From the sequence record MK639187: a stretch of 64,000 nucleotides of DNA; one strand, written 5' to 3'. How positions within the stretch are numbered: position 1 is the first letter of the stretch; the number at the start of each line of letters is the position of its first letter. The stretch is from Shigella phage SSE1. Positions 1-64,000 of this stretch are shown one piece after another. Position numbers and translations under genes: made by a program. The notes beneath the pieces were generated by a model, which saw only the letters and a program-made list of their open reading frames with translations, had not been told where the DNA came from and did not search any database.

Positions 1-1
1 G

Positions 2-181
2 AATAAAGGTGATACGATAGCTATAGAAATTCGTGAGATGGATATCAAACAAACTACTAAAGATAACCTTATTTGGTTCTTTGGTACAGTGTTGTTGGTT
101 TCTATCTGTATCACAGGTTTTATTACATGTATTGTATTTGGCATTGCATATTTAATCGATGAAAGGAAAAATAATGTTTAA
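2..181 (+). CDS. 3' end of upstream gene, or small membrane protein starting at ATG 38
   Basis: Frame open from window edge to TAA 179-181; hydrophobic C-terminal segment; stop overlaps nrdC start. Confidence 0.35.
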   Translation, partial: NKGDTIAIEIREMDIKQTTKDNLIWFFGTVLLVSICITGFITCIVFGIAYLIDERKNNV

Positions 182-437
182 AGTGTACGGGTACGACTCT
201 ACTATTCATAAATGCATTTATTGTGATAATGCGAAACGATTGCTGACTGTTAAGAAACAGCCATTTGAATTCATTAATGTTATGCCAGAAAAAGGTGTGT
301 TCGATGATGAGAAAATTGCTGAGCTTCTGGTTAAGCTTGGACGTGAATCACAAGTCGGATTGACTATGCCTCAAGTGTTTGCTCCTGATGGAACTTCGAT
401 CGGTGGCTTTGACCAACTACGAGAATATTTTAAATGA
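174..437 (+). CDS. nrdC: Phage glutaredoxin/thioredoxin NrdC
   Basis: 87 aa from MFKVYGYDS, CIYC redox motif, recognised as T4 NrdC-like; ORF track 159..437 with internal ATG 174. Confidence 0.9.
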   Translation: MFKVYGYDSTIHKCIYCDNAKRLLTVKKQPFEFINVMPEKGVFDDEKIAELLVKLGRESQVGLTMPQVFAPDGTSIGGFDQLREYFK

Positions 438-790
438 CATATTCATTAAATCTTAAAGATTTCCAAGATGTATACGAAGTTTGTGCCAATGAACTTGGTC
501 CTGATGCTCCAACTATTATTGAAGTTTTAAATGTGCTCCCTTCATCATTAGCTTACGAAGCCAAATCATGGGGTTGGAGCGACACTGTTGTTCGTGATGA
601 CCTTTACGTCCTGATGAACGATATGATGGTTAAAAAGGCAGAACCGGTTGCACCAATGGTTACCATTACCGTTGAAGAATATAATCGCCTGCAAGCCATT
701 GAAGAGCTTCTGTGGAACATTGAATGTGACCTGCCGTCAGGGCTAGAATCCTGGATTGATTATGAAGAGCTCAATAAACTCCGGGGTTAA
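434..790 (+). CDS. Hypothetical protein (nrdC.1-like by position)
   Basis: 118-aa ORF, start overlaps nrdC stop. Confidence 0.55.
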   Translation: MTYSLNLKDFQDVYEVCANELGPDAPTIIEVLNVLPSSLAYEAKSWGWSDTVVRDDLYVLMNDMMVKKAEPVAPMVTITVEEYNRLQAIEELLWNIECDLPSGLESWIDYEELNKLRG

Positions 791-918
791 ACCGTGGTAT
801 TCGGCTCGATGGGAGACAGTCGAGCCAGACGTCGAAACAGTTGACAATGACGAAGAAACGTGTTATGATGAACCTTCAATAAATGAATTAATTGATATGG
901 AAATGGGAAGAGATTATT

Positions 919-1089
919 ATGCAAGTTAAATTATTATACCGTTTATTAAAAAATGGCAAGCATGATTGGTATTTGCTTATTAAAACCGATCCGAATTTTT
1001 TCTCTGGACAACCATTTACAGTTCGTCCTACTAAACGCCAGCTTCGCAAAGCTAAACGTTCTCATCGTAACTTTTATAGAGAATATTGA
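919..1089 (+). CDS. Small basic protein, paralogue A (C-terminal RPTKRxxRxxKRxHRxFYxxY)
   Basis: ORF track 892..1089, first ATG at 919; C-terminus shared with ORF 1514..1693. Confidence 0.45.
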   Translation: MQVKLLYRLLKNGKHDWYLLIKTDPNFFSGQPFTVRPTKRQLRKAKRSHRNFYREY

Positions 1090-1090
1090 T

Positions 1091-1504
1091 ATGAATATTT
1101 CTGAAACTCGCGGTAAATGGTTCAAGATTGTTAAAGAAGACGAAGAACTCCAAGATAAGTTTCCTGAATTAAAGAAAGATACGATCATCAAGGTAATTGG
1201 TACTACTACCGAAGATGGTTATGGCGACCATGGCATTATCGAAGTGATGTTGAACACAGGTGAGAAACTTTGCATCTATGACCGTGATACTTCTCTTTGG
1301 TGCTTCTGGGAATCCCATTCAATAGATGAACTCGAAGAAATTGACCAAGTAGTTTGTGATGGTGGACTTGGCGAATTCGAAGGTGAACGTATTTCTTATG
1401 CTTTAGCTAAATTAGCCGCCCAAGAAAATAATGACGGTTATGAAGGTAATCTGATGCAAGCCGCAGCGGAATACATTGAATATTTAGAAAGACGTTTAAG
1501 TTAA
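1091..1504 (+). CDS. Hypothetical acidic protein
   Basis: ORF track 953..1504; internal ATG 1091 immediately after paralogue A stop. Confidence 0.5.
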   Translation: MNISETRGKWFKIVKEDEELQDKFPELKKDTIIKVIGTTTEDGYGDHGIIEVMLNTGEKLCIYDRDTSLWCFWESHSIDELEEIDQVVCDGGLGEFEGERISYALAKLAAQENNDGYEGNLMQAAAEYIEYLERRLS

Positions 1505-1513
1505 GGGCTTATT

Positions 1514-1693
1514 ATGAAAACTGCATTATTTTTTGGCGAAAGAACAAACGGTCAAAAATCTTGGAAATTTGTTATAATTGGTGCTCCAAACAATCCGAAC
1601 ATGAGGACTTCAATCATTTCTGTAACACGTCCTACTAAAAGAATGATTCGCCAATACAAACGTTTCCATCGTGACTTTTATAACATTTATTAA
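1514..1693 (+). CDS. Small basic protein, paralogue B
   Basis: 59-aa ORF read by hand (below ORF-track cutoff); C-terminal TRPTKRMIRQYKRFHRDFYNIY matches paralogue A. Confidence 0.45.
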   Translation: MKTALFFGERTNGQKSWKFVIIGAPNNPNMRTSIISVTRPTKRMIRQYKRFHRDFYNIY

Positions 1694-1732
1694 ATTATAA
1701 ATACCCTTATCTATTTAAGGTAAGGGTTTATC

Positions 1733-2206
1733 ATGTTATTATCAGGCGCAAAATATAAAGAAGAAAAACAAAAATTTTATGATGCACAGAATGGTAAGTG
1801 TCCTATTTGCCACCGTGAATTAGACCCTGATGTTCAAGGTAACCATCTTGACCACGACCATGAATTAAACGGGCCAAAAGCCGGTAGAGTTCGTGGATTA
1901 CTCTGTAATCTGTGCAACGCAGCAGAAGGCCAAATGAAGCATAAGTTCAACCGTTCCGGTCTTAAAGGACGTGATGTCGACTACCTCGAATGGCTTGAAG
2001 CTCTTCTTGCTTATTTGAAACAAGATTATTCTGATAATAATATCCATCCTAATTTTGTTCCAGACAAAACTAAAGAGTTCTCAAGACTAGGTAAAGAGGA
2101 AATGATGGCTGAGATGCTTCAAAGAGGATTTGAATATAATGAATCTGACACCAAAACACAATTAATAGCTTCATTTAAGAAGCAGCTTAGAAAGAGTTTA
2201 AAATGA
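1733..2206 (+). CDS. 49: Endonuclease VII, Holliday junction resolvase (gp49)
   Basis: 157 aa, CPIC...HLDHDHELNGPKAGRVRGLLCNLCN zinc/HNH-like core, recognised as T4 endo VII-like. Confidence 0.9.
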   Translation: MLLSGAKYKEEKQKFYDAQNGKCPICHRELDPDVQGNHLDHDHELNGPKAGRVRGLLCNLCNAAEGQMKHKFNRSGLKGRDVDYLEWLEALLAYLKQDYSDNNIHPNFVPDKTKEFSRLGKEEMMAEMLQRGFEYNESDTKTQLIASFKKQLRKSLK

Positions 2207-4020
2207 CAATTGAAAACGAAATTGAAGGATTGATTCATAAAACTAATAAAGACCTTTTAAACGAGAATGCTAATAAAGATTCTCGTGTTTTTCCAACTCA
2301 ACGTGACCTTATGGCTGGTATTGTATCTAAACACATTGCCAAAAATATGGTCGCGTCTTTTATTATGAAAGCACATGAAAGCGGAATTATTCATTTCCAT
2401 GATATTGATTATTCCCCTGCTCTTCCATTTACTAATTGTTGTTTAGTAGATTTAAAAGGAATGCTTGAGAACGGGTTTAAGCTCGGTAATGCGCAGATTG
2501 AAACTCCCAAATCAATCAGTGTTGCTACTGCAATTATGGCACAAATTACTGCGCAGGTTGCTTCCCATCAATATGGCGGAACGACTTTTGCTAATGTAGA
2601 TAAAGTACTTTCTCCTTATGTTAAACGTACCTATGCGAAACATATTGAGGACGCGGAAAAATGGCAAATCACTGATGCGTTGAATTACGCTCAATCTAAA
2701 ACAGAAAAAGACGTATATGATGCATTCCAAGCTTATGAATATGAAGTAAATACTCTCTTTAGTTCAAATGGTCAGACTCCTTTTGTGACAATTACATTTG
2801 GTACTGGAACTGACTGGACTGAACGAATGATTCAGAAAGCAATTCTGAAAAATCGTATTAAAGGTCTTGGTCGTGATGGGATAACTCCTATTTTCCCTAA
2901 ACTTGTTATGTTCATTGAAGAGGGTGTCAATCTTTATAAAGACGACCCGAACTATGATATTAAGCAGCTTGCTCTAGAGTGTGCAAGCAAAAGAATGTAT
3001 CCTGATATTATTTCAGTTAAGAACAATAAAGCTATCACTGGTTCATCTATTCCTGTTTCTCCAATGGGTTGCCGTAGTTTCTTGAGTGTATGGAAAGATT
3101 CGACTGGTAATGAAATTCTTGATGGACGCAATAATCTTGGTGTTGTAACACTGAATCTTCCTCGTATTGCATTAGATTCTTATATTGGAACACAGTTCAA
3201 TGAACAGAAATTTGCCGAATTGTTCAATGAGCGAATGGATTTATGTTTTGAAGCTTTGATGTGTAGAATTAGTTCCTTAAAAGGAGTTAAAGCGACTGTT
3301 GCTCCTATTCTTTACCAAGAAGGTGCATTCGGGGTTCGTCTTAAACCTGATGACGATATAATTGAGTTATTTAAAAACGGTAGAAGTTCAGTGTCCCTAG
3401 GATACATTGGTATTCACGAATTGAATATTCTTGTCGGTCGTGATATTGGACAAGAAATTTTAACTAAAATGAATGCTCATCTTAAACAGTGGACTGAAAG
3501 AACCGGTTTTGCTTTTAGTTTGTATTCTACACCTGCTGAAAACCTTTGTTATCGCTTCTGTAAACTTGATACTGAAAAATATGGAAGTGTAAAGGATGTT
3601 ACTGATAAAGGCTGGTACACTAATAGTTTCCATGTTTCAGTAGAAGAAAATATTACTCCGTTTGAAAAGATTTCTCGTGAAGCGCCATATCATTTCATTG
3701 CGACCGGTGGTCACATTTCTTATGTTGAACTTCCTGATATGAAAAATAACTTAAAAGGTCTTGAGGCTGTATGGGATTATGCCGCACAACATTTAGATTA
3801 TTTTGGTGTTAATATGCCAGTAGATAAATGTTTTACATGTGGAAGTACCCATGAAATGACTCCTACTGAAAACGGATTTGTTTGTTCAGTTTGCGGAGAA
3901 ACTGACCCTAAAAAGATGAACACAATAAGAAGAACTTGTGGTTATTTGGGAAATCCGAACGAACGCGGATTTAATCTCGGCAAAAATAAAGAAATCATGC
4001 ATAGGGTTAAACACCAATGA
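2203..4020 (+). CDS. nrdD: Anaerobic ribonucleoside-triphosphate reductase NrdD
   Basis: 605 aa, C-terminal CxxC zinc ribbon and glycyl radical region (RTCGYLG); single uninterrupted ORF. Confidence 0.95.
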   Translation: MTIENEIEGLIHKTNKDLLNENANKDSRVFPTQRDLMAGIVSKHIAKNMVASFIMKAHESGIIHFHDIDYSPALPFTNCCLVDLKGMLENGFKLGNAQIETPKSISVATAIMAQITAQVASHQYGGTTFANVDKVLSPYVKRTYAKHIEDAEKWQITDALNYAQSKTEKDVYDAFQAYEYEVNTLFSSNGQTPFVTITFGTGTDWTERMIQKAILKNRIKGLGRDGITPIFPKLVMFIEEGVNLYKDDPNYDIKQLALECASKRMYPDIISVKNNKAITGSSIPVSPMGCRSFLSVWKDSTGNEILDGRNNLGVVTLNLPRIALDSYIGTQFNEQKFAELFNERMDLCFEALMCRISSLKGVKATVAPILYQEGAFGVRLKPDDDIIELFKNGRSSVSLGYIGIHELNILVGRDIGQEILTKMNAHLKQWTERTGFAFSLYSTPAENLCYRFCKLDTEKYGSVKDVTDKGWYTNSFHVSVEENITPFEKISREAPYHFIATGGHISYVELPDMKNNLKGLEAVWDYAAQHLDYFGVNMPVDKCFTCGSTHEMTPTENGFVCSVCGETDPKKMNTIRRTCGYLGNPNERGFNLGKNKEIMHRVKHQ

Positions 4021-4487
4021 ATTATGATAGATTTTATCCTTGCGATTTTGTGAATGGCCCTGGTTGCAGGGTCGTTCTTTTCGTTACGGGTTGTTTGCAT
4101 AAATGCGAAGGGTGTTATAATAAATCAACATGGAATGCTAGAAATGGTATTCCATTCACTGGTGAAACACTAGAACAATTGATTGAATGTTTGAATAATG
4201 ATTATATAGAAGGATTAACTATAACCGGAGGAGACCCTCTCTATCCTGATAACCGAGATGTTATTCATCGCATTGCTCAAACAGTAAAAAATCTTTATCC
4301 CAATAAAAGCATTTGGTTGTGGACAGGATATAAGTTTGAAGATATTAAACAACTAGAAATGCTTAAATATGTTGATGTTATTATTGATGGGAAGTATGAG
4401 AAAAATCTTCCGACTAAAAAGCTGTGGCGAGGATCAGATAATCAGCGACTTTGGTCAAATACCGATGGGGTGTGGAAACATGATTAA
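4017..4487 (+). CDS. nrdG: Anaerobic RNR activating radical-SAM protein NrdG
   Basis: 156 aa, CLHKCEGC radical SAM cluster motif; start overlaps nrdD stop. Confidence 0.9.
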   Translation: MNYDRFYPCDFVNGPGCRVVLFVTGCLHKCEGCYNKSTWNARNGIPFTGETLEQLIECLNNDYIEGLTITGGDPLYPDNRDVIHRIAQTVKNLYPNKSIWLWTGYKFEDIKQLEMLKYVDVIIDGKYEKNLPTKKLWRGSDNQRLWSNTDGVWKHD

Positions 4488-4597
4488 ATTGAATTACATT
4501 ATGGATACTATAAATGATATGATTTTTCGTTTTGGTCCAGAATTTTATTCGCAATATAGTTTAATGATTATCAATGCTTAGTTAATTAAGGGTAAAT

Positions 4598-4813
4598 ATG
4601 TACAAATTTCGTAAAGGTTTAGCTGATTTTCTTACAACTGTAACGTTCTTTTTGTTTATGGCAGTTGGAGCTATTATTCTTATTCCTTTTACTGTTGTAT
4701 TTTTCGTGATTAGTTTAATTTCTCCGGAAAAGGGATTATCCTCCAGCGAATTCAATGAACGTTTGGGCAAAATTACTAATAAACTGAATTCTGTTCTTGA
4801 TAAAAAGGCTTAA
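4598..4813 (+). CDS. Small membrane protein
   Basis: 71 aa with a long hydrophobic segment. Confidence 0.5.
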   Translation: MYKFRKGLADFLTTVTFFLFMAVGAIILIPFTVVFFVISLISPEKGLSSSEFNERLGKITNKLNSVLDKKA

Positions 4814-4815
4814 TT

Positions 4816-5133
4816 ATGATTAGTTTTGAGCGGTATGTGGTAGAGAGTTGGAAAGGTTTTGATATGTTCGGTAATGACTATTATTTTTACGAATGTAATC
4901 TAAATCCTAGTTTTTGGGCTGGACGTGAACGAGATCTCGAAGAAATTAATGCTCGTGCCGAATTGTTAGGTGAACTGCCTACAGTTTATTTTACCTTTGA
5001 TGAATCTGGATTTGTTATCCAGGTTTATTTTCCTGAAGAAAACTCTGGCGAGGATTCTGTTAATCCTCCTTATTGGGCTTACCAAGGAATTATTTCTCGT
5101 GGAACAAAACTCGAACTTAAAGAACAAGATTGA
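4816..5133 (+). CDS. Hypothetical protein
   Basis: 105-aa ORF. Confidence 0.5.
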   Translation: MISFERYVVESWKGFDMFGNDYYFYECNLNPSFWAGRERDLEEINARAELLGELPTVYFTFDESGFVIQVYFPEENSGEDSVNPPYWAYQGIISRGTKLELKEQD

Positions 5134-5422
5134 AATTTATGGCATCCCTGAAGAAGTAGGACGTTGTCCAGGATGTTATACTGTTACAAAACTTTTAAAG
5201 GAGCTCAATGCTCCTTATACATTTTATAAAGTCCTCACTAATAATGGTAAGATTGAATATGACCGTCCTTTAATCGTATCTCTTGCTAAACGTGCAGGAT
5301 TCACTTCACTTAATATTCGTTATCCTGTCATATTTTTAAATGATAAGAAACAAAAGAATATTGCAGAGTTTAAAAAGTCCTTGATTTCATTAGGATATGA
5401 CTCCGATATCATAGAAGATTGA
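5120..5422 (+). CDS. nrdH: Glutaredoxin-like protein (NrdH-like), start codon unresolved
   Basis: CPGCY redox motif in KIEIYGIPEEVGRCPGCYTV; no in-frame ATG near the conserved N-terminus; ORF-track ATG 4970 lies inside the preceding gene. Confidence 0.6.
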   Translation, partial: KNKIEIYGIPEEVGRCPGCYTVTKLLKELNAPYTFYKVLTNNGKIEYDRPLIVSLAKRAGFTSLNIRYPVIFLNDKKQKNIAEFKKSLISLGYDSDIIED

Positions 5423-5531
5423 CCAGGTGCCGCCTGGTCTTCTTTATCTCATTTCTAATATAATCCATTGGAATCTTCACTTCACTATCTCCTTGTGCCC
5501 CTCTCAAATCAAAAAATATTTTCATAAAACA

Positions 5532-5560
5532 GTTTACATCCTCAATAGATGTGTTAAGAT
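5532..5560 (+). promoter_or_regulatory. T4-type early promoter (GTTTAC-17-TAAGAT)
   Basis: Seen in sequence, upstream of ORF 5589. Confidence 0.6.
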
Positions 5561-5588
5561 TAAACCATCTACTATAGAGGAAAATAAA

Positions 5589-5771
5589 ATGACAATTGAA
5601 GATAAAGAAATTAAGGTCGACCAGTACTATTCTGTCAACGGTAGTGCAGTACAGATAACCAGAGTTTCAAGCCTGGATGTTTGGTACCGTTCGATCAAAT
5701 ATCCAGAAATTGGTGAAATGCTTTGTGTCCGTGGTATCTTCTGTTCAATTGCGAAGGAAATTAAGCCATGA
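5589..5771 (+). CDS. Hypothetical small protein
   Basis: ATG 5589 after GAGGA and an early promoter; ORF-track extension to 5427 would span the promoter. Confidence 0.5.
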   Translation: MTIEDKEIKVDQYYSVNGSAVQITRVSSLDVWYRSIKYPEIGEMLCVRGIFCSIAKEIKP

Positions 5772-6016
5772 TTAGTTTAGATTCAAAGAAAGTTGTTCTA
5801 ACTCTTAATGTAAACAACGAACGTCTGATATTCATTACCATTTCCGATTTGAACGTTGAAATTGCTAATGGCGTCCGTACTTATCAAACGTCTAAAACAC
5901 ACTGGGACTATATCCCAATGTTGACGCTTACTCAGCGTTTAGAATCAATCGGTCTTAAAGACCTTTCAGTAAGTGAAGTGAATTTTATCAAACGCATTGT
6001 ATCAATCAACCTCTGA
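5768..6016 (+). CDS. Hypothetical protein
   Basis: 82-aa ORF, start overlaps previous stop. Confidence 0.5.
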   Translation: MISLDSKKVVLTLNVNNERLIFITISDLNVEIANGVRTYQTSKTHWDYIPMLTLTQRLESIGLKDLSVSEVNFIKRIVSINL

Positions 6017-6023
6017 GGTACTT

Positions 6024-6317
6024 ATGGGTAAAACGTATCGTCGTAAAGATTTGAAAGTTCGTGATTACGACTATTTTGGTAAACGTAAAGCTCCTGACGG
6101 TGTTAGCCACAAAGACATGGTTGAAAACATTTTCCGCTCAGATAAATGGAAACGTATGAAAGGCGTTGATTCCGAAGTCAAGAACGAAATGAATCGACAA
6201 CTTCGCAAAGAAGTTCGTAAGTTGAAAAAAGATGTTTACAGTAAAGAAGATTATGATTATAATACTTCTCATACTGAAGCCAAACGTAAAGCTAACGAAT
6301 GTTATCGTTACAGTTGA
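6024..6317 (+). CDS. Hypothetical basic protein
   Basis: Internal ATG 6024 after GAGGT; Lys/Arg-rich. Confidence 0.5.
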   Translation: MGKTYRRKDLKVRDYDYFGKRKAPDGVSHKDMVENIFRSDKWKRMKGVDSEVKNEMNRQLRKEVRKLKKDVYSKEDYDYNTSHTEAKRKANECYRYS

Positions 6318-6324
6318 GGAAATT

Positions 6325-6459
6325 ATGAATATCAAACGAATGCTTTTTAAACAGGGATTATATACTTTAAATGCTAATCCAAAGGGTGATACAACTAAAT
6401 GGTCTGTAAATGACTGGATTAAGTTCATCGATGAAAATGGGGCGTGGAACACAAAATGA
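6325..6459 (+). CDS. Hypothetical small protein
   Basis: ATG 6325 after GAGGA. Confidence 0.4.
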   Translation: MNIKRMLFKQGLYTLNANPKGDTTKWSVNDWIKFIDENGAWNTK

Positions 6460-6656
6460 ATCCTGAAAATATTGTGTCATGGCAACTTCGTGAAGAACGC
6501 GCCGAATTCTTTGCCAATATGAAACTCAACGGTGTTGATGATGAAGACTTTTTACGTTGGTTCTGGATTTACAAATACAAAGAATGTCAACATGCTGTGC
6601 TATTGACTTGCGCAGCTATGTACGAAGGCTGGAAAGGCGCTAAAAAGTTCGGTTAA
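6456..6656 (+). CDS. Hypothetical protein
   Basis: ATGA start/stop overlap with previous ORF. Confidence 0.45.
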   Translation: MNPENIVSWQLREERAEFFANMKLNGVDDEDFLRWFWIYKYKECQHAVLLTCAAMYEGWKGAKKFG

Positions 6657-6658
6657 TA

Positions 6659-6697
6659 ATGTACAACGATAGGAAGACATGTTATTATCTTCCTATC
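6659..6697 (+). promoter_or_regulatory. Early promoter with -10 inside inverted repeat ATAGGAAGA/TCTTCCTAT (PeSL-like)
   Basis: ATGTAC...TATTAT flanked by 9-bp inverted repeat. Confidence 0.5.
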
Positions 6698-6719
6698 GTC
6701 TTAAAACGAGGAAAATATC

Positions 6720-6959
6720 ATGGCCCAAGAATTAGATTTTATCAAATTCAAAAAACACCTAGACGTTAAAATTGGGGATTCAATTGTTAGGATTGAGTAT
6801 GACATTTTAACAGATGCTATTACTGTTAGTTGTGACGGAAATAGTTTCAGCTTCGATACAACCGAAAACAAATACCCAATCTATAAAGGCATCTTTGATA
6901 TGGGTGTTGATATTACTCCACGTGATACAAATTACTTACTTTTCATGCTTAAAAAATAG
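6720..6959 (+). CDS. Hypothetical protein
   Basis: 79-aa ORF downstream of promoter cassette 6659-6697. Confidence 0.5.
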   Translation: MAQELDFIKFKKHLDVKIGDSIVRIEYDILTDAITVSCDGNSFSFDTTENKYPIYKGIFDMGVDITPRDTNYLLFMLKK

Positions 6960-6995
6960 TATATAAACTCTTGAGAGCAGAGTATAATTCTCTCA
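6958..6995 (+). promoter_or_regulatory. Promoter cassette copy AAACTCTTGAGAGCAGAGTATAAT (second copy at 51574)
   Basis: TATAAT 6983-6988 inside GAGAG/CTCTC stem; -35 region degenerate. Confidence 0.45.
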
Positions 6996-7025
6996 TTGGA
7001 TAATAAAATAACCGAGGAAAATAAT

Positions 7026-7358
7026 ATGTCTACTAAAATCAAAAACGTAGTTAATTCTTTCGCTTTCGATAAAGTTGTTGCTCTTCTGGAATCCGGCAAT
7101 ATTGTTACTCCTCAAGTTCTTGACGCATGGGAATTCCGTCTTTATGAAATCATGCAAAAACACGACCAAAAAATTGGACGTAATTCTATTCGTGAAATTC
7201 TAGTACAATATATTCTTTCTGAATTTGACGTTGCTGCATTTGGTGTTGAATCTAAAGCTTATCAGAAACATGAAATCTCTGAAAAGACTATCCGTCGTAT
7301 GAAAAATCAACGTAAGAAAAAATTCGTTGACCTGAAAATTGTTAAGGCGGTAAAATGA
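7026..7358 (+). CDS. Hypothetical protein
   Basis: ATG 7026 after GAGGA, downstream of promoter cassette 6958-6995. Confidence 0.5.
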   Translation: MSTKIKNVVNSFAFDKVVALLESGNIVTPQVLDAWEFRLYEIMQKHDQKIGRNSIREILVQYILSEFDVAAFGVESKAYQKHEISEKTIRRMKNQRKKKFVDLKIVKAVK

Positions 7359-7582
7359 GCGTATTAACAGAAACTTTGATTAATGACCTGCGTCTAGCTG
7401 GTTACGAAGTTGGTACAAATAGCCTAGGTCTTCCTCAGATTGAAGGGCCTGGATTTATCCTAGAATATGAATTCAAACAATGGTGGTTATATGCTACGGT
7501 TGACGATGCGTTGAATATTGATTTCGTTGACCAATTTGATTCGTTGGATGCTGCTCTTGAAGCAGCAAAGGAACTAGAATGA
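7355..7582 (+). CDS. Hypothetical acidic protein
   Basis: 75-aa ORF, overlapping start. Confidence 0.5.
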   Translation: MSVLTETLINDLRLAGYEVGTNSLGLPQIEGPGFILEYEFKQWWLYATVDDALNIDFVDQFDSLDAALEAAKELE

Positions 7583-7672
7583 AATTAACTCGAATCAGTA
7601 TAACTGAAGAAAAGTTTGGTGAATTTTAAGTCAACAACTTTATGAAAGTTATGTATCTTTGATAGTATCTCG

Positions 7673-7716
7673 TGCTTTAAGATAGGTCTCTAAATATTAT
7701 GATATAATAGACCTAT
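7673..7716 (+). promoter_or_regulatory. Promoter region upstream of gp55 with MotA-box-like TGCTTTA and stem-loop ATAGGTCT/AGACCTAT
   Basis: Spacing to the -10 candidates is not canonical. Confidence 0.35.
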
Positions 7717-7737
7717 GAATTGAGCTAAGAGGTACTT

Positions 7738-8295
7738 ATGACTGAACAAAAACCTAAAAATAACTATGTGAATAATAAAGAGCTTCTCGCCGCTATAATC
7801 GAGTGGAAAAAGGAGCTCTTAAATAATAAAGACCCAAACAAAATTATTCGTCAGAATGATACCATCGGTTTAGCAATTATGCTTATCGCTGAAGGCCTGT
7901 CCAAACGTTTCAACTTTTCAGGATATACCCAGTCTTGGAAGCAGGAGATGATTGCAGATGGGATTGAAGCCTCTATTAAGGGACTTCATAATTTCGACGA
8001 AACTAAGTACAATAACCCACATGCATACATAACTCGAGCTTGTTTTAATGCTTTTGTCCAACGTATCAAAAAAGAACGTAAGGAAGTTGCAAAGAAATAT
8101 AGTTACTTCGTTCATAATGTCTACGACAGTCATGACGATGATATGGTAGCGTTGGTAGATGAAACGTTTATTCAAGACATCTACGATAAAATGACGCATT
8201 ATGAAGAATCCGCTTATAAAGCTCCTGGGGCTGAAAAGAAGGAAGTTGTTAGCGATTCGCCTAGTTTGGATTTTTTATATGAGGATGACAATTGA
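7738..8295 (+). CDS. 55: Late-transcription sigma factor gp55
   Basis: 185 aa, recognised as T4 gp55-like across its length. Confidence 0.9.
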
Positions 8296-8494
8296 CATCT
8301 CTAACTACTTAGAAGAACCTTTTGACGAAGCAATCCCTTATTTGGTAAAACTGTTGGGTCGTGAATTTAAAATTAATTTTGACATCGACCCTTTGAACCC
8401 ACATGACGTGTCATTTTCGATAAATGGGACTCCGGTTGAGTATGAGTTCTGTATTGAAGAGGATGGACGTTTTTATTTTAATTTAATGAGATAA
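8285..8494 (+). CDS. Hypothetical protein
   Basis: ATG 8285 overlapping gp55 stop. Confidence 0.4.
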
Positions 8495-8495
8495 T

Positions 8496-8819
8496 ATGAC
8501 TACCGAGATTATTGAAAATAAAGAAGCAGAAGATGCAGTAGCTAAAATGCTACAAGAAATCCAAAAGAAAAATGAAGCTGAAGCACGTAAAAAATCCGAA
8601 AAGATTCTTAAAAAGAATCGTTTTGAACTAAACCGTCTTTATGCTCATGCTCAAGAAGCAGCAATTCAAAACAACTTCGAAGCTTACGAATATGCTATTA
8701 AGAAATCTCGGGATATTCTACGACAACCATATAATGACAAGTTAATTAAAATCCAGTGGGTTACTACTCGTCAGGCTATTGAGGACATCATTAATGGCGC
8801 TAGTTCAAACAAAGTTTAA
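8496..8819 (+). CDS. Hypothetical protein
   Basis: 107-aa ORF. Confidence 0.5.
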   Translation: MTTEIIENKEAEDAVAKMLQEIQKKNEAEARKKSEKILKKNRFELNRLYAHAQEAAIQNNFEAYEYAIKKSRDILRQPYNDKLIKIQWVTTRQAIEDIINGASSNKV

Positions 8820-9000
8820 ACGATTGAAGCTGAACGCAGGGTTCACCCTTAAATTGGGAGGTCCTCTTTGTGTTAAAATCTCTGAAAAGGAATATCACGA
8901 CGGTTCTATTACAGAAATTTGTCCACCTATTGTAAAGGCAGACCCAAAACAACTCGTATGGGTTGATTCATTTCAAGTTAAGAAATGGTGGAAACGATGA
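8794..9000 (+). CDS. Hypothetical protein
   Basis: ATG 8794 after GAGGA. Confidence 0.4.
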   Translation: MALVQTKFKRLKLNAGFTLKLGGPLCVKISEKEYHDGSITEICPPIVKADPKQLVWVDSFQVKKWWKR

Positions 9001-9039
9001 GAGAAATCGATTTAGGTATTTTCTGAGAGGTGATTATGC

Positions 9040-9213
9040 ATGACGAACGACCTGACCTCTGAAAATTTCGATAAAATCCGTAAAGGCAAAGCAGAAAGAA
9101 TGAGACGTTTTAAAGAGTCTTATGATAAAGCTAAAGCCGAAGGAACTATTACATACAAGCCCATTCGATTTAAAAGTTCAAATGAGCCTCTGTATGGTGT
9201 ACTATGTGGATAG
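9040..9213 (+). CDS. Hypothetical small protein
   Basis: 57-aa ORF read by hand, followed by hairpin terminator. Confidence 0.35.
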   Translation: MTNDLTSENFDKIRKGKAERMRRFKESYDKAKAEGTITYKPIRFKSSNEPLYGVLCG

Positions 9214-9238
9214 GAACTCTTCGGAGTTCCTTTTTTGC
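9213..9238 (+). terminator. Intrinsic terminator (GGAACTC-TTCG-GAGTTCC, T6)
   Basis: Seen in sequence, upstream of gp47. Confidence 0.7.
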
Positions 9239-9282
9239 TTTATAAACGGATGATAGAATGAATTAACTAATGAGGAAATAAT

Positions 9283-10302
9283 ATGAAAATTTTGCACTTA
9301 GGCGACTTCCATATTGGAGTCAAACAAGACGACCCATGGGTTCAAGATATTCAACGTGATGGTATTCGTCAAGCAATTGAATACTCTAAGAAACACGGGA
9401 TTAAAACTTGGATTCAGTACGGTGATTGGTTTGACGTCCGTAAAGCAATAACACATCGTACAATGGAATTCAATCGTGAAATCGTTGATATGATTTCTAA
9501 AGCAGGCATTCACGTTCATGTCACGATAGGAAACCATGACATGGCGTTTAAGAATACAATAACACCTAACACTGTTTCTGAATTATTAACTCAATTTGAA
9601 AACTTTACTATTTACGAACATCCAACTACTGTAGATTTTGACGGATGTCTGATTGATATCGTTCCATGGATGTGCGAAGAAAATACAGGTGAAATCTTAG
9701 AGCACATCAAGACTTCTTCTGCCGCGTATTGTGTTGGGCACTGGGAACTGAATGGTTTTTATTTCTATAAAGGAATGAAGTCTCATGGGCTTGAACCTGA
9801 TTTCTTAAAGACCTATAAACAAGTCTGGTCCGGCCACTTCCACACAATCTCTGAAGCTGCTAACGTCAAATATATCGGGACACCATGGACCCTTACTGCA
9901 GGCGATGAGAACGACCCGCGCGGATTCTGGGTATTCGACACTGATGTTGAACGTATGGAATTTATTCCTAATGAAACAACATGGCATCGACGAATCACTT
10001 ATCCGTTTAAAGGCAAAATCAATTATTCTGATTATACTAATCTAGCCGTACGTGTTATAGTATCAGAAATTGATTCAGAGTTGACTAAGTTTGAATCTGA
10101 ACTTGAAAAAGTAGTTCACTCTCTTCGTATGGTTTCTAAAGTTGATAACAGTGTTGAATCTGATGACGACCAGGAAATCGAGATTAAATCACTTCAAGAT
10201 ATCATTAAAGAATATATTGACGCGATTCCAGATATCTCAGACGAAGACCGAGAAGCGCTGGTCAAATATTCCAACGAACTTTATATCGAGGCAACACAAT
10301 GA
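9283..10302 (+). CDS. 47: Recombination nuclease subunit gp47 (Mre11-like)
   Basis: 339 aa, calcineurin-like phosphoesterase motifs (GDFHIG, GNHD). Confidence 0.9.
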   Translation: MKILHLGDFHIGVKQDDPWVQDIQRDGIRQAIEYSKKHGIKTWIQYGDWFDVRKAITHRTMEFNREIVDMISKAGIHVHVTIGNHDMAFKNTITPNTVSELLTQFENFTIYEHPTTVDFDGCLIDIVPWMCEENTGEILEHIKTSSAAYCVGHWELNGFYFYKGMKSHGLEPDFLKTYKQVWSGHFHTISEAANVKYIGTPWTLTAGDENDPRGFWVFDTDVERMEFIPNETTWHRRITYPFKGKINYSDYTNLAVRVIVSEIDSELTKFESELEKVVHSLRMVSKVDNSVESDDDQEIEIKSLQDIIKEYIDAIPDISDEDREALVKYSNELYIEATQ

Positions 10303-10556
10303 CTTTAGATGAATTTAACAATGCCGGACTCAGCCTTGAAGTTGAAATGGACGTTAAAGATGATGATGGATTCGAGAACACTATCAAGTATTGGATTGAA
10401 CCATTACGCGTTGAAGGCAATGAAGTTAAAGCAGTTCATGTCTGCACCGACTGGGCTGTTGAATTTAGCTTTAATATAATGGACAACGATACTCCTGGCT
10501 CTATTCTTAAAATGGCTGAAGCGTGTATTGAGGATGCGTATAATGACGAAGACTGA
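10299..10556 (+). CDS. Hypothetical acidic protein
   Basis: 85-aa ORF. Confidence 0.45.
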   Translation: MTLDEFNNAGLSLEVEMDVKDDDGFENTIKYWIEPLRVEGNEVKAVHVCTDWAVEFSFNIMDNDTPGSILKMAEACIEDAYNDED

Positions 10557-10782
10557 TTATGAAATCCATCGTCATGAATTTAGTATTGGTGACGGTTATA
10601 TTGGTATCGTTGAATGGACTGAGAATTACGAGGAATCAACTCCTCGTTTCTTTGGAACCATGTATGTTACCTGTGAGTACGCACCAGGTGTTGTCATGTA
10701 TGCAGAACTAGATGAATATTTTGCTGATAGAGATGACATGTTAAAATATGTAGAGGACTTCATTCGAAGAGAATACATATGA
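10543..10782 (+). CDS. Hypothetical protein
   Basis: ORF-track start 10528 is TTG; ATG at 10543. Confidence 0.45.
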   Translation: MTKTDYEIHRHEFSIGDGYIGIVEWTENYEESTPRFFGTMYVTCEYAPGVVMYAELDEYFADRDDMLKYVEDFIRREYI

Positions 10783-12467
10783 AATCATTTAAATTAAATC
10801 GTGTTCGTTATCAAAACATCATGTCGGTAGGTGGGAATCCTATTGATATCCAATTAGATAAAGTCCAAAAGACATTAATCACTGGTAAAAATGGCGGTGG
10901 TAAATCTACGATGTTAGAAGCCATTACTTTCGGACTTTTCGGTAAACCATTTCGTGATGTTAAGAAAGGACAAATCATTAACAGCACGAACAAGAAAGAG
11001 CTCTTAGTTGAGCTTTGGATGGAATTCGATGATAAAAAATACTTCATTAAACGTGGCCAAAAGCCCAATATTTTCGAAATCTCCGTTGACGGTGTTCGTC
11101 TTGATGAATCTGCCAGCAGTCGGGACTTCCAAGAAGAATTTGAACGTAGCATCGGAATGTCATACGCGTCTTTTAAACAAATCGTTGTGCTTGGGACGGC
11201 AGGGTATACCCCTTTCATGGCTCTTAGCACCCCTGCTCGCAGAAAACTTGTCGAAGACCTTTTAGAAGTCGGCACACTCGCTGAAATGGATAAAATCAAT
11301 AAGTCTCAAGTTCGAGAACTTAATTCCCAGGGACAAGTTCTAGATGCCAAGAAAGATGGTATTATCCAACAAATTAAGATTTATAACGAGAATATCGAAC
11401 GTCAAAAGAAATTATCTGGTGATAATGTAGCGCGTCTACAGAATATGTATGACGACCTAGCCAAAGAAGCTCGTTCATTAAAAGCAGAAATCGAAGAAGC
11501 TAATGAGCGACTACTTAATATCGTTCTTGATGAAGACCCTACTGAGGCATTCAACAAGATAGGACAAGAAGCATTCTTGATTAAATCTAAAATTGACTCA
11601 TATAACAAAGTTATTAAGATGTATCATGATGGTGGTACATGTCCTACTTGTGCATCACAGTTGCACCAGGGTGATCCTATTGTCTCTAAGATTACCGATA
11701 AGCTTCACGAATGTAATCACTCATTCGAGCAACTTACATGTCACAGAGATAATCTGAGTGTCCTAGTGGACGAATATAGAGCTAATGTTAAGACTAAACA
11801 GGACCTTGCATCTGATATTCGTACCAAGAAACAAGCAATGATTGCCACTATTGATAAAGCTAAGAAAGTTAAAGCTGCAATAGAACAAGCCTCGGCAGAA
11901 TTTATCGACCATGCCGATGAGATAGCTTTGCTTCAAAAAGAACTTGATAAAATCATTAAAACAAAATCAGATATCGTTCTTGAAAAATACCATCGTGGTA
12001 TTATCACAGATATGTTAAAAGATTCTGGTATTAAAGGTGCTATCATTAAAAAATACGTGCCTCTGTTCAACAAGCAGATTAACTATTATCTTAAAATCAT
12101 GGAAGCTGATTACGTGTTTTCTATTGACGAAGAATTCAATGAATCTATAAAATCACGTGGTCGTGAAGATTTTAGTTATGCTTCATTTAGTCAAGGTGAA
12201 AAGGCACGTATCGATATCGCATTGTTGTTTACATGGCGAGATATTGCTGAAAAGGTCTCTGGTGTTAAAATCAACACTCTGATTCTTGATGAGGTTTTTG
12301 ATGGTGCTGTCGATTCTGAGGCTGTTAAGGCTATAGATACCATTCTTGGAAGTTTACAAAATACTAATGTGTTCATTATCTCTCATCGAGACCATGACCC
12401 TCAACGTTATGGACAACATCTTCAGATGAGCAAAGTTGGACGATTTACTGTAATGACTGTTTCATAA
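10779..12467 (+). CDS. 46: Recombination ATPase subunit gp46 (Rad50/SbcC-like)
   Basis: 562 aa, Walker A GKNGGGKST, coiled-coil middle with CPTC zinc hook, C-terminal signature/Walker B (ILDEVFD). Confidence 0.9.
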   Translation: MKSFKLNRVRYQNIMSVGGNPIDIQLDKVQKTLITGKNGGGKSTMLEAITFGLFGKPFRDVKKGQIINSTNKKELLVELWMEFDDKKYFIKRGQKPNIFEISVDGVRLDESASSRDFQEEFERSIGMSYASFKQIVVLGTAGYTPFMALSTPARRKLVEDLLEVGTLAEMDKINKSQVRELNSQGQVLDAKKDGIIQQIKIYNENIERQKKLSGDNVARLQNMYDDLAKEARSLKAEIEEANERLLNIVLDEDPTEAFNKIGQEAFLIKSKIDSYNKVIKMYHDGGTCPTCASQLHQGDPIVSKITDKLHECNHSFEQLTCHRDNLSVLVDEYRANVKTKQDLASDIRTKKQAMIATIDKAKKVKAAIEQASAEFIDHADEIALLQKELDKIIKTKSDIVLEKYHRGIITDMLKDSGIKGAIIKKYVPLFNKQINYYLKIMEADYVFSIDEEFNESIKSRGREDFSYASFSQGEKARIDIALLFTWRDIAEKVSGVKINTLILDEVFDGAVDSEAVKAIDTILGSLQNTNVFIISHRDHDPQRYGQHLQMSKVGRFTVMTVS

Positions 12468-12468
12468 A

Positions 12469-12501
12469 CGCTTTAACATGATGTGGTTATAATGACCACA
12501 T
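12469..12501 (+). promoter_or_regulatory. Middle-promoter-like site (cGCTTTA-12-TATAAT) inside inverted repeat ATGTGGT/ACCACAT
   Basis: Seen in sequence. Confidence 0.45.
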
Positions 12502-12521
12502 CAAATTAAATGGAGAACAAC

Positions 12522-12710
12522 ATGGAGTATTCAACTGGCCAACATCTTCTCGTTGTCCCTGAAATTAAAAAATATGTTTTGACCAATACGTTTTCAGGTG
12601 AAGAACATATTGTTACTGAACAAATGCTCAAATCTGCTTTTAAAGATGAGTATAATAAAATAATGTCTAATCGCAATTCCGCATGGACAGTTACCGACTT
12701 CTACGAATAA
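12522..12710 (+). CDS. Hypothetical protein (45.2-like by position)
   Basis: ATG 12522 after GGAGA. Confidence 0.45.
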   Translation: MEYSTGQHLLVVPEIKKYVLTNTFSGEEHIVTEQMLKSAFKDEYNKIMSNRNSAWTVTDFYE

Positions 12711-12722
12711 GAGAGAAATAAT

Positions 12723-13139
12723 ATGTTTACTACTGCTAAAGGTTTCACTGCTGCTGATCTGAAAGTTACTTCTATCCGTACTGACGCTAACCCACATAAC
12801 CATAATCGTGTTCGTAAAGCATGGGTCCTGCATTGTGATGACGCAAGTGCTAAAAAACTCCAATCTTTGCCACAAGAAACTCGTTTTATGATTTATGGTT
12901 TTATTGATAACGATGTATCTGATATGTGGATTCATCTGATGCGTAAGCACTATAAAGATTCTATTGAAGCCGGCGGAAAAATCGTTCTTGATAAAGATGG
13001 TTCTGAGCGTCTGGAAGATCTCTACTGCGTTGATGCCGACGAACAACTAATTGCAGCTGGCGAAATTGTTGCTTCTAAAATTCCAGAATATATTGAATCA
13101 CTGCCTGAAGCTATTAAAAAGCAGATGGTTGCTGCATAA
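12723..13139 (+). CDS. rpbA: Hypothetical protein in the rpbA position upstream of gp45
   Basis: 138 aa; assignment by synteny only. Confidence 0.45.
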   Translation: MFTTAKGFTAADLKVTSIRTDANPHNHNRVRKAWVLHCDDASAKKLQSLPQETRFMIYGFIDNDVSDMWIHLMRKHYKDSIEAGGKIVLDKDGSERLEDLYCVDADEQLIAAGEIVASKIPEYIESLPEAIKKQMVAA

Positions 13140-13179
13140 TAAATTTGTTAAACTTTGAATTGTCTTGAAAGGAAATAAA

Positions 13180-13866
13180 ATGAAACTGTCTAAAGATACT
13201 ATCGCTATTCTGAAAAACTTTGCCTCTATTAACTCTGGCATTCTGCTGAGTCAAGGTAAATTTATTATGACTCGTGCAGTTAATGGCACCACTTATGCGG
13301 AAGCAAATATCTCTGATGAAATTGATTTTGACGTAGCACTTTATGATTTGAATAGCTTCTTAAGTATTTTGAGTCTAGTGTCTGATGATGCTGAAATTTC
13401 AATGCACACCGATGGCAATATTAAAATTGCAGATACACGTTCCACAGTTTATTGGCCTGCCGCTGACAAGAGCACCATTGTTTTTCCTAATAAGCCAATT
13501 CAATTCCCAGTGGCTTCTGTGATTACTGAAATTAAAGCTGAAGACCTTCAACAATTGCTTCGAGTTTCACGTGGTCTTCAGATTGATACAATTGCTATTA
13601 CAAATAAAGATGGTAAAATTGTTATCAATGGCTATAATAAAGTTGAAGATTCTGGACTAACCCGTCCTAAGTATTCTTTGACTCTTACCGATTATGACGG
13701 TTCTAACAATTTTAACTTCGTAATCAATATGGCTAATATGAAAATCCAGCCAGGTAACTATAAAGTAATGTTGTGGGGAGCTGGTGATAAAGTTGCAGCC
13801 AAGTTTGAAAGCCCTCAAGTAAGTTATGTTATTGCGATGGAAGCCGATTCTACTCACGACTTCTAA
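13180..13866 (+). CDS. 45: Sliding clamp gp45
   Basis: 228 aa from MKLSKDT, recognised as T4 gp45-like. Confidence 0.9.
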   Translation: MKLSKDTIAILKNFASINSGILLSQGKFIMTRAVNGTTYAEANISDEIDFDVALYDLNSFLSILSLVSDDAEISMHTDGNIKIADTRSTVYWPAADKSTIVFPNKPIQFPVASVITEIKAEDLQQLLRVSRGLQIDTIAITNKDGKIVINGYNKVEDSGLTRPKYSLTLTDYDGSNNFNFVINMANMKIQPGNYKVMLWGAGDKVAAKFESPQVSYVIAMEADSTHDF

Positions 13867-13872
13867 GTCAAA

Positions 13873-13896
13873 GCTTTACGTTTAATGTAGTACTAT
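13873..13896 (+). promoter_or_regulatory. Middle-promoter-like site (aGCTTTA-12-TACTAT) upstream of gp44
   Basis: Seen in sequence. Confidence 0.4.
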
Positions 13897-13941
13897 TATG
13901 GAGGAGAAATCCTCCAGTTTAATGATAATGAGGAAAATTAC

Positions 13942-14904
13942 ATGATTACTATCAATTCCAAAGAACACATTCTAGAACAGAAATATCGTCCTTCTTCCAT
14001 TGACGAATGTATTCTGCCTGCGTATGACCATGAAACATTCAAGTCTTTAGTATCTAAAGGAAAACTTCCTCATATTATTTTGCACTCTCCTTCTCCTGGT
14101 ACAGGTAAAACAACCGTAGCAAAAGCATTATGTAATGATATCAACGCTGAAATGATGTTCGTCAACGGTTCCGATTGTAAAATTGATTTTGTACGCGGTC
14201 CATTAACTGCATTTGCTCGTTCAGTCTCAATGGAAGGCAAGCCAAAAGTTATTGTTATCGATGAATTTGACCGTAGTGGCCTCGCCGAATCACAACGTCA
14301 CCTTCGTACGTTTATGGAAGAATTCTCTAGTAACTGTTCTATTATTATTACTGCTAACAACATCGATGGAATTATTGAACCATTACGTAGTCGTTGTCGA
14401 GTTATCGAATTCGGACGTCCAACCGAAGAAGATAAAATCTCGATGATGAAGAAAATGATTCATCGTATGGTTGAAATCTGTAAGAACGAAAATATCGAAA
14501 TCGCTGATATGAAAGTTGTTGCAGCTCTGGTTAAAAAGAACTTCCCGGACTTTCGTCGCACAATTGGTCAATTAGACCAGTACTCGTCTAAAGGTGTTCT
14601 TGATGCGGGTATTTTGTCTATCGTAACTAATGACCGTGGCACAGTCTCTGATGTTATCGAAGCAATGAAGAACAAAGATATCAAACAGCTTCGTGCATTA
14701 GCTCCAAAATATGCCGCAGATTATTCATGGTTCATCGATAAATTAGTTTCAGAATGTTATGACCAAGTTGCACCTGGTAAAAGTATTATTTCGCTTTATG
14801 AAATTGCAGGCGAAAACAATAAGTTTCATGGATTAGCAAGTAATATTGAATTACATGTTATGTATATGCTTCTTCAACTGACCTGCGAACTGACTTGGAA
14901 ATAA
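13942..14904 (+). CDS. 44: Clamp loader large subunit gp44 (AAA+)
   Basis: 320 aa, Walker [11 protein letters not shown], Walker B VIDEFD. Confidence 0.9.
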
Positions 14905-14905
14905 T

Positions 14906-15469
14906 ATGAACTTATTCGATGATGACGTCCGGCTTAACGAGCACCAAATTGCATGGAAGTCTAATGACGCTGATGCGATTCAAAAATGTGCTGATATGTT
15001 TAAAGAAAAACCTGAGAATGAATTCTTTAAAATCATTAATGCTATTAATGAAAAGAAATCTATGTCAATTGCTCAGGTCGACTACTCAAAATTTATGGTT
15101 GAGAACTCATTATCCCAGTTCCCAGAATGTATGCCAGCTGTTTACATGATGAACTTAGTCGGTTCTGAATTAAGCGATGAAGCGCACTTCAACTATATGA
15201 TGGCTGCAATTCCGCATGGTCGTCGATTCTCTAAATGGGCTAAACTGGTTGAAGACACTTCAGAGTTACTAGTTATCAAATTGTTGATGAAACATTACAC
15301 GATCAACATGAATGATGCTACAGAGTATAAGCGGCTCCTTGAAAAAAATAACAAGCTGCCAATAGTCCTTAAAGAACTGAAGGCCATGGTCACTGATGAG
15401 TTTCTCAAAGAAGTTACAAAAAATGTGAAAGAACAAAAACAATTTAAAAAATTAGCATTGGAATGGTAA
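14906..15469 (+). CDS. 62: Clamp loader small subunit gp62
   Basis: 187 aa, between gp44 and regA. Confidence 0.8.
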
Positions 15470-15471
15470 AA

Positions 15472-15840
15472 ATGATCGAAATTAAATTGAAGAACCCTGA
15501 AGATTTTCTGAAAGTCAAAGAGACTTTGACCCGTATGGGCATCGCTAATAACAAGGATAAAGTTCTTTATCAGTCCTGTCATATCCTCCAAAAGCAAGGT
15601 AAGTACTATATCGTCCACTTTAAAGAAATGCTGCGTATGGACGGACGTCAGGTTGATATTGATGGTGAAGACTATCAGCGACGTGATTCGATTGCTCAGT
15701 TGCTTGAAGACTGGGGATTGATTGTTATTGAAGACTCTGCTCGTGAAGATCTGTTTGGCCTGACTAATAACTTCCGTGTTATCTCTTTTAAACAGAAAGA
15801 TGACTGGACTTTGAAAGCAAAATATACAATTGGTAATTAA
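15472..15840 (+). CDS. regA: Translational repressor RegA
   Basis: 122 aa from MIEIKLKNPEDF, recognised as T4 RegA-like. Confidence 0.9.
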   Translation: MIEIKLKNPEDFLKVKETLTRMGIANNKDKVLYQSCHILQKQGKYYIVHFKEMLRMDGRQVDIDGEDYQRRDSIAQLLEDWGLIVIEDSAREDLFGLTNNFRVISFKQKDDWTLKAKYTIGN

Positions 15841-15846
15841 AGCAAT

Positions 15847-15860
15847 GGGACTTCGGTCCC
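15847..15860 (+). promoter_or_regulatory. UUCG-tetraloop hairpin in gp43 leader
   Basis: GGGAC-TTCG-GTCCC, no T-run. Confidence 0.4.
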
Positions 15861-15921
15861 ATTTGGAGTATAATAAGTTCATCAACAAACAAAAGACAAT
15901 AACTCGTCTAAAGGAAATTAA

Positions 15922-18633
15922 ATGAAAGAATTTTACTTAACGGTTGAACAGATTGGTGATTCAATTTTTGAACGTTACATCGATTCTAATGGCCGTGAAC
16001 GTACTCGTGAAGTAGAATATAAACCATCACTGTTTGCTCATTGTCCGGAAAGTCAGGCTACGAAATATTTCGATATCTACGGTAAGCCGTGTACTCGTAA
16101 GTTGTTCGCCAATATGCGTGATGCGTCTCAATGGATTAAACGCATGGAAGATATCGGACTTGAAGCACTTGGCATGGACGATTTCAAATTGGCGTATTTG
16201 TCTGACACTTATAACTATGAAATCAAATACGACCATACAAAAATTCGTGTGGCTAACTTCGACATCGAAGTAACATCTCCGGATGGGTTCCCTGAGCCGT
16301 CACAAGCAAAACATCCGATTGATGCTATCACCCATTATGACTCAATTGATGACAGGTTCTACGTATTTGATCTATTGAATTCTCCATATGGTAATGTAGA
16401 AGAATGGTCTATCGAAATTGCGGCTAAGCTTCAAGAACAAGGTGGTGATGAAGTTCCATCCGAAATTATCGATAAAATCATTTATATGCCGTTCGATAAC
16501 GAAAAAGAATTGTTGATGGAATATCTCAACTTCTGGCAACAGAAAACTCCTGTCATTTTGACTGGATGGAACGTTGAGTCATTTGATATTCCATATGTGT
16601 ATAACCGAATCAAGAATATTTTTGGCGAATCTACTGCGAAACGTTTATCACCACATCGCAAGACTCGTGTTAAAGTTATTGAAAACATGTATGGTTCTCG
16701 TGAAATCATTACATTGTTCGGTATCTCTGTTCTTGATTACATTGACCTTTACAAAAAATTCTCTTTTACCAATCAACCATCATATTCTCTGGATTACATT
16801 TCAGAATTTGAATTGAACGTTGGTAAACTGAAATATGACGGCCCTATTTCTAAGCTTCGTGAAAGCAATCACCAACGATATATTTCTTATAACATTATCG
16901 ACGTGTATCGTGTATTGCAAATTGATGCTAAGCGTCAGTTCATCAACTTGAGTTTGGACATGGGTTATTATGCTAAAATTCAGATTCAATCTGTGTTTAG
17001 CCCAATTAAAACATGGGATGCTATTATTTTTAATAGCCTTAAAGAGCAGAACAAGGTGATTCCACAAGGCCGTTCTCACCCGGTTCAACCTTATCCTGGC
17101 GCTTTTGTTAAGGAACCTATTCCAAATCGATACAAATATGTAATGAGTTTCGACCTTACATCTCTGTATCCAAGTATTATTCGCCAAGTGAATATTAGCC
17201 CAGAAACAATAGCAGGAACGTTTAAAGTAGCTCCACTGCATGATTATATTAACGCAATCGCTGAACGTCCTTCTGATGTGTACAGTTGTTCTCCTAACGG
17301 CATGATGTATTATAAAGACCGTGATGGTGTAGTTCCAACTGAAATCACTAAGGTCTTTAATCAACGTAAAGAACATAAAGGTTACATGCTTGCGGCTCAA
17401 CGTAATGGTGAAATAATTAAAGAGGCATTGCATAATCCTAATCTTTCTGTTGACGAACCATTAGATGTTGATTATCGTTTCGACTTCAGTGATGAGATTA
17501 AAGAAAAGATTAAAAAGTTGTCCGCTAAATCTCTTAATGAAATGTTGTTTAGAGCTCAACGTACTGAAGTTGCAGGTATGACTGCCCAAATTAACCGTAA
17601 ATTGCTTATCAACTCACTTTATGGTGCACTTGGCAACGTTTGGTTCCGTTATTATGATTTGCGTAATGCTACTGCAATCACAACATTTGGTCAAATGGCT
17701 TTACAGTGGATTGAACGTAAAGTTAATGAATATCTGAATGAAGTTTGTGGTACAGAAGGTGAAGCTTTCGTTCTTTATGGTGATACAGACTCTATTTACG
17801 TATCTGCTGATAAAATTATCGATAAGGTTGGTGAATCTAAATTCCGTGATACCAACCATTGGGTAGACTTCTTAGATAAGTTTGCACGTGAACGTATGGA
17901 ACCAGCTATTGATAGAGGTTTCCGTGAAATGTGTGAATACATGAACAATAAACAACACTTAATGTTCATGGACCGAGAAGCTATCGCTGGGCCTCCACTC
18001 GGTTCTAAAGGTATTGGTGGATTCTGGACTGGTAAGAAACGTTATGCATTAAACGTGTGGGATATGGAAGGTACTCGTTACGCTGAGCCTAAACTCAAAA
18101 TCATGGGTCTAGAGACTCAGAAATCTTCGACTCCTAAAGCAGTACAGAAAGCTCTTAAAGAATGTATTCGTCGTATGCTTCAAGAAGGTGAAGAATCATT
18201 ACAAGAATATTTTAAAGAGTTTGAAAAAGAATTCCGTCAATTGAATTATATTAGCATCGCGTCGGTATCTTCTGCGAATAACATTGCTAAATATGATGTA
18301 GGTGGATTCCCTGGTCCCAAATGCCCGTTCCATATTCGTGGAATTCTGACGTATAACCGGGCTATCAAAGGTAATATCGATGCACCGCAAGTTGTAGAAG
18401 GTGAAAAAGTATATGTTCTGCCTTTACGTGAAGGAAACCCATTCGGTGATAAATGTATCGCATGGCCTTCTGGTACTGAAATCACAGATTTAATTAAAGA
18501 CGACGTACTTCATTGGATGGACTACACTGTTCTCCTTGAGAAGACATTTATTAAACCACTTGAAGGATTCACATCAGCAGCGAAACTCGATTACGAGAAG
18601 AAAGCATCTCTATTCGATATGTTCGATTTTTGA
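15922..18633 (+). CDS. 43: DNA polymerase gp43 (family B)
   Basis: 903 aa; exo motifs (FDIEV), polymerase motifs (DxxSLYPS, YGDTDS); same length as RB69 polymerase. Confidence 0.97.
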   Translation: MKEFYLTVEQIGDSIFERYIDSNGRERTREVEYKPSLFAHCPESQATKYFDIYGKPCTRKLFANMRDASQWIKRMEDIGLEALGMDDFKLAYLSDTYNYEIKYDHTKIRVANFDIEVTSPDGFPEPSQAKHPIDAITHYDSIDDRFYVFDLLNSPYGNVEEWSIEIAAKLQEQGGDEVPSEIIDKIIYMPFDNEKELLMEYLNFWQQKTPVILTGWNVESFDIPYVYNRIKNIFGESTAKRLSPHRKTRVKVIENMYGSREIITLFGISVLDYIDLYKKFSFTNQPSYSLDYISEFELNVGKLKYDGPISKLRESNHQRYISYNIIDVYRVLQIDAKRQFINLSLDMGYYAKIQIQSVFSPIKTWDAIIFNSLKEQNKVIPQGRSHPVQPYPGAFVKEPIPNRYKYVMSFDLTSLYPSIIRQVNISPETIAGTFKVAPLHDYINAIAERPSDVYSCSPNGMMYYKDRDGVVPTEITKVFNQRKEHKGYMLAAQRNGEIIKEALHNPNLSVDEPLDVDYRFDFSDEIKEKIKKLSAKSLNEMLFRAQRTEVAGMTAQINRKLLINSLYGALGNVWFRYYDLRNATAITTFGQMALQWIERKVNEYLNEVCGTEGEAFVLYGDTDSIYVSADKIIDKVGESKFRDTNHWVDFLDKFARERMEPAIDRGFREMCEYMNNKQHLMFMDREAIAGPPLGSKGIGGFWTGKKRYALNVWDMEGTRYAEPKLKIMGLETQKSSTPKAVQKALKECIRRMLQEGEESLQEYFKEFEKEFRQLNYISIASVSSANNIAKYDVGGFPGPKCPFHIRGILTYNRAIKGNIDAPQVVEGEKVYVLPLREGNPFGDKCIAWPSGTEITDLIKDDVLHWMDYTVLLEKTFIKPLEGFTSAAKLDYEKKASLFDMFDF

Positions 18634-18673
18634 TATAATGACATGGACGGTAAACTAATTAAATGAGAGAAAT

Positions 18674-19309
18674 ATGAAAACTACTCCTATTACTATCGCT
18701 ATTGACGCAATCATAAAACAAGCTTCTTCTTTGGCCGCTATGGCCAAAGTAATTAGTCAAAACCCTGCTCGTTATAATGCTATTCTAGAAACTCTTCGAC
18801 GCCCAGGGCTTAGTAATTATGAAAGCCGAGTAATTATTACAGGTGTTGGTAAGAATGCTAATATTGCAACTAAAGCTTCTGAGACATTTGCTTCACTCGG
18901 TATCCCGAGTATGTACTTGAACACCGGGCATTATTCTCACGGTGATGCAGGATTCATTGCGCCTAATGATGTGTTGATTCATATTAGTCGTTCTGGTAAA
19001 ACTGAAGAAATGATAGGCGTGGCTAAGCATCTTAAAATGATTCGTCCGAACGTCAAACAGATTCTGTTGCATTGTAACCCAGACATTCCACAAGAAAATG
19101 AAGCCCTTTTTGATTACTCTTTCTGTACAGGCATCGCAGTAGAGGTTGATGAGAATTCTCTGGCTCCGACTATGTCCACTACATTATTGTTAGCGCTTAT
19201 CGATACGTTTGCTATCAACCTTTCGTCTGAACGTGGATTTACCTCTAATGACTTCCTTAAGTTCCACCCTGGCGGTGCACTAGGTGCCATGTTACGAGGC
19301 GAACAATGA
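18674..19309 (+). CDS. SIS-domain sugar-phosphate isomerase, KdsD/KpsF (arabinose-5-phosphate isomerase) type, no CBS domains
   Basis: 211 aa; GVGKN, SRSGKTEE, APTMSTT, FHPGGALG motifs. Confidence 0.75.
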   Translation: MKTTPITIAIDAIIKQASSLAAMAKVISQNPARYNAILETLRRPGLSNYESRVIITGVGKNANIATKASETFASLGIPSMYLNTGHYSHGDAGFIAPNDVLIHISRSGKTEEMIGVAKHLKMIRPNVKQILLHCNPDIPQENEALFDYSFCTGIAVEVDENSLAPTMSTTLLLALIDTFAINLSSERGFTSNDFLKFHPGGALGAMLRGEQ

Positions 19310-19449
19310 AAGCAATAACAATAGGACTTTTACTATTGATGCTTGTCATGACTATCTACTGGAGCTTAACGGCTCCGGTAATGATTCCGACACTTGTAAT
19401 TGGATGGATTATGATTGGACTACAAGCAAAGTATGAATGCTTTAACTAG
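19306..19449 (+). CDS. Small membrane protein
   Basis: 47-aa hydrophobic ORF read by hand; ATG overlaps SIS gene stop. Confidence 0.35.
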   Translation: MKAITIGLLLLMLVMTIYWSLTAPVMIPTLVIGWIMIGLQAKYECFN

Positions 19450-19490
19450 AATAGTGTACAATACTCCTACTTACCAATGAGGACCACAAC

Positions 19491-21176
19491 ATGAAAAAAG
19501 CTGTTATTCTTGGTGCTGGACTGGCAACTCGTTTGTATCCAATAACGCATCATATTCCTAAGGTGCTTGTTAACTATAAACAAGACACTATTCTGAGCAA
19601 TTTGTATACAATTTATTCTGACCTTGGCGCAGATGAAATTATTGTAGTAGTTCATTCAAAATTTGCTGAAACTGTTCGAGCTTATTGTGAGCAAGAAGGG
19701 TTCAATGTGACTATTCGTACAGTTGATGAAGCGTATGGATCTGCTTATGCTCTTGCTAAATTACACAAAGATTTAGACGGCCATAATGTAATTGTTAACT
19801 GGTGTGATATTATTCCCGATTTTGGTTCATGGTCTTGGAATGTTAACGCAATCTATGTTAAGGGTAACGAATGTCGATATAATTTCGACGGTGAAAATAT
19901 CACTAACGTAGGTTCAACAGGTGGTAATGTTGTAGGAATTTATCAGTTCAAAGACTGGGAATTCTATATGGGTTCTACTGATGAGGAAATTCATGAATAC
20001 TGCAAAGGACGTGATTTCGTAGAATTCCTTTACAGCGGTGCATTCAATAAATCAGAGCTTATGAATCTAATTGATTTAGGTGATATGCCTAAACTTGAAA
20101 AAGCTCATGAAGTTCGTGAACTTAATCGTAGTTTTAATGCAGTTGAAATTGGTGAAGAAACTGTAACTAAATTCGCATTAACTGAACAAGGTCGAGCTCT
20201 TCAGAAAGATGAGATTTCATGGTATCTTAAAGTGAAATCAGATTCAGTTCCTCAGTTAGTTTCTGTTAATGAAAATAACTTTGAAATGGAACGCATTAAA
20301 GGTAAGCCGGCATTTGAATATATTAAATCCAAATCAAGCCTTGCTCGTCCACAAATTGTTGATGCAATTTTAGACGCACTGAAATTCAGCACAGACACTT
20401 ATTTTGTAAGTCCTGAAACTGTTCGTCGTGATTTCACTAAAGAATTCTATACTAAAGTTATTGATCGTTGTGAAAGTATTCAACCGTTGATTGATTCATT
20501 TGGTAAAATCACACATGTGAACTACACTAAGATTGGGCGTCTGAAGCCAATGCTGAAACAAGCTTTAGAACACCTTATTCGTTATCATAACCGTTCTCAG
20601 GGACAGTACTCTGTTATTCATGGTGACCCGAACTTCAGTAATACTATGATTACTGATAACGGCGAAGTCAAGTTTATCGACCCTCGTGGATATTTTGGCG
20701 AAACCAAAATTTACGGGCCAAAATTGTATGATGAAGCTAAAGTGCTTTATGCTGTTTCAGGTTATGATGAATTCAACGCTAATCCGACCTGGGGCCAGTT
20801 TACTATTGATGAAACAACTTGTAATGTGACTATTAACATCAATCCATTAGTTTACAAATATGGAAAGATGAGTTCGTTTAACGAGTATCATCATTTGGCA
20901 GTGGCAATTATCTGGATTGCATTAGGTGGTTATTTCAAGAATAATCCACTTAAAGCGGTAGCCGCATATTATAAAGGTATGGAACTTCTGACTAAGCAAT
21001 TACGTAACATGGGCCGTGTACTTCAGGACGGCTCTATTAGTTATGACGTAGCAGAACCTGTAACGGCTACTCTGATTACAAAAAATCCTGGTAAATGGGT
21101 ACTAACTGATAAAGAAACTGGTGTTTCCTATCGTCCAATCGGTGGCGATATCACTCATCAATGGGAACGAATCTAA
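19491..21176 (+). CDS. Bifunctional sugar-1-phosphate nucleotidyltransferase / anomeric sugar kinase
   Basis: 561 aa; N-terminal ILGAGLATRLYPITHHIPKVLV (NTP-transferase G-loop); C-terminal VIHGDPNFSN and IDPRG (APH/AmgK-type kinase). Confidence 0.7.
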   Translation: MKKAVILGAGLATRLYPITHHIPKVLVNYKQDTILSNLYTIYSDLGADEIIVVVHSKFAETVRAYCEQEGFNVTIRTVDEAYGSAYALAKLHKDLDGHNVIVNWCDIIPDFGSWSWNVNAIYVKGNECRYNFDGENITNVGSTGGNVVGIYQFKDWEFYMGSTDEEIHEYCKGRDFVEFLYSGAFNKSELMNLIDLGDMPKLEKAHEVRELNRSFNAVEIGEETVTKFALTEQGRALQKDEISWYLKVKSDSVPQLVSVNENNFEMERIKGKPAFEYIKSKSSLARPQIVDAILDALKFSTDTYFVSPETVRRDFTKEFYTKVIDRCESIQPLIDSFGKITHVNYTKIGRLKPMLKQALEHLIRYHNRSQGQYSVIHGDPNFSNTMITDNGEVKFIDPRGYFGETKIYGPKLYDEAKVLYAVSGYDEFNANPTWGQFTIDETTCNVTININPLVYKYGKMSSFNEYHHLAVAIIWIALGGYFKNNPLKAVAAYYKGMELLTKQLRNMGRVLQDGSISYDVAEPVTATLITKNPGKWVLTDKETGVSYRPIGGDITHQWERI

Positions 21177-21562
21177 TGCACCGTGTAGAAAACATGCTTA
21201 ATCTTTGTTTTGATGTCGACGATTGTATAACAGAGTGGAATAACAATCGTGATTACGTGAACTTCAAGCCAGACGTCGAAATGGTGACTGCCATTAATGC
21301 CCTGTATGATGCAGGGCATACCATAACGCTTTACACTGCTCGCGGTATGAAGTCAGTAGGTCCTGGTCGTATAGCAATTGACATTCTCCCAAGTCTGATT
21401 CAGAACTTGGCAAACATTGGCTTGAAGTACCATAATTTGCTAACACATAAACCAGTATATGATTGGATTATCGACGACAAAGCTATGCGTCCTGACGAAT
21501 TCAAAGCTCTTATGAATAAAGGCGAATTCGAAACATTTAAATCATATAAACCGAACCTATAA
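21176..21562 (+). CDS. HAD-like phosphatase (putative)
   Basis: 128 aa from ATG 21176 (TAATG overlap); FDVDD motif I-like, TLYTAR, IIDDK. Confidence 0.45.
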   Translation: MHRVENMLNLCFDVDDCITEWNNNRDYVNFKPDVEMVTAINALYDAGHTITLYTARGMKSVGPGRIAIDILPSLIQNLANIGLKYHNLLTHKPVYDWIIDDKAMRPDEFKALMNKGEFETFKSYKPNL

Positions 21563-21608
21563 TAATTTAAGTAAGACCTGCAAAAACCATCGCATCAACT
21601 AACGCGAG

Positions 21609-22778
21609 ATGCAAAAAATGAATACTTTTAAAATCGGAACGAATTTTGATTTAGCTCTTCTTGATAAAATCGTAGAGCTCAATAAAACTTATCCTAATAG
21701 CTTGATAAACGAAGTATACGGCTCTACAAGAGAAATGGCTTTTGTAGCAGCCAGACCTGATTTTAGGCTTCCTGACGTTGACAAAAAGATGTTAGAAGAT
21801 TACGTTAAACGTTGTAACGAATTAGGTATTTGCTTTAACTATACACTCAACACGATAAATCCTGGTTCAAAAAGAGAACTAGTCGAGTGGAAGAAGAAAG
21901 CTATTCAGGATTATGTTCAGTATCTTTGGTCAATAGGCGTATGGCGTATTACTATCGCTAACCCTGTTGTTATGGAAATTGTTCGTGAAGTCAATAAAGA
22001 CATTGAGATTGAAGTTTCAACAATTCTACATGTCGATGCTGTAACTCAAATCAAATACTTACATGACCAATACAATATCAAAAAGGTCTGCTGTGGAATT
22101 CATAAGAACCGTTCAGTTTCTTTCCTGAAGCGTGCAGCAGAGTTTTGCAATAAGAACAATATAATATTTGAAGTTCTTGTAAATGAGTTCTGTTCTAATG
22201 CTGGTAAAGGGTATACAACACATTGTAGCTATCGTGACTCTTGCTATATTTTCCATAGTACTGATGTTACAGTAGATGATGCTAAATCCTTAAACGGATA
22301 TCCTATGCAGCACTGTATTAAAGCTCGTGATACAGACCCATTTAACTGGTTGAGAACTCGTTTTGTTCGTCCTCAAGATTTGAAACTTTATAATGATATT
22401 GGTATCACTCAATTCAAAGTTTCAGGACGTACAGGTAGCACAGACTACATTTTGAAAGTTCTTGAAGCTTATGCTTCTGAAAAATTTGAAGGTAATTTGT
22501 TGGAATTGTGGAAGCCTTTAGAGACCATTTTCACTCTTGAAAATGAGACCGAGTTTTCACATACGGTAAATATTGAAACCTCTTTGTTAGATGGCTTTTT
22601 AGAAAAAAGGTGGTTCAAACATCCAGATTTCGATTGTGCTAATGAAATCTGCGGGACGACGTGTACATATTGTGAAAGATATTATAAACGTCAGTTATCT
22701 AAAAATGGGTTATCAGAAAATTCTATATCTATTATTGATATAACTAACTCTGACGACGCTTTGAGGTACCCAGAATGA
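21609..22778 (+). CDS. Cys-rich protein of unknown function
   Basis: 389 aa; Cys clusters EFCSNAGKGYTTHCSYRDSC and CANEICGTTCTYCERY. Confidence 0.55.
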   Translation: MQKMNTFKIGTNFDLALLDKIVELNKTYPNSLINEVYGSTREMAFVAARPDFRLPDVDKKMLEDYVKRCNELGICFNYTLNTINPGSKRELVEWKKKAIQDYVQYLWSIGVWRITIANPVVMEIVREVNKDIEIEVSTILHVDAVTQIKYLHDQYNIKKVCCGIHKNRSVSFLKRAAEFCNKNNIIFEVLVNEFCSNAGKGYTTHCSYRDSCYIFHSTDVTVDDAKSLNGYPMQHCIKARDTDPFNWLRTRFVRPQDLKLYNDIGITQFKVSGRTGSTDYILKVLEAYASEKFEGNLLELWKPLETIFTLENETEFSHTVNIETSLLDGFLEKRWFKHPDFDCANEICGTTCTYCERYYKRQLSKNGLSENSISIIDITNSDDALRYPE

Positions 22779-22936
22779 TTTCTAGAAAAACTTTTAACCA
22801 CCAACTTAACGAAGAGATTTTGACTACGAAAATTAACAGCAACGAACAAATTCTTAAAAAGGCCCTTATGGGCCTGTTTGAAACTAAAGCGGCTAAAGTG
22901 ATTAAAGAAACCTGTTCAACTAGAATACTACGCTGA
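22775..22936 (+). CDS. Small ORF, possibly a frameshifted gene (continuation to 23015 in +1 frame)
   Basis: 53-aa ORF; downstream frame codes a protein-like tail but has no start codon. Confidence 0.3.
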   Translation: MISRKTFNHQLNEEILTTKINSNEQILKKALMGLFETKAAKVIKETCSTRILR

Positions 22937-23056
22937 TGCATTTCTTCATAGTGTTCTTGGAAGTATCGATGCTGAAGCTTTACGTTATATCAACATCGCT
23001 AAGAAATTCAAATAAGCTTTATGAATTGAGTATATAATAACTGTATTGAGGTAAAC

Positions 23057-23773
23057 ATGGGAAAACATAACACAATGAAATATATTAAAGCCGCAGATTT
23101 TCAATCCGCATTTAAAGTTGTCAATCGTGAAATTTTAGAAAACCCGGAATTCGTTACTGATTCTCGTATTGGACGTTGTAATGAAATTGGGTCTATGACA
23201 GTAGTTGTTGATACCCCTTCATCATTCAAAATGTCAGACCCACGTATTAATCGCATCTCTTATGAATATGCTGAAGATTTCTGGAAATTTATGATTTCTG
23301 GTGGTACTGATGCAGAAGAAGCATTTAAGGCATATCCTAACGTTGCTAAATTTATTTCTAAACCTAAATCAGATGCTTTGCCTGCGAACTTCAACACTTT
23401 CTATGGTCCACGAATTGCGGCCCAGTTACCAGCTCTTCTCAAAGAACTTAAAGAGAAACCTAATTCACGAAGAGTTGTGTTTCAAATTCTTGAAAGTTCA
23501 GATCAGGCTTTGCTTGATTCGGACGAAACACTTGAATATCCATGTACTGACTCAGTGACTTATTATATTCGTGATGGTAAGCTTTATACCCACTGTCATA
23601 TGCGTTCTCAGAACTGTGCTGTTGTTATGCAGTTGGATTTTTATCTCCAAGGAAAATTACTTCATTATATCGCTAACGAATGTGGTGTAGAAGTTGGTGA
23701 TTATACTCATACCATGGTAAGTGCCCATGTGTTTGAACGTGATTTTGATTATGTTAAAGGATTCCTTGACTAA
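23057..23773 (+). CDS. 42: dCMP hydroxymethylase gp42 (thymidylate synthase family)
   Basis: 238 aa; PNSRRVVFQ and YPCTDSV...HCHMRSQN align with the T4 gp42 pattern. Confidence 0.85.
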   Translation: MGKHNTMKYIKAADFQSAFKVVNREILENPEFVTDSRIGRCNEIGSMTVVVDTPSSFKMSDPRINRISYEYAEDFWKFMISGGTDAEEAFKAYPNVAKFISKPKSDALPANFNTFYGPRIAAQLPALLKELKEKPNSRRVVFQILESSDQALLDSDETLEYPCTDSVTYYIRDGKLYTHCHMRSQNCAVVMQLDFYLQGKLLHYIANECGVEVGDYTHTMVSAHVFERDFDYVKGFLD

Positions 23774-24672
23774 TGGCTATTTTCCGCGTACCTATCTTGA
23801 GTATGCGGTCTTATGAAACTGGACAGTATGCTATCCTTAAGGATGGCAACTTCCAACTTCATTTGCACCGTGCTAATCCAGGTGATGTGATTACATATCC
23901 ACGTAATGCATCTGATATTAAAGAATGCGAACGTCTTTTTCCAGAATTTAAGTTTGTTCCATTATGGTATAAAGATAACGCGTATAACACTCGTAAATAT
24001 TTCTGGTCTGAAAATGAATTTGTGGTTGATTCATTAATTGCTTATTATGATTGTGATTTTCTAATCACAGATATCACCGGATATGACGGCTCTTTTGATG
24101 TGGAATTCAATTTCAATATCACTGCAGATCCTAATAAACCACGTTTTTATATTGACGAATTCTTAAAAACTGATATGTTGTCGGTTAATCGTTCACTTCA
24201 AACTACTGTGTTGAATGAACGTCAAAAAGAAGTGCTGGTTAACGCAGGTGCAGATGGTAATAAGATTATCGTAACGCAGAAAGTTATACGTCCTTCCATC
24301 ATGCAGCGTCTTGTAGGTGATTTGGCTCCTATTCATCTAGATGGTATTTTTCATCCATTTCGAATTAGTGACCCGTGCTATCGTTTTGAACAAGTGGTTG
24401 AATGCGCAATTCAATTAGGTCAACCGCTTTATATAACTGATCCAAATAATAGTTTCGACAGAAATAAGTATCCTGAAGAAGCGCTGATTCGAATTTTTAA
24501 TCCAACTAAAACTGAGTACTATCAAATTCTTAAAGGACGTCCGAAGATTCAATATTTCGAAAATCCTGAAGAAGTATTCCATCCAGGTCTTGGCGAGTTC
24601 ATCTACTTTAACGCTTTAATTTCTTCGCCGTATAATATACCTAAATATGAAGATGTCGTAATCGAGGAATAA
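23773..24672 (+). CDS. Unknown protein in the beta-glucosyltransferase position
   Basis: 299 aa, start overlaps gp42 stop; no similarity to T4 beta-gt recognised. Confidence 0.55.
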   Translation: MAIFRVPILSMRSYETGQYAILKDGNFQLHLHRANPGDVITYPRNASDIKECERLFPEFKFVPLWYKDNAYNTRKYFWSENEFVVDSLIAYYDCDFLITDITGYDGSFDVEFNFNITADPNKPRFYIDEFLKTDMLSVNRSLQTTVLNERQKEVLVNAGADGNKIIVTQKVIRPSIMQRLVGDLAPIHLDGIFHPFRISDPCYRFEQVVECAIQLGQPLYITDPNNSFDRNKYPEEALIRIFNPTKTEYYQILKGRPKIQYFENPEEVFHPGLGEFIYFNALISSPYNIPKYEDVVIEE

Positions 24673-24673
24673 A

Positions 24674-25222
24674 ATGGCTAAAATTATTTTAGTAGATGGC
24701 CCGGATAATGCTGGTAAAACAACTTTCATTAATGACATAATGGAAATTAGTGAAAGATATGTAAAGATTGATTTCCCTAAACGAACAGTTGATGGACGTT
24801 TCGATGTTAAGTCTCGAAATGAAGTTGGCTGTTTCGAAACGATGTTGAATTATTTAGACCCTACTAAGATTTATCTGTTAGACCGTGGATATATTAGTAA
24901 CTGGGTTTATGGACGTATTCGACAAGATGCGGACTCGGTTCTTGACGTTTATGAACAGGATTATGTTCGTCTTTGCCAAAACCATGATGTGTTCACAATT
25001 ATTTTAACACGTAACGAAATGACTGAAAGTTTTGAAGACGACCTTATTACTTTGTCTTCGTTCGGTTTTAATACAGTCATTTCATATTTTGAAGAGTTTG
25101 CAATTCATAACGAAATCCAAACGTATCAATTACTTAATCATGATGGTGCTAACAAAGTTATAGGATTTAATGCAAGCGAACGTAATAATTTGATTACAGA
25201 AATTATCAAATGGGCTCGTTAA
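24674..25222 (+). CDS. P-loop kinase, thymidylate/deoxynucleoside kinase-like
   Basis: 182 aa; Walker A DGPDNAGKTT, DRGY motif. Confidence 0.55.
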   Translation: MAKIILVDGPDNAGKTTFINDIMEISERYVKIDFPKRTVDGRFDVKSRNEVGCFETMLNYLDPTKIYLLDRGYISNWVYGRIRQDADSVLDVYEQDYVRLCQNHDVFTIILTRNEMTESFEDDLITLSSFGFNTVISYFEEFAIHNEIQTYQLLNHDGANKVIGFNASERNNLITEIIKWAR

Positions 25223-25321
25223 GAGCCTGTTTAAAGTTTTAAATGCTGTATAACCCTTAGTATATAATCGTCTTATCTTTTAAACATGAGTAAAATATAA
25301 TGATGCCTATGGAAAAATACA

Positions 25322-26494
25322 ATGTCTGATTTAAAATCTCGTCTGATTAAAGCTTCTACTTCTAAAATGACTGCAGACTTGACTAAGTCTAAGCTGTTTA
25401 ATAATCGTGATGAAGTCCCTACTCGTATTCCGATGTTGAATATTGCATTAGGTGGTGCACTGAATGCCGGGTTGCAATCAGGCTTAACTATTTTTGCTGC
25501 TCCTTCTAAACACTTTAAAACGTTGTTTGGACTGACCATGGTTGCAGCATATATGAAGAAATATAAAGATGCAATTTGTTTGTTCTATGATTCAGAATTT
25601 GGTGCTTCAGAATCTTATTTTCGTTCAATGGGTGTTGATTTAGACCGTGTAGTTCATACTCCGATTCAATCTGTCGAACAACTTAAAGTTGATATGACTA
25701 ATCAGCTTGACGCTATTGAACGCGGTGATAAAGTTATTATCTTTATCGATTCAATCGGTAATACTGCATCTAAGAAAGAAACCGAAGATGCATTGAACGA
25801 GAAAGTCGTAGGTGATATGTCTCGTGCTAAGGCACTTAAATCTCTGTTCCGCATTGTGACTCCTTATCTGACTATTAAAGATATTCCATGTGTTGCAATC
25901 AACCATACAGCAATGGAAATTGGTGGATTGTATCCTAAAGAGATTATGGGTGGTGGTACAGGTATTCTTTATTCTGCTAACACTGTATTCTTTATCTCTA
26001 AACGTCAGGTTAAAGAAGGTACAGAATTGACCGGTTATGACTTCACGTTGAAAGCAGAAAAATCTCGTACAGTTAAAGAGAAATCTACTTTCCCGATCAC
26101 GGTTAATTTCGATGGTGGTATCGACCCATTCAGTGGCTTGTTAGAAATGGCGACTGAAATTGGTTTTGTGGTTAAGCCTAAAGCTGGTTGGTATGCTCGT
26201 GAATTCCTTGACGAAGAAACGGGCGAAATGATTCGTGAAGAAAAATCATGGCGTGCTAAAGCTACTGATTGTGTAGAATTCTGGGGACCATTGTTTAAAC
26301 ACAAACCTTTCCGAGATGCAATTGAAACTAAATATAAACTAGGTGCTATCTCTTCTATTAAAGAAGTTGATGACGCTGTTAACGACCTTATTAATTGCAA
26401 AGCAACAACTAAAGTTCCGGTTAAAACTTCTGATGCTCCGTCTGCAGCAGATATAGAAAACGACCTTGACGAAATGGAAGATTTCGATGAATAA
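25322..26494 (+). CDS. uvsX: Recombinase UvsX (RecA-like)
   Basis: 390 aa, recognised as T4 UvsX-like across its length. Confidence 0.95.
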   Translation: MSDLKSRLIKASTSKMTADLTKSKLFNNRDEVPTRIPMLNIALGGALNAGLQSGLTIFAAPSKHFKTLFGLTMVAAYMKKYKDAICLFYDSEFGASESYFRSMGVDLDRVVHTPIQSVEQLKVDMTNQLDAIERGDKVIIFIDSIGNTASKKETEDALNEKVVGDMSRAKALKSLFRIVTPYLTIKDIPCVAINHTAMEIGGLYPKEIMGGGTGILYSANTVFFISKRQVKEGTELTGYDFTLKAEKSRTVKEKSTFPITVNFDGGIDPFSGLLEMATEIGFVVKPKAGWYAREFLDEETGEMIREEKSWRAKATDCVEFWGPLFKHKPFRDAIETKYKLGAISSIKEVDDAVNDLINCKATTKVPVKTSDAPSAADIENDLDEMEDFDE

Positions 26495-26828
26495 TCTCGA
26501 TGATTTAAATCTAGAAATCGTTGATGAATCCCCTTCTTCGGAAGGGGAAGACATTCGCAAAGAACGAGTGTTTAATGAATCTCTTAAAATTATCCGTTCA
26601 GCAATGGAAAATGTCATTCAAGAGATTCTGATTACACTTGAAGATGGTTCTCATCATATAGTCTATATTACAAAACTAGACTGGGTTGATGGTAAAATCG
26701 TAATGGACTTTGCAGTTCTTGACCAGGACAGAAAAGCAGAACTTGCACCGCATGTTGAAAAATGTGTTACAATGCAAGTACAACAAGCTTTTAATGAACG
26801 GACCAAGAAAAAATTTAAATTCTTTTAA
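26487..26828 (+). CDS. 40: gp40-like protein (by position)
   Basis: ATG 26487 overlapping uvsX stop; between uvsX and gp41. Confidence 0.55.
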   Translation: MNNLDDLNLEIVDESPSSEGEDIRKERVFNESLKIIRSAMENVIQEILITLEDGSHHIVYITKLDWVDGKIVMDFAVLDQDRKAELAPHVEKCVTMQVQQAFNERTKKKFKFF

Positions 26829-26837
26829 GGAGTTATC

Positions 26838-28280
26838 GTGGTAGAAATTATTTTGTCTCATCTAGTATATGACCAGGCTTATTTTTCTAAGGTCTGGCCT
26901 TATATGGATTCTGAGTATTTTGAGCGTGGACCGGCAAAAAACGTCTTTAAAATTATAAAGAGCCACGTTAACGAATATAATGCAATGCCATCTATCAATG
27001 CATTAAAGGTGGCTTTAGATAACAGTTCTTTAACTGAAGCAGAATATAAAGGAACTTCAGACCTAATTGAAAAATTGGCTGATACTCCTGAAGACCACGA
27101 ATGGTTGGTTAAAGAAACTGAGAAATATGTCCAGCAAAAAGCGATGTATAATGCTACATCCAAAATCATTGAGATTCAGTCTAATGCTGAACTACCTCCA
27201 GAACAACGTAACAAGAAAATGCCTGATGTAGGAGCTATTCCTGATATTATGCGTCAAGCACTTTCAATTTCGTTTGATAGTTATGTTGGACATGACTGGA
27301 TGGAAGACTATGAAGCCCGCTGGCTTTCTTATCTGAACAAAGCACGTAAGGTCCCGTTCAAATTAAACATTCTGAATAAAATCACTAAAGGTGGCGCTGA
27401 AACTGGTACACTGAATGTTTTAATGGCTGGTGTTAACGTTGGTAAATCTTTAGGCCTTTGTTCACTTGCTGCAGATTATCTTCAAACAGGTCATAATGTT
27501 CTTTATATTTCCATGGAAATGGCTGAAGAAGTTTGTGCTAAGCGTATAGATGCAAACATGCTTGACGTATCACTTGATGATATTGATGATGGTAACGTAT
27601 CTTATGCCGAATATAAAGCCAAGATGGAAAAATGGCGTTCAAAAACAACATTAGGACGTTTAGTAGTTAAACAGTATCCTACTGGCGGAGCTAATGCTAA
27701 TACATTCCGTGCATTGCTTAATGAATTGAAACTCAAGAAGAACTTTGTGCCATCTGTAATCATGGTTGATTACTTAGGTATTTGTGGGTCTTGTCGTATC
27801 AGAGTTTACACTGAAAATAGCTACACATTAGTTAAAGCTATTGCAGAAGAACTTCGTGCATTAGCAGTAGAATCTGAAACAGTTCTATGGACTGCCGCTC
27901 AAGTAGGACGTGCAGCATGGGATGCTTCGGATATGAACATGAGCGATATTGCAGAATCAGCAGGTTTACCAGCAACGGCAGATTTCATGTTGGCCGTAAT
28001 TGAAACCGAAGAACTTGCACAAGCTGAACAACAACTTATCAAACAAATCAAATCACGATATGGTGATAAGAATAAATGGAATAAATTCCTGATGGGTGTA
28101 CGTAAAGGCAACCAGAAATGGATTGAGATTGAGCAAGAAGGAATGAACACACCTAACACGGTAAATGAAAACGCAGGTGCTCAGATGCGTCAGGCAGAGG
28201 TGAATCGTACGGAACGCGTAGGTAAAGCCAAAACAACACGGGCTGACCTAGATAGCTTAGCCAATGAGTTAAAATTTTAA
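26838..28280 (+). CDS. 41: Replicative DNA helicase gp41 (DnaB-like)
   Basis: 480 aa, GTG start, Walker A GVNVGKS, recognised as T4 gp41-like. Confidence 0.95.
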   Translation: MVEIILSHLVYDQAYFSKVWPYMDSEYFERGPAKNVFKIIKSHVNEYNAMPSINALKVALDNSSLTEAEYKGTSDLIEKLADTPEDHEWLVKETEKYVQQKAMYNATSKIIEIQSNAELPPEQRNKKMPDVGAIPDIMRQALSISFDSYVGHDWMEDYEARWLSYLNKARKVPFKLNILNKITKGGAETGTLNVLMAGVNVGKSLGLCSLAADYLQTGHNVLYISMEMAEEVCAKRIDANMLDVSLDDIDDGNVSYAEYKAKMEKWRSKTTLGRLVVKQYPTGGANANTFRALLNELKLKKNFVPSVIMVDYLGICGSCRIRVYTENSYTLVKAIAEELRALAVESETVLWTAAQVGRAAWDASDMNMSDIAESAGLPATADFMLAVIETEELAQAEQQLIKQIKSRYGDKNKWNKFLMGVRKGNQKWIEIEQEGMNTPNTVNENAGAQMRQAEVNRTERVGKAKTTRADLDSLANELKF

Positions 28281-28287
28281 TAAAAAG

Positions 28288-28306
28288 GAGACTTCGGTCT
28301 CCTTTC
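28288..28306 (+). terminator. UUCG-tetraloop hairpin after gp41 (GGAGAC-TTCG-GTCTCC, short T-run)
   Basis: Seen in sequence. Confidence 0.5.
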
Positions 28307-28309
28307 GGG

Positions 28310-28339
28310 GTTTACATCTTCCTCTAGGCATGATATGAT
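28310..28339 (+). promoter_or_regulatory. T4-type early promoter (GTTTAC...TATGAT)
   Basis: Seen in sequence. Confidence 0.6.
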
Positions 28340-28368
28340 GAACTTACACCAACCAAGAGGAAAACATT

Positions 28369-28743
28369 ATGAATATGTCTCAAGCAATTTTTACTGCAAT
28401 CACCGAAAACACAACTGTTGAAGTAGTTTCTCCGCTGGCAACCTACGTTATTCTTGCTCCTAAAACTATTGTATCTCGTATGGAAAACACAGGCAAACGT
28501 ATCGTACAAATAGTTGGAGCTGGAAATCAAAAACTTGATTATCTACGAACCATCAAAGCTTATGAACATTTCCAACTCGAAAAAGGTTCTCCTATCCAGG
28601 TAGAACTCGTAAATGGTGATATCGTTCGAGCAATGTTCCATCATTTCTATGCATTGAATGACCCGTCTAAAGCGGTTCGTTTAATTGCATACGACGCAAA
28701 CCAAAACGAAATCAACGCAGATATATCTAAATTACGTTTTTAA
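28369..28743 (+). CDS. Hypothetical protein
   Basis: 124-aa ORF after early promoter 28310-28339. Confidence 0.5.
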   Translation: MNMSQAIFTAITENTTVEVVSPLATYVILAPKTIVSRMENTGKRIVQIVGAGNQKLDYLRTIKAYEHFQLEKGSPIQVELVNGDIVRAMFHHFYALNDPSKAVRLIAYDANQNEINADISKLRF

Positions 28744-28744
28744 G

Positions 28745-28793
28745 TTTACTTCTCCAGTAGTTGTGTTATTATAGACCTATCAACTACTGGAGA
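28745..28793 (+). promoter_or_regulatory. Early promoter with -10 inside 12-bp inverted repeat (PeSL-like)
   Basis: GTTTAC-17-TATTAT; CTCCAGTAGTTG/CAACTACTGGAG. Confidence 0.6.
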
Positions 28794-28798
28794 ACAAA

Positions 28799-29116
28799 AT
28801 GAAAACCATCGATTGTAAAGCAGAATTTAAGATTTTTTATCACGGTTCAAGTAGTTCAGCTAACATCGAAAACATGCTTTGTCCTCCTGAAGAAACAGGA
28901 GTTCTGTCTGAAACAGGACGTAAGAAAAACTTGGATCGTGTATTCTTTACCGAAGATATCGGTTTAGCAAAGATTTATGCAGGACGAGCAGCACGCTCTT
29001 ATGGAGGTGAACCACGTCTCTATCGAGTAATTTCTCCGGTAGATGTAGTTCAAATGAATAATACTAAAGGTGCTACAGTTTATCACGCTGAATGGGCATT
29101 TTGCGAGGAAATATGA
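28799..29116 (+). CDS. Hypothetical protein with YHGS motif
   Basis: 105-aa ORF after promoter cassette 28745-28793. Confidence 0.5.
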   Translation: MKTIDCKAEFKIFYHGSSSSANIENMLCPPEETGVLSETGRKKNLDRVFFTEDIGLAKIYAGRAARSYGGEPRLYRVISPVDVVQMNNTKGATVYHAEWAFCEEI

Positions 29117-29301
29117 GCAAATTAACTAAAGTTACTTTTATTGGCTGGTTTAAAAGCGGTGAGATGTTCACTAAAGATATCATGTTATCAGGTGACCGTG
29201 AAGAAATTGAGTGGGTTGCTGTACAACTTGCTGAAGTGAACAACGCATTAGTTAAAGCATTTGTTAATGACGAGAAAGTTTTTGAAGCCGATTTTCGATA
29301 A
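29113..29301 (+). CDS. Hypothetical small protein
   Basis: ATG 29113 after GAGGA. Confidence 0.4.
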   Translation: MSKLTKVTFIGWFKSGEMFTKDIMLSGDREEIEWVAVQLAEVNNALVKAFVNDEKVFEADFR

Positions 29302-29314
29302 TTTTAAAATAACT

Positions 29315-29344
29315 GTTTACAAGCATCGCATACTGTGTTACTAT
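29315..29344 (+). promoter_or_regulatory. T4-type early promoter (GTTTAC...TACTAT)
   Basis: Seen in sequence. Confidence 0.55.
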
Positions 29345-29372
29345 CTTTCTATCAACTACAGAGGAAATTGAA

Positions 29373-29741
29373 ATGAAAAAATTAATCGCTTTAGCAATGG
29401 TATTTGGATTAACCGGATGTGGTGCCCATGGCTTTATCCCTAATAACGTTGGCCAACTGATTTACAATCCGAATGTTAAACAGTATGACCAACCTAAAGT
29501 TGAAGTGGAAGACCCGGTTACTGTAGGTAATCGAATGATTCAAGCTGATGCTCATGCTCAACGTTATCGTGATTCTGATACTGTAGCTGTGTCAAAAGAA
29601 CAGCGCGTTAAAGAACATTGTCTACAGGCTACTGAAATCGCATTCATTCGCTATATTGAAACAACTGGTAAAGAGCCTACCCAGAAACAAATCGCGAATA
29701 ACTACGTCCAGTGTATTGAACGTTTAAACAAATTTAATTAA
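29373..29741 (+). CDS. Putative lipoprotein
   Basis: Signal peptide with lipobox LTGC. Confidence 0.55.
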   Translation: MKKLIALAMVFGLTGCGAHGFIPNNVGQLIYNPNVKQYDQPKVEVEDPVTVGNRMIQADAHAQRYRDSDTVAVSKEQRVKEHCLQATEIAFIRYIETTGKEPTQKQIANNYVQCIERLNKFN

Positions 29742-29744
29742 TTG

Positions 29745-29774
29745 GTTTACACCAAAGTTAAAACAAGATATTAT
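29745..29774 (+). promoter_or_regulatory. T4-type early promoter (GTTTAC...TATTAT)
   Basis: Seen in sequence. Confidence 0.55.
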
Positions 29775-29802
29775 AAACATAACAAATTAAGAGGAAATTA
29801 AC

Positions 29803-30051
29803 ATGGAATTATTCGTAGCTAGTTCAGTAGCAGTTTTAATCGCAGGTATTGGTTCAATCATCATTTACATGTTGCCTTGGGTAATCGCACTTATTCGTGG
29901 CACAAAAAGCACAACAGCAATCTTCTTTATATCTTTACTCTTTAACTGGACGATGATTGGTTGGATCGGAACTTTAATTTGGTCTATCGTTGCCGAAAAG
30001 AAATCTGCTCAGCAGCCTCAACAAGTAATTATTATTCGCGAAAAAGAATAA
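29803..30051 (+). CDS. imm: Superinfection immunity protein (Imm-like)
   Basis: 82 aa, two TM segments, FNWTMIGWIGTLIWS motif. Confidence 0.65.
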   Translation: MELFVASSVAVLIAGIGSIIIYMLPWVIALIRGTKSTTAIFFISLLFNWTMIGWIGTLIWSIVAEKKSAQQPQQVIIIREKE

Positions 30052-30055
30052 ACCT

Positions 30056-30092
30056 GTTTACATTATAGATGGACTCTATAGTATAGTAGTCC
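30056..30092 (+). promoter_or_regulatory. Early promoter with GGACT/AGTCC stem (PeSL-like)
   Basis: GTTTAC-17-TAGTAT. Confidence 0.5.
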
Positions 30093-30116
30093 TATCAAAT
30101 CAACTAAGGAGTTAAA

Positions 30117-30410
30117 ATGAAAAAGTTATCATTGGCAGCAATCTTACTTGCAGTATCATGCGCACCAGCTCCAGTTACGGCAGGTTATGATAAAGACCTC
30201 TGTGAGTGGTCAATGACTGCAAATCAAGAAGATGTTGAACAACAAATCTTCTCTGATATCATGAACATCACTAAACGAGACCGTCCTAATATGGTTAATA
30301 AAGTTGTTGAACAACTTAAGTCTGGTGGTATCATGCAGTACAATTATGTTTTGTATTGTGACCCTAATTTCGATAACAAAGATATCGTAACCGAAATCAC
30401 AGGTGAATAA
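30117..30410 (+). CDS. Secreted/lipoprotein, possibly spackle-like
   Basis: 97 aa, signal peptide with AVSC lipobox. Confidence 0.5.
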   Translation: MKKLSLAAILLAVSCAPAPVTAGYDKDLCEWSMTANQEDVEQQIFSDIMNITKRDRPNMVNKVVEQLKSGGIMQYNYVLYCDPNFDNKDIVTEITGE

Positions 30411-30411
30411 T

Positions 30412-31062
30412 ATGATTTATTATATGCACAAAAATGCGCCATTTAAATATGGTAAATTTCCTAATGCACAATGTTATAATATAACGCCGAATGAAAATAA
30501 TAAAGGATATCATATTGGTGTAATTTTTGTAATTGTTAAAGATAACGAAATCGTTGCCTGGGCAGATTTTAAAGGTACAACGTATGATGTTAATCCGGTG
30601 CCTTTCACATATTACAATATAATGGATTTGGCATATGATTATAATTGGTTTAATCATGACGCGTTGGTTCATATTGAAGGTGTAGGATTTGACATCTCCT
30701 ATTCTAGCTATTCATTATGTCCTATGAGCCGAGCTCACGGTAAAGATGTATCATATCTTTCAATTCGGAAACGTGTAAACTTCAAACGTAGTACAGAGTA
30801 TGTTGGTGGACTCTTTGTTAAAGATAATAAAATAACCCGTATTAGTTATCCTTTAAGTGTAGGTCAAAAAGATGTTGATGTTGATTTAGACTTAACCGAA
30901 AATAACATTAATCATATTGCTTCTGTATATTTTGATATTGATGAAAAAATTGTAGTATGTGGATACGAATTACCACCTGAAGAAAAGGCTGAAGCAATTG
31001 AAGTCGAATTAGAAATTTCTGTTGATGACCAAATATTTAATGCATTTATGAATCGAGGTTAA
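30412..31062 (+). CDS. Hypothetical protein
   Basis: ATG 30412 after AGGTGA; ORF-track start 30403 is GTG. Confidence 0.5.
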   Translation: MIYYMHKNAPFKYGKFPNAQCYNITPNENNKGYHIGVIFVIVKDNEIVAWADFKGTTYDVNPVPFTYYNIMDLAYDYNWFNHDALVHIEGVGFDISYSSYSLCPMSRAHGKDVSYLSIRKRVNFKRSTEYVGGLFVKDNKITRISYPLSVGQKDVDVDLDLTENNINHIASVYFDIDEKIVVCGYELPPEEKAEAIEVELEISVDDQIFNAFMNRG

Positions 31063-31063
31063 A

Positions 31064-31261
31064 ATGACTACTGCAATTTGCACTGGTTCTAAAATTAGTG
31101 TTTTTACAAGTTTTGAAGATTATGAAGTTGTTTCAAAACACCAATACCATATTAGCGTAAAAGCTAATGATGGCGTAATTTGGAATATTCCACAGTATGA
31201 AGGCACTACATATGAAGTCACAGATATAAATGGTGACAAAGCAATCTTTGTAATTGATTAA
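31064..31261 (+). CDS. Hypothetical small protein
   Basis: 65-aa ORF. Confidence 0.4.
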   Translation: MTTAICTGSKISVFTSFEDYEVVSKHQYHISVKANDGVIWNIPQYEGTTYEVTDINGDKAIFVID

Positions 31262-31280
31262 ATATACTCAGGAGGTACCT

Positions 31281-31748
31281 ATGGGTATTATTAACACTGC
31301 AATAGATTCTGTTTATGCATATAAGTTTATTCGACTAATGCAAAAACCTTTTACCGAATGGAAAGCATACGAAGCCAAAATCATCGATGAACGTGGAAGT
31401 GTTCTTAAACGTCCTTCTACTCCCGAAGAAAAAGCGGCGTATACACCTTTTCATGCTTCAGTTCGTTCAATGAAGCGAATGATGAGCACTGTTCCGGGTC
31501 TTAATGGAATGGCCTCAATGATGTCTGCCTGGAGTGCTGTAGCTTCACGCTATAACATTACGGAAGAACAGCAGAAAGAAATATTTAAAGAACTCCCTTT
31601 ATTTGAGGATATGGTTGCTGGTGATTCAGGTGGCAGCCCTCAAGCTATTGCATCAGGAACAACTACAGGTGCAGTAGTAAATAAAGGTCCAGAACAAATT
31701 CCTTCCAAGAAAAGAAAGCGAATTAAAGTAAATATTAATAAGTTGTGA
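31281..31748 (+). CDS. Hypothetical protein
   Basis: ATG 31281 after AGGAGG. Confidence 0.5.
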   Translation: MGIINTAIDSVYAYKFIRLMQKPFTEWKAYEAKIIDERGSVLKRPSTPEEKAAYTPFHASVRSMKRMMSTVPGLNGMASMMSAWSAVASRYNITEEQQKEIFKELPLFEDMVAGDSGGSPQAIASGTTTGAVVNKGPEQIPSKKRKRIKVNINKL

Positions 31749-31787
31749 TATGATGGCCTTATTAATTTAAGGCCTCTGGAGAATACT

Positions 31788-32810
31788 ATGGCTGAATGGA
31801 TAGATAATGAATTTGCTTATCGTGCGTTTTCTCACCTACCTCGTTTTAGACAAATCAATAATTCAAGCACATTTAAATTAACATTTCGTTGTCCAGTTTG
31901 TGGCGACTCCCAGACAGATGCAATGAAAGCTCGCGGTTGGTATTATGGCGGTACTCCTGGTAATGTACATTGCTATAACTGCCAATACCACAATACAATT
32001 TCCGGATACTTAAAAGAGTATGATGAAGAGCTTTACCGCGAATATCTAATGGAAGTTCGTAAAGAAAAAGCTAGAATGGAACCAAAGATTGAAAAGGTTC
32101 CTGAAGCTAAGCCGGAGCCAGAGAAAAAGACTATAAATTCTTTGCCGTCTTGTTCTCGTCTGGACAAGCTGCCTGAAGAGCATCCTATTGTGAAATATGT
32201 TAAGTCTCGATGCATTCCTAAAGAATCATGGAACAGATTATGGTTCACATTAGAATGGCCTAAATTGGTCAACAAGATTCAACCTGGTACGTATAAGAAA
32301 GAGATTCCCGAACCACGTTTAGTGATTCCTATTTTTAATAAAGACGGGAAGGCTGAGTCATTCCAAGGACGTGCACTTCGTAAAGATGCTCCTCAGAAAT
32401 ATATCACTATTAAAGCGTTTGAGTCCGCAACAAAAATTTATGGTGTTGAACGTGTTAAGGAAGGGGACGTCTGGGTAATGGAAGGCCCTATTGATAGTTT
32501 ATTCATACCCAATGCAATCGCTATTACAGGCGGCTCAATAGATTTAGATGTGGTACCATTTAAAGAACGTCGGGTATGGGTAATGGATAATGAACCTAGG
32601 CATCCGGATACTATAGCTCGCATGAAGCGATTAGTTGATGCAGGCGAACGTGTCATGTTCTGGGACCGAGCTCCATGGAGATCAAAGGATGTGAATGATA
32701 TGGTAATGAAAGAAAATGCAACACCACAAGAAATTTTAGAATATATGAAACAGAATATTTCAAGTGGGTTGCATGCTAAAATGAGATTATCTCGTTATTC
32801 GAAGATTTAA
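31788..32810 (+). CDS. 61: DNA primase gp61
   Basis: 340 aa, N-terminal zinc ribbon CPVCGD...CYNC, TOPRIM-like core. Confidence 0.85.
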   Translation: MAEWIDNEFAYRAFSHLPRFRQINNSSTFKLTFRCPVCGDSQTDAMKARGWYYGGTPGNVHCYNCQYHNTISGYLKEYDEELYREYLMEVRKEKARMEPKIEKVPEAKPEPEKKTINSLPSCSRLDKLPEEHPIVKYVKSRCIPKESWNRLWFTLEWPKLVNKIQPGTYKKEIPEPRLVIPIFNKDGKAESFQGRALRKDAPQKYITIKAFESATKIYGVERVKEGDVWVMEGPIDSLFIPNAIAITGGSIDLDVVPFKERRVWVMDNEPRHPDTIARMKRLVDAGERVMFWDRAPWRSKDVNDMVMKENATPQEILEYMKQNISSGLHAKMRLSRYSKI

Positions 32811-33004
32811 ACAAGCCCTATAATAGCAAAGGCCAAATCAACTACAGTATCCAATGGAACAGAAGGAACTATAATACCATGGGCAACTAACAATGGCGCA
32901 ATCCCGAAGTTCCATGAAATAATGCCACCTACAACTATTGCAGCGATAGCAGTTTTCTTTTTATTGCCTTTAATAGCGTTGATTAACGATGGAAGTTTAA
33001 ACAT
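32807..33004 (-). CDS. Small membrane protein on the opposite strand
   Basis: 65 aa, two hydrophobic segments; SD AAGGAGA and late-promoter-like AATAAATA upstream on the - strand. Confidence 0.5.
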   Translation of the reverse strand: MFKLPSLINAIKGNKKKTAIAAIVVGGIISWNFGIAPLLVAHGIIVPSVPLDTVVDLAFAIIGLV

Positions 33005-33025
33005 AATATCTCCTTAGTTACCTAT

Positions 33026-33033
33026 TATTTATT
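33026..33033 (-). promoter_or_regulatory. Late-promoter-like AATAAATA upstream of the - strand membrane ORF
   Basis: One mismatch to TATAAATA, about 22 nt upstream of the ATG. Confidence 0.35.
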
Positions 33034-33091
33034 ACGCTTTATAAAATTAATGTTAGAATTAACTCTCTTATACTGAATTGAAAGGATATAT

Positions 33092-33742
33092 GTGAATTAC
33101 CAAAAAATTTACTCGGATTTAATTACAAAAGCTAAATGCCGGCATCTTGGCGGATATAAAGAACGCCATCATATAATTCCTAGATGTATGGGAGGAGCAG
33201 ATGGCAAAAACAATCTTGTTGAGTTAACTGCGCGTGAGCATTTTATAGCTCATAGATTATTAACTAAAATATATCCAGATGTGAGAGGATTGCATTATGC
33301 TGTAAATTTAATGCGATATAATAAAGGTGTTAAATTAACAAGTAGATTAATAGAAACCCTTAAAATCCAAAACTCTGTTCTTTTCTCGGGTGAAAATAAT
33401 CCTAGATATGGCAAGCCGTCATGGATTAAAGGTAAAAAGACTCCAGAAGAAACTAAAGCCAAAATGCGTCTAGCTCATAAAGGTAAAATTATATCCGATG
33501 AAGCCAAGGCTAATATGAGTAAAGCCCGAAAAGGAAGATTTAGCGGTAAAAATTCGCCTCGATATGGTTTACCAAATCCTAGGCGAGGAGAAATATGGAA
33601 TAGTTATGATGCGCTTTATGAATTATGGGTTTATAATAATAGACCTAAGCGCACAAAATTTAATAAAATAGCTGTCAAGGCAGGTTATCCTAATATCTGC
33701 TATAGACATATGATAGAAAACTTCATAAGAAAGGAAAATAAC
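33092..33742 (+). CDS. HNH homing-endonuclease-like domain, reads in frame into gp56 without a stop
   Basis: GTG start; HHIIPRCMGG HNH core; NUMOD3-like repeats (GENNPRYGKP, GKNSPRYGLP). Confidence 0.65.
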
Positions 33743-34264
33743 ATGCCACATTTCAACGAATGTAGTCAACTGATCGAAGGTGTTGATAAAGCAGAAGAAG
33801 CTTATTTTAATGCTCTGATTCATGAAGATAAAGACCCACTGCAGGTAATGCTTGATATGCAGAAATCTTTACAGGTTCGTCTGGCAAATGACAAGCCTGA
33901 ACATAACAAACATCCTGATGAATTAGCCACTGCTGGCGATGTTGTTGATTGGCTGCGTAATCAGAAAGATTATATTGATGATGAATTCCGTGAACTGCTG
34001 ACTTCACTTGGTGGTATGAGCAATGGTGAAAAAGCCGCTAGCTCTGTATGGAAGCCTTGGAAAGCTCAACATGCTGAATATCGAAATCGTCGTATCTATG
34101 AACTGTCTCCTGAAGACCAGCTTGAAATTAAATTCGAGATGATTGATATTCTGCACTTCGTTCTGAACATGTTCCAAGGTCTGGGTCTTTCTGCTGAAGA
34201 AATCTTTAAACTTTACTACTTGAAAAACCAACACAACTTTGAACGCCAGGATAATGGTTACTGA
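33743..34264 (+). CDS. 56: dCTP pyrophosphatase gp56
   Basis: Internal ATG 33743 after AAGGAAA; 173 aa recognised as T4 gp56-like. Confidence 0.85.
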   Translation: MPHFNECSQLIEGVDKAEEAYFNALIHEDKDPLQVMLDMQKSLQVRLANDKPEHNKHPDELATAGDVVDWLRNQKDYIDDEFRELLTSLGGMSNGEKAASSVWKPWKAQHAEYRNRRIYELSPEDQLEIKFEMIDILHFVLNMFQGLGLSAEEIFKLYYLKNQHNFERQDNGY

Positions 34265-34270
34265 TTAAGT

Positions 34271-34278
34271 TATAAATA
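34271..34278 (+). promoter_or_regulatory. T4 late promoter TATAAATA upstream of soc
   Basis: Exact consensus 32 nt upstream of soc ATG. Confidence 0.6.
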
Positions 34279-34309
34279 CACCTGTAATTAAACAACAAAG
34301 GAGTTAATT

Positions 34310-34546
34310 ATGGGTGGTTACGTTAATATCAAAACCTTTACGCATCCTGCAGGTGAAGGCAAAGAAGTTAAAGGTATGGAAGTTTCTGTACCGTTTGAGA
34401 TTTATTCAAACGAACATCGGATTGCAGATTCTCATTACCAAATCTTTCCATCAGAAAAGGCAGCTTATTCTGATGTCGTTTCTGATGCAGCAACTTGGAA
34501 AACTAAGAACGCAGCAATGTTTACCCCTACACCAGTAAGTGGTTAA
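34310..34546 (+). CDS. soc: Small outer capsid protein Soc
   Basis: 78 aa; GYVNIKTF and FPSEKAAYS recognised as Soc-like; TATAAATA late promoter upstream. Confidence 0.8.
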   Translation: MGGYVNIKTFTHPAGEGKEVKGMEVSVPFEIYSNEHRIADSHYQIFPSEKAAYSDVVSDAATWKTKNAAMFTPTPVSG

Positions 34547-34554
34547 ATAATTTA

Positions 34555-34582
34555 AGGAATCCTTCGGGATTCCTTTTTTTTT
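34555..34582 (+). terminator. Intrinsic terminator after soc (AGGAATCC-TTCG-GGATTCCT, T9)
   Basis: Seen in sequence. Confidence 0.75.
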
Positions 34583-34591
34583 GTTTCTACA

Positions 34592-34621
34592 GTTTACAAC
34601 CACTAAAAACTGTGTTAAGAT
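34592..34621 (+). promoter_or_regulatory. T4-type early promoter (GTTTAC...TAAGAT)
   Basis: Seen in sequence. Confidence 0.55.
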
Positions 34622-34649
34622 ATTATTACTTACTCAAGAGGAGAACAAT

Positions 34650-34877
34650 ATGTTAAATCGTTGGATTAAACCTAATAACACATTAGGTGCTTTGATTGCT
34701 CAAGAAGTTTCGTTGAAATACGGTCTTGGATATTATGATGATGTAGTCGTACACTCATTCATGATGGATGGCGAAGACGTCAAATTTAACGCCGAAATCC
34801 GTTGGGACGATGGCGGTGTTCGTTTTGTTCGAGGAACAATTAATGCTTACGATGCTGAAGAAGTTGTTTGCTGTTAA
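34650..34877 (+). CDS. Hypothetical protein
   Basis: ATG 34650 after GAGGAGA and an early promoter. Confidence 0.5.
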   Translation: MLNRWIKPNNTLGALIAQEVSLKYGLGYYDDVVVHSFMMDGEDVKFNAEIRWDDGGVRFVRGTINAYDAEEVVCC

Positions 34878-34890
34878 ACCAGGCGAAGGT

Positions 34891-35079
34891 ATGATGCCTA
34901 TTCCTGATACACGTGAAAAGGCTTGGGAATACATTGGTGACGGCATGATGGAAGAAGTTATTCGTCCAAAGTCTGCTTCAAGCTCTTCAAGTTATAATCA
35001 TTCATACGTATCGTCTTGGTCTGGTGATTCTGGGTCAAGTTATTCTGATTGTGATTCAAGCTCAGGGAGCTGCGAATGA
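34891..35079 (+). CDS. Hypothetical protein with Ser/Cys-rich C-terminus
   Basis: ATG 34891 after previous stop. Confidence 0.4.
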   Translation: MMPIPDTREKAWEYIGDGMMEEVIRPKSASSSSSYNHSYVSSWSGDSGSSYSDCDSSSGSCE

Positions 35080-35255
35080 ACAAGATAGTTAAATGGTTTA
35101 AAAGCTGGGACGATGGTGTCGGTCCAGAAGATTGGCTGGATGTTCTTGAAGAGAATATGGCTAAAGAATTCCAGAAACATGAAGAAAAGCTCGTCGAAGA
35201 TGAAGGCGAACGTATTGTAAAACTTTATATGGGTGAACCATCGAGGAAATTATAA
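35076..35255 (+). CDS. Hypothetical small protein
   Basis: 59-aa ORF read by hand, ATGA overlaps at both ends. Confidence 0.35.
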   Translation: MNKIVKWFKSWDDGVGPEDWLDVLEENMAKEFQKHEEKLVEDEGERIVKLYMGEPSRKL

Positions 35256-35719
35256 TGGATGCTATGCTATTTAAAATGTATTTGCTTGAAGCCAAGTCAT
35301 TTAAACATATACCAGTGGAAGATAAGACTCCACTAGAAATAGCTATTCTAATTAACAAAAGTCTAAATAATCCGCAATATATCGTAGAAGAATTCTGCAA
35401 ATTGCAGATTCCTAAAGGTTACAAAATTCGTGTAGAGCGAGTTGGAGCTATTACTCGTTCTAAAAATTCTCCGTTTAGTCTTGAAGAAGGCATAAAGGAC
35501 TTAGGTTATGAATCTACGGAAAATGCAGTTTATGTGAATCCTGAAAAGCGTTTAGACTTGTTTGAAAAGCGAGACCATAAGTATTTTGCCAAAAAATACT
35601 TTATTACATCATTAGCAGATTTAGTCCATTTGCAACGAGCTATTTGGAAATTTTTTAAGACAAAAGGTGTAGCGCTAGAAACATTCTCTGAACCTGCTAG
35701 TTTTTATCTCGGTGAATAA
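35255..35719 (+). CDS. Hypothetical protein
   Basis: 154-aa ORF. Confidence 0.5.
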   Translation: MDAMLFKMYLLEAKSFKHIPVEDKTPLEIAILINKSLNNPQYIVEEFCKLQIPKGYKIRVERVGAITRSKNSPFSLEEGIKDLGYESTENAVYVNPEKRLDLFEKRDHKYFAKKYFITSLADLVHLQRAIWKFFKTKGVALETFSEPASFYLGE

Positions 35720-35900
35720 TATGGACTTGATGAGTATGTTTGATGAGCCCGAAGTTGAGGCTCCTAAAGTGCATCGTAGTGAACTTGTTGATGAACTAGA
35801 TAGTATTATACAACGTCACGGCTTTAGTTTACCTGTCGAAGCCCTGAAAGACCTTGCCTCTTATTATGACGACCCTCCACCATGGAGTCCTTGGAAATGA
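35712..35900 (+). CDS. Hypothetical acidic protein
   Basis: 62-aa ORF. Confidence 0.45.
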   Translation: MNNMDLMSMFDEPEVEAPKVHRSELVDELDSIIQRHGFSLPVEALKDLASYYDDPPPWSPWK

Positions 35901-36061
35901 AAGAGAAATTTAAAGAGAAATTCTTACTAGAAATCAAGGAAAAAGACTTTGAGACATGGTATCGAATGGTGAAAGGGTTGACATTGCTTTTTAAAGCATC
36001 ATTATTCATGTTAGAACAACCAGGTCCTGATGGACCTTTAGTAGGAAAGCTTAAAAAGTAG
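35897..36061 (+). CDS. Hypothetical small protein
   Basis: 54-aa ORF read by hand. Confidence 0.3.
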   Translation: MKEKFKEKFLLEIKEKDFETWYRMVKGLTLLFKASLFMLEQPGPDGPLVGKLKK

Positions 36062-36089
36062 TTTACATTCCCTCCTCTCGTGTTATGAT
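36061..36089 (+). promoter_or_regulatory. T4-type early promoter (GTTTAC-17-TATGAT)
   Basis: Seen in sequence. Confidence 0.55.
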
Positions 36090-36189
36090 AGGCTTATCTT
36101 TAAATGGAGGTCTATCATGACATGTCAATCTGAACTTCAAGAACGCGAATACCTAACAAAATCATTCATTTGAAAATGTTGAATTTTTA

Positions 36190-36219
36190 GTGTACAAACT
36201 CTACTGACGATGATATTAT
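36190..36219 (+). promoter_or_regulatory. Early promoter (GTGTAC...TATTAT) upstream of Mod-like gene
   Basis: Seen in sequence. Confidence 0.5.
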
Positions 36220-36247
36220 ACTTTTATCAACCACAGGAGAAACCTAA

Positions 36248-36856
36248 ATGTTTATGCCGTATAACGAGTGTGAAATTGAAGAAATGGTTCGTCGTGCTCA
36301 AAACCCCGAATATCAAGATGTATTGCAGTACGAAATTGATAGTCAATTCAGCGACATTGAACAAAGTGTACTGTGGCAATGTATGGAAAACAAGCCAGAC
36401 TGTATTCAACAGGAGTTAAGTTCAATCGTTCGTAGAAATTGGACGTCTTCTGTTCCTGAGACAATGTATCGTGGAATCTCTAAGAAAACTATGGCCACAC
36501 TCGATGATAAAGGCGTTGGTAGTATTATTAAATTTGACAGAGTAATGAGCTTTAGTCCGGTGTTCGGTGTAGCACGTAACTTTGCTTCGTATAATTTTTA
36601 CGGAACATTTAATATGTTCTGCATCAAAGATGCACCATTTGCTTTCAACTTCCGTGAACATATGCTTAACATGATTCTGGCTGCACCATCTTGTGAGTTC
36701 AATGGAGCTTTCCCTGAAGCGACAAGACGGTCTAATGCTAGACTTATATCTGACGAATGTGAATTTATGCTCCCTATAGGGACTACACTGCGTGTAGATT
36801 CTATTATTCAAGATGGACGTTATACAATCTGGAATCTGTCTATTGTTGGTTACTGA
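36248..36856 (+). CDS. ADP-ribosyltransferase, ModA/ModB-like (R-S-E class)
   Basis: 202 aa; Arg in MYRGISKK, SFS, and ECEF (E-x-E) in the expected order. Confidence 0.55.
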   Translation: MFMPYNECEIEEMVRRAQNPEYQDVLQYEIDSQFSDIEQSVLWQCMENKPDCIQQELSSIVRRNWTSSVPETMYRGISKKTMATLDDKGVGSIIKFDRVMSFSPVFGVARNFASYNFYGTFNMFCIKDAPFAFNFREHMLNMILAAPSCEFNGAFPEATRRSNARLISDECEFMLPIGTTLRVDSIIQDGRYTIWNLSIVGY

Positions 36857-36929
36857 CTGGATTGGAATAACCGGATGGAACTCAGAACCATTATAACACA
36901 TAAAAAATTAAAGCATTTTATGAAAAAGA

Positions 36930-36958
36930 GTGTACACTACCTGAGGGCATGATATTAT
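36930..36958 (+). promoter_or_regulatory. Early promoter (GTGTAC-17-TATTAT)
   Basis: Seen in sequence. Confidence 0.5.
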
Positions 36959-37007
36959 AGACCTATCAGCTAAATGGCCTAACGTCCGTAAGACAGAGGA
37001 AAATATT

Positions 37008-37754
37008 ATGTTATCAAATAATAAAATTAACAAAATCAATCGTCGTCTTGACCACACCAGAGCTTCTGCGAAGAGACGCTCTAAGGATTTTAACTTAGAC
37101 TTTAATTACCTTAAAAACATTCTTGATCAAAAGGTCTGCGCTTACTCAGGTGAATCTTTCAATAACTCTGTTGAAGGTGAGAAATTATCCTTAGAACGTT
37201 TTAATAACGATATCGGCTACATTAAAGGTAATGTTATCCCGGTTAAGAAAAAATATAACACGGCTCGTTCTGATTTAACATTAGAAGAACTTATTGAAAA
37301 ACGTGATGCCATTGCAAGACGTATCGCTAATCCTTCTGCCCGTAAAGTAGAGAAACTTAATCTCGACGAGAAGAAATGGGCCCAAATTAAAAAGGTTTAT
37401 GGTACTATTTTAAAAATCCGAGCAAAACGTGAAAATCGTGTTAAGCATATGGCGAACATGATGAAAAATCAACCTTTATCTAACGAATCTAAACTTAGAA
37501 TTGTTGCTTTGAAAGCACGCATTAATGGCTCACATCAAGCAGAAGGTCATGAACTTACTAAACTCAACGTTCTTCTTAAAGGCTCTGACTGGAAAACTAA
37601 AACTAAATTAACTGACGCTGAATCGCTTTTCGATACATATGATAAAGTTATCCAAGGTCTGCAACGTTTTGAAAAGATTGGTTTCATTGGTAAATTAAAA
37701 TTGAAACGTGGCTTACCACTTAGCGCATCATTATTCCAACTGATTAAAGGTTAA
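37008..37754 (+). CDS. srd: Srd-like protein (by position upstream of dda.1/dda)
   Basis: 248-aa basic protein; assignment by synteny. Confidence 0.4.
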   Translation: MLSNNKINKINRRLDHTRASAKRRSKDFNLDFNYLKNILDQKVCAYSGESFNNSVEGEKLSLERFNNDIGYIKGNVIPVKKKYNTARSDLTLEELIEKRDAIARRIANPSARKVEKLNLDEKKWAQIKKVYGTILKIRAKRENRVKHMANMMKNQPLSNESKLRIVALKARINGSHQAEGHELTKLNVLLKGSDWKTKTKLTDAESLFDTYDKVIQGLQRFEKIGFIGKLKLKRGLPLSASLFQLIKG

Positions 37755-37756
37755 TT

Positions 37757-38068
37757 ATGGTTTATGTATATGCAATAGTTTATCGAGATATGGAAGGATT
37801 TACTGTCCCGGTTCCACTTGATGAGCATCGTCCTGCAGTATTTTTTAGAAAAGATATTGCAGATAAAGTTTTCGATACTTTGAAAACACAGTATAAAACA
37901 GATTTAAAAATGGGAGTTCTAAGAATGGTCGAAACTCCGCGTAAGTTCTGGTTTAATAAGCTTGAAATGAAACACGTTAAACTAGATGCGGAGACGCAAA
38001 AATTGTATCAACGAATCCTGGATACAGGCCGTATTGTTAGTATTCCAATTGCAGGGACTTTACGATGA
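37757..38068 (+). CDS. Hypothetical protein (dda.1-like position)
   Basis: 103-aa ORF. Confidence 0.5.
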   Translation: MVYVYAIVYRDMEGFTVPVPLDEHRPAVFFRKDIADKVFDTLKTQYKTDLKMGVLRMVETPRKFWFNKLEMKHVKLDAETQKLYQRILDTGRIVSIPIAGTLR

Positions 38069-39378
38069 CATTTGATGATTTGACTGAAGGCCAGAAAAAC
38101 GCCTTCAACGTTGTTATGAACGCTATTAAAGAAAAGAAACATCACGTAACTATTAATGGGCCTGCTGGTACAGGTAAAACAACCCTTACTAGATTCATCG
38201 TTGAAGCCCTTATTTCTTCTGGAGAATCAGGTATTATTTTAGCAGCCCCTACACATGCCGCTAAAAAGGTTCTAAGCAAACTTGCGGGTCAAGAAGCATC
38301 GACTATTCATAGCATTCTTAAAATCAACCCAACTACATACGAAGAAAACGTATTGTTTGAACAGAAAAAGGTTCCGGACTTAGCCTTGTGCCGTGTACTG
38401 TTATTTGATGAAGCGTCAATGTGCGACCGTTCTCTGTTTAAAATAATGTTAGCTAGTATCCCTAAATGGTGTACAGTAATTGGAATCGGCGACCGATGCC
38501 AGATTCGTCCGGTAGACCCAGGTGAATCAACTGCGTATCTAAGTCCTTTCTTCACTCACAAAGACTTCGTGCAATGCAACCTTACAGAAGTTAAACGTAG
38601 CAATGCACCAATTATTGATGTTGCGACTGATATTCGTAATGGGAAATGGATTTACGATAAAGTAGTTGATGGACATGGTGTTCACGGATATACAGACCTT
38701 AAATCGTATATGATGAACTATTTTAACGTCGTTAAAACTCCTGAAGACCTTTTCGAAAATCGAATGATGGCATTCACAAATAAGTCGGTGGACAAGTTAA
38801 ATTCAATTATTCGCCGAAAACTTCTTGAAACAGAAAAACCATTTATTAAAGACGAAGTCATTGTTCTACAGGAGCCATTTACTAAGACATATAAGCTAGA
38901 TGGTAAAAATATTACCGAAATGCTTTTCAATAACGGCCAATTCGTTCGTATTCGAGATGCTGTAGAAACGTCTACATTCGTTAAAGCACGTGGTGTTTCA
39001 GGCGAATATATGATACGATACTGGAATCTTACAGTAGAAACATATGGGGATGATGAAGAATACATCCGCGAAGATATAAAGGTTATTTCTTCTGAAGAAG
39101 AGCTTTATAAATTCAATTTGTTTTTGGCTAAGACCGCAGAAACATACAAATTCTGGAATAAAGGTGGTAAAGCTCCATGGAGTGAATTCTGGGATGCTAA
39201 ACGTATGTTCACTAAGGTAAAGGCACTACCAGTATCAACCTTCCATAAGGCCCAGGGTATGTCTGTTGACACGGCCTTTGTTTATACACCGTGTATCCAT
39301 TACGCCGATTCAGAATTAGCTAAACAGTTATTGTATGTCGGCACAACTCGTGGTCGGTTTGACGTCCATTTTATTTGA
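38065..39378 (+). CDS. dda: DNA helicase Dda (SF1)
   Basis: 437 aa, Walker A GPAGTGKTT, recognised as T4 Dda-like across its length. Confidence 0.95.
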   Translation: MTFDDLTEGQKNAFNVVMNAIKEKKHHVTINGPAGTGKTTLTRFIVEALISSGESGIILAAPTHAAKKVLSKLAGQEASTIHSILKINPTTYEENVLFEQKKVPDLALCRVLLFDEASMCDRSLFKIMLASIPKWCTVIGIGDRCQIRPVDPGESTAYLSPFFTHKDFVQCNLTEVKRSNAPIIDVATDIRNGKWIYDKVVDGHGVHGYTDLKSYMMNYFNVVKTPEDLFENRMMAFTNKSVDKLNSIIRRKLLETEKPFIKDEVIVLQEPFTKTYKLDGKNITEMLFNNGQFVRIRDAVETSTFVKARGVSGEYMIRYWNLTVETYGDDEEYIREDIKVISSEEELYKFNLFLAKTAETYKFWNKGGKAPWSEFWDAKRMFTKVKALPVSTFHKAQGMSVDTAFVYTPCIHYADSELAKQLLYVGTTRGRFDVHFI

Positions 39379-39387
39379 GAGAAAATT

Positions 39388-40065
39388 ATGAGCACTGATG
39401 TTATTATAGATTTTGAAACATTCGGCAATACATCAAAAGCGGCTGTTATTGACCTTGCGGTTATTGCATATAATTCCGATCCTGAAGTTGTTGAATCATT
39501 TGAAGAACTTGTTCAACGAGGTAAGCGAATTAAATTTAATTTAGCTTCTCAGAAAGGGAAGCGAGTTTTCGCTAAATCCACTATGAAATGGTGGAAAGAA
39601 CAATCGGCTGAAGCACGTAAAAACTTGGCTCCGTCTGAAGACGATGTCACTACGCTTGAAGGCATTAAAATCTTTTTAGATTATTGCCGAGCTAATAAAG
39701 TTGACCAATGGAAATCACAGATGTGGTGCCGTGGTATGAGCTTTGACTTCCCGATATTGGTCGATTTGATTCGTGACCTCTATCGTGATGAAGGTGTTCC
39801 TGAACCAGAGATTGATACTGATAAATTAGAACCGGTTAAATTCTGGGCTCAACGTGATATTCGTACGGCAATCGAAGCTTACTCGTTGACACGAGGATTA
39901 AGTATGTGTCCATTACCGATGGGTACGCTAAAAGGATTCGTTGCCCATGATAGTATTCATGATTGTGCTAAAGATATTTTGATGTTAAAATATGCTCAGC
40001 GTTATGCGCTTGGCCTTGAAGATGTCCCTGAGAATCCTGATCCGTTAAGTGTAAAACAGCGATAA
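39388..40065 (+). CDS. dexA: Exonuclease A DexA (DEDD family)
   Basis: 225 aa, IIDFETFG exo motif I. Confidence 0.8.
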   Translation: MSTDVIIDFETFGNTSKAAVIDLAVIAYNSDPEVVESFEELVQRGKRIKFNLASQKGKRVFAKSTMKWWKEQSAEARKNLAPSEDDVTTLEGIKIFLDYCRANKVDQWKSQMWCRGMSFDFPILVDLIRDLYRDEGVPEPEIDTDKLEPVKFWAQRDIRTAIEAYSLTRGLSMCPLPMGTLKGFVAHDSIHDCAKDILMLKYAQRYALGLEDVPENPDPLSVKQR

Positions 40066-40069
40066 AACA

Positions 40070-40099
40070 GTTTACAACCAAGGATGGTTGGAGTATAAT
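40070..40099 (+). promoter_or_regulatory. Early promoter with spacer hairpin CAACCA/TGGTTG
   Basis: GTTTAC...TATAAT. Confidence 0.55.
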
Positions 40100-40130
40100 C
40101 TTTCTATCTTAACCAAACAGGAAAAACATT

Positions 40131-40625
40131 ATGAATATCAATACTATGGCTACTTACATCCTGAAAGACGAAAAACAAATCAACTGGTACGGTGCTTCAG
40201 TGCGAGCTTATGAAAAGTTTTGTGAAATTTTAGGTGCCACTCAAGGTAATAGTTTCACTATTGTTAACTTCATTAAACAAGTTGAAGGCCCTTGGTTATT
40301 CTTAGAAATTAAAAATTCATACGGTACAATTTCTACTACTGCCATCCCAAGCACCGACTTTGAACTGTTGATTGAAGAAGCACCTGTTAAAGATGGTCTC
40401 CACTTTGATATGGATATCGTTTGTATGTACGGTACTCTGATTAAGCCTATTGAGCCTACTGATTTATTGTGTAAATATGTTTCAATTCGACGCCCATTCG
40501 ATGGTCCAGTAAATGGATGGGTAACTGACCAGTGGATTGAAGATGGGGTTGAACTTCTGAACGTTGTTCATGCCGGTGATTTTAGTGTGGTTCCACGTAG
40601 TGCAGTAGTTAATATTCTAAATTAA
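40131..40625 (+). CDS. Paralogue family protein 1 (C-terminal DQWxEDG...YNIVFxGxFxVV)
   Basis: 164 aa, own early promoter. Confidence 0.55.
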   Translation: MNINTMATYILKDEKQINWYGASVRAYEKFCEILGATQGNSFTIVNFIKQVEGPWLFLEIKNSYGTISTTAIPSTDFELLIEEAPVKDGLHFDMDIVCMYGTLIKPIEPTDLLCKYVSIRRPFDGPVNGWVTDQWIEDGVELLNVVHAGDFSVVPRSAVVNILN

Positions 40626-40627
40626 TG

Positions 40628-40657
40628 TTGTACATCCAAGGATGGATGGAGTATAAT
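40628..40657 (+). promoter_or_regulatory. Early promoter, duplicate of the 40070 cassette
   Basis: TTGTAC...TATAAT with CATCCA/TGGATG. Confidence 0.55.
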
Positions 40658-40686
40658 GAATTCAATTTAACAAAGAGAGAAAAATT

Positions 40687-41142
40687 ATGATTACTATTGG
40701 TGAAATTAAGCGTGTATCAACTGCATCCCGGTCTAAAGCCGCAGGTCGTCTGGTTGAAGTGGTAGGACTTCGCACAAATGGCATGGGACGCATTAAAGAA
40801 GTTAAAGTTCGAATCATTCCTAGTTTTGGACGCCAGGATACTCAGCACGCTTACGTAAGTCCTAAATTCTTGGAAACTCCTGTGAGCGCTCATTTTGCTT
40901 CTACTGAACCTAATGCACAGTTCAAATGGGCCTTGTGTAAAGGTGTTGAATTCCAGACTGATAAAGAATTTGACTTCATCGATGAATACGGTTATCCAAG
41001 CAAAACTGATATTATGTGTGGCTTCATTAGTGACCAATGGGTTGAAGATGGTGAAAAGTTATACAATATCGTATTCTTAGGTGACTTCCGAGTTGTTAAA
41101 GAATCTGAAATCACTCGTTATGTGTCTCCTCGTAAAGCTTAA
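40687..41142 (+). CDS. Paralogue family protein 2
   Basis: 151 aa, own duplicated promoter. Confidence 0.55.
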   Translation: MITIGEIKRVSTASRSKAAGRLVEVVGLRTNGMGRIKEVKVRIIPSFGRQDTQHAYVSPKFLETPVSAHFASTEPNAQFKWALCKGVEFQTDKEFDFIDEYGYPSKTDIMCGFISDQWVEDGEKLYNIVFLGDFRVVKESEITRYVSPRKA

Positions 41143-41151
41143 GGAATTATT

Positions 41152-41571
41152 ATGAATATTGTAAATCTCTCTACAGGTGATTACGTATATGTATCTGTTG
41201 CTTCTCGCTCTAAAGTTGCCGGGAAGTTGGTTGAAGTTCTTTCTGTGAGTGATCCGGTTTTTGGTCGTAACCAAGTTAAAGTTCGTGACGCCGATGGTAA
41301 CATTGGTTACGTTAAAAGCCAATTTATTGAACCAGAAGAAAAAGCGTTCAAATGGAAACTGGGCAGATCAGTTTTAGTTGTAAAAGACTACGAGTTCACC
41401 ATTGCCGCTGCGACAGATGGAACACCGTGGACAACGAATCAAGTTGCTGGTTTTATTTCGGACCAATGGGTAGAAGATGGTGTTAAGCTTTATAACATTG
41501 TTTTCGCTGGGCAGTTCATGGTAGTTCCTGAGTTCCAAATCAAAAAATATTGTCCAGCATCTTTTGCATAA
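41152..41571 (+). CDS. Paralogue family protein 3
   Basis: 139 aa, shares N- and C-terminal motifs with protein 2. Confidence 0.55.
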   Translation: MNIVNLSTGDYVYVSVASRSKVAGKLVEVLSVSDPVFGRNQVKVRDADGNIGYVKSQFIEPEEKAFKWKLGRSVLVVKDYEFTIAAATDGTPWTTNQVAGFISDQWVEDGVKLYNIVFAGQFMVVPEFQIKKYCPASFA

Positions 41572-41575
41572 AGTT

Positions 41576-41626
41576 GTTTACTTCTCCTCCGGTTTTGATA
41601 TTATAACCATATCAACCAGAGGAGAA
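41576..41626 (+). promoter_or_regulatory. Early promoter with TCTCCTC/GAGGAGA inverted repeat spanning -10 and the downstream SD
   Basis: GTTTAC-17-TATTAT. Confidence 0.5.
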
Positions 41627-41630
41627 TAAT

Positions 41631-42155
41631 ATGTTAGTTTACCGCGTAGAACGTAGTTTTTGTACTCAACGTGAATCATTACCAGGAATTGCTATCGAAG
41701 ATGGTAAAGCCGTCAGAATTTGGGAAACCTCTTGGAATAAAGAACCTCGTTCGCCGTATGGTTGGTCGGGCACCGACAACTCTGAAGAAACATGGGAGTT
41801 CCTTGATAAGCATGGAATACTCTCAGGTAACTTCTACCATCACGGCGACAACTATAATGTCCCTAATCGTCCTACAGTAAATGAAGACAAACTCCTTGAA
41901 CAAAATATCTTAAGATACTATAGAATTGAGCACACATTTGAATTGAGTGAAGATTGGGCTCAAGGGTTCTATTTTGGATTTGAAAGTGTTGACGCGGTTT
42001 ATGCATGGTTTGATGACCAGGTGGATGTTGAACTCTTGAAAGCTAAAGGATACTACATCGCGGTCTATGAAGCACCTGATTTCATCCTCGGAAGTTGTCA
42101 ATTAATGTTTAGACGTTCATTGGCAGAACAAGTTGATTTTATTTTGCTAAAATGA
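41631..42155 (+). CDS. Hypothetical protein
   Basis: 174-aa ORF after promoter 41576-41604. Confidence 0.5.
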   Translation: MLVYRVERSFCTQRESLPGIAIEDGKAVRIWETSWNKEPRSPYGWSGTDNSEETWEFLDKHGILSGNFYHHGDNYNVPNRPTVNEDKLLEQNILRYYRIEHTFELSEDWAQGFYFGFESVDAVYAWFDDQVDVELLKAKGYYIAVYEAPDFILGSCQLMFRRSLAEQVDFILLK

Positions 42156-42184
42156 TGTACAACAACTATGGTCTATGATACTAT
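42155..42184 (+). promoter_or_regulatory. Early promoter (ATGTAC...TACTAT)
   Basis: Seen in sequence. Confidence 0.45.
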
Positions 42185-42212
42185 AGACCTATCAAAACAA
42201 GAGGAGAATATT

Positions 42213-42440
42213 ATGAAACGTCAAATCATTAAAAACGTAACTACTGATTCAAACATCGATGAGTTTGAAGATGTTCTGTTTAATCCTGATTTAGTTGTTG
42301 TACAGAAAAACTGGACCGAATTTTTATGCTACACTGAAGTGGTTTACGTTTACGAAAAACTCGGCGATGAAATGCCTATCTATGGTATCTTCCGTGAAAT
42401 CACTGAAAACGGTACAACTTATTGGAAGGAAACTTACTAA
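42213..42440 (+). CDS. Hypothetical protein
   Basis: ATG 42213 after GAGGAGA. Confidence 0.45.
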
Positions 42441-42853
42441 TGGCTAATAAATTCCGCGTTAACTCATGGTACCAATTTATAGATAAACGTGCCCAAGAAG
42501 AGTTTATTAAAGACCACACTGATAATGGGATTTATGCACGACGTCTTGGCATGGAACCGTTTAAAGTATTAGATGTTGACCATCTTGGTCGTCCTACTAA
42601 AATTGTGACATCTACTGGCACGGTTGGATACGCAACAGGCGGTGATATCCTTGATGAAAACTTTATCTGGCTCTCCACGAATGAAGCAGAGTTCTTTGAC
42701 GAAGTTGAAAATCCATATCTAGCGTCCGAAGAGCAAGATTCTGGTGAACTTGACGAATTGTCTGAATTTCCGGTGATGACGATTACTATCGAAAATAACG
42801 ACCAGGCATGGTCTTTGTATCAAATGTTGAAAGCCCACTTTAAGGAACAATAA
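42440..42853 (+). CDS. Hypothetical acidic protein
   Basis: ATG 42440 overlapping previous stop. Confidence 0.45.
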
Positions 42854-43032
42854 TGCCGTTATACGACTATAAATGTCAATCTGAAGATTGTGGTCATGAA
42901 TATGAAAAAATTAAAAGGATTTCTGAACGAGAAAACGATGTTTGCCCTGAATGTCATCGTCTGTCTACTCGTCGGGTTTCTGCTCCTAAACATGTGAACG
43001 GTGGTTTTTACGACTTACTTAAGAAGGGTTAA
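42853..43032 (+). CDS. Zinc-ribbon protein (FmdB-like CxxC...CxxC)
   Basis: 59-aa ORF read by hand; CQSEDCGHEY...CPEC. Confidence 0.45.
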   Translation: MPLYDYKCQSEDCGHEYEKIKRISERENDVCPECHRLSTRRVSAPKHVNGGFYDLLKKG

Positions 43033-43034
43033 TT

Positions 43035-43460
43035 ATGGCTTTTAAAGGTTTTGAAGTTGGTAAGAAATATCGTATTATCAAAGGACAGGAAGATAATTTC
43101 TTGAGAATTCTTAATACGACTGGTAAGCGTCTTAATACTAATCTGCATACTACTTTATTGTCCAAAGATTTTATTGTGGAAGAGATGATTGGTTACGGCG
43201 TTTCGGTTATTGCTGTAGAAGCCGTAGGCGATTATGGCCGAACTATTCATAGTATGCAAGGTGATATTCTGATTTATGGTGCAGAATTTAAATTCTTTGA
43301 AGAAGTTCCGGAACCAGATACAGCTGTCGATTTCAAAAAAGGCTCTATAGAATTTGTTGATGGTTCGGTGATCGTATCAGGCGATGTGGTCATTACAGTT
43401 AAAAGTGAACAAGGGCGTTTAGCTGCAATTGATGCACTTCAGAAAATTAAATTTAAATAA
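43035..43460 (+). CDS. Hypothetical protein
   Basis: 141-aa ORF followed by hairpin terminator. Confidence 0.5.
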   Translation: MAFKGFEVGKKYRIIKGQEDNFLRILNTTGKRLNTNLHTTLLSKDFIVEEMIGYGVSVIAVEAVGDYGRTIHSMQGDILIYGAEFKFFEEVPEPDTAVDFKKGSIEFVDGSVIVSGDVVITVKSEQGRLAAIDALQKIKFK

Positions 43461-43478
43461 GGGCTTCGGCCCTTTTTG
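43461..43478 (+). terminator. Intrinsic terminator upstream of gp39 (GGGC-TTCG-GCCC, T5)
   Basis: Seen in sequence. Confidence 0.6.
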
Positions 43479-43523
43479 CTTTAGATTTCGGATGATAGAA
43501 TACCTTCATAACGAGGAGACAAC

Positions 43524-45341
43524 ATGATTAAAAATGAAATTAAGGTATTGTCAGATGTAGAACATATTAAGAAACGAAGTGGCATGTATATTGGTTCTTC
43601 AGCCAAAGAAGCCCACGAGCGTTTTTTGTTTGGTAAATATCAACAAGTTGAATATGTTCCTGGTCTGGTTAAATTAATCGATGAGATTATTGACAACTCG
43701 GTTGATGAAGCTATTCGTACATCATTTAAGTTTGCAAATAAAATTGATGTGCAAATTAAAAATAATCAAGTTTCAGTGGAAGATAACGGACGTGGTATTC
43801 CTCAAGGTTTAGTTACCGACCAAACAGGTGAACAAATTCCTGGGCCTGTAGCAGCCTGGACTATTCCAAAGGCTGGTGGTAACTTTGGCGATGACTCTGA
43901 ACGCAAGACTGGTGGTATGAACGGCGTCGGGAGTAGTTTAACTAATATCTTCTCTACGTTGTTTACAGGCATCACGTCAGATGGCGAAAATGAAATCACT
44001 GTTAACTGTTCAAACGGAATGGAAAACAAATCATGGTCTTCTAAGAAATCTAAAGGTAAAGGCACTAAAGTAATCTTCACTCCTGATTTCACTTCATTTG
44101 AAGAGCATAATTTATCTCAAATTTATTTAGATATTACTTTAGACCGACTTCAAACATTGGCAGTCGTTTATCCTGACATCAAGTTCACATTTAATGGTAA
44201 AAAGGTTGATGGTAATTTTAAACGATTTGCTAAACAATTTGGTGAAGATAACATCATTCAAGAAAATGATAAAGTCTCTATAGCATTCACAACATCACCA
44301 GATGGCTTCCGTCATTTAACTTATGTGAATAACATCCATACTAAAAATGGTGGTCATCATGTTGAATGCGTAATGGATGATATCTGCGAACATCTTTTGC
44401 CAGGTATTAAAAAGAAATATAAGGGTATTGAAGTCACTAAAGCTCGTGTTAAAGAATGTCTCACAATGTTGATGTTTATTAGAGACATGAGCAATATGCG
44501 TTTTGATTCTCAGACTAAAGAACGTTTAACGTCAACGTATGGTGATATTCGTAATCATATCCAATTAGATGCTAAGAAAATTGCTCAGGCACTTCTTAAA
44601 AACGAAGCCTTGATTATGCCTATTGTTGAAGCAGCATTAGCTCGTAAATTGGCGGCAGAAAAGGCTGCGGAAACTAAAGCAGCTAAAAAGGCAACTAAAG
44701 CTAAGGTTCATAAGCATATTAAAGCTAACCAATGTGGTAAAGACGCAGATACGACATTGTTCTTAACAGAAGGTGATTCGGCAATTGGTTATCTCATTGA
44801 TGTTCGTGACCGTGAACTACACGGCGGATTCCCATTACGTGGTAAGGTGATGAATAGCTGGGGTATGTCGTATGCTGATATGATGAAGAACAAAGAGCTC
44901 TTTGATATCTGTGCTATCACAGGTCTTATTCTTGGTGAAAAGGCAGAGAATACGAACTATCGTAATATTGCAATTATGACCGATGCCGATCATGATGGTC
45001 TTGGAAGTATTTATCCGGCTTTGCTTGCTTTCTTTAGTAATTGGCCCGAATTGTTCGAACAAGGACGTATTCGCTTTGTTAAAACGCCTGTAATTATTGC
45101 ACAAATTGGCAAAACTCAAAAATGGTTTTATACTGTAGCTGAGTATGAAGAAGTTAAAGATACACTGCCTAAGCATAGTATTCGATACATCAAGGGATTG
45201 GGCTCCCTTGAAAAGTCAGAATATCGTGAAATGATTCAGAATCCTGTGTACGACGTAGTTAAACTTCCTGAAAATTGGAAAGAACTCTTTGAAATGTTGT
45301 TGGGTGATGATTCAGAACTTCGTAAAGAATGGATGTCCTAA
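43524..45341 (+). CDS. 39: DNA topoisomerase II large subunit (GyrB-like), gp39 and gp60 equivalents in one ORF
   Basis: 605 aa; GHKL ATPase N-terminus and TOPRIM C-terminus in a single frame. Confidence 0.9.
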   Translation: MIKNEIKVLSDVEHIKKRSGMYIGSSAKEAHERFLFGKYQQVEYVPGLVKLIDEIIDNSVDEAIRTSFKFANKIDVQIKNNQVSVEDNGRGIPQGLVTDQTGEQIPGPVAAWTIPKAGGNFGDDSERKTGGMNGVGSSLTNIFSTLFTGITSDGENEITVNCSNGMENKSWSSKKSKGKGTKVIFTPDFTSFEEHNLSQIYLDITLDRLQTLAVVYPDIKFTFNGKKVDGNFKRFAKQFGEDNIIQENDKVSIAFTTSPDGFRHLTYVNNIHTKNGGHHVECVMDDICEHLLPGIKKKYKGIEVTKARVKECLTMLMFIRDMSNMRFDSQTKERLTSTYGDIRNHIQLDAKKIAQALLKNEALIMPIVEAALARKLAAEKAAETKAAKKATKAKVHKHIKANQCGKDADTTLFLTEGDSAIGYLIDVRDRELHGGFPLRGKVMNSWGMSYADMMKNKELFDICAITGLILGEKAENTNYRNIAIMTDADHDGLGSIYPALLAFFSNWPELFEQGRIRFVKTPVIIAQIGKTQKWFYTVAEYEEVKDTLPKHSIRYIKGLGSLEKSEYREMIQNPVYDVVKLPENWKELFEMLLGDDSELRKEWMS

Positions 45342-45364
45342 GCTCCTTCGGGAGCTTCATTTTA
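45341..45364 (+). terminator. UUCG hairpin after gp39 (AGCTCC-TTCG-GGAGCT)
   Basis: Weak T-run. Confidence 0.4.
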
Positions 45365-45383
45365 ATTTTAATAAGGCTTAATT

Positions 45384-46484
45384 ATGAAAGTTATGTTTAT
45401 CCCATCTCGTGCAGTCCCATTTAATCCTGACCGTGTACAAGGTGGCCTTGAAGCAGTACATTTAAATGTGTTGAAATATCTTGTGTCCATCGGTGCTGAT
45501 ATTGATTATATCGGCTTTGATAATGACACGTTTGGTGACTGGAAAGTTACACACCATCCTGTTGGTCATCTGGCTAAATTCAGTCTAGGTATGAGTTATA
45601 CTATGGCTCGTAAGATTGTTGAACTAGCCAGCATTAATGAATACGATTTCGTTGTTACAATGGAACCGACCAAACTAACGGTCCAAGCAATTAAAGATGC
45701 TGGACTCTCTAAAGTTCATAAGAATTTTATGGCTACACCGTTTGAACCGGTGTCTCGTGGTATTGTTCAAATTTGGGATCAGACTATCCAGATTCACAAG
45801 AACGGTGGGAAGAGCTATGCTCCTACTAAAGCATTCCGTGAATTTGAACGTAAATATTGTCATATGACTTCAGCTCTTACTGACAAAATTGATTATGACT
45901 ACTGGCGTGAAAATCCATTATTTGAACCTGATGACTACCCGGTTATTTGTTTGAATGAAAAACCTGAAGTTCTTCCGGCAACTGAGTTGATTATTAGTGC
46001 TCAACGTTATGACACTAAGATGCGTCGCACTGATGTTGCTCTTGAAGCAATTAAAGCACTAGGCGAAAATGGTATTGGTTATTGTCCAAGCAAATGGGCA
46101 CCACCAGCTAAATATCCTGTTATTATTGATGCTCCACACAGTGAAATCATGGAACGTCTTAAAACAGCTAAAGCACTTATTAATACATGCCCTGACACAG
46201 GTACGGTAGAGAATAGTTCTATTGAAGCTATCTCTAAAGGTGTCCCCGTAATCCAGTTAGTTTTTAAGGATTATCCTCATGCGACATTCGAATACGACCC
46301 AGATACTGTGCGTGTAGAAATTGATTCCTCTACTCCTAAGAAAGAAGTAGTTGCGCTTTACACAAAAGCTGTATTAGAATTCACTGACACATACGAAGCT
46401 CGAGTTAAACGTGCTGAAGCAGTATGGAAGAAGTATAACCGAGATGCAGTTGTTGCGATGTGGGATAAAATCTTCACAGCGTAA
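45384..46484 (+). CDS. Putative GT-B-fold glycosyltransferase
   Basis: 366 aa; TGTVENSSIEAISKGVPVI resembles the GT-B donor-binding E-x7-E region. Confidence 0.5.
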   Translation: MKVMFIPSRAVPFNPDRVQGGLEAVHLNVLKYLVSIGADIDYIGFDNDTFGDWKVTHHPVGHLAKFSLGMSYTMARKIVELASINEYDFVVTMEPTKLTVQAIKDAGLSKVHKNFMATPFEPVSRGIVQIWDQTIQIHKNGGKSYAPTKAFREFERKYCHMTSALTDKIDYDYWRENPLFEPDDYPVICLNEKPEVLPATELIISAQRYDTKMRRTDVALEAIKALGENGIGYCPSKWAPPAKYPVIIDAPHSEIMERLKTAKALINTCPDTGTVENSSIEAISKGVPVIQLVFKDYPHATFEYDPDTVRVEIDSSTPKKEVVALYTKAVLEFTDTYEARVKRAEAVWKKYNRDAVVAMWDKIFTA

Positions 46485-46576
46485 ATCCTGAATAGCCTGA
46501 GGCACTATTACACATAAGATGATAGATTATATGGTCTTTAGTAATAGTGCCCTAGGAATCTACTGAAGAGAATATT

Positions 46577-46777
46577 ATGAGAACATATAACGTGGACTTG
46601 GACCTTTTTGATAAAGCGGTGCTCCGGGAATTCCGGCTTATCCAAAGATTTTTTGATATCGAGTCGGCAGAGTCCTTTAAAGAACGCTTTAAAGAAATTC
46701 GATATAAAATACAAACCGATACAGCTACTAAAGAAGAACTTCTTGAAGTAGCAGAAATTTTTAAACGTAACTTGTGA
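46577..46777 (+). CDS. Hypothetical protein (rIIA.1-like position)
   Basis: 66-aa ORF. Confidence 0.45.
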   Translation: MRTYNVDLDLFDKAVLREFRLIQRFFDIESAESFKERFKEIRYKIQTDTATKEELLEVAEIFKRNL

Positions 46778-46789
46778 TGAGAGAAAAAT

Positions 46790-49003
46790 ATGATTATTGA
46801 AACGGCTAAAGAAACGATTATTGGTTCAGGCGGTAAGAGCACAGCATTTACTATTCAAGGCAATAGCAAAGTTTATAAGATTTTGTCTAATGACCTTTAT
46901 ACAAACAAAGAATTGGCTTGTGTACGTGAATTAATCACAAACTGTATCGATGGTCAAATTCTTAATGGTTGCACTGATAAGTTTATTGTTCAGGCTCCAG
47001 GTCGTTTAGACCCACGTTTTGTAGTTCGAGACTTTGGTCCTGGTATGAGTGATTTCACCATTCGAGGTAATGACGAAGAGCCAGGAATCTATAACTCATA
47101 TTTTGCTTCAACTAAAACATCGAGTAACGATTTCATTGGTGGATTCGGTCTCGGCTCTAAAGCTCCACTAGCATATACCGATACGTTTAACCTTACGTCT
47201 TATCACAATGGTGAAGTTCGTGGTTATGTAATCTACCAAGATGACACAGGTCCACAGATTAAGCCGACCTTTGTAGATAAGATGGGTCCTGATGACCGTA
47301 CGGGTGTAGAAGTAGTTGTACCGGTTAACCCGGAAGATTTTGAAAAGTTTGCATCCGAAATTGCATATGTTATGCGTCCTCTAGGTGATATTGCAGAAGT
47401 TCGTGGTGTTAAAGATATTAAATACTTCCCAGAATTTGATGATGTATATTTGGCCAAGGAAGCTCCATGGGGTGAACGTGGTAATATCATGGCTGTTTAT
47501 GGCGGTATTGTATATCCAATCGGAAGTGTTATTAAAGAACAAACATGGATGATGACACGATGCACTACAGCTTATATTAAATTCCCAATGGGTGAACTAG
47601 ATGTTGCTCCGTCTCGCGAAGCATTGTCATTTGATAAACGTACAGTAGCAAATATCCATAAACGCGTTGCAGAAATCGATGCTAAATTGTTCGCTGAAGA
47701 TTCTAAGAAATGGATTGATTGTAAATACCCACGACATGTGTTCCGCGAAATTGATTCTCTTGGCTATACCGCTCGTAAATACATGGAAAAGGCTGGGTCT
47801 AATATTGAATCACTGAAATACTCTAAAGAACAACTAACTTATTCTGAGTTGTACAAACGTTTTAAAATGGGACCTGAGTGGTGTAATCTTGGTGTCGTAT
47901 ACGATATCGTTGAATCCCCTCGTCTTCGTCGTATTCGTGAAAGTGGTAGCTCATCATCAACCATTTCAATTAACAGCCTGATTGGCATTAACATTAAAAA
48001 CGTTGAAATTGTTATTGACGATGTTAAGGGACGCGTTCCATTAATGCGAGCTCTTAATTCAATTGAAATGTCTAAAGACGAGGTTAAATTATCCGGTAAA
48101 GTTCCACGCGGTTTTGGTAAAAGCGTACTATTCGTTGACCCTACAGACGAAGACGCAATGAAACTTCTGGAACGCCTTAAAGTTATCTTTGATGGCGACA
48201 ACATTAACATGTACAAGACTTCAGAGCTTTTACAAATCGTTAAGCCATGGATTGAAGTCAGGAAACGGACTAATGAGCCTCGTCCTAAATCCCCGAGTGC
48301 TCATCGATTCTTTAAGAATGAAAACGATGTTTGGGTATCAGAAGACCTCTTTATTCCGGCAAGTGAAGCAGATGAAATCCAAGGTTATGCTATAGTTCGT
48401 AATCGTTCTAATGCTGAATGTCTTGACGCAGATAAAGGTTGGTTGAACTATGACTCCAATTTCTTGACCCGTATTGCTGATTTGTCAGGTATTAAAGAGT
48501 TCACTGTAGTTCGTCCACAGATTGCTAAGAAAGTTCGTAAACTTGGTGAAGTAGAATGCTTGTTCGAAAAATCAATTAACGACTATATTACGCTAATTGA
48601 TAAAGTGGATTATGATGAGTATGTATCACCAAGTCGTAGAGCACAGCCTTATTTGAATCATATTACTCGTAATGAAGAGCTTAACTTCCTTAGTAAGTAT
48701 TTTAGCTCTAAAAACAAAGAAATCAGTAAAGATTTTGCAAAACTCTCAACAGTAAATAATCGTTGGGGATGGAATCGATTCGCAGGTGCTACTAATACAG
48801 ACCTGAATAAGAAGTTAGAATTGTGTGCTAAAATTTTCGATAAGCTTAAAGATAATGCTTACGATAATGATGATAAAATGGTTATTGAATTCGAAACCAA
48901 TTATCATATTGTGTCAGAATACATGGGACGACGTGGTACTCTTTCCAAAGAACAGGTCGCTCAAATCGTTAAATTCATGAAGGCCGTGGAAGCGGCCAAA
49001 TAA
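46790..49003 (+). CDS. rIIA: rIIA protector from prophage-induced early lysis
   Basis: 737 aa; ELITNCIDG GHKL-like N-terminus; adjacent to rIIB. Confidence 0.8.
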   Translation: MIIETAKETIIGSGGKSTAFTIQGNSKVYKILSNDLYTNKELACVRELITNCIDGQILNGCTDKFIVQAPGRLDPRFVVRDFGPGMSDFTIRGNDEEPGIYNSYFASTKTSSNDFIGGFGLGSKAPLAYTDTFNLTSYHNGEVRGYVIYQDDTGPQIKPTFVDKMGPDDRTGVEVVVPVNPEDFEKFASEIAYVMRPLGDIAEVRGVKDIKYFPEFDDVYLAKEAPWGERGNIMAVYGGIVYPIGSVIKEQTWMMTRCTTAYIKFPMGELDVAPSREALSFDKRTVANIHKRVAEIDAKLFAEDSKKWIDCKYPRHVFREIDSLGYTARKYMEKAGSNIESLKYSKEQLTYSELYKRFKMGPEWCNLGVVYDIVESPRLRRIRESGSSSSTISINSLIGINIKNVEIVIDDVKGRVPLMRALNSIEMSKDEVKLSGKVPRGFGKSVLFVDPTDEDAMKLLERLKVIFDGDNINMYKTSELLQIVKPWIEVRKRTNEPRPKSPSAHRFFKNENDVWVSEDLFIPASEADEIQGYAIVRNRSNAECLDADKGWLNYDSNFLTRIADLSGIKEFTVVRPQIAKKVRKLGEVECLFEKSINDYITLIDKVDYDEYVSPSRRAQPYLNHITRNEELNFLSKYFSSKNKEISKDFAKLSTVNNRWGWNRFAGATNTDLNKKLELCAKIFDKLKDNAYDNDDKMVIEFETNYHIVSEYMGRRGTLSKEQVAQIVKFMKAVEAAK

Positions 49004-49012
49004 GGAAACATT

Positions 49013-49960
49013 ATGTACAATATTAAATGCTTGTCCCAAGAAGAACAGTTAGAAGCTTACGGCCTGGTTGAATCAGGCAAATGGACTCGTAAAGAAATTG
49101 CCGATTACTTCGACATTTCAACAGATACTCTTCGTAAGATTGTTAAGAATTTTAAAGCAGAAGGCGTTGTCCCTGAAGCAAACGATGCCTCTTATGTAAT
49201 CGAAGAAGTTCCAGAAAATGATGAACCTATTATCGGCGGACATCGTCCTGAAATCGTATGGAACGCGTCATCTAAATTTATTTCAATTATTGAAGGACGC
49301 GTAGCATACAATGCGACTCCATCAAGTCATGCAAATTTTGAAGAAATTAAAGCTAATCTGGTCGCAGGAAACCTTAGTAAAGCTGTCGAACTTATTAACA
49401 TCAAGAAAGCTATTAGTAAGTTTGTTGACGGTAATGTTGTTATTGAAGGTGGTAGTTTATTTTATCAAGGTATAGAGATTCGTTCTGGCCTGGTTAATCG
49501 TATTATTGATTCTATGGAAAAAGGCGAAGACTTTAAATTCTATCTACCGTTCCTTGAAAACCTGTTAGAAAACCCAAGCGAAAAAGCTGTACAACGTTTA
49601 TTCGACTTCTTGGTTGCAAATGATATTGAAATCACTGAAGATGGGCATTTCTACGCGTGGAAAGTAGTTCGTAAAGATTATTTAGATTGCTATAGCGGTA
49701 CATTTGATAACTCACCAGGTAAAGTTGTTTCAATGCCTCGTACTCGTGTTAACGATGATGATACACAAACCTGCTCCCGTGGTCTACATGTTTGCGCTAA
49801 ATCGTATATTCGTTACTTTGGTTCTAGCTCAGATAAAGTTGTTAAGGTTAAAGTTCATCCACGTGATGTTGTATCTATCCCAGTTGACTATGGCGATGCT
49901 AAGATGCGTACTTGTCGTTATGAAGTAATTTCAGACGTTACTGAATTATTTGCAGAATAA
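49013..49960 (+). CDS. rIIB: rIIB protein
   Basis: 315 aa from MYNIKCL, recognised as T4 rIIB-like. Confidence 0.9.
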   Translation: MYNIKCLSQEEQLEAYGLVESGKWTRKEIADYFDISTDTLRKIVKNFKAEGVVPEANDASYVIEEVPENDEPIIGGHRPEIVWNASSKFISIIEGRVAYNATPSSHANFEEIKANLVAGNLSKAVELINIKKAISKFVDGNVVIEGGSLFYQGIEIRSGLVNRIIDSMEKGEDFKFYLPFLENLLENPSEKAVQRLFDFLVANDIEITEDGHFYAWKVVRKDYLDCYSGTFDNSPGKVVSMPRTRVNDDDTQTCSRGLHVCAKSYIRYFGSSSDKVVKVKVHPRDVVSIPVDYGDAKMRTCRYEVISDVTELFAE

Positions 49961-49965
49961 TAATT

Positions 49966-49988
49966 GGGGACTTCGGTCCCCTTTTTTC
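49966..49988 (+). terminator. Intrinsic terminator after rIIB (GGGGAC-TTCG-GTCCCC, T6)
   Basis: Seen in sequence. Confidence 0.75.
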
Positions 49989-50001
49989 TTTAGGGGTAAT
50001 T

Positions 50002-50289
50002 ATGATTCATCCATTTGACGTATCAGAATCCAAAATTGCTAATCTTCGTGGTCATCATAAGTGTAAATCAGTTTATTGTGCTAAATTGGTAAAACATCCT
50101 GGCGATGCACACTATGGTTGGTTAGAATGCGACGAAGTTGTTATTGAAATCCCACCGGTAGATGCAGAATATCTTGAAGAAGGTGACCGCATTTATTTTG
50201 GCGAACTACACATCAGAGGTATCTATGGTAAAGACGAACTTGGGACTGTTGAGACTGAAGAATCTTCCGACATTTATCCTGTCGAATGA
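50002..50289 (+). CDS. Hypothetical protein
   Basis: 95-aa ORF after terminator 49966-49988. Confidence 0.5.
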   Translation: MIHPFDVSESKIANLRGHHKCKSVYCAKLVKHPGDAHYGWLECDEVVIEIPPVDAEYLEEGDRIYFGELHIRGIYGKDELGTVETEESSDIYPVE

Positions 50290-50305
50290 GTTTTTGACTA
50301 GTGAA

Positions 50306-50782
50306 ATGAAGGTGAAGATTGCTGACACTGCTCGGTATTCCCTGAGCCAAAATCCTGACCAAAACAAAGAAGACGTTGTTCGACGTTGTAAGGTTGCAGT
50401 CTTTGCAGAGTATGTAGTAGCAAATTGGCTAGACGGATATGTTAATAAAGGTAATGAAGACGTAGAAGACCCGTACACGTATGCATGGGACGTTTTAGCT
50501 CATCCTAAATACTGCGGGTTACGTGTCGAAGTCAAGACGCACCAGATCGATTCTAAATGGATTTCGGTTACCACAGGATACAGTGGTGATTATCCAGGTG
50601 GCAACGGAATCAACATAGGGCCCTTCTTGAATCATCGAGTCGCAGATTGCATTATTATATTAGATGTCAAAGAAACCTCACCTGACGTCTTCTCTTATTC
50701 TATAAAGTTCGTGGGAGACCATGAGGACCTAAAGAAAATCGTCCGCAAGAGCAACTACAACGGGTGGTATCTTCATCTTTAA
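50306..50782 (+). CDS. Putative PD-(D/E)xK-like nuclease; DenB candidate by synteny
   Basis: Internal ATG 50306; D...EVK motif; next to rIIB as denB is in T4. Confidence 0.4.
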   Translation: MKVKIADTARYSLSQNPDQNKEDVVRRCKVAVFAEYVVANWLDGYVNKGNEDVEDPYTYAWDVLAHPKYCGLRVEVKTHQIDSKWISVTTGYSGDYPGGNGINIGPFLNHRVADCIIILDVKETSPDVFSYSIKFVGDHEDLKKIVRKSNYNGWYLHL

Positions 50783-50794
50783 TTTCATAAAAGT

Positions 50795-50830
50795 GTTTAC
50801 AACTAAGTAGGACTATGATATAGTAGTCCT
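50795..50830 (+). promoter_or_regulatory. Early promoter with AGGACT/AGTCCT stem (PeSL-like)
   Basis: GTTTAC-17-ATATAG. Confidence 0.5.
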
Positions 50831-50850
50831 ATCTAAAAGAGGATAACATT

Positions 50851-51114
50851 ATGAAATTTAAATTTTTCTACGCAAAACATAAAGTAACAGGCGAATTTGT
50901 TTCAATGTACAACACCGCCGATGACGAAGGGATGATTTATACTCATTTAGGTCTATCTCATTGGGACTCAGACGTGCCTTATATGTCATCTGAAGCCGAA
51001 ATAACTCGTTTAGTTAACGGACATATGAACGACCATTTTAGTGTTATTCTTTCTAAAGACCTTAAAGAGGTTATCAACAAAGGATATATGGAACTCGCGG
51101 AAGTTGAGATATGA
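50851..51114 (+). CDS. Hypothetical protein
   Basis: 87-aa ORF after promoter cassette 50795-50830. Confidence 0.5.
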   Translation: MKFKFFYAKHKVTGEFVSMYNTADDEGMIYTHLGLSHWDSDVPYMSSEAEITRLVNGHMNDHFSVILSKDLKEVINKGYMELAEVEI

Positions 51115-51197
51115 GTTCTAAAATGTGGATCGGAATATGGTTGCTTAGTATCCCTATGATTTGTATAATATCTTCAATTGCATTGAGGTACTTATGA
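51111..51197 (+). CDS. Hydrophobic micro-protein (28 aa)
   Basis: ATGA overlap with previous gene. Confidence 0.3.
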   Translation: MSSKMWIGIWLLSIPMICIISSIALRYL

Positions 51198-51304
51198 AAA
51201 ATGCACTTCTTATTGTACTAAGAACAATTTGTGATACGGGTTTTTACATTGCATGTTCGTTCACTGGAACATGGTTGGCTTTAACATATTTTAATGTAAT
51301 TTAA
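51194..51304 (+). CDS. Hydrophobic micro-protein (36 aa)
   Basis: ATGA overlap with previous micro-ORF. Confidence 0.3.
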   Translation: MKNALLIVLRTICDTGFYIACSFTGTWLALTYFNVI

Positions 51305-51306
51305 TT

Positions 51307-51344
51307 GTTTACATCAAGGTAGGATTATGGTATAGTAGTCCTAC
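51307..51344 (+). promoter_or_regulatory. Early promoter with GTAGGA/TCCTAC stem (PeSL-like)
   Basis: GTTTAC...TATAGT. Confidence 0.5.
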
Positions 51345-51364
51345 TGAAACATGAGGAACACAAA

Positions 51365-51565
51365 ATGGCTAAGCTTTTTAAAGATGTTGAAATTGGTGAA
51401 AAATTTGTCCTGAATAATGGTCAGCAGCTTATTCGTGTAGCTTCTATCGCCGGACAAACTCATAACTGTATCGCCCCAACGTGTTGGACTCGATTCTTTA
51501 TTGAAGATGACACTGAATGTTTAACTGTTGAAGAGCTTTTTGAACGTTCTGATATAGCCGAATAA
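51365..51565 (+). CDS. Hypothetical protein
   Basis: 66-aa ORF after promoter cassette 51307-51344. Confidence 0.5.
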   Translation: MAKLFKDVEIGEKFVLNNGQQLIRVASIAGQTHNCIAPTCWTRFFIEDDTECLTVEELFERSDIAE

Positions 51566-51567
51566 AA

Positions 51568-51604
51568 TTGTACAAACTCTTGAGAGCAGAGTATAATGCT
51601 CTCA
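51568..51604 (+). promoter_or_regulatory. Early promoter cassette upstream of ndd (TTGTAC...TATAAT in TGAGAGC/GCTCTCA stem)
   Basis: 24 nt identical to the 6965-6988 copy. Confidence 0.55.
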
Positions 51605-51641
51605 TGGATTACAAAAACATTAATCAATTGAGGAAATTAGC

Positions 51642-52088
51642 ATGTCCAAATATTTAACTCGTAAAGACCTTCTGGCAGTTGGCGGTGAAGTTGTTGCAGT
51701 AGTTCGTAACGGCGAATACGGTTCTGAAGTTTCTAAAGAGTTTCGTTCTCGTGAAGGTTTTTACTTCTTTGTTAAAGGTTCATCTGATTGGCGACAAGTA
51801 GCAGCACGATTCTTTGTAGGACGTCAACGTTCTAAACAAGGGTTGGATGCAATTCTTTCTCACATTCGTCAAGGCCGTTCGCAACTAGCCCGTACTATGG
51901 GCACTAACAATATTGAATATGATGTAATCTTTGTTGCAGCTAAGAACATGAAACCACTGACCACTGGTTACGGTAAAGGACAATTGGCTCTGGCATTCAC
52001 TCGCAACCATACATCAGAATATCAAACACTCACTGAAATGAACCGTCTTCTGGCAGATAATTTCAAATTCATTCTGCAGAGTTACTAA
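51642..52088 (+). CDS. ndd: Nucleoid disruption protein Ndd
   Basis: 148 aa; [11 protein letters not shown] and [20 protein letters not shown] recognised as Ndd-like. Confidence 0.85.
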
Positions 52089-52095
52089 TTTATAT

Positions 52096-52128
52096 AGGCC
52101 TAGCTTAATAGGCCTTTAATTTATTTTT
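52096..52128 (+). terminator. Hairpin plus T-rich tract after ndd
   Basis: AGGCCT...AGGCCT then TTAATTTATTTTT. Confidence 0.4.
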
Positions 52129-52140
52129 GAGGTAATTAAA

Positions 52141-52287
52141 ATGGTAGCATGGATTATTGCATTGCTGTGTTGGTCGTTTTTATTCGTTAACACTTTAGTT
52201 ACAGGCGAAACAACAGTATTTCAACAGGCCGTATCACAAGGTACCTTAGCGGTCTTAGCTCTTCTTAACGTATTAAAAGGCGAGTAA
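52141..52287 (+). CDS. Small membrane protein (48 aa)
   Basis: Hydrophobic ORF read by hand. Confidence 0.35.
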   Translation: MVAWIIALLCWSFLFVNTLVTGETTVFQQAVSQGTLAVLALLNVLKGE

Positions 52288-52427
52288 TGATTAAGAAAAT
52301 CTTAGCAGGAGCCTTCGGGCTCTTGTTGTTGCTTACGGTTCTGTACTATGGTGTGATGTTTGGGCTAATCCAAGTAGTGCTTTTCATTTCAGATGTTATA
52401 ATGGTTATTCGTTCATTAATATGGTGA
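52287..52427 (+). CDS. Small membrane protein (46 aa)
   Basis: Hydrophobic ORF read by hand, TAATG overlap. Confidence 0.35.
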   Translation: MIKKILAGAFGLLLLLTVLYYGVMFGLIQVVLFISDVIMVIRSLIW

Positions 52428-52431
52428 AAAT

Positions 52432-53757
52432 ATGCAATTGAATTCTCGTAATCTAAAAAGTATTATTGATAACGAAGCCTTAGCATATGCGATGTACACC
52501 GTTGAAAACCGTGCAATCCCAAACATGATTGATGGATTTAAGCCGGTTCAACGTTTTGTGGTTCATCGTGCGTTAGATTTGGCTCGTGGTAATAAAGAAA
52601 AATTTCATAAACTTGCGTCAATTGCAGGCGGTGTTGCAGATTTAGGTTATCACCATGGTGAATCTTCTGCACAAGATGCAGGTGCATTGATGGCTAACAC
52701 ATGGAACAACAACTATCCACTGTTAGATGGCCAAGGCAACTTTGGTTCTCGAACAGTCCAAAAAGCTGCAGCATCTCGTTATATTTTTGCTCGTGTAAGT
52801 AAAAATTTCTATAACGTATATAAAGATACTGAATATGCTCCAGCTCATGAAGATAAAGAACACATTCCACCAAAATTCTATCTTCCTATTATTCCGACAG
52901 TTCTTTTGAATGGTGTCTCTGGTATTGCAACCGGTTACGCAACAAATATTCTGCCTCATAGTTTTAAATCAGTCAAAAAGGCTGTATTACAAGCTCTTCA
53001 AGGTAAAAATGTCACTAAGCCAAAAGTTGAATTCCCGGAATTCCGTGGTGAAGTGCATGAAGTTGATGGGCGTTATGAGATTCACGGAACATATAAGTTC
53101 ACATCTCGCACTCAAATGCAGATAACTGAAATCCCATATAAATTCGACCGTGAAACGTATGTGAGTAAGGTTCTTGACCCGTTGGAAGACAAAGGTCTAA
53201 TCTCATGGGAAGATGATTGTGGTGAACACGGCTTTGGGTTTAAGGTGAAGTTCCGTAAAGAGTACTCGCTTCCTGATGATGAAGAGCTACGTCATGAAAA
53301 AATCATGAAAGATTTTAGTCTCATCGAACGTCGTTCACAAAACATCACAGTGATTAATGAAAAGGGTAAATTAGCGGTCTACGATAACGTAGTGGACTTA
53401 ATCAAAGATTTTGTTGAAGTCCGTAAGACTTACGTTCAGAAACGTATTGACAACAAAATCCTTGAATCTGAAAAAGCATTTAAACTTGCTTTTGCTAAGG
53501 CACACTTCATCAAAAAAGTTATTGCCGGTGAAATTGTGATTCAGGGCAAGACTCGTAAAGCTTTGACTGAAGAGCTAGCACAAATCGAAATGTATAAAGA
53601 ACATGTCGATAAACTGGTAGGTCTTAACATCTTCCATATCACTTCCGACGAAGCACGTAAACTAGCAGAAGAAGCTAAAGCTAAGAAAGAAGAAAATGAG
53701 TATTGGAAGTCTACTGATGTTGTGACAGAGTACACTAAAGACTTGGAGGCACTTTGA
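52432..53757 (+). CDS. 52: DNA topoisomerase II medium subunit gp52 (GyrA-like)
   Basis: 441 aa; AMYTVENRAIPNMIDGFKPVQR motif. Confidence 0.9.
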   Translation: MQLNSRNLKSIIDNEALAYAMYTVENRAIPNMIDGFKPVQRFVVHRALDLARGNKEKFHKLASIAGGVADLGYHHGESSAQDAGALMANTWNNNYPLLDGQGNFGSRTVQKAAASRYIFARVSKNFYNVYKDTEYAPAHEDKEHIPPKFYLPIIPTVLLNGVSGIATGYATNILPHSFKSVKKAVLQALQGKNVTKPKVEFPEFRGEVHEVDGRYEIHGTYKFTSRTQMQITEIPYKFDRETYVSKVLDPLEDKGLISWEDDCGEHGFGFKVKFRKEYSLPDDEELRHEKIMKDFSLIERRSQNITVINEKGKLAVYDNVVDLIKDFVEVRKTYVQKRIDNKILESEKAFKLAFAKAHFIKKVIAGEIVIQGKTRKALTEELAQIEMYKEHVDKLVGLNIFHITSDEARKLAEEAKAKKEENEYWKSTDVVTEYTKDLEAL

Positions 53758-53833
53758 GTGCCATAGCCTTAGGATTTCTCGGTGCAATAGCTGCACTAGT
53801 GATTTGGCTGTATTGGTTGGACAAACACGATTA

Positions 53834-53856
53834 GGGAGCTTCGGCTCCCTTTTGTG
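53834..53856 (+). terminator. Intrinsic terminator after gp52 (GGGAGC-TTCG-GCTCCC, T-run)
   Basis: Seen in sequence. Confidence 0.7.
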
Positions 53857-53876
53857 CATTTTTTTCTCACAAAACA

Positions 53877-53905
53877 GTTTACATGTGCTTCAAACATGGT
53901 ATTAT
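53877..53905 (+). promoter_or_regulatory. Early promoter upstream of motA (GTTTAC-17-TATTAT)
   Basis: Seen in sequence. Confidence 0.55.
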
Positions 53906-53944
53906 AGACCTATCAAAACAAAACAACCAAATTGGAGAAATAAA

Positions 53945-54577
53945 ATGTCTAAAGTTACTTACATCATCAAAGCTTCTGAAAACGCTCTGAATGAAAAAAC
54001 TGCCGCGATAATGGTTTATATCATTAAGAACAACTTCACCACTGCTGCCAATGTCCGTGAAGCTCTGGAAGCAGAATACAATGCATCAGTTGTTAACTCT
54101 AACATTGGTGTATTGATTAAGAAAGGTTTAGTCGAAAAATCCGGTGATGGACTTATAGCAACAGGCGAAGCAATGGATATTATCCAAAAAGCTGCAGACC
54201 TCTTTGCCCAAGAAAATGCTCCAGAACTTCTTCAGAAACGTAACACTAGAAAAGCACGTGGAGTTACTCCTGAAATGCATGAATTAGCAAACTTTGTTTT
54301 TGAAAATATTAAAGATAAAGTTGAAGTTAAAGAAATTGGTGAAAACCGTAGTAACTTAGAAGTTCGATTCGCTAAACGAGTTCTAGGCATTCGCCAAATT
54401 GAAATTCGACGAGATGGCGCTCTTAGAATCTTTGCATATAACATGTCAGAAACTGAATCAAAGCTGTTTACTTCTCTTGAAAATGATGTTAAGATTAAGA
54501 TAGGTGGTAAATATACTTACATTGACTTCCCTAACGTGTCCAAAGAAATCATTACTCTTGTAACTAACGTACTGTGA
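53945..54577 (+). CDS. motA: Middle-transcription activator MotA
   Basis: Internal ATG 53945; 210 aa recognised as T4 MotA-like. Confidence 0.9.
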   Translation: MSKVTYIIKASENALNEKTAAIMVYIIKNNFTTAANVREALEAEYNASVVNSNIGVLIKKGLVEKSGDGLIATGEAMDIIQKAADLFAQENAPELLQKRNTRKARGVTPEMHELANFVFENIKDKVEVKEIGENRSNLEVRFAKRVLGIRQIEIRRDGALRIFAYNMSETESKLFTSLENDVKIKIGGKYTYIDFPNVSKEIITLVTNVL

Positions 54578-54587
54578 GGAATACATA

Positions 54588-54932
54588 ATGAATAAGCTGA
54601 ATATTATTAACGAACTTCGTAAATGCGCAGAACCTACTCAGGAAGGATGGGATATTTGGTACCACGGGGCTTATTTAGGGACAATTGTAAAGGTTAAAGC
54701 TGGGTTATATTTAATTATTCGCGAAAATTCCGAATTCCCTAATGGAGTAGCTCCTGGTGGTCTTCGTAAAAACTACATGGCAGCGATCAGTTCATTTGTT
54801 GATGCGGCTTACGAAATCTATAAAGAAGATTATAAAGAATATCAGCAGTCACAACCGGTTATTCGTTCGATTGGTGTAAATAAACAAGCACAAAAATCTA
54901 TTTGGCAACGTATTAAGGAATGGTTTAAATGA
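54588..54932 (+). CDS. Hypothetical protein
   Basis: 114-aa ORF. Confidence 0.5.
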
Positions 54933-55390
54933 AATCATTTAAAGAACGTTTAGAGCTATTAGATTTGGCCTTGTCTCGTGAGACTCCTGAAAGTCTAGCA
55001 GAAAAATTCCAGTCCTACGGTTATAATTATTCTGCTGATGATATAATGAATGAAGTTCCTGAAATCTGTTGGCAAACGTGTTATTGGAATAATGACCAAA
55101 AAGTTCAACGTGTTATAGTATGTGCAGCTAATAGGTTTAAATTGAAGAGCGGTGGAACTCTGGTTATTCCTGGAGTTCGTCATTACTCTAAAGATATGGC
55201 TGAAGTACTTGATATAGTTGGTCATCAATTAGTCTCGCAACAAGTTTGTGGTGACGACCAAGGCTTTATCGACCAATACTCTAATTACTGGACTCGTGAA
55301 GAAGCAATGATTATTGCAACATACGCTGGACAGGTACGTATTGAACGTGGCGGAAGCGAGAAAGAACTTTATTCAGAGGACCTTTATTAA
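54929..55390 (+). CDS. Hypothetical protein
   Basis: 153-aa ORF. Confidence 0.5.
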
Positions 55391-55671
55391 TGAATATTAA
55401 ACAACTCCAGAAAGATGCTATTGAAACACGTATCCAAGATATCAAACGTCTTAATCATATGATGGAAGAAAACTATGGTATGTACGCTAATCAGCCTGGT
55501 TGGGATGCTTTAGATCATCCTTATTTGGTTAATTTATGTAAAGGTGATACGTTAGCAATTATTCGTGATGGGTTAAAACCTTTCTTGCGTGACATGTATA
55601 TTAAAATTAACGAAGAAATTATTAGCTCGTTGCAATATCAATTAAGGAAATTAGATGATGAGAATAATTGA
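55390..55671 (+). CDS. Hypothetical protein
   Basis: 93-aa ORF. Confidence 0.5.
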   Translation: MNIKQLQKDAIETRIQDIKRLNHMMEENYGMYANQPGWDALDHPYLVNLCKGDTLAIIRDGLKPFLRDMYIKINEEIISSLQYQLRKLDDENN

Positions 55672-55882
55672 TTCTAAAGCAGATTATTTTAATTCTGTTA
55701 ATGATAAGAATAAAGCTTTAATTCGCCACTTTATTACTGAGATGGGTTATACTAACTCTAAAGATTTGAAAGAGCACATTATCGAATGTTCTGTGGCTAA
55801 AAAGTTTTCTTTTACCGATAAATGCTTAAATGAGGTTATAAATCATTATGAACAATCTTGTAGCAAAACACGATTTCAATAA
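55655..55882 (+). CDS. Hypothetical protein
   Basis: 75-aa ORF. Confidence 0.45.
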   Translation: MMRIIDSKADYFNSVNDKNKALIRHFITEMGYTNSKDLKEHIIECSVAKKFSFTDKCLNEVINHYEQSCSKTRFQ

Positions 55883-55956
55883 GGCTTCTGTCCATAAGGA
55901 CAAGAAGAAATCAGAACTTCAATCTAAACGCAAACAAAAACATAAGGGTAAAGACT

Positions 55957-56256
55957 ATGTTTACTAAAATCAAAGAAAATCCTGCCACTGAACTTGTTAT
56001 TCGTTGTGAAGAACTTGCAGAGCTTTATCAGGTTAACAGAGAAGTGTGTCGTAGTGTTATCGTAGATATGGAAGATGAAGTCTGTTCTCGTATTCCTTTT
56101 AGTGTCGATTTCAATCACATGAAGCCTGGTGAAATCACTATCGTCTTTGGTTCTGACTATACTGAAGAACGGGCTCTTAATGTCCTAGAGTATGAAATGT
56201 CGTTCTTTGACATACAGGACTACATTGATAGTTATAAGGAACAATATGAGTCATAA
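55957..56256 (+). CDS. Hypothetical acidic protein (arn-region position)
   Basis: 99-aa ORF between motA and asiA. Confidence 0.45.
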   Translation: MFTKIKENPATELVIRCEELAELYQVNREVCRSVIVDMEDEVCSRIPFSVDFNHMKPGEITIVFGSDYTEERALNVLEYEMSFFDIQDYIDSYKEQYES

Positions 56257-56407
56257 TCTTCAGAACGTAGTAGAGGCCGAACGTGAGCGTGAGGCTTTAG
56301 TCTATAATGAACTATTAGTTCAATTCTTGGTCTTACACTCGTATGAACAGGAAGACTACACCAATTACGTTAAAAGCGTAGAAAAAGCCGTTTACAATCA
56401 ACACTGA
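56246..56407 (+). CDS. Hypothetical small protein
   Basis: ATG 56246, 53 aa. Confidence 0.35.
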   Translation: MSHNLQNVVEAEREREALVYNELLVQFLVLHSYEQEDYTNYVKSVEKAVYNQH

Positions 56408-56419
56408 TAATGGTACTAT
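56390..56419 (+). promoter_or_regulatory. Early promoter upstream of asiA (GTTTAC...TACTAT)
   Basis: Seen in sequence. Confidence 0.55.
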
Positions 56420-56453
56420 ACTCCTATCAATTGAGTGGAATGAATAAAACGTT

Positions 56454-56726
56454 ATGAATAAAGACATTGAAATCGTACGTGAAATTATTACTATTGCTTC
56501 TATTTTGATTAAATTCTCTAGGGAAGATATTGTTGAAGACCGAGCAAGTTTCATCGGATTCTTGAATGAGATTGGAATTAAAAAAGATGGTCGGCAGCTA
56601 AATCAGAATTCTTTTAGAAAACTAATTACAAATTTAACTGCCGAAGAAAAGAAAACACTGATTGGTGAATTCAATGAAGGTTTTGAAAATATTTATCGTC
56701 ATTTAGCGATGTATTCTAACAACTAA
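56454..56726 (+). CDS. asiA: Anti-sigma70 factor AsiA
   Basis: 90 aa, recognised as T4 AsiA-like across its length. Confidence 0.9.
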   Translation: MNKDIEIVREIITIASILIKFSREDIVEDRASFIGFLNEIGIKKDGRQLNQNSFRKLITNLTAEEKKTLIGEFNEGFENIYRHLAMYSNN

Positions 56727-57389
56727 TTATTTAGCCCTTCCTAGTATTCGGATCGCTTGGTTGCATATAGCCGCTAAGCGATCTTCCTCAAGTATATTAT
56801 TATTCCCCTTATACCAATACATCGCCACAGTTCCAGCATAGATGTTATCCAAATTAAAGTATGGACAACTATACATATAAGAAAGTTCGGCAGTCTTAGA
56901 TTTTGTAGGCAAAAATGCAAATTCTGATTTAGACGAGAAATGACGGCCACTTAAATGAATTATATATTCATTAGCCGTTTTATCCACCGGGAATCCACCA
57001 AGGGACTTTTCAGAAATTGTGCTAGGTAGTTTGCCTTCATAAGCTATAAGGTCGACAAAATAATTTAAGTTTTTAGGTCTGAAAGAATACACAGCACTAA
57101 AATCTGCACCAGATGAGATATGAACTATTTGCAGTTGTTCTAGAGCCGCAGATTCAAAACGTAAAGCTCGTTCTTTTTGGATTATTTCAGTATAAGTATC
57201 ATACTTAGCTCTTACATAATAATCCAGCAAAATACTTCCTTTGTACCATATTAGTGCCATTAGGAACAAAAGAATAATTACCGCTACTCGGGACATTAAA
57301 ACCTTTCCAGTAGCGTTATCTTTGAAAATACGATCTAGCAACCCAAATAGAATATCACTAGGCGAAAATGACACTTTTGGTGTTGCCAT
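56727..57389 (-). CDS. t: Holin T
   Basis: 220 aa, N-terminal TM segment, recognised as T4 holin-like. Confidence 0.9.
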   Translation of the reverse strand: MATPKVSFSPSDILFGLLDRIFKDNATGKVLMSRVAVIILLFLMALIWYKGSILLDYYVRAKYDTYTEIIQKERALRFESAALEQLQIVHISSGADFSAVYSFRPKNLNYFVDLIAYEGKLPSTISEKSLGGFPVDKTANEYIIHLSGRHFSSKSEFAFLPTKSKTAELSYMYSCPYFNLDNIYAGTVAMYWYKGNNNILEEDRLAAICNQAIRILGRAK

Positions 57390-57398
57390 AATACCTCC

Positions 57399-57950
57399 TT
57401 ACTTAAAGATATTTATAATCGCTTTGACAATAGATTTTTTTTCAAGGTCAGGGAATTTAGGGAATTCACCGCCGAGATGTTCATGTTTTTCTAAAAGGGC
57501 AAAGAATTTTTTGAGCTCTTTAAATTTTCGTTTTTCTTCTCTATTAGCAACCTCTGCGTCAACAAGAGAACTTAAAACACTGAATAATTTATAGAGTTCA
57601 TGAATTTTTTTATCACGTTGAACTACACGTTTATATGCTTCATCTTCCTTCCAACCGTCGCCGGTCCAAATGTCAAATTCACCAGGTTCTTCTGTAGTAA
57701 CATTTTGAAGAGCACCTGGAGTGTCAATAACAATTTTTTGCTTATCATAAGTCCATACTGTTTTTCCACGATGGTCTTCAACATATACCCATTCTTGCTC
57801 GCGTTCGTCAAATATAACAGCATAGCCTTCTTTAGGGTCTAAAGGTTTTTTTGGTGTTGAATGAGCCGGAAATCCTACGCCTTTTAATGGTTTATAATTT
57901 TCTTCTTTGTAAAATTCTTTAGTGTCAAAATAATAATGATAGAGTTTCAT
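57399..57950 (-). CDS. 38: gp38, T4-type long tail fibre assembly chaperone
   Basis: 183 aa; MKLYHYYFDTKEFYKEENYKP recognised as T4-type gp38. Confidence 0.85.
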   Translation of the reverse strand: MKLYHYYFDTKEFYKEENYKPLKGVGFPAHSTPKKPLDPKEGYAVIFDEREQEWVYVEDHRGKTVWTYDKQKIVIDTPGALQNVTTEEPGEFDIWTGDGWKEDEAYKRVVQRDKKIHELYKLFSVLSSLVDAEVANREEKRKFKELKKFFALLEKHEHLGGEFPKFPDLEKKSIVKAIINIFK

Positions 57951-57974
57951 ATTATAAAAAGGGACCGAAGTCCC
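57951..57974 (-). terminator. Hairpin plus T-run after gp37 on the - strand (GGGAC-UUCG-GUCCC)
   Basis: Seen in sequence. Confidence 0.55.
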
Positions 57975-57980
57975 TTCTCC

Positions 57981-60900
57981 TTATGCTAAACGAACGATAT
58001 AGTTAAAAGCAACGTTTTTAACAGTGTTTTCTGTATTTCCTGTGGCATTTACAGTTATTGTATGTCCATGGGAACCAATTGCAACAGTATGAGAATGAGC
58101 ACCAATACCTACCGAATGGGTATGAGCACCAATACCTACCGTATGGGCATGGTTACCAGTAGCGCTAGTAGTTCCTGACCAACTATGGGTATGGTTACCT
58201 TCTGTTGACGACTTTGCAATATATTGGCTTGTACCAGGCACGACACCGTTGCTTAGGCCAAAACCAACAACCTGAGACCCACTAATTAGAGTAGCCCCAT
58301 TAGGAAATATCCCGGTCGGTTGGTTACTAGGTCCTCTTGGGCCTGTCTGTGAGTGCTGGTGGTTACCAGCGGCACTAGTATTACCACTCACTGTATGGTT
58401 ATGGTTACCAGTAGTATTACTGGTTTTAGTACCATAATCAAAGCTTGAAGTCGTTTTGCTACCGTAATCAAAACTAGAAGTGGTCTTAGTACCTAAATCC
58501 GTGCTTGACGCACTTGCACTATGGCTATGTGACTTAACACCATCTTCTTCTGTACTTAATACAGCACGTCCAGATGGTTTACCCTTGATAGTTTGACCAC
58601 GCATATCAGGCAGAGTGCCGGAAGGATACACCGCAGCTAACTTAGGATACAAGTCAGCATCAAACGTCTGGCCTTCCATTATGGCATAACCTTCAGGAGG
58701 TGTATCAGTAGGCCAAGGAATCGGAGCACCAATTGGATAACTTGAGACAATATCTGTCTTAAGGTTATTTATTGTCGAGTTCAAGTTAGCAAAGTTACCA
58801 GTGCCTCCAGTGATGTTACCATCAGTACCGAATTGAGCATTACCAACTTTTAATGGTTTAGTAATATCGACAGTATCAGAATTCAGTGCAATACCATGTG
58901 AATAGGTGTAACTATGCATACGAACGACGTTACCGCCATCGCCAATACCTAAATACCATTTTGTAACATCTGCTTTACGTCCTTGAATAAAGTTAGAAGA
59001 CTCTTGCGTTGGGGCATTTATTCTAATAGCATCTGACGCCGCATTAACTGTAATACGTTTCCCTGCTGTTGTTCCACTAGTTTCTACTTTAAATATTCCA
59101 CCACCGATATCTACATCATGGTCCATAGAAACTTTACCGGTACTTAATGTAATATAGAACGGACGTAAATTAGAAATACCACCTGATTCGCCAGCATTCT
59201 GTGGGGTCGGAATAATATAAAGCTTATCTTCTGAACGGCGGAAAATAGCACCATATTCAGCGTTCCAAATTCTTAATACATCTGCTGTTCCACCAATTTT
59301 AACTTGGCCTGTAATAGAAGAACCACCTTGGACAAACAAACCGTTAGACATGGTAACATTGCCACCAAAAGAACCTGTACCGGAGGCACTTATATTACCA
59401 AGGCCTATGATATGGCCTGTTTCGACAGTTCCGTTAAATTTAAAGTTAACAGGACCTACTGTTTCACCAGAAGCCGGGTTGGTACGTTGAGCATAAAAAT
59501 AATAACCTTGTGAATCTGATACTTCAAATACAGTTTCTCTATTACCCTTTTCAGCGTTAAATGAGTTACCCCATGCTTTAATGGTTACAGTATTTTTATT
59601 CTGACCATTACGAGTACCTGCATCCCAGTTAATGGTTTTTGTCCCGTCAACGCCTGTAGGCGCTTTAAATGTCAAAGCATTGGTATTGTCATCACCTGAT
59701 AAAAATAACCCAGTACGCATTGAAATACGTTGGGTTGAGTCAAATGTACCATCTGCTCTAATAGCAACCCTATTTGAACTGGTTTTAATATCTAAAATGC
59801 CAGGCTCAACAAGAAGCCCATCACCCATACTAACGGACATACGACCAGTGCCACGGAAATAGTGATACATCTTGGCATTGCTACTATAACCGATATGAGT
59901 CTGACCGTCACCGTTATTATTACCATCAACATCGGTACGCGCAGTAAACATTGCTTGGTTGTTATTTGGGTAATCCCAAGTAGAACCAGAATCTCGACTA
60001 TAACCAACCATCAATTTTTTAGTACTGTTAATACCGTTATTAAGAATAGTGCCGGCAGAAATACCATTCGCAACTAAATCGATAACCCCGTCACGAACCC
60101 ATTTAATACCAGTATCATTGTCACCAATTGCAATACCTTTACCAAACGAAACCAATGGATAACGTCCTTGGTCACCAACATCAGCAAGACCTATACCTAT
60201 CGAATTAGCAACAGACATACGCCCATCTGTGGTATAAGACCATTGATAAACTTCAGCATTACGTCCTGTCCAATACGAAATATTCTGTGGTTTACCTGAA
60301 CGAGCATCAGCAACTTCATGGAAAATAGCAGAAGAAACATGTCCGCGGAATTTACGAAGGTAGTTTATACCATTAGTATCCAAATCCGTTTCGGTTGGAG
60401 TATACTGCCAAGTCGGTAATGAAACTAAATCATATGCAGTATCAATATTAGTGTCCCAAGATTTAGTGCTCACATTGATATTTTTGGTAATAACTTTAGG
60501 ACCAATTAAAGAACCAGCTTTAGTTTCAATATTACTTTGAGTAACTAAATATCCATTAGATACTAATAAACTTCCGGAATCAACTTGAAAATTACCGTTT
60601 CGATTAAAAGTCCAGTATTTTGAAGTCCCGGTTTCATCAATATAATGGAATTTAAAACTACCTTCGTTTACTAATGTACCAGCAGAAAAAGTTCCATCTT
60701 TATAGCGTTGTTTAATCAGTGGATGGTATTCTGAAACAGAAGTAGTTGAACTTAAATCTGTAAAGATAGGGGCTTTATTCGAATGTTGGTTAGCCCAAGC
60801 GCCATTTCCAGTGGTTTTAGGTAAAAATTCAATGTATTTTCCTGCATAAACAAACTGATTTCCATTGAGATTATACGTGCCGTTTTGTAAATAATCGCCA

Positions 60901-61094
60901 GTTTGAGTTACATTACCGTTAATATCCCCACCCTTAGCAAAGCCTAGGCTAATAATATTACCGAGGTCATCTTTAGTAAAAAGAGTTCGATCTTTTAAGT
61001 TTATCGCTAATTCGCCTTCGGCTAATTGTGCTGCAGTAGGATTAACTCCTGCCACTTTGCTTCTTTTAAATTGTATCTGTTTTAATGTAGCCAT
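57981..61094 (-). CDS. 37: Long tail fibre distal subunit gp37
   Basis: 1037 aa; C-terminal His-x-His repeat tip and [10 protein letters not shown] end. Confidence 0.9.
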
Positions 61095-61102
61095 AAGTCC
61101 TC

Positions 61103-61765
61103 TTAATAATAGCCGAAATCTTGAACAGAATCTTTAATTACAATCTGGTCGAAACGAGGAACGTGATTAGCCTCAGACGCCGGATTCTGTGAGAAAAAGT
61201 TTGGTGCTGTTAAAGTACCAGTCATGGTATCGCCTTTACGCAATACACGGGAATTTGCGTTATCCGTAACAATATTTATTCGTCCATCAACATAGTCCTT
61301 TCTAGTAAGGTCATTCGCTGCTACAGGAGCAGTAGCGTTAGAACGGACAGGACCAGTTGCATAAACACCACCCTTAGTGCTGATATCACCGGTACGAGAG
61401 TTAATAACAACAGTTCTACCTGCTGTTCCTTGTGATGATTTAAATCCAACCCCATACCACGAAACGATGTCAATATTTGCTATATCAAAAGTAGCTGCGT
61501 CACCGTTACCCGGATAAATACCACATTGTTGACTACTACCTACAGTAGGAACATGTACGCCTCCATTAAATCTAACGGTCGCGGCGTAAGTACCACCATT
61601 AGCTTTAGAAACGAAATCGTTATCAGCCGCTTGTGGTTTATTATATTCTGAATAGAGTTTAAACGTTTTATACAGGACGTCATCACCTGCCGGCATTAAA
61701 GGGAAATTACCTTGATGCCATATAACAGCACCGCCAGTTGTACTACCAGCTTTTAAATCGGCCAT
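61103..61765 (-). CDS. 36: Long tail fibre connector gp36
   Basis: 220 aa, between gp35 and gp37; late promoter upstream. Confidence 0.8.
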
Positions 61766-61789
61766 AGTTGTCTCCTTATATGTATACCA

Positions 61790-61797
61790 TATTTATA
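61790..61797 (-). promoter_or_regulatory. T4 late promoter TATAAATA upstream of gp36
   Basis: Reverse complement of TATTTATA. Confidence 0.55.
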
Positions 61798-61822
61798 CAA
61801 AAATGGGAGACCGAAGTCTCCC
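61798..61822 (-). terminator. Hairpin after gp35 on the - strand (GGGAGAC-UUCG-GUCUCCC)
   Basis: Followed by CAUUUUUG, then late promoter of gp36. Confidence 0.5.
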
Positions 61823-61827
61823 TAAAT

Positions 61828-62955
61828 TTATTCTGATGCTTCTTTAAATTCTTGTCCAAATACCTTACCAGTATCAGTTGAAGATTGAGTAGGTAATGTC
61901 ATTATGTCTGGGGCACTTAAAGATTCTGAAACATAATTTACACGAATACCATTTATACCAAACTCAGCAGGTTTTGAAACGCTTCCATTACATGATACTT
62001 CAGTGAATATAACGTTTCTTAATCCACCTTGCCCGACTGGAGCTGTACGATAACAATAAATCGTGAACCCGTCAGCACCAGCAGGAATTTCTATGTAGTC
62101 TTCATATATCTTCCATTCACCTGCAGCCCCATCAAAGTTTATATCCTTAAATGAAATAGGTGAAGTAGAAGGAGATTTAAAGAAACGAATAGAAAGTCGT
62201 GTCGTCCCTTGTGCTAACAAATCGACATCGGCCATTAGTTGGAATTTCATATAAAGGAAATCTCCAGGCTTCAATTTATACCCGGCGAGAGGTGTAATAA
62301 GAGATGTTGTAGGCATCCTTTTAATTTCATTATTAGTACCTCCAACGGCAGATAAAAATGTGTCTGACGATTCATACGTACGACTAGGGAAGCCGGTAGC
62401 ACCAATATCATCGATCGTGTCGTACACAACATCAAGTGGTGTACTATAGTCGGTTGAAGTTTTCTTATTACTATACTTAATATGTTCTAGTGCTATAGCA
62501 TTCTTACCAGAAATATAAAACGCAGAATAAGAAATGTCCACTATATTTAAAACTTGTTGAGCTAATGGAATAGCAGAACTTCCGGCTTTATTAAACCATG
62601 TAAGAACTTCGGGTGGAAAGTTTGTTTTAGCGTTAGTAACAAGAGCAAATATAAAATTTGAAGCATATGTGTCCATGAAAGTAACAAATGCACTTGACGT
62701 GGCGTCGTTTTCAGTAGAGAAATTATATGACTTAGATTCAACTACTGCACCTGTTGTAGGATTTATTACACGAACGTTTAATCCAACAGAAAAAACCTGG
62801 GACCCAAGTGGATTATCTTGGAACTTAATATAAGCAGGAGATGTTGATAGCGGACAAGAGCCCGCTATGCTTAATTTAAATCGTACCGAATTGCTTTCCG
62901 ATAAAAATGGCGTTTGGACGTATCCTTGTCCAAACTTAGCCATAAATTTTTCCAT
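61828..62955 (-). CDS. 35: Long tail fibre hinge gp35
   Basis: 375 aa, between gp34 and gp36. Confidence 0.8.
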   Translation of the reverse strand: MEKFMAKFGQGYVQTPFLSESNSVRFKLSIAGSCPLSTSPAYIKFQDNPLGSQVFSVGLNVRVINPTTGAVVESKSYNFSTENDATSSAFVTFMDTYASNFIFALVTNAKTNFPPEVLTWFNKAGSSAIPLAQQVLNIVDISYSAFYISGKNAIALEHIKYSNKKTSTDYSTPLDVVYDTIDDIGATGFPSRTYESSDTFLSAVGGTNNEIKRMPTTSLITPLAGYKLKPGDFLYMKFQLMADVDLLAQGTTRLSIRFFKSPSTSPISFKDINFDGAAGEWKIYEDYIEIPAGADGFTIYCYRTAPVGQGGLRNVIFTEVSCNGSVSKPAEFGINGIRVNYVSESLSAPDIMTLPTQSSTDTGKVFGQEFKEASE

Positions 62956-62963
62956 AATACCTC

Positions 62964-64000
62964 TTATTCAATCCACTCGAATTTAACAGATTTATTCACA
63001 GGGTCTGGAATAACGCGGACATTACCAATCCTTAAGAAATCCCTTATTGTCAAGTTTCCGATTGTTGCATTATCAGAAGGTAAAGCACCAATATCAGATG
63101 GCTGAGGAGGGTTACCCCCATCAAATACTTGAACAAAACTTGACCAAGAATTTTTAGTTTTCTGCCATGTACGAGTCCAGCGAGTGGTACGTGCTTCCGG
63201 AGTTGTTGGATAAGTAATCCAATCTTGGTAAAGCGAATCAAGTGTGTTACCAAACTGAGTCAATGTACCAGGAGATTTAACTTCTTCGCCACGTTCTAAG
63301 TATGGAAGTCCAGACACTTCATTAGTTTTTTCAACCATTTTAAAATAACCAGGGAACTGGTTATAAGTGGCTGAATCATTAATATCAATTGACCAGAATC
63401 CTACAGTATCGGATGTTGGCGCACGAGTATATAAGTCAGATGTTTTAGTACCCTGAGAACGAATTCTAGAGTTAACAGTCAAACCATCTGAATTTATAGT
63501 AGCACCTTTGGCAATGATTAAGCCTTCACCAATCGTTACTTGGCCGGATGCATTATTAATAGCTAAAGGACGTAATCCATTAAATCCGCCAGTCTGATCG
63601 CCTGATGCAGTGAGCATAAAATAGGTATTAGCAGCGTCATTACGAATAAAGAATCCGTAATCACCACTAATTGCTCTGAAAGCATTTGCAGACTTACTAA
63701 TGAATTCGCCATTAGCAGTAACTGAACGACCGAATGTTGCAACGCCATTAACATTCATCAAACCGGAAGCATTAATGTTTATTGGCATCACAGTACCATT
63801 AATGCTAAACGCTATATTCCCATCTTTATTACGTTGAGAATAAAAATGATTAGACGTTTCATCACCAACTTCAAATACAGTAGAACGTGTTGTATCTGAT
63901 CCGCCACCAAACTGATTTCCCCAAACTCTGATAGTCATCGTCTGTGCTGGATTAGTTCCAGTTTGAGGTCCTTTCTCAAAAATCAGACGAGTTGCCGTTC
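62964..64000 (-). CDS. 34: Long tail fibre proximal subunit gp34, C-terminal part (5' end beyond window)
   Basis: Frame open to window edge on the - strand; directly upstream of gp35. Confidence 0.8.
   Translation of the reverse strand, partial: TATRLIFEKGPQTGTNPAQTMTIRVWGNQFGGGSDTTRSTVFEVGDETSNHFYSQRNKDGNIAFSINGTVMPININASGLMNVNGVATFGRSVTANGEFISKSANAFRAISGDYGFFIRNDAANTYFMLTASGDQTGGFNGLRPLAINNASGQVTIGEGLIIAKGATINSDGLTVNSRIRSQGTKTSDLYTRAPTSDTVGFWSIDINDSATYNQFPGYFKMVEKTNEVSGLPYLERGEEVKSPGTLTQFGNTLDSLYQDWITYPTTPEARTTRWTRTWQKTKNSWSSFVQVFDGGNPPQPSDIGALPSDNATIGNLTIRDFLRIGNVRVIPDPVNKSVKFEWIE

Follow-up and report, generated by a model that had tools for sequence, protein, structure and literature searches.

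Predicted early promoters with embedded inverted repeats form composite cassettes in an RB69-like T4-type phage

Early promoters of the window

The window, that is, the whole 64,000-nucleotide stretch that was analyzed, represents the early region of a T4-type coliphage that is RB69-like (Mosigvirus). The original prediction placed more than 20 T4-type early promoters between 5532 and 56419, each with a -35 element followed after 17-18 nt by a TATAAT-like -10 and located upstream of small genes. The motif search proposed as a check bore this out, because at least 11 of 12 matches to GTTTAC-N16-18-TATAAT were found at 12 sites on the + strand and 1 on the - strand, whereas 0.93 ± 0.85 were expected from 30 dinucleotide shuffles. 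A two-block PWM (score of at least 14) gave 22 predicted early promoters on + and 1 on -, and the outer limits of the set, 5532 (first start) and 56419 (last end), are those of the predicted range; since the PWM was trained on the very 22 sites it scores, the consensus-match count is the sole independent promoter statistic.

The sites share an A-rich upstream tract, a GTTTAC-type -35, a spacer of 17-18 nt, often a TG before the TAnnnT -10, and, around the start, the conserved sequence CCTATCA. The sites are strand-specific, lie 5′ of small genes and are intergenic except for 6234 (Table 1). The distance from the predicted start site to an SD-preceded ATG is 20-26 nt in 15 of the 22, and the stop codon of the preceding gene lies no more than about 18 nt from the -35 in 14. 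The cassettes are grouped in variable regions, and none occurs in the replication-gene core (7-28.3 kb). All 22 are orthologous, one-to-one, to RB69 early promoters that were themselves published as predictions (Nolan et al. 2006, PMC1524935), and T4 counterparts exist for early-promoter cassettes. Motif enrichment, strand bias, constant ATG geometry, RB69 orthology and the T4 counterparts support the assignment of these sites as putative T4-type early promoters, which are presumably active in the window phage.

Such a very strong UP/-35/(TG)/-10 promoter would be recognized by the host sigma-70 RNA polymerase, in its unmodified form, as soon as infection begins. Transcription would probably start at the A of CCTATCA, and the resulting leader of 20-26 nt would carry a Shine-Dalgarno (SD) of the GAGG/GGAG type. 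The genes driven would be small accessory or takeover genes, namely imm, sp, modA, srd, the motB family, cef, ndd, motA, asiA and function-unassigned ORFs.

Table 1. Predicted early-promoter cassettes (all on the + strand; the first coordinate is the start of the -35 hexamer) and terminators of the window
Position	Gene or ORF	Promoter and context	Repeat or pairing	Folding z; duplex (kcal/mol)	Counterparts
5532..5591	60-aa ORF, gene 55.x region	-35 GTTTAC 5532; -10 TAAGAT 5555; predicted +1 5567; ATG 5589	TAGATG 5546-5551 / CATCTA 5566-5571; spacer CCTC also pairs with SD GAGG	z = -3.1	ortholog RB69 Pe:43945
6234..6327	44-aa 55.4-like ORF at 6325	GTTTAC-N18-TATAAT, perfect consensus; within coding region (55.5-like ORF)	no repeat around -10		conserved in T4 (41261) and RB69 (Pe:43242)
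6659..6722	79 aa	-35 ATGTAC; -10 TATTAT 6683; ATG 6720	perfect, 6666-6677 / 6688-6699, around -10; 3′ arm ends at +4	z = -3.5	ortholog RB69 Pe:42816
6959..7028	55.2-like ORF	ATG 7026	framework member; TGAGAG 6972-6977 / CTCTCA 6990-6995 around -10		RB69 CGAGAG/CTCTCG, compensatory T-A to C-G change
28310..28371	124 aa, RB69 ORF041c-like	3′ of gene 41; preceded by hairpin GGAGACTTCGGTCTCC; ATG 28369	SD AGAGGAA 28356-28362 with spacer TTCCTCT 28319-28325	duplex -12.1	
28744..28801	105 aa, ORF040c-like	preceding stop codon abuts -35; ATG 28799	TTCTCCAGTAGTTG 28750-28763 / CAACTACTGGAGAA 28781-28794; 5′ arm within spacer, SD covered by 3′ arm	z = -5.7; spacer-TIR duplex -18.8	orthologs in other phages
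29315..29375	imm.1		no significant repeat	z = +1.6	
29745..29805	imm		no repeat	z = +1.1	
30056..30119	sp (spackle)		GGACT / AGTCC stem around -10 region	z = -1.2	
34592..34652	mrh.2-like ORF	canonical terminator directly 5′	no embedded repeat		
36061..36119	modB, now 18-codon remnant after 503-nt internal deletion		spacer CCCTCCTCT complementary to SD GGAGG	duplex -13.3	
36190..36250	modA	-35 GTGTAC	consensus-derived 5-bp repeat TGATA/TATCA only		
36930..37010	srd	-35 GTGTAC; 43-nt leader	consensus-derived repeat only		
40070..40133	motB.1-like	perfect consensus	spacer hairpin AACCA/TGGTT		
40628..40689	motB (paralog of 40070)	-35 TTGTAC	spacer hairpin ATCCA/TGGAT, differing from 40070 by compensatory change		
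41576..41633	motB.2		spacer TTCTCCTC 41582-41589 with SD GAGGAGAA 41619-41626	z = -5.7; spacer-TIR duplex -16.4	T4 ortholog retains TTCCTC/GAGGA
42155..42215	cef	-35 ATGTAC	GGTCTAT 42170-42176 / ATAGACC 42183-42189, overlaps -10		T4 cef promoter has 13-bp repeat around its -10
50795..50853	87 aa	ATG 50851	TAGGACTA 50808-50815 / TAGTCCTA 50824-50831; 3′ arm includes part of -10 TATAGT	z = -2.1	
51307..51367	66 aa	ATG 51365	GTAGGATTA / TAGTCCTAC around -10, one G.U pair	z = -3.3	
51568..51644	ndd	-35 TTGTAC	framework member; TGAGAGCA 51581-51588 / TGCTCTCA 51597-51604, -10 enclosed		
53877..53947	motA	top PWM score	no core repeat; TIR predicted masked in read-through RNA		
56390..56456	asiA (Pfam AsiA gene)		consensus-derived repeat only		
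5421-5439		upstream of 5532 cassette	terminator-like hairpin		
34554-34575		directly before 34592 promoter	canonical terminator, AAGGAATCCTTCGGGATTCCTT + T7		
43459-43474			canonical terminator		
45340-45357			canonical terminator		
49966-49981			canonical terminator		

Inverted repeats are selected for pairing in about half of the cassettes

We took the longest perfect inverted repeat flanking or overlapping the -10 of each cassette and compared it with 200 shuffles. Repeats of at least 6 bp were found in 12 of the 22 cassettes (6.3 in shuffles, reached in 1/200), at least 7 bp in 8 (1.9 ± 1.3, 0/200) and at least 8 bp in 5 (0.5, 0/200), while 5-bp repeats are frequent by chance (15.9 of 22). 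About 6 cassettes are thus in excess of chance, and about 8 of the 22 are without a meaningful repeat. By these counts, the stated number of promoters ("more than 20") was correct, and so was the statement that "many" of them have an inverted repeat at the -10. The repeats cited as examples are present at 6659 (12 bp), 28745 (14 bp, with the SD covered too), 50795 (8 bp) and 51307 (6 bp perfect, about 11 bp counting G.U); the 5-bp spacer hairpin described at 40070 exists but is not above chance alone.

The repeats might be a functionless by-product, whether of the shared promoter consensus or of random matches in AT-rich sequence, and the family consensus does hold a 5-bp repeat (TGATA at -16 to -12, TATCA at -1 to +4), which accounts for the sole "repeat" in 36190, 36930 and 56390. 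This explanation holds for the weak cases, to which the shuffle frequency of 5-bp repeats also applies, but it is contradicted for the approximately 12 cassettes with at least 6 bp, and for the family it is highly improbable. Besides the excess of repeats of 7 bp or more, pairing between the cassette halves, compared in permutations that control for the consensus, was stronger in cis (-10.9 kcal/mol) than in chimeras (-8.4 ± 0.5 kcal/mol, 0/5000), and the same cassette-specific pairing was found in RB69 (0/5000) and T4 (p = 0.008). Folding from -36 to the ATG gave a mean z of -1.44 for the 22 cassettes, with z below -2 in 8.

Compensatory changes argue against a by-product as well. Within the framework AAACTCTT-N6-AGAGTATAAT, 84 of 84 cells were paired in 14 distinct cassettes from viral contigs, and both sides were altered in three of the six pairs, by compensatory and G.U changes. 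The covariation score was 0.54 versus 0.26 in shuffles (0/500 reached it), slid controls paired in 39-57% of cells, and five framework matches without a -35 had only 2-5 pairable positions. Five stem versions occur in this one framework, all 100% paired. Pairing is therefore selected in about 12 cassettes, about half of the set. In five close relatives, core-arm substitutions (0.021 vs 0.043, p = 0.27) were too few to show constraint, with one compensatory and two disruptive events.

Candidate roles of the stems

The reading that we consider likely is that the 22 sites are PeSL-type composite early-gene cassettes with stems acting on read-through RNA, where they might mask translation, attenuate transcription or make the RNA more stable. 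A cassette usually makes up the entire gap between two genes, so polymerases from upstream promoters would pass through it. The 5′ arm of about 12 cassettes belongs to the promoter spacer and thus precedes the start site; read-through RNA would therefore fold with both arms, and promoter-initiated RNA, which would not carry the 5′ arm, would be unfolded.

About 5 cassettes have a spacer complementary to the SD downstream, which forms the 3′ arm, and these SD-reaching (class-B) arms extend to +15, far beyond the promoter. Spacer-to-TIR duplexes were stronger in cis (p ~ 0.001). In read-through RNA, TIR accessibility was 0.12-0.28, compared with 0.42-0.51 when the upstream segment was shuffled, at 28744 (0.18 vs 0.44), 36061 (0.14 vs 0.42), 53877 (0.12 vs 0.47) and 36930. 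SD masking was not family-wide, the mean z against shuffled upstream segments being only -0.56 (p = 0.04), and TIR accessibility did not differ significantly between cis and chimera (p = 0.22). In these SD-arm cassettes, ribosomes might be kept from the downstream gene on read-through RNA, or its translation might be coupled to ribosomes that finish immediately before it; on promoter-initiated RNA the gene would be open to translation. In about 7 cassettes the stem surrounds the -10 and extends no further than the start site, so that the SD stays free, and it could serve as an intercistronic hairpin, either attenuator or decay barrier; the SD was more open than chance in two -10-enclosing cassettes.

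The PeSL papers propose instead that the stems are terminators or attenuators, each cassette stopping upstream transcription, restarting it and so insulating adjacent early genes from one another. The RB49 PeSL211/210 stem strongly lowered lacZ expression downstream, about as rrnB T1 does (Arbiol et al. 2010, PMC2839356), but that stem is GC-rich, unlike those of the window. A true terminator, hairpin plus T-run, encloses or abuts the -35 in some orthologous cassettes from other phages (L014, L018, L008-L017), and a GC-rich hairpin lies just 5′ of 28310, 34592, 5532 and probably 53877. The embedded stems resemble canonical intrinsic terminators in being hairpins of an intergenic transcript, but the GC-rich stem, the frequent TTCG loop and the U-run are missing: no T-run follows any of them (0-4 T in the next 8 nt), the terminator scan flagged none on + although it detected real terminators of the same regions, and they are AT-richer than the canonical terminators of the window (GC stem + T-run). 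Termination also does not explain the coincidence of class-B 3′ arms with the SD. We therefore regard this role as unlikely for the embedded stems.

Still less probable is that the repeats act in DNA, by cruciform or hairpin extrusion that tunes promoter opening or makes hot spots for recombination nucleases (endo VII, gp46/47), extrusion driving modular shuffling and RNA folding being incidental. Most window stems are palindromes with perfect Watson-Crick pairing, and in the window the antisense strand folds as well as the sense, which leaves room for DNA-level action; in T4 cassettes, folding is better for the sense strand. However, stem position relative to -35, -10 and +1 varies, with the -10 in loop or arm and some arms reaching the SD, which argues against a defined DNA geometry. 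The non-Watson-Crick cells of the covarying family are all G.U on the sense strand (8/8, A.C = 0), and 6-8 bp is a short stem length for extruding a cruciform.

The recombination evidence bears on both sides. Crossovers of RB49 mini-circles were mapped to a stem loop, and a cassette-bounded indel exists here, a 415-nt single-ORF unit (28373-28789) missing from phage 348Ecol098PP; but its crossover lies in SD microhomology of both flanking cassettes (28310 on the left), outside any stem. Such clean cassette-to-cassette events account for 1 of about 7 indels relative to close relatives, and a gene 61.4 indel ends 10-22 nt 5′ of the imm.1 promoter. In the preferred reading of stems acting on RNA, cassette ends, being common sequence, may double as crossover points for single-gene gain or loss.

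Comparison with PeSL cassettes and other known systems

PeSL cassettes, a published element class (Arbiol et al. 2010, PMC2839356; Comeau et al. 2014, PMC4122927), are defined as a preceding stop codon in an AT-rich tract, a strong early promoter, a stem, and then SD and ATG (PMC2839356). The window cassettes have this order of elements, which supports the proposed PeSL identity, with the qualification that the stems are without a U-run and just one indel is cleanly cassette-to-cassette. The original prediction was hence correct, but the kind of element is largely known. Common to both are a stem that lies between the two hexamers or overlaps the -10, clustering in variable regions by small ORFs, and an indel of one ORF plus cassette bounded by two cassettes. 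The PeSL sets in the literature come from RB49/phi1, PST/T4 and nt-1/KVP40, and neither paper mentions RB69-type phages (PMC2839356; PMC4122927). PeSL stems are Gn-loop-Cn in RB49 and are drawn just upstream of the promoter in PST, whereas those of the window are AT-richer, about 5 reach the SD, a feature absent from PeSL descriptions, and the crossover is in the SD and not in the stem. The twist relative to described PeSL is thus that the stems are not terminator-like and that some are predicted to mask the ribosome-binding site.

The early promoters of RB69 (Pe; Nolan et al. 2006, PMC1524935, Additional file 3) and T4 share with the window sites the consensus, including GTTTAC, the A-rich upstream tract and C-rich positions -3 to -1. 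Nolan et al. give promoter coordinates only, and "stem-loop" or "hairpin" appears nowhere in their text (PMC1524935). The window phage is related to RB69 at 94-98% but distinct from it, with several indels between them.

T4 e, soc, 49 and I-TevI have RBS-sequestering hairpins with an internal promoter (reviewed in PMC3014915). In these genes a long transcript carries both arms and conceals the SD or AUG, and a promoter within or after the 5′ arm yields a shorter, translatable RNA; the same arrangement is proposed for the window. The internal promoter of the T4 genes is late and the logic is delayed expression, whereas that of the window cassettes is early and encodes the 5′ arm in its own spacer, so that expression would be restricted or coupled at the early stage.

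Early promoters and the genes they precede

The window is 94-98% identical to RB69-type (Mosigvirus) T4-like coliphages, including HX01, HY126, SHSML-52-1 and RB69. Between position 1 and about 56.7 kb its + strand carries early transcription, in the gene order 55.x, 47, 46, 45, 44, 62, regA, 43, uvsX, 40, 41, imm, sp, 61, 56, soc, modA, srd, dda, dexA, motB family, cef, 39, rIIA, rIIB, denB, ndd, 52, motA, asiA; past the asiA end of this early block, the genes for holin and tail fibres are on the - strand. The motif search suggested with the original prediction was run as a mismatch scan for GTTTAC-N16-18-TATAAT (at least 11 of 12 matches, A at -11 and T at -7 obligatory), and found 12 sites on the + strand and one on the - strand, versus 0.93 in dinucleotide shuffles. 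A two-block position weight matrix (PWM), iterated from intergenic matches, converged on 22 + sites and one - site. The sites span 5532 (start of the first) to 56419 (end of the last), exactly the bounds within which more than 20 T4-type early promoters had been predicted. A generic sigma-70 scan (TTGACA consensus) was not enriched (72 vs 66); only the GTTTAC-type motif gives the signal.

The PWM consensus is aaaacaGTTTACa-N17/18-TAttATagaCCTATCAa, summarised at the -10 as aaaacaGTTTACa-N17/18-TAttAT, and displays T4-type features, namely a GTTTAC-type -35 in which T replaces the G at position three of TTGACA, an A-rich UP-like tract, and a TAnnnT -10 often preceded by TG. By motif, the 22 strand-specific sites are strong sigma-70-type promoters, enriched over shuffles, and both the 17-18 nt spacing and the position upstream of small accessory genes agree with what had been proposed. 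An A/T-rich tract precedes the -35 in the consensus, and in 14 of the 22 cassettes (each named here by the window position where its -35 hexamer starts) the stop codon of the upstream gene is at most about 18 nt from the -35, so that the 46-76-nt intergenic gap is entirely cassette. At the 3' end are a Shine-Dalgarno sequence (SD) and a start codon, the distance from the predicted +1 to the SD-preceded ATG being 20-26 nt in 15/22. The predicted +1 positions are 5567, 6270, 6695, 6995, 28346, 28779, 29351, 29781, 30091, 34628, 36096, 36226, 36965, 40106, 40664, 41611, 42191, 50831, 51343, 51604, 53912 and 56426; the ORF behind 28744 starts at 28799, and motB.2, behind 41576, at 41631. The cassettes are clustered (see the table), in keeping with a preference for hyperplastic regions beside small or ORFan genes, and the PWM scan placed none in the replication core (7-28.3 kb) or the 39-rIIB block. 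The downstream genes mostly encode 44-250 aa and comprise imm.1, imm, sp, mrh.2, modA, srd, the motB family, cef, ndd, motA, asiA and ORFs lacking Pfam matches; 6 of 10 downstream proteins tested had no Pfam match.

All 22 sites are orthologous, at a constant 14-nt offset, to RB69 early promoters listed as predictions in Additional file 3 of Nolan et al. 2006 (PMC1524935), a paper that does not mention hairpins; no promoters are annotated in the RefSeq T4 record. Activity right after infection without phage proteins is predicted only from this orthology and from the T4 counterparts. The 6234 promoter is the sole perfect-consensus one besides 40070; it lies within a 55.5-like ORF and would drive a 44-aa 55.4-like ORF, an arrangement kept in T4 and RB69. 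A 23rd site resembling a promoter is weaker (GTTGAC-N18-TATGAT, PWM score 11.5); it also lies within coding sequence, outside the range of the original prediction, and is the ortholog of RB69 Pe:48639 and of the T4 site at 47452.

Coordinates of cassettes, stems, terminators and indels in the window, with the RB69 orthologs (Pe) of the 22 cassettes
Feature	Window position	Description
Cassette clusters	5.5-7.0, 28.3-30.1, 34.6-37, 40-42.2, 50.8-56.4 kb	+ strand
Class A stems	6659, 6959, 30056, 42155, 50795, 51307, 51568	-10 enclosed; 3' arm ends about +0 to +4
Class B stems	5532, 28310, 28744, 36061, 41576	5' arm directly after -35; 3' arm is the SD region
Class C stems	40070, 40628	5-bp spacer hairpin; paralogs
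Consensus-only repeats (examples)	36211-36229, 36950-36968, 56405-56429	
Perfect-consensus promoter in coding region	6234-6263	
Weaker 23rd promoter-like site	840-869	
Canonical terminators	34554-34575, 43459-43474, 45340-45357, 49966-49981, 5421-5439	GC stem and T-run; the first directly upstream of P34592
Cassette unit	28373-28789	415 nt; absent in 348Ecol098PP
Gene 61.4 indel	29293-29305	about 200 nt missing
modB deletion	36117-36173	503 nt; breakpoint 36156-36160
Insertion before gene 56	33086-33729	643 nt
ORF of the insertion	33092-34264	runs into gene 56
RB69 orthologs		Pe:6863, 7443, 8387, 8947, 12088, 12829, 13466, 14950, 19020, 19331, 19761, 20537, 20971, 42515, 42816, 43242, 43945, 160217, 162713, 165022, 165283, 165795

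Stems embedded in the promoters

The longest perfect repeat flanking or overlapping the -10 was determined for each cassette (n = 22) and compared with 200 shuffles. Repeats of at least 7 bp were found in 8/22 cassettes, compared with 1.9 in shuffles (0/200 shuffles reaching the observed value), those of at least 6 bp in 12/22 versus 6.3 (1/200), and those of at least 8 bp in 5/22 versus 0.5 (0/200). This enrichment bears out the prediction that in many promoters a repeat brackets, or sits within, the spacer and -10, and the five sites singled out as examples (6659, 28745, 40070, 50795 and 51307) were all as described. By the 6-bp count, about 12/22 cassettes have a stem within or beside the promoter, and the remainder are plain promoters. 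About eight have no meaningful repeat, nothing going past a 5-bp TGATA/TATCA that is itself part of the promoter consensus; this repeat joins the extended -10 (TGATA) to the start site (TATCA) and can be mistaken for a cassette-specific stem.

The segment from -36 to the ATG folded with a mean z of -1.44 relative to each cassette's own shuffles. In a small sample, the mean z was about -0.5 for cassettes behind a terminator or long gap (n = 5) versus about -1.7 for the others (n = 16), a trend that may hint at a lesser need for stems there. The stems fall into three classes (see the table), and the class C paralogs differ in a compensatory way (AACCA/TGGTT in 40070, ATCCA/TGGAT in 40628). The 5' arm precedes the predicted start site in all three classes, beginning at -29 to -21 relative to +1, so the promoter-initiated transcript lacks it and the hairpin is possible only in RNA read through from upstream.

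The embedded stems do not resemble intrinsic terminators, in which a U-run follows a GC-rich stem. By these sequence proxies for a terminator or attenuator, a T-run was absent after every stem and none was flagged in a + strand scan, and the same scan found canonical terminators elsewhere in the window. A real promoter-terminator composite, unlike the window stems, occurs in viral contigs carrying 28744-type loci: at about 620-700 in L014 and L018/L019, on the upstream side of the match, the -35 hexamer is the loop of a true terminator hairpin with a T-run (GGGGC-TTACA-GCCCC-TTTTT or GGGGTGTACACCCC-TTTTT), followed 18 nt later by TATAAT. In L008-L017 a terminator abuts the -35.

Selection for pairing was assessed by a chimera permutation in which 5' and 3' halves from different cassettes are combined, a control for the shared consensus. 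Cis halves paired at -10.9 kcal/mol versus -8.4 +/- 0.5 for chimeras, the cis value being reached in 0/5000 permutations; the result was also 0/5000 in RB69, and p = 0.008 in T4 (n = 11). T4 P-motB and window cassette 51568 share a framework with different stems (aaactcttGGGACCagagTATAATGGTCCC vs aaactcttGAGAGCagagTATAATGCTCTC). A search of viral contigs for the pattern AAACTCTT-N6-AGAGTATAAT returned 38 matches, 27 of them unique. Where a -35 preceded the framework, the N6 was in every case reverse-complementary to the 6 nt that follow TATAAT, in at least five stem versions; the five matches lacking a -35 had only 2-5 pairable positions. Among the 14 distinct framework cassettes, 84/84 cells were paired, compared with 39-57% in slid controls, both sides changed in 3/6 pairs, and the covariation score was 0.54 versus 0.26 +/- 0.04 (0/500 shuffles). 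All eight non-Watson-Crick cells were G.U on the sense strand and none was A.C, which, with about five independent events only, points to sense RNA.

In orthologs of 28744 from fifty contigs the hairpin is kept while its sequence and placement vary, with a compensatory anti-SD change (ATCTCC/GGAGAT) in L015 and L017 and GGGAC/GTCCC stems enclosing the -10 in L039-L054. Sense and antisense folding, compared to tell action in RNA from action in DNA, showed no asymmetry in the window (p = 0.1 vs chimeras) and a weak one in T4 (p = 0.03). Across all minimum-free-energy pairs in five close relatives, substitutions were not depleted and G.U (14) about equalled A.C (15), core stems having too few changes to tell. 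Retrieval seeded with the motB.2, ndd and cef proteins yielded near-identical contigs only, which carry no covariation information, and no Rfam family matched at the gathering threshold.

Predicted masking of the SD on read-through RNA

We computed the accessibility of the region around the SD and start codon (TIR). Ensemble TIR accessibility was 0.44 in read-through RNA versus 0.64 in promoter-initiated RNA, and duplexes of the TIR with the promoter-only segment (-32 to -1) were stronger in cis (-7.1 vs -5.8 +/- 0.4 kcal/mol, p ~ 0.001), an effect driven by 28744 (-18.8), 41576 (-16.4), 36061 (-13.3) and 28310 (-12.1). In the long transcript the SD/AUG is predicted to be paired in these four cassettes and partly in 5532, and not in the others. 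TIR accessibility did not differ significantly between cis and chimeric upstream halves (p = 0.22), because the SDs resemble one another, so that an anti-SD run from one cassette also masks the SD of another. Against shuffled upstream sequences, masking was modest family-wide (mean z = -0.56, p = 0.04) and strong only in 28744, 36061, 36930, 40628 and 53877; in the class A cassettes 6659 and 42155 the SD was more open than chance. On the chimera and shuffled-upstream values, SD masking was dropped as a family-wide explanation. The predicted masking appears real for a subset and does not account for the whole family.

We tentatively propose, as a reading that is possible rather than probable, that stems in T-even early promoters are RNA switches keyed to transcript origin and not terminators. 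A hairpin whose 5' arm is encoded in the promoter spacer would form in read-through RNA alone and would hide the SD in a subset, here 28310, 28744, 36061, 41576 and the T4 motB.2 ortholog. Translation of such takeover genes would then be limited to their own immediate-early transcripts, or would depend on coupling to an upstream ribosome. Translational coupling could indeed operate instead of silencing at 28744, 36061 and 41576, where the 5' arm begins 0-10 nt past the upstream stop codon and a terminating ribosome could melt it. The switch reading suggests a testable link between transcript start site and translation of an early gene.

Possible cassette exchange and comparison with known systems

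About seven indels distinguish the window from five relatives: one clean cassette event, two ending within about 10-35 nt of a cassette, and four distant from any. The clean event is the unit of an ORF041c-like gene and one cassette that 348Ecol098PP lacks. At the junction this phage has a chimeric cassette, and the crossover falls within SD microhomology of the two flanking cassettes (...CCAAGAGGA|GAACAAAATG; L059 1864-1953), and IMG/VR contigs L020-L023 have the same arrangement. This is a textbook event of the promoter-early stem-loop (PeSL) type, a clean natural example of single-gene gain or loss by cassette-cassette crossover. The indels as a whole are consistent with cassette-mediated exchange, in a sample too small for enrichment to be seen and with viable indels expected in intergenic DNA anyway.

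Gene 61.4 is missing relative to RB69, HY126 and SHSML-52-1, and the right breakpoint falls 10-22 nt before the -35 of the imm.1 promoter, P29315. The modB deletion, internal to the gene, is seen relative to RB69, SHSML-52-1, mobillu and 348Ecol098PP and is common to HY126; the strong 36061 promoter now drives an 18-codon remnant only. The insertion 7-13 nt upstream of the gene 56 start is absent in 5/5 relatives compared. Its ORF has a NUMOD3 motif (a homing-endonuclease DNA-binding motif) and stays open in the same frame into gene 56 (dUTPase_2 match at the C-terminus), no stop codon intervening. It probably represents a mobile endonuclease gene that overlaps gene 56 or is fused with it.

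The observation itself is largely known and adds little on its own: the RB69 promoters date, as predictions, from 2006, and descriptions of the promoter/stem-loop cassette from 2010 and 2014. The window architecture (AT-rich tract with upstream stop, promoter, stem, SD and ATG) fits the PeSL of Arbiol et al. 2010 (PMC2839356), whose definition allows five stem positions, among them overlap with the -10 and the interval from -35 to -10. Comeau et al. 2014 (PMC4122927) extended PeSLs to PST/T4 (consensus TTTACW-N17-TAYWAT) and nt-1/KVP40. The match to PeSL cassettes of plastic regions made in the original prediction is thus upheld in promoter, AT tract, stem, SD/ATG and location. Neither paper mentions RB69-type phages, translation or SD pairing. 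The present data document PeSL-type cassettes in the RB69 lineage, with stems quantitatively supported as selected by cassette-specific complementarity, compensatory changes and G.U-only wobble. What goes past these papers, and is inferred from sequence, is that the stems would be selected RNA-level elements without terminator tails, a subset of which would mask the SD on read-through RNA only; the missing tails and the subset pairing with the ribosome-binding site question the label 'promoter-terminator'.

Our literature searches found no description of an early promoter inside an SD-sequestering hairpin. In the late-expressed T4 genes e, soc, 49 and I-TevI, a promoter sits within such a hairpin (PMC3014915). 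The switch reading, if true, would carry this late-gene principle over to early promoters and change how the function of PeSLs is understood. The internal promoter of the T4 genes is late (TATAAATA), whereas the window promoters are early, and the cassettes would therefore be an analogue of the e/soc/49/I-TevI type and not a member of it.

Follow-up and report, generated by a model that had tools for sequence, protein, structure and literature searches.

Near-identical intergenic repeats in Shigella phage SSE1 are probably members of a dispersed T4-type early-promoter/hairpin family homogenized within genomes

We analyzed a 64,000-nucleotide stretch of the genome of Shigella phage SSE1 (MK639187), an RB69-like (Mosigvirus) phage of the T4 type; this whole stretch is referred to below as the window. 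It contains two copies of an intergenic element, one at positions 6965–6988 (locus A) and the other at 51574–51597 (locus B). The two promoter/hairpin elements are probably members of a dispersed T4-type early-promoter/hairpin family, of the kind called PeSL, whose copies have been homogenized within genomes. The near-identical pair is real but largely ordinary for the T4-type phage group.

A search of the window with the 24-mer AAACTCTTGAGAGCAGAGTATAAT found exact matches at these two sites, both on the plus strand, and allowing up to three mismatches returned the same two sites only. No occurrence was seen in 100 dinucleotide-preserving shuffles, the chance expectation being 0. The 24-mer is followed by a mismatch (T6989 versus G51598) and then by seven bases, CTCTCAT, that are identical at both loci, and a weaker likeness extends to 57 nt at 81% identity (6952–7008 versus 51561–51617; repeat family D5). 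An earlier sequence-only reading of this DNA had described just such a repeat, with seven further matches past one mismatch, and in this it was correct. It had also held that the flanking genes differ, naming homology between them as the finding that would overturn its view. BLASTP comparison of the flanking proteins gave E=1.6 for the downstream pair and E=0.11 for the upstream pair. The proteins are unrelated, and an ordinary segmental duplication is thereby ruled out. Also rejected was a deletion between the two copies as the cause of the 121-kb phiE142 record, in which the copies are likewise 44.6 kb apart.

Locus B lies between the stop codon (51563–51565) of an ndd.1 homolog (51365–51565, plus strand; phrog_2183, 45% identity to T4 ndd.1) and the ATG of ndd at 51642, in a region with the A/T-rich tract aataaaatt. 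The assignment of this copy to the upstream region of ndd was confirmed: it lies 44 nt before the start of ndd (51642–52088, plus strand; PF06591, E=4e-89), whose Shine–Dalgarno (SD) sequence, GAGGAAA, is at 51630–51636. The gene content is unchanged, both ndd.1 and ndd being conserved. The promoter (51569–51597, plus strand) consists of a −35 hexamer TGTACA (51569–51574), a 17-nt spacer and a −10 hexamer TATAAT (51592–51597), and agrees with the σ70 consensus at 10 of 12 positions. Its sequence is identical to that of RB69 Pe:165022 (score 18.2), which, like Pe:42515 (score 8.9), the RB69 variant of locus A, is a predicted early promoter (Nolan et al. 2006, PMC1524935, Additional file 3). The term "promoter cassette" was therefore apt. 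A hairpin (51581–51604, plus strand) is built around the −10 hexamer, with arms at 51581–51588 (TGAGAGCA) and 51597–51604 (TGCTCTCA) and the loop GAGTATAA; its folding energy is −13.0 kcal/mol as RNA (z −3.6) and −7.2 kcal/mol as DNA. Judged by the −10 spacing, transcription would start at about 51604, at the end of the 3' arm. Just beyond, at 51606–51616 on the plus strand, is a RegB/S1-like tract, GGATTACAAAA, that matches the consensus for such sites at 10 of 11 positions when the U variant is allowed.

At locus A the intergenic region runs from the stop codon at 6957–6959 to the ATG at 7026 of a gp55.2 homolog (stop at 7358, plus strand; DUF7570, 75% identity to T4 gp55.2), which has the SD sequence GAGG at 7014–7017. 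The A/T-rich tract ttaaaaaatag and the −35 position fall within 6944–6965 on the plus strand. The −35 hexamer there, TATATA (6960–6965), is two substitutions removed from TTTACA, and the promoter scan did not call it. The shared 24-mer (6965–6988, plus strand) comprises the spacer, the 5' arm and the −10 hexamer TATAAT (6983–6988). The arms of the hairpin (6972–6995, plus strand) are at 6972–6979 (TGAGAGCA) and 6988–6995 (TTCTCTCA), with a mismatch between C6978 and T6989. The hairpin is a weakened copy, since its RNA fold is worth −5.9 kcal/mol and is no better than those of shuffled sequences (z −0.9). It is followed at 6998–7008 (plus strand) by the tract GGATAATAAAA, distinct from the SD sequence of 55.2, which fits the strong-site consensus GG*A(G/U)RAYARAA. 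By its −35 sequence, TATATA, and its one broken stem pair, locus A is a partly decayed copy. It may be weak or inactive, given that it has no recognizable −35 hexamer and a hairpin no better than shuffles.

The surroundings of locus A suggest how such decay could have come about. A gp55.3 homolog (6444–6656, plus strand; C-terminus ...MYEGWKGAKKFG) has a counterpart that in T4 and Dhakavirus directly precedes the element upstream of 55.2: the gene order is 55.3–hairpin–55.2 in T4 and 55.3–cassette–55.2 in Dhakavirus. Mosigvirus adds a 79-aa ORFan (6720–6959, plus strand; phrog_11314, a homolog of RB69ORF075c), absent at this position from T4 and Dhakavirus and bracketed by two promoter–hairpin elements. 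The first of these (6660–6699, plus strand) is a separate element of a different sequence type that corresponds to RB69 Pe:42816. It consists of TGTACA (6660–6665), 17 nt and TG-n-TATTAT, with the −10 hexamer at 6683–6688 set inside a 12-bp inverted repeat (6666–6677/6688–6699; −17.6 kcal/mol, z −2.2). Plausibly, locus A has decayed because the inserted upstream ORFan brings its own strong promoter.

We also considered other classes of promoter. TTGAGA was rejected as a −35 hexamer, as it is only 5 nt from TATAAT; at the correct 17-nt spacing, locus B has TGTACA and locus A has TATATA, and locus A conforms to the T4/PST-type early-promoter pattern at the −10 position only. The box of MotA-dependent middle promoters ((a/t)(a/t)(a/t)TGCTTtA, centered at −30 and 11–13 nt before the −10) is absent from both loci, where the −30 region reads AAACTCTTGAG; the sole GCTTA, at 6946–6950, is 32 nt before the −10. 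Neither locus has the late promoter motif TATAAATA at the right place. Promoter activity, start site and early timing are proposed from the consensus and from published predictions.

The sequence-only reading had spoken of a near-identical pair; the repeat is real, but it does not represent a two-copy event, since the family has four copies per genome. In pEK20, the closest genome, these are at 4785, 32825, 98426 and 128540. The reading also lacked the two further copies that this type of genome has outside the window, the inverted repeat around the −10 and the poor −35 of locus A. The cassette is matched in 710–740 Tevenvirinae records, at three to four places per Mosigvirus genome, and five or more Tevenvirinae genera have related copies, among them the one upstream of T4 motB; outside Mosigvirus there are one to four copies per genome. 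(For the ndd loci in IMG/VR, a search with a single protein yielded three close relatives only, and an alignment query was then used.) The order of parts is an A/T-rich tract, a −35 hexamer (G)T(T/G)TAC, a 17-bp spacer starting with AAACTCTTG, and the −10 TATAAT with an 8-bp inverted repeat around it. Next comes a GGA(G/U)–A-rich tract, also conserved, and after it an early gene with its SD sequence and ATG, in the present case 55.2 or ndd. In phage wV7 the T4-type relative that precedes motB carries the annotation "promoter".

The hairpin is conserved as a structure. Searching for AAACTC-N8-AGAGTATAAT, and taking stem length as the uninterrupted pairs counted from the loop end, we found a 6–7-bp stem in 34 distinct matches in T4 context, with one exception, locus A of the window, where the count fails at the broken loop-closing pair while 6 bp persist further out. 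The 28 matches in unrelated contexts had stem scores of 0–1. Across 24 distinct copies, 96.4% of cells were paired, compared with 36–55% for slid partners, and four of the eight pairs had changed on both sides (27 cells), giving a score that none of 500 shuffles reached. The wobbles within the helix were all G.U on the sense strand, and the fold therefore points to the sense RNA. No Rfam 15 covariance model matched at the gathering threshold anywhere in the window.

This pattern bears on the idea that the inverted repeat is a dyad operator, over the −10, for a dimeric DNA-binding protein of phage or host, such as a factor that shuts off early promoters. On that account co-evolution of site and protein would make the arms differ between genera, and copies within a genome would be alike without any exchange of DNA. 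The arms are indeed often common to the loci of one genome and different between genera, the DNA fold of locus B is symmetric on both strands, and the Hinton review calls the mechanism of early-promoter shut-off in T4 unresolved. An operator is nonetheless very unlikely. Arms differ within single genomes (GAGAGC and AGGAGC in pEK20, GGGGTC and GGGAGC in VR20, three types in Dhakavirus). G.U is tolerated on the sense strand only (17 cells, versus 2 of C.A at the terminal pair), which agrees with base pairing within a single strand but not with a duplex site that is symmetric. In addition, orthologous positions in T4 and CC31-like phages keep a hairpin whose arms and loop have nothing in common with those of the cassette, a UUCG tetraloop among them.

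Comparison among copies supports exchange independent of coding sequence, for copies are closer within a genome than to the orthologs of other genera. Over about 44 nt, a span that allows few substitutions per comparison, the VR20 ndd and motB copies differ at 1 position and are 8–10 differences from their orthologs. The ndd copy of the window, meanwhile, differs from its 55.2 copy at 6 positions, from the copy at the Mosigvirus 197-aa gene at 5, and from ndd orthologs at 10–16. The ndd 5' UTR, immediately downstream, is orthologous between Mosigvirus and Dhakavirus, but the cassette core is not. The earlier suggestion that the cassette moved or recombined independently thus holds insofar as it implies exchange between copies. 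It does not hold as recent transposition to a new gene, because the cassette has long been attached to ndd and to 55.2, an arrangement that different genera have in common. Homogenization is not universal: arms still differ among the Dhakavirus copies at ndd, 55.2 and a 160-aa gene, and those of the fourth copy in Mosigvirus are AGGAGC/GCTCCT. At locus A no clean homology breakpoint was found at the cassette between the window and pEK20, which have the same flanking genes and a locally diverged 45 nt; the haplotypes there look mosaic in a patchy way, a chimeric look that point mutation could also give. Indels beside promoter elements lend weak support, as only two of six differences between the window and pEK20 are no further than about 30 nt from a called promoter. 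We propose that the near-identity stems from common descent of the cassette and from homogenization within the Mosigvirus lineage, presumably by gene conversion or other recombination, and not from gene duplication.

Old duplicates might instead have been kept or made alike solely by strong selection on promoter function, with no exchange at all. No genus departs from the −10 or from the AAACTC spacer, and the framework TTGAC-AAACTC-N8-AGAGTATAAT occurs in unrelated phage contigs, so that parts of the motif can recur independently. Against this, the arm sequence is free of promoter constraint: one framework accommodates at least seven arm variants, and the TTGAC promoters of unrelated contexts are stemless. 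Moreover, the arm pair GAGAGC/GCTCTC is present at three Mosigvirus loci and in no other genus, the VR20 copies are far closer to each other than to their orthologs (1 of 44 positions against 8–10), and identical double compensatory substitutions repeated at unlinked loci are improbable. We regard selection without exchange as having little chance of being correct.

Host σ70-RNA polymerase should initiate right at the end of the 3' arm, and the cassette's own transcript would lack the hairpin for that reason. RNA reading through from upstream promoters, in contrast, would have the upstream cistron end in a stable hairpin, worth about −13 kcal/mol, and this hairpin would most likely act as an attenuator or as a structure protecting the 3' end between cistrons. 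Sequestration of the SD sequence, by the hairpin or by long-range pairing, was looked for in 151-nt folds, which gave nothing beyond the local hairpin relative to shuffles. A scan for intrinsic (rho-independent) terminators found none at locus A or B: no U-tract is present, the stem being followed by TTGGATAAT or TGGATTACA, and terminator activity of the stem is accordingly doubtful here. It is extremely improbable that the element is an ordinary rho-independent terminator resembling a promoter by chance. At the 55.2 position T4 does have a canonical UUCG hairpin with a T-run, and efficient termination was reported for a PeSL stem-loop, in an assay that covered one stem-loop of RB49; but a perfect TATAAT with a correctly spaced (G)T(T/G)TAC has been kept in about 30 independent contexts.

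Two new leads emerge: the hairpin persists in lineages that lack the promoter, and a RegB-like tract, GGA(G/U)NAYARAA, always follows it. GGA(G/T) comes after the stem in all 24 family members. The consensus for strong RegB sites is GG*AGRAYARAA (PMC3014915), and the tracts of both loci, putative RegB/S1 sites that are intergenic and outside the predicted hairpin, fit the pattern GGA(G/U)-R-A-Y-A-R-A-A. The window has five such motifs on the plus strand and none on the minus strand, about one being expected; two are at the cassettes and two are −10 regions of middle promoters. A CDS for a RegB-domain protein is annotated in pEK20 at 108845–109144, outside the region corresponding to this window. 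In promoter-less lineages, ndd and 55.2 are likewise preceded, with no change in distance, by a hairpin and then (U)UGGA(G/U): T4 ndd has GGCCG-N-CGGCC and TTGGAGTAGAAAA, T4 55.2 has a UUCG terminator and GGATAATAAAA, and CC31-like ndd has GGGCC-UUCG-GGCCC.

These observations raise the possibility, which we hold to be rather unlikely, that the conserved unit is the hairpin with its GGA(G/U)–A-rich tract, serving as an RNA-processing or insulator module, and that the promoter is a secondary graft in some lineages. In its favor are the retention of both parts by T4 and CC31-like phages, the constancy of GGA(G/T), its agreement with the consensus, the strand bias and the RegB-domain protein of a relative. 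On the other side, a short, A-rich motif is concerned, in a genome that is itself rich in A/T; −10 regions of middle promoters account for two of the five matches in the window; the regB of RB69 is reported to be divergent; and the tract may serve translation instead, as an S1-binding or standby element. A fuller version, which we offer only as an unlikely speculation from sequence comparison, is that a hairpin with a GGA(G/U)RAYARAA site marks cistron boundaries on polycistronic early RNA of T4-type phages as the stable unit, with a promoter built around it in several lineages, its −10 in the loop, and the copies gene-converted within genomes. If this were true, the upstream message would keep a protective hairpin at its 3' end after a RegB cut, while the downstream message would acquire a 5'-OH end and so be marked for decay by PNK and RNase G/E; primary transcripts would start where processed read-through RNA begins, with the RegB site at their extreme 5' end. 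Confirmation of the hairpin and RegB-like core would link early-promoter architecture to the rapid and incompletely understood inactivation of T4 early messages.

Known T4 systems offer several parallels. In T4 genes e, soc, 49 and I-TevI the promoter lies within a hairpin that gates translation (PMC3014915). As with the cassette, RNA started upstream folds and RNA from the internal promoter does not, but theirs is a late promoter whose 3' arm hides the SD sequence or start codon, whereas the promoter of the cassette is early. No direct block of translation is predicted for the cassette, because the SD sequence is separated from the 3' arm by about 26 nt at locus B and 19 nt at locus A. Other promoters in the window do follow the SD-sequestering pattern (repeat family D1). 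The RegB/S1 sites of T4 early mRNAs are likewise similar by sequence, the cassette tracts matching at 10–11 of 11 positions with the documented GGAU variant allowed, and they share an intergenic position on early transcripts, an unpaired state and an A-rich 3' side. Most known strong sites, however, are the SD sequence of the gene itself, whereas the putative sites of the cassettes are 14–24 nt upstream of a separate one. Intercistronic C(UUCG)G hairpins of T4 were reportedly described by Tuerk et al. in 1988; these have a tetraloop and no embedded promoter. Like the cassette, they are stable, and a hairpin of this sort takes up its intercistronic position in front of 55.2 in T4 and in front of ndd in CC31-like phages, but the cassette has an 8-nt loop that holds most of the −10.

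With the early promoters (Pe) of T4-type phages the cassette shares the GTTTAC-type −35, the 17-nt spacer, the −10 TATAAT and the A-rich upstream tract, and it has its whole framework in common with the T4 motB promoter. The published descriptions of Pe, in the portions available to us, concern promoters only and do not discuss the bracketing hairpin, its covariation or the relation among copies.

Finally, the cassette belongs to the already described class of PeSLs, the promoter-early stem-loops of T4-type phages (Arbiol et al. 2010, PMC2839356; Comeau et al. 2014, PMC4122927), which consist of an A/T-rich region, a T4/PST early promoter TTTACW-N17-TAYWAT and a stem-loop mostly between the −35 and −10 or overlapping the −10. 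The copies in the window are intergenic with an A/T-rich tract, an early promoter (locus B) and a stem-loop over the promoter; like PeSLs, they occur many times per genome, lie beside an ORFan insertion (locus A) and are proposed to recombine with one another. They cannot form viable mini-circles or deletions of the kind described for neighboring PeSLs, because 44.6 kb with many genes for replication and recombination lies between them. Composite promoter/stem-loop cassettes dispersed over the early regions of T4-type phages, and thought to be portable recombination linkers, have been described before. For annotation, near-identical intergenic repeats in T4-like genomes are to be read as regulatory cassettes; they should not be taken for remnants of gene duplication or of mobile elements. 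PeSLs were published for RB49/phi1, T4/PST and KVP40/nt-1, and not for RB69-like phages, and they were grouped by architecture, whereas here one sequence subfamily is traced through five genera, adding comparative evidence for compensatory upkeep of the stem and for concerted evolution of copies that stay attached to the same genes.

The sequence-only reading had reported two near-identical promoter cassettes 44 kb apart with different flanking genes, and the repeated stretch is real and non-random. The 24-mer AAACTCTTGAGAGCAGAGTATAAT occurs exactly at 6965–6988 (locus A, upstream of a gp55.2 homolog) and at 51574–51597 (locus B, upstream of ndd), both on the + strand. With up to three mismatches allowed, no further match was found in the window, and the 24-mer had 0 occurrences in 100 dinucleotide-preserving shuffles. 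As had been noted, a single mismatch (T6989 versus G51598) is followed by seven more matching bases, CTCTCAT, in both copies; lower similarity surrounds both loci (57 nt, 81% identity). The window belongs to a T4-type coliphage of the RB69 group, genus Mosigvirus, with its early genes on the + strand, and the close relative vB_EcoM-pEK20 (pEK20) is 96–100% identical to it across most of its length. Locus A lies between a 79-amino-acid ORFan (phrog_11314, 6720–6959) and the gp55.2 homolog (DUF7570, ATG at 7026, 75% identical to T4 gp55.2), whereas locus B is preceded by an ndd.1 homolog and followed by ndd. Comparing the flanking proteins of the two loci pair by pair showed no relationship (E = 1.6 and 0.11), so that the claim of differing flanking genes survives a direct check for homology.

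At locus B an A/T-rich tract precedes a promoter, as had been proposed, composed of TGTACA, a 17-nt spacer and TATAAT (10 of 12 matches to the σ70 consensus); the ndd Shine–Dalgarno (SD) sequence (GAGGAAA) and ATG lie 33–45 nt past the −10. The block common to both copies is an inverted repeat, in which, at locus B, TGAGAGCA (51581–51588) pairs with TGCTCTCA (51597–51604) around an 8-nt loop, GAGTATAA, that contains most of the −10. Folding gave −13.0 kcal/mol (z = −3.6) for this hairpin as RNA and −7.2 kcal/mol as DNA, on either strand. Transcription starting at the usual 7-nt distance from the −10 would begin near 51604, where the 3′ arm ends. RNA made from the cassette itself would in that case be without the hairpin, which would be present only in RNA arriving from upstream. 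Locus A has the same core, with TATATA at the −35 position and a T instead of G right after TATAAT, which breaks the loop-closing C-G pair; its hairpin energy is down to −5.9 kcal/mol (z = −0.9). Given this −35, the broken pair and the low hairpin energy, locus A is a weakened copy of the cassette.

The two copies belong to a larger family. In a BLAST search of 50,697 phage genomes, either 40-mer matched 710–740 Tevenvirinae records, at three to four places in each Mosigvirus genome and at one in T4/T2-type genomes, upstream of motB, where the copy in phage wV7 is annotated "promoter." The four copies in pEK20 lie upstream of ndd (identical to locus B), of 55.2, of a 197-aa gene (98.4 kb) and of a 99-aa gene in the pseT region (32.8 kb), the window covering only the ndd and 55.2 ones. 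The interpretation in the sequence-only reading is partly right: these are promoter cassettes, but not just a pair, as there are four per genome. A scan of IMG/VR for AAACTC-N8-AGAGTATAAT yielded 63 distinct contexts, in which stem length was counted as uninterrupted pairs from the loop end, N8 against the bases after TATAAT. The stem measured 6–7 bp in all 34 T4-context matches except one, the window's locus A, where the count stops at the broken loop-closing pair and 6 bp still pair further out. The other 28 contexts scored 0–1; among them were six TTGAC-type promoters of unrelated phages with the same framework, a built-in negative control. Three IMG/VR contigs of non-T4-like context (L036, L068 and L070) carry the framework with a CTAGCAGG/CCTGCT stem and then a T-run, suggesting that an unrelated phage group has a promoter placed within a terminator loop.

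The arms of the stem come in at least seven variants (GAGAGC/GCTCTC, GGGACC/GGTCCY, GGGGTC/GACCCC, GGGAGC/GCTCCY, GGGGCC/GGTCCC, GAGGAC/GTCCTC and AGGAGC/GCTCCT). Across 24 distinct aligned members 96.4% of stem cells were paired, as against 36–55% with a slid partner, and the window's locus A supplied the sole unpaired inner cell. Changes on both sides were seen in four of the eight stem pairs (27 cells), and none of 500 shuffles reached the observed covariation score. All in-helix wobble pairs (17 cells) are G·U on the sense strand, which argues that the folding molecule is the sense strand, most simply RNA, rather than a symmetric duplex site. No Rfam family matches.

Family members precede genes of no fewer than seven unrelated families, three of them Ndd, MotB and gp55.2 and four without a known function. 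The cassette is found at ndd in Mosigvirus, Gaprivervirus (VR20) and Kanagawavirus (PEi20), at 55.2 in Mosigvirus and Dhakavirus, and at motB in Tequatrovirus and Gaprivervirus; judging from its presence at a given gene in several genera, the association of cassette with gene is old. When regions upstream of ndd and 55.2 were sampled by protein homology, with the motif not used for selection, a hairpin followed by a (T)TGGA(G/T)-A-rich sequence stood in the same place in every lineage sampled; the promoter, unlike the hairpin, did not. T4-type phages, for which the T4 sequences were inspected directly, have GGCCG-loop-CGGCC without a −35 upstream of ndd and a UUCG-tetraloop terminator upstream of 55.2. 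Upstream of ndd, CC31-like phages have GGGCC-UUCG-GGCCC and Dhakavirus a diverged promoter-hairpin, TTTACAACCTCGAGAATCATGTTATAATGGTTCTCG.

The 3′ arm is followed at locus A by the tract GGATAATAAAA and at locus B by GGATTACAAAA; the counterparts are GGAGTATAAAA for T4 motB, GGATAACAAAA for Dhakavirus ndd and GGAGCACAAAA for VR20. All 24 aligned members have GGA(G/T) after the stem. As sequence matches, these tracts fit the consensus of strong RegB/S1 cleavage sites, GG*AG(/U)RAYARAA (PMC3014915), and they are separate from the SD, which is further downstream. A relaxed RegB motif occurs five times on the + strand of the window and never on the − strand (about one expected): twice at the cassettes, once as an SD and twice overlapping middle-promoter −10 boxes. 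Hairpin and GGA(G/T) tract are retained in lineages that have no promoter at these positions, so the stable unit may be an RNA module, and we put forward an RNA boundary module as a hypothesis only.

The sequence-only reading had also suggested that the cassette moved or recombined independently of coding sequence, and of this the exchange among copies gains support. Within a stretch of about 44 nt, six positions separate the window's ndd cassette from its 55.2 cassette and five separate it from the Mosigvirus copy at the 197-aa gene, versus 10–16 for the ndd cassettes of other genera. In VR20 the ndd and motB cassettes differ at one position from each other and at 8–10 from their orthologs. 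The GAGAGC/GCTCTC arms are common to three Mosigvirus loci and appear in no other genus, and the ndd 5′ UTR just downstream is clearly orthologous between Mosigvirus and Dhakavirus whereas the cassette core is not. This greater likeness of paralogs than of orthologs, confined to the core, is the mark of concerted evolution through conversion or recombination and supports exchange as what keeps the copies alike. Not every copy has been homogenized: the fourth in Mosigvirus and those of Dhakavirus retain their own arms. Locus A is polymorphic among Mosigviruses otherwise 95–99% identical: CGAGAGA...TCTCTCG in RB69, TGAGAGA...TCTCTCG in phiE142, GAGAGC...GCTCTC with a 2-nt insertion in pEK20, GGGAGC...GCTCTC in a metagenomic contig and GAGAGC...TCTCTC in the window. 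At ≥99% identity the ndd copy is present in 155 records, versus only five for the window's locus A. The left half of that copy resembles the ndd type and its right half the RB69 type; the patchy, mosaic pattern is compatible with conversion but no proof of it.

Gene order also varies at locus A. T4 has 55.3, hairpin, 55.2, and Dhakavirus 55.3, cassette, 55.2; Mosigvirus has two further parts between 55.3 and the cassette that precedes 55.2, first a different promoter-hairpin element and then the ORFan. That element (6660–6699; TGTACA-17-TGtTATTAT in a 12-bp inverted repeat, 6666–6677/6688–6699; hairpin −17.6 kcal/mol) is unrelated in sequence to the cassette. The ORFan, a homolog of RB69ORF075c, is thus bracketed by two promoter-hairpin elements, and having a strong promoter of its own may be why the cassette downstream of it is relaxed. 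Two of the six differences between the window and pEK20 are gene-sized indels abutting early promoters, which lends weak support to shuffling at such sites. These indels, at 29293 and 36156 (204 bp and 504 bp, in pEK20 only), end 22–31 nt before two early promoters, at 29316 and at 36191, of which the second has GTGTACAAACTCT in common with the cassette family. At 7659–7722 pEK20 has 185 bp extra; shortly after this, in front of gene 55, an 8-bp inverted repeat (arms ATAGGTCT/AGACCTAT) has TATAAT in its loop but no obvious −35.

Other features were seen in passing. An early-promoter family, GTTTAC...TATTATAGACCTATCAA (5532–5589, 28744–28801, 41576–41633 and 53877–53934), has a −10-bracketing inverted repeat whose 3′ arm contains the SD (the stem at 28754–28767/28785–28798, of 14 bp, is one example); the SD would be hidden in read-through RNA from upstream but not in RNA started at the promoter. 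UUCG-tetraloop terminator hairpins lie at 9203–9260 and 43445–43500 and also at 15847, 28288 and 49967; in two cases a MotA box (TGCTTTA) and a −10 of TAGAAT come next, both with GGATGATAGAAT, a terminator-plus-middle-promoter arrangement. An HNH/NUMOD3 homing-endonuclease-like ORF (33092–33730) is inserted directly upstream of gene 56 (dCTPase, dUTPase_2 domain) in one reading frame with it and with no stop codon between; the 643-bp insertion, absent from pEK20, is flanked by repeated GAAAGGA (the SD). Where pEK20 has a MobD-like homing endonuclease (~830 bp) between genes 47 and 46, the window carries an unrelated 84-aa ORF (10528–10782). A 55-nt direct repeat within coding sequence (1024–1078 versus 1628–1682, spacing 604 nt, 78% identity) points to small paralogous genes in tandem.

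The cassette's anatomy fits that of the promoter-early stem-loops (PeSLs) of T4-type phages. By definition a PeSL comprises an A/T-rich region and an early promoter, with the consensus TTTACW-N17-TAYWAT in T4/PST; its stem-loop in most cases lies between the two promoter boxes or overlaps the −10, and SD and ATG come next (Arbiol et al. 2010, PMC2839356; Comeau et al. 2014, PMC4122927). PeSLs were proposed there as terminators or attenuators and as recombination linkers. The exchange among copies that we infer accords with that proposal; the canonical terminator form does not apply to the window's cassettes, as no U-tract follows the hairpin at locus A or locus B. In the papers on PeSLs and RB69 promoters cited here, we did not find one sequence subfamily traced across genera, formal covariation or a paralog-versus-ortholog comparison of cassettes. 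An ORFan between two such elements is an arrangement described for PeSLs (Arbiol et al. 2010, PMC2839356) and is the one at locus A. RB69 has an ndd cassette identical to the window's and a variant of locus A; both were listed among its predicted early promoters, the first as Pe:165022 (score 18.2) and the second as Pe:42515 (score 8.9), and the element upstream of ORF075c is Pe:42816 (Nolan et al. 2006, PMC1524935). From these listings and the PeSL anatomy, the sites are therefore already predicted promoters of a described class, and with this element an RB69-like phage supplies one more member of the known PeSL/early-promoter class.

Follow-up and report, generated by a model that had tools for sequence, protein, structure and literature searches.

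The interval from 18674 to 22778 in the window, i.e. the whole 64,000-nucleotide stretch of Shigella phage SSE1 DNA analysed here (record MK639187), belongs to a published Mosigvirus cluster for DNA hypermodification to arabinosyl-5-hydroxycytosine (gp45-gp55 in RB69; the Afh genes in HY126), of which it makes up the sugar-donor half. The NDP-pentose route for a non-glucose DNA decoration is already published (2018; 2025-2026) and is not new. Published accounts of the pathway and of the 5-hydroxycytosine structure are PMC13390438 and PMC13326640, the latter with reference to He et al. 2026 and Mahler et al. 2025. Comparisons with RB69, HY126 and the literature provided no evidence contrary to the known sugar and base pathway, and there is a high probability that the two branches, taken together, run as laid out below. 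The last gene of the interval encodes a peptidase-U32 family protein (21609-22778, + strand) that most likely lies outside the sugar route. Comparative genomics points to base chemistry, and on sequence grounds the chances are about even that this protein is an Fe-S, prephenate-dependent and O2-independent cytosine C5 hydroxylase of the base branch.

Genomic context and sugar branch

The window is 97.9% identical to RB69 DNA and belongs to a Mosigvirus, an RB69-like coliphage. As located in a preliminary description of this DNA, the interval contains five ORFs, all on the + strand, encoding proteins of 211, 47, 561, 133, and 389 aa. The genes lie close together, with stop and start codons that overlap; their G+C content is that of the surroundings, and they are flanked by gp43 (15922-18633) on one side and by a ThyA homologue (23057-23773) on the other. 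These ORFs are not due to chance, since a 4.5-kb block is found again in 150 GenBank phage records with 95-99% DNA identity. The cluster proteins are 96-100% identical to their RB69 and HY126 counterparts and the gene order is the same. At this level of identity, a self-contained route from ribulose-5-P to an NDP-pentose for a non-glucose cytosine decoration, with arabinose as the sugar as in RB69, both proposed in the preliminary description, agrees with PMC6024577 and PMC13326640.

The first gene (18674-19309) encodes the 211-aa homologue of RB69 gp55, an SIS-only arabinose-5-phosphate isomerase predicted to convert ribulose-5-P into arabinose-5-P (A5P). The protein matches Pfam SIS with 41.9 bits, and its best NCBIfam matches are KpsF/GutQ (112.9 bits) and KdsD (107.7 bits), GmhA giving no match in the NCBIfam profile search. 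The alignment spans only positions 47-202 of the 328 of KdsD; therefore, the CBS pair is absent, and the initial assignment to a KdsD/KpsF-type isomerase without CBS domains stands. It is identical to RB69 gp55 (100%) and nearly so to the HY126 protein (99%); the isomerase function is a prediction in PMC6024577 and PMC13326640.

The second ORF (19306-19449) encodes a 47-aa hydrophobic peptide, of which the last 36 codons are annotated in RB69 as ORF054c. Its mean Kyte-Doolittle value is 1.36, with 19-residue windows of up to 2.17, and Pfam and NCBIfam profile searches returned no family match. The peptide is kept at the same position in HY126, phiE142, Serratia CHI14 and one other locus, and a similar small ORF adjoins imm in JS98. 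It had been counted as a membrane peptide of the module: the strong hydrophobicity is there, but no pathway role is evident, the RB69 annotation of its equivalent being 'similar to T4 42-imm intercistronic region'. It is probably not a pathway enzyme.

The 561-aa protein (19491-21176) is the bifunctional AfhE-type enzyme, RB69 ORF53_52c, with an N-terminal nucleotidyltransferase and a C-terminal kinase. The fusion recognized at the outset is visible in a Pfam NTP_transferase match (39.1 bits, residues 3-99), in weak APH/fructosamine-kinase matches (residues 344-409) and in the intact catalytic loop HGDPNFSN at 377 and IDPRG at 396. Full-length identity to the HY126 protein is 96.4%, and for the latter PMC13326640, citing He et al. 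2026, gives both activities. The gene is one ORF here, in agreement with the RB69 sequencing correction in PMC6024577. It is followed by the gene of a 133-aa HAD-superfamily phosphatase of the AfhF type, RB69 gp51 (21161-21562; the RB69-equivalent start is 21176). Motif I (DVDDC, residue 18) and a match of 49.2 bits to the capsule biosynthesis phosphatase family TIGR01689 bear out its description as HAD-like. RB69 gp51 and the HY126 protein are 98% and 99% identical to it, and its role in PMC13326640 is the removal of the 5-phosphate from arabinose-1,5-bisphosphate.

After the isomerase step, the C-terminal kinase of the 561-aa protein would phosphorylate C1, giving arabinofuranose-1,5-bisphosphate, the HAD phosphatase would take off the 5-phosphate to yield Ara-1-P, and the N-terminal nucleotidyltransferase would join Ara-1-P and UTP into UDP-arabinofuranose. 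The AfhE and AfhF steps are experimentally reported in PMC13326640 for the HY126 proteins, which are 96-99% identical to those of the window. Domain content is also compatible with the order first proposed, in which the product of isomerisation is first dephosphorylated to free arabinose, then phosphorylated at the anomeric position and nucleotidylated, and the sugar is placed on hmC made by the gp42 dCMP hydroxymethylase. Arabinosyl-hmC was the 2018 interpretation (PMC6024577), and two labels in Table 1 of PMC13326640 read 'dephosphorylates Araf5p to Ara' and 'phosphorylates Ara to Araf1p'. However, the text of the same paper, citing HY126 enzymology, has the kinase acting first, on A5P to make arabinose-1,5-bisphosphate, and the phosphatase acting on the latter. 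It also reports, from NMR and MS, an ether link to 5-hydroxycytosine with the methylene group absent; the hmC assignment is called erroneous in PMC13390438, and the ThyA homologue of the window bears the hydroxylase signature D169N. Phosphatase-first synthesis for hmC is thus contradicted by now by published chemistry, and we regard it as highly improbable.

Base branch and arabinosyltransferases

The ThyA homologue (23057-23773), called gp42 in the preliminary description, corresponds to RB69 gp48, a flavin- and O2-dependent 5-hydroxy-dCMP synthase. It matches Pfam Thymidylat_synt with 56.8 bits, is 98.7% identical to RB69 gp48 and carries the 5-hydroxy-dCMP synthase signature L143E, D169N, and N177D (E. 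coli ThyA numbering). The activity of RB69 gp48, together with 18O2 labelling, is experimentally shown in PMC13326640. The acceptor base is thus 5-hydroxycytosine instead of hmC from gp42, and of the arabinosyl-hmC formerly ascribed to RB69-like phages the arabinose remains but the hmC does not (PMC13326640; PMC13390438).

The other genes of this branch also lie on the + strand. Arabinosyltransferase 1 (23773-24672), a GT-B type DNA arabinosyltransferase equivalent to RB69 gp46:47, is a single ORF here, 98-99% identical to RB69 ORF047c plus ORF046c and 99% to the HY126 protein. It has no Pfam match and is assigned from Table 1 of PMC13326640. Arabinosyltransferase 2 (45384-46481), with a GT-B fold, is 96.7% identical over 366 aa to RB69 ORF003c; it was proposed in PMC6024577 and is named 'beta-arabinosyltransferase 2' in PMC13326640. 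Both assignments are predictions in this lineage. Since two GT-B type arabinosyltransferases are present, the earlier remark that there is no glucosyltransferase homologue is misleading. A thymidylate-kinase-like nucleotide kinase (24674-25222), 98.9% identical to RB69 gp45, shows only weak dTMP-kinase P-loop matches and is a 'nucleotide kinase' in Table 1 of PMC13326640. The gp56 dCTPase (33743-34261; 95.4% identical to RB69 gp56) is given in the same table the role of supplying dCMP for base modification.

In the proposed sequence of events, gp56 would yield dCMP, the ThyA homologue would hydroxylate its C5 with flavin and O2, kinases would convert the product into the triphosphate for incorporation by the polymerase, and the two GT-B enzymes would attach arabinose to the 5-OH in DNA.

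Between the U32 and ThyA-like genes lies, on the + strand, a homologue of ORF049c (79 aa in RB69), in which a one-base frameshift leaves two pieces in the window, 22775-22936 and a tail up to 23015. Two tblastn pieces in different frames, direct sequence reading and alignment confirm the frameshift. This homologue has no Pfam match, and kinship with the chorismate mutase found at the same position in other genera was rejected (hhalign probability 2%).

The U32 protein and its predicted function

The 389-aa protein, RB69 gp50, matches Pfam Peptidase_U32 with 42.4 bits (cut-off, 22.4). The Cys-rich character noted beforehand is real (13 Cys), but membership of the sugar module is most likely not. 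Ten Cys are invariant across 59 homologues, including those of a C-terminal CX4CX3CX2C motif. E188, C195 or C206, and C212 align with E162/C170/C177 of TrhP and E161/C169/C176 of RlhA, residues essential in both enzymes (PMC6599085). The phage clade is far from the four E. coli paralogues (16.6, 9.7, 7.0, and -1.7 bits), and its Cys spacing is CX10CX5CX23C versus CX6CX15CX3/4C in the family. It is the best conserved protein of the cluster, with 83-89% identity across phage genera versus 65-79% for gp43.

GenBank and RefSeq name such proteins 'peptidase' or 'putative protease', and a protease ('collagenase-like peptidase'), or a protein without function in modification, might be read from this. 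That name, however, is inherited from the family label, the cross-genus identity and the invariance of ten Cys favour a redox or metal enzyme under constraint, and characterised family members are tied to hydroxylation (PMC10990095), so that this is a very improbable reading. RlhA (23S rRNA ho5C2501), TrhP (tRNA ho5U34), and UbiU/UbiV (ubiquinone) are genetically linked to O2-independent hydroxylations, prephenate being the oxygen donor for UbiU/V and required for TrhP and RlhA (PMC10990095, PMC6599085); in vitro hydroxylation has so far been shown for no U32 protein (PMC10990095).

The gene neighbourhood in relatives suggests a prephenate link. In 13 of the 16 T4-like U32 loci, a chorismate mutase gene (Pfam 35.7-49.7 bits; cut-off, 27) lies between U32 and the ThyA homologue, and in its product 10 residues are invariant, among them two Arg and one each of Lys, Ser, and Gln. 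By tblastn, this gene is present in 52 GenBank phages, all from U32-carrying genera, and absent from Acinetobacter phages and Dhakaviruses, both of which lack U32. Among uncultivated phage contigs, L039, L040, and L044 (duplicate, L041) carry a DAHP synthase-chorismate mutase fusion one gene from U32, and L010 and L027 a stand-alone DAHP synthase at the same distance; with the DAHP synthase model these proteins reach 114-216 bits, versus 30-63 with the KDO8P synthase model. Chorismate mutase is absent from the window; therefore, the prephenate link rests on relatives.

The predicted hydroxylase would act on cytosine C5 without O2, with prephenate as oxygen donor, to produce a 5-hydroxycytosine precursor. 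If so, the phage would gain an anaerobic route to 5-hydroxycytosine beside the O2-dependent ThyA-like enzyme. In 28 of the 29 non-T4 viral U32 loci, the roughly 10 kb around U32 hold no ThyA homologue, and the one in the remaining locus is a ThyA-superfamily ORF with canonical thymidylate-synthase residues. The final RB69 product needs no reductase, which fits an enzyme made redundant by the aerobic conditions of the laboratory. In Dhakaviruses, such as JS98, the modification cluster is present and U32 absent, so U32 is dispensable for modification; since these phages infect E. coli, the pattern of aerobic and anaerobic hosts is also imperfect.

The protein might instead belong to the sugar module as a reductase acting on a sugar or heterocycle, for instance in making a deoxy-pentose variant of the donor. 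We know of no U32 member that is a reductase, which argues against this, and the adjacency of chorismate mutase and DAHP synthase would be left unexplained. Table 1 of PMC13326640 does label RB69 gp50 'sugar or heterocycle reductase', and Thanatos, in which deoxypentose on cytosine is reported (PMC12838424), carries a U32 protein that shares 80% identity with that of the window. However, RB69 and NP possess U32 and bear plain arabinose, with no reduced product seen in PMC13390438 or PMC13326640. The 29 non-T4 viral U32 loci, all uncultivated, speak on both sides: GT1-like genes occur in 20, the gp45-type kinase in 23, AfhE in 10, and SIS in nine, the latter two adjoining U32, but loci such as L011, L030, L034, L042, L043, and L051 have U32 with only GT1 and kinase, the sugar genes being absent. 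A reductase is, on balance, unlikely.

A copy of TrhP/RlhA that, with the chorismate mutase of relatives, would keep host tRNA and rRNA hydroxylated during infection is a distinctly doubtful alternative. The only known pyrimidine substrates of the family are RNAs (PMC5727448, PMC6599085), but the phage protein is without the additional C-terminal domains that RlhA and TrhP have, and in 45 loci of very different phages U32 lies within DNA-modification/nucleotide-metabolism clusters (GT1, kinase, dCTPase or dUTPase, dCMP deaminase).

Comparison with known systems

The genes, their order and their predicted or reported chemistry are the same as in RB69 (gp45-gp55 and gp3) and HY126 (Afh, including AfhE and AfhF). 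With respect to RB69, ORF049c is frameshifted in the window, and AfhE and GT1 each form one ORF; the older RB69 record has both divided by sequencing errors. The isomerase shares the SIS catalytic domain with E. coli KdsD/GutQ, its best family matches being KpsF/GutQ/KdsD and not GmhA. However, at 211 aa it lacks the C-terminal tandem CBS domains, its 112.9 bits are under the full-length family cut-off of 203.7, and its product would go into a nucleotide sugar for DNA instead of into KDO.

The T4 system (gp42, gp56, gp1 and the alpha- and beta-glucosyltransferases) occupies the same genome position and also combines a dCTPase, a ThyA-family enzyme acting on dCMP, kinases, incorporation by gp43 and GT-B glycosylation after replication. 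However, the base is hydroxylated here and hydroxymethylated in T4, and the sugar is arabinofuranose from a phage-made donor, whereas T4 draws on host UDP-glucose. The phage must make its own arabinose donor, because NDP-arabinose synthesis is not known in enterobacteria, according to PMC13326640.

With RlhA, TrhP, and UbiU/UbiV, the phage U32 protein shares the Pfam domain, the TIM-barrel fold and the essential Glu and two Cys of RlhA/TrhP, and the prephenate-supply genes beside it in relatives parallel the prephenate dependence of those enzymes. It differs in forming its own subfamily with non-canonical Cys spacing and an extra C-terminal four-Cys motif, in having 389 aa, versus 653 and 453 for RlhA and TrhP, with neither an RNA-binding domain nor additional C-terminal ones, and in its predicted substrate, a deoxynucleotide or DNA. 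If a U32 protein and an O2-dependent enzyme were to serve one and the same product, the arrangement would resemble the pairs TrhP/TrhO and UbiUV/UbiIHF.

Arabinosylation genes of the window

Five plus-strand open reading frames (ORFs) had been placed by the preliminary description next to DNA polymerase gp43 (15922-18633), and the ORF map recovered them all: a 211-aa SIS protein (18674-19309), a very hydrophobic 47-aa peptide (19306-19449), a 561-aa nucleotidyltransferase-kinase (AfhE, 19491-21176), a 133-aa HAD-type phosphatase (AfhF, 21161-21562) and a 389-aa U32 protein (21609-22778). The names AfhE and AfhF are those used in phage HY126. A ThyA homologue (23057-23773) forms the other flank. 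The five genes are tightly spaced, stop and start codons overlap, and their G+C content is that of the surrounding DNA. A scan of 18400-25400 for promoters and terminators gave 23 sites where 27 were expected from shuffled sequence; as there is no excess, no claim is made about transcription units.

This 4.5-kb block is shared, at 95-99% DNA identity, with 150 GenBank phage records, all of them RB69-like. PNJ-6 is the top match (98.5%) and RB69 reaches 97.9%; on these matches, the window is a Mosigvirus. The gene order (gp43, SIS, nucleotidyltransferase-kinase, HAD, U32, ThyA homologue, glycosyltransferase, kinase, uvsX) is collinear with RB69 and HY126, and every cluster protein is 96-100% identical to its counterparts in these phages. 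Compared with HY126, protein identity is 99% for the SIS, HAD and U32 proteins and for GT1 (the homologue of RB69 gp46:47), 96.4% for AfhE, 98% for the ThyA-like protein and 100% for the kinase. Public names of these genes are misleading: in RefSeq, "phosphoheptose isomerase" stands for the HAD phosphatase and "peptidase" for the U32 protein, and the ThyA-like hydroxylase is called "thymidylate synthase" or "dCMP hydroxymethylase" in several records.

Arabinose in RB69 DNA was reported by Thomas et al. 2018 (PMC6024577), who also showed that ORF053c and ORF052c form a single gene of 561 residues, proposed UDP-arabinose as the product of this gene together with the SIS protein, and proposed ORF003c as the transferase. 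In Lee et al. 2026 (PMC13326640), MS and NMR identify the RB69 base as 5-hydroxycytosine carrying one or two ether-linked arabinoses; RB69 gp48, a ThyA homologue with bound flavin, makes 5-hydroxy-dCMP with oxygen from O2, and gp46:47 and gp3 are the predicted arabinosyltransferases. Citing He et al. 2026 on HY126, that paper describes AfhF as a Mg-dependent phosphatase converting arabinose-1,5-bisphosphate into arabinose-1-phosphate and AfhE as a bifunctional A5P 1-kinase/UDP-arabinose pyrophosphorylase. The former hmC assignment is termed erroneous in PMC13390438.

Given this identity and gene order, the central idea of the preliminary description, an NDP-pentose route to a non-glucose decoration of cytosine, is correct in outline and already published, but the base, the order of steps and the absence of glycosyltransferases were wrong. 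With respect to the base, hmC had been proposed as acceptor, made by gp42, as in T4-type hmC glucosylation, where the base enzyme is the dCMP hydroxymethylase gp42. The ThyA homologue of the window is not of that kind. The signature of 5-hydroxy-dCMP synthases is D169N, together with N177D and L143E in E. coli ThyA numbering (PMC13326640). All three substitutions are found in the window protein when its RSQN...QLD and LEYPC segments are aligned to E. coli ThyA, and it is 98.7% identical to RB69 gp48, the maker of 5-hydroxy-dCMP and not of 5-hm-dCMP. Dephosphorylation before the kinase step is at odds with the text of PMC13326640, which adopts the bisphosphate route, although that order survives in the function labels of its Table 1. 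As for the supposed absence of an alpha/beta-glucosyltransferase homologue, two predicted arabinosyltransferases are present, GT1 and a second one at 45384-46481 (96.7% identity to RB69 ORF003c). The window-versus-RB69 protein comparison also located a gp56 dCTPase at 33743-34261. Synthesis of the sugar donor and aerobic formation of the base very probably proceed as published.

The single SIS domain of the 211-aa protein (Pfam, 41.9 bits) is of the KdsD/KpsF type as described, the top NCBIfam models being kpsF, KdsD and GutQ; no GmhA-type (heptose) model was among its Pfam/NCBIfam matches. KdsD and GutQ bear C-terminal tandem CBS domains, whereas the phage match spans only positions 47-202 of the 328 of KdsD, so that the CBS pair is indeed absent, and its 112.9 bits lie below the full-length family cut-off of 203.7 bits. 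AfhE joins an N-terminal sugar-1-phosphate nucleotidyltransferase domain to a C-terminal protein-kinase-like domain, whose kinase-family scores are weak and whose HGDPNFSN catalytic loop (HGDxxxxN type) and IDPRG motif are intact. The DVDDC motif I (DxD) and a TIGR01689 match of 49 bits make the 133-aa protein a small HAD-type phosphatase. By their identity to the HY126 enzymes, both window proteins would have the activities reported for that phage. Overall, the preliminary finding correctly rediscovers a published system, with some details that are out of date, and by itself adds little; the new, testable prediction resides in the U32 protein, the gene that it could not place.

Family and conserved residues of the U32 protein

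The last protein of the block had been described simply as Cys-rich and as part of the sugar module. It is Cys-rich and lies in the block, but it is a member of the U32 family (Pfam Peptidase_U32, PF01136; 42.4 bits, cut-off 22.4). Fold comparison assigned it the U32 TIM-barrel fold and was alone informative, since PDB-chain searches with its sequence and profile returned nothing meaningful.

Known members of this family are RlhA (5-hydroxycytidine 2501 of 23S rRNA), TrhP (5-hydroxyuridine 34 of tRNA) and UbiU/UbiV (anaerobic ubiquinone hydroxylations) (PMC10990095, PMC6599085). The hydroxylations linked to them proceed without O2 and depend on prephenate; for UbiU/V, prephenate was demonstrated to donate the oxygen (PMC10990095, PMC6599085). 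U32 proteins bind 4Fe-4S clusters through conserved Cys residues (PMC10990095, PMC6599085, bioRxiv 10.1101/587956), and direct in vitro hydroxylase activity has so far been shown for none of them (PMC10990095).

The residues essential in TrhP (E162, C170, C177) and RlhA (E161, C169, C176) (PMC6599085) are matched in the phage protein by E188, C195 or C206, and C212. E188 and C212 are invariant in the phage and E. coli proteins and in 59 homologues; the first essential Cys falls on C195 with MAFFT and on C206 with hhalign, both of which are invariant in the same 59. Ten Cys are invariant in this set, including a C-terminal CX4CX3CX2C group. The phage spacing, C195-X10-C206-X5-C212-X23-C236 plus a separate C343-X4-C348-X3-C352-X2-C355, differs from the canonical 4Fe-4S motif CX6CX15CX3/4C given in bioRxiv 10.1101/587956; by count, the invariant Cys suffice for two clusters.

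Assignment of the phage clade to RlhA, TrhP or UbiU/V was considered and dropped, since all matches are weak and the methods disagree: the phage-clade profile scores TrhP highest (16.6 bits, against 9.7 for RlhA, 7.0 for UbiU and -1.7 for UbiV), whereas hhalign prefers RlhA with a probability of just 78%. Being far from all four E. coli paralogues, the phage proteins form a separate subfamily. Across T4-like genera the U32 protein keeps 83-89% identity to the window copy, compared with 65-79% for DNA polymerase, 77-82% for the ThyA-like protein and 42-73% for AfhE. Within the cluster it is thus under the strongest constraint, which speaks against its gene being in decay or marginal.

PMC13326640 names the RB69 homologue gp50 a single time, as "sugar or heterocycle reductase" in Table 1. 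The paper mentions RlhA-/TrhP-type pyrimidine hydroxylation without tying gp50 to this chemistry, and the terms peptidase, chorismate and prephenate are absent from it. A literature search, with He et al. 2026 and Mahler et al. 2025 outside its scope, found no paper tying a phage U32 protein to 5-hydroxycytosine.

Gene neighbourhoods of phage U32 proteins

A large protein collection holds 282 relatives of the U32 protein, many of them metagenomic and about 50-58% identical. All ORFs around U32 homologues in 45 viral loci from IMG/VR (16 T4-like, 29 non-T4) and seven loci from other assemblies, given L numbers below, were searched with iterated profiles of the window's proteins. Every T4-like locus has a GT1-like transferase, a thymidylate-kinase-like kinase, AfhE, the HAD-type phosphatase and a ThyA-superfamily ORF, the last adjoining U32 in each case, and 12 of the 16 have SIS. 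Among the 29 non-T4 loci, the kinase (23) and the GT1-like transferase (20) are the most frequent, followed by AfhE (10), SIS (9) and the HAD-type phosphatase (8), and several loci have only a dNTP pyrophosphatase, the kinase, GT1 and U32 beside the replicative polymerase. A ThyA-superfamily ORF occurs in just one of them (L029); it retains L143, D169 and N177 and is thus an ordinary thymidylate synthase, so that no ThyA-type hydroxylase lies within 10 kb of U32 in any of the 29. Judging from gene content, these phages would have a transferase that needs a 5-hydroxyl acceptor, often with arabinose-donor genes, but not, within 10 kb, the one enzyme known to produce such a hydroxyl, and U32 would take the place of that enzyme.

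No SIS isomerase is detectable in the cluster of some Klebsiella and Proteus T4-like phages (L014, L018, L019, L025) or of JS98 (L009), where an unrelated 166-aa ORF occupies the position of the SIS gene. These loci keep the AfhE, HAD, ThyA-like and GT1 genes, and such phages presumably draw arabinose-5-phosphate from the host KdsD or GutQ.

Other loci show further variation. A TET-associated-type glycosyltransferase gene (Pfam TAGT, 33.7 bits) follows U32 in L012 (11068-11997) and L035 (11062-11976), and a UDP-galactopyranose mutase gene lies a few genes downstream in L012 (15073-16179); contigs of this type suggest a galactofuranosyl instead of an arabinosyl decoration on the same U32 step. 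In L037 an inserted IS605-type OrfB/TnpB gene (Cas12f-like TNB domain; 8686-9954) separates U32 from the AfhE-like gene, and two weak radical-SAM-like ORFs precede the GT1 gene in L044. In a very large phage, the 466-kb JGI contig L001 (944-11939), as also in L002-L004, U32 belongs to a nucleotide-metabolism block. In L001 this block comprises MazG/dUTPase-like, radical SAM-SPASM, GT1-like, thymidylate-kinase-like, UDG, DnaE-type polymerase and dCMP deaminase genes, with a conserved protein of about 250 aa, without family match, after U32. A kinase-GT fusion was considered for the 606-aa GT1-like proteins of L036, L045 and L052 and rejected, since with E values of 0.004-0.0075 their match to the kinase is too weak.

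Chorismate mutase forms prephenate, and DAHP synthase opens the pathway leading to it; in E. coli, prephenate is made through PheA and TyrA. In 13 of the 16 T4-like loci (L015-L026, L028; about 11130-11900), including phages of Pectobacterium, Enterobacter, Klebsiella, Yersinia, Serratia, Proteus and Edwardsiella, the small ORF that separates U32 from the ThyA-like gene encodes a chorismate mutase (35.7-49.7 bits; Pfam threshold 27). Ten residues of these proteins are invariant, among them two Arg, one Lys, one Ser and one Gln, which we take to resemble the catalytic residues of E. coli chorismate mutase. These AroQ-type domains have about 10 residues fewer in the middle than those of the metagenomic fusions described below. 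By tblastn, the gene is present in 52 GenBank phages, mostly annotated "hypothetical protein" and always beside U32 ("peptidase") or the ThyA-like gene; all 52 come from U32-bearing genera, and none is an Acinetobacter phage or a Dhakavirus.

Chorismate mutase domains are found in three of the 29 non-T4 loci, and DAHP synthase domains in five of these and in none of the T4-like loci. A fusion of DAHP synthase and type II chorismate mutase precedes the HAD phosphatase and U32 genes in L039 (8399-9430), L040 (7290-8354; L041 is its duplicate) and L044 (8323-9384). In L044 and L040 the mutase domain scores 65-86 bits, and the synthase domain scores 114-151 bits as Bacillus-type DAHP synthase against 30-52 bits as KDO8P synthase. 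In L010 (11145-11891) and L027 (9384-10127), the gene right after U32 encodes a Bacillus-type DAHP synthase that stands alone, with 199-216 bits against 61-63 bits for KDO8P synthase. As an auxiliary metabolic gene carried by a phage inside a DNA-modification cluster, DAHP synthase is unusual.

The 64-kb window has no chorismate mutase-like ORF, nor have the other Mosigviruses compared; the association of U32 with prephenate thus comes from related and uncultivated phages and not from genes of the window. An ORF at 22775-22936 was considered as a degenerate chorismate mutase and rejected, since neither it nor its full-length Mosigvirus homologue has a Pfam hit and the hhalign probability is 2%. 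It is part of the homologue (22775-23015) of the 79-aa RB69 ORF049c, where a run of A, …attaaagaaacctg…, differs by one base and so breaks the frame, leaving a 53-aa ORF and an out-of-frame tail that still reads …ADAFLHSVLGSIDAEALRYINIAKKFK. Either the sequence is in error here or the gene is a true pseudogene. In T4-like phages of Pectobacterium and Yersinia and in one further T4-like phage, the chorismate mutase gene follows a homologue of ORF049c.

The same cluster, including chorismate mutase and a U32 protein 80% identical to that of the window, is present in Shewanella phage Thanatos. This phage was reported to carry an O-linked "deoxypentose" on cytosine, with no explanation of where the hydroxyl group comes from (PMC12838424; protein P0018). 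Its cluster content suggests arabinosyl-5-hydroxycytosine chemistry or a close variant.

Proposed role of the U32 protein

The chances appear about even that the U32 proteins of many phages, that of the window among them, are a new subfamily of iron-sulfur enzymes that hydroxylate C5 of cytosine, in dCMP or in DNA, without O2 and with prephenate as oxygen donor. The nucleotide would be the more likely substrate, since kinases are always nearby. In T4-like phages of facultative anaerobes, U32 and the flavin-dependent ThyA-like 5-hydroxy-dCMP synthase would form an anaerobic/aerobic pair; a phage chorismate mutase is often encoded between them. In numerous uncultivated phages, U32 would be the only hydroxylase of a glycosyl-5-hydroxycytosine pathway, and the DAHP synthase-chorismate mutase sometimes found beside it would raise the prephenate supply.

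Acinetobacter phages and Dhakaviruses have the arabinose genes but no U32, and that Dhakaviruses manage without it counts against this proposal. A relation between U32 and the oxygen lifestyle of the host is only partial: Acinetobacter phages lack U32, but so do Dhakaviruses of E. coli and Vibrio phages. The pattern reflects few clades and is therefore weak evidence.

If phage U32 proteins do hydroxylate cytosine in this way, gut phages could keep their DNA fully modified where an O2-dependent hydroxylase fails, and the phage chorismate mutase and DAHP synthase genes would gain a concrete purpose. The U32 field would obtain a compact enzyme of one domain, perhaps acting on a small molecule, that could permit the first reconstitution of prephenate-dependent hydroxylation. 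The question is also relevant to phage therapy, since it depends on these DNA modifications how sensitive a phage is to restriction and other defences.

An aerobic/anaerobic pair would explain why the product formed under laboratory aeration calls for no U32. T4-like phages have such a pair of enzymes for ribonucleotide reduction, and in E. coli the proposed ThyA-like/U32 pair has its likeness in TrhO/TrhP, acting on tRNA, and in UbiIHF/UbiUV, acting in ubiquinone synthesis.
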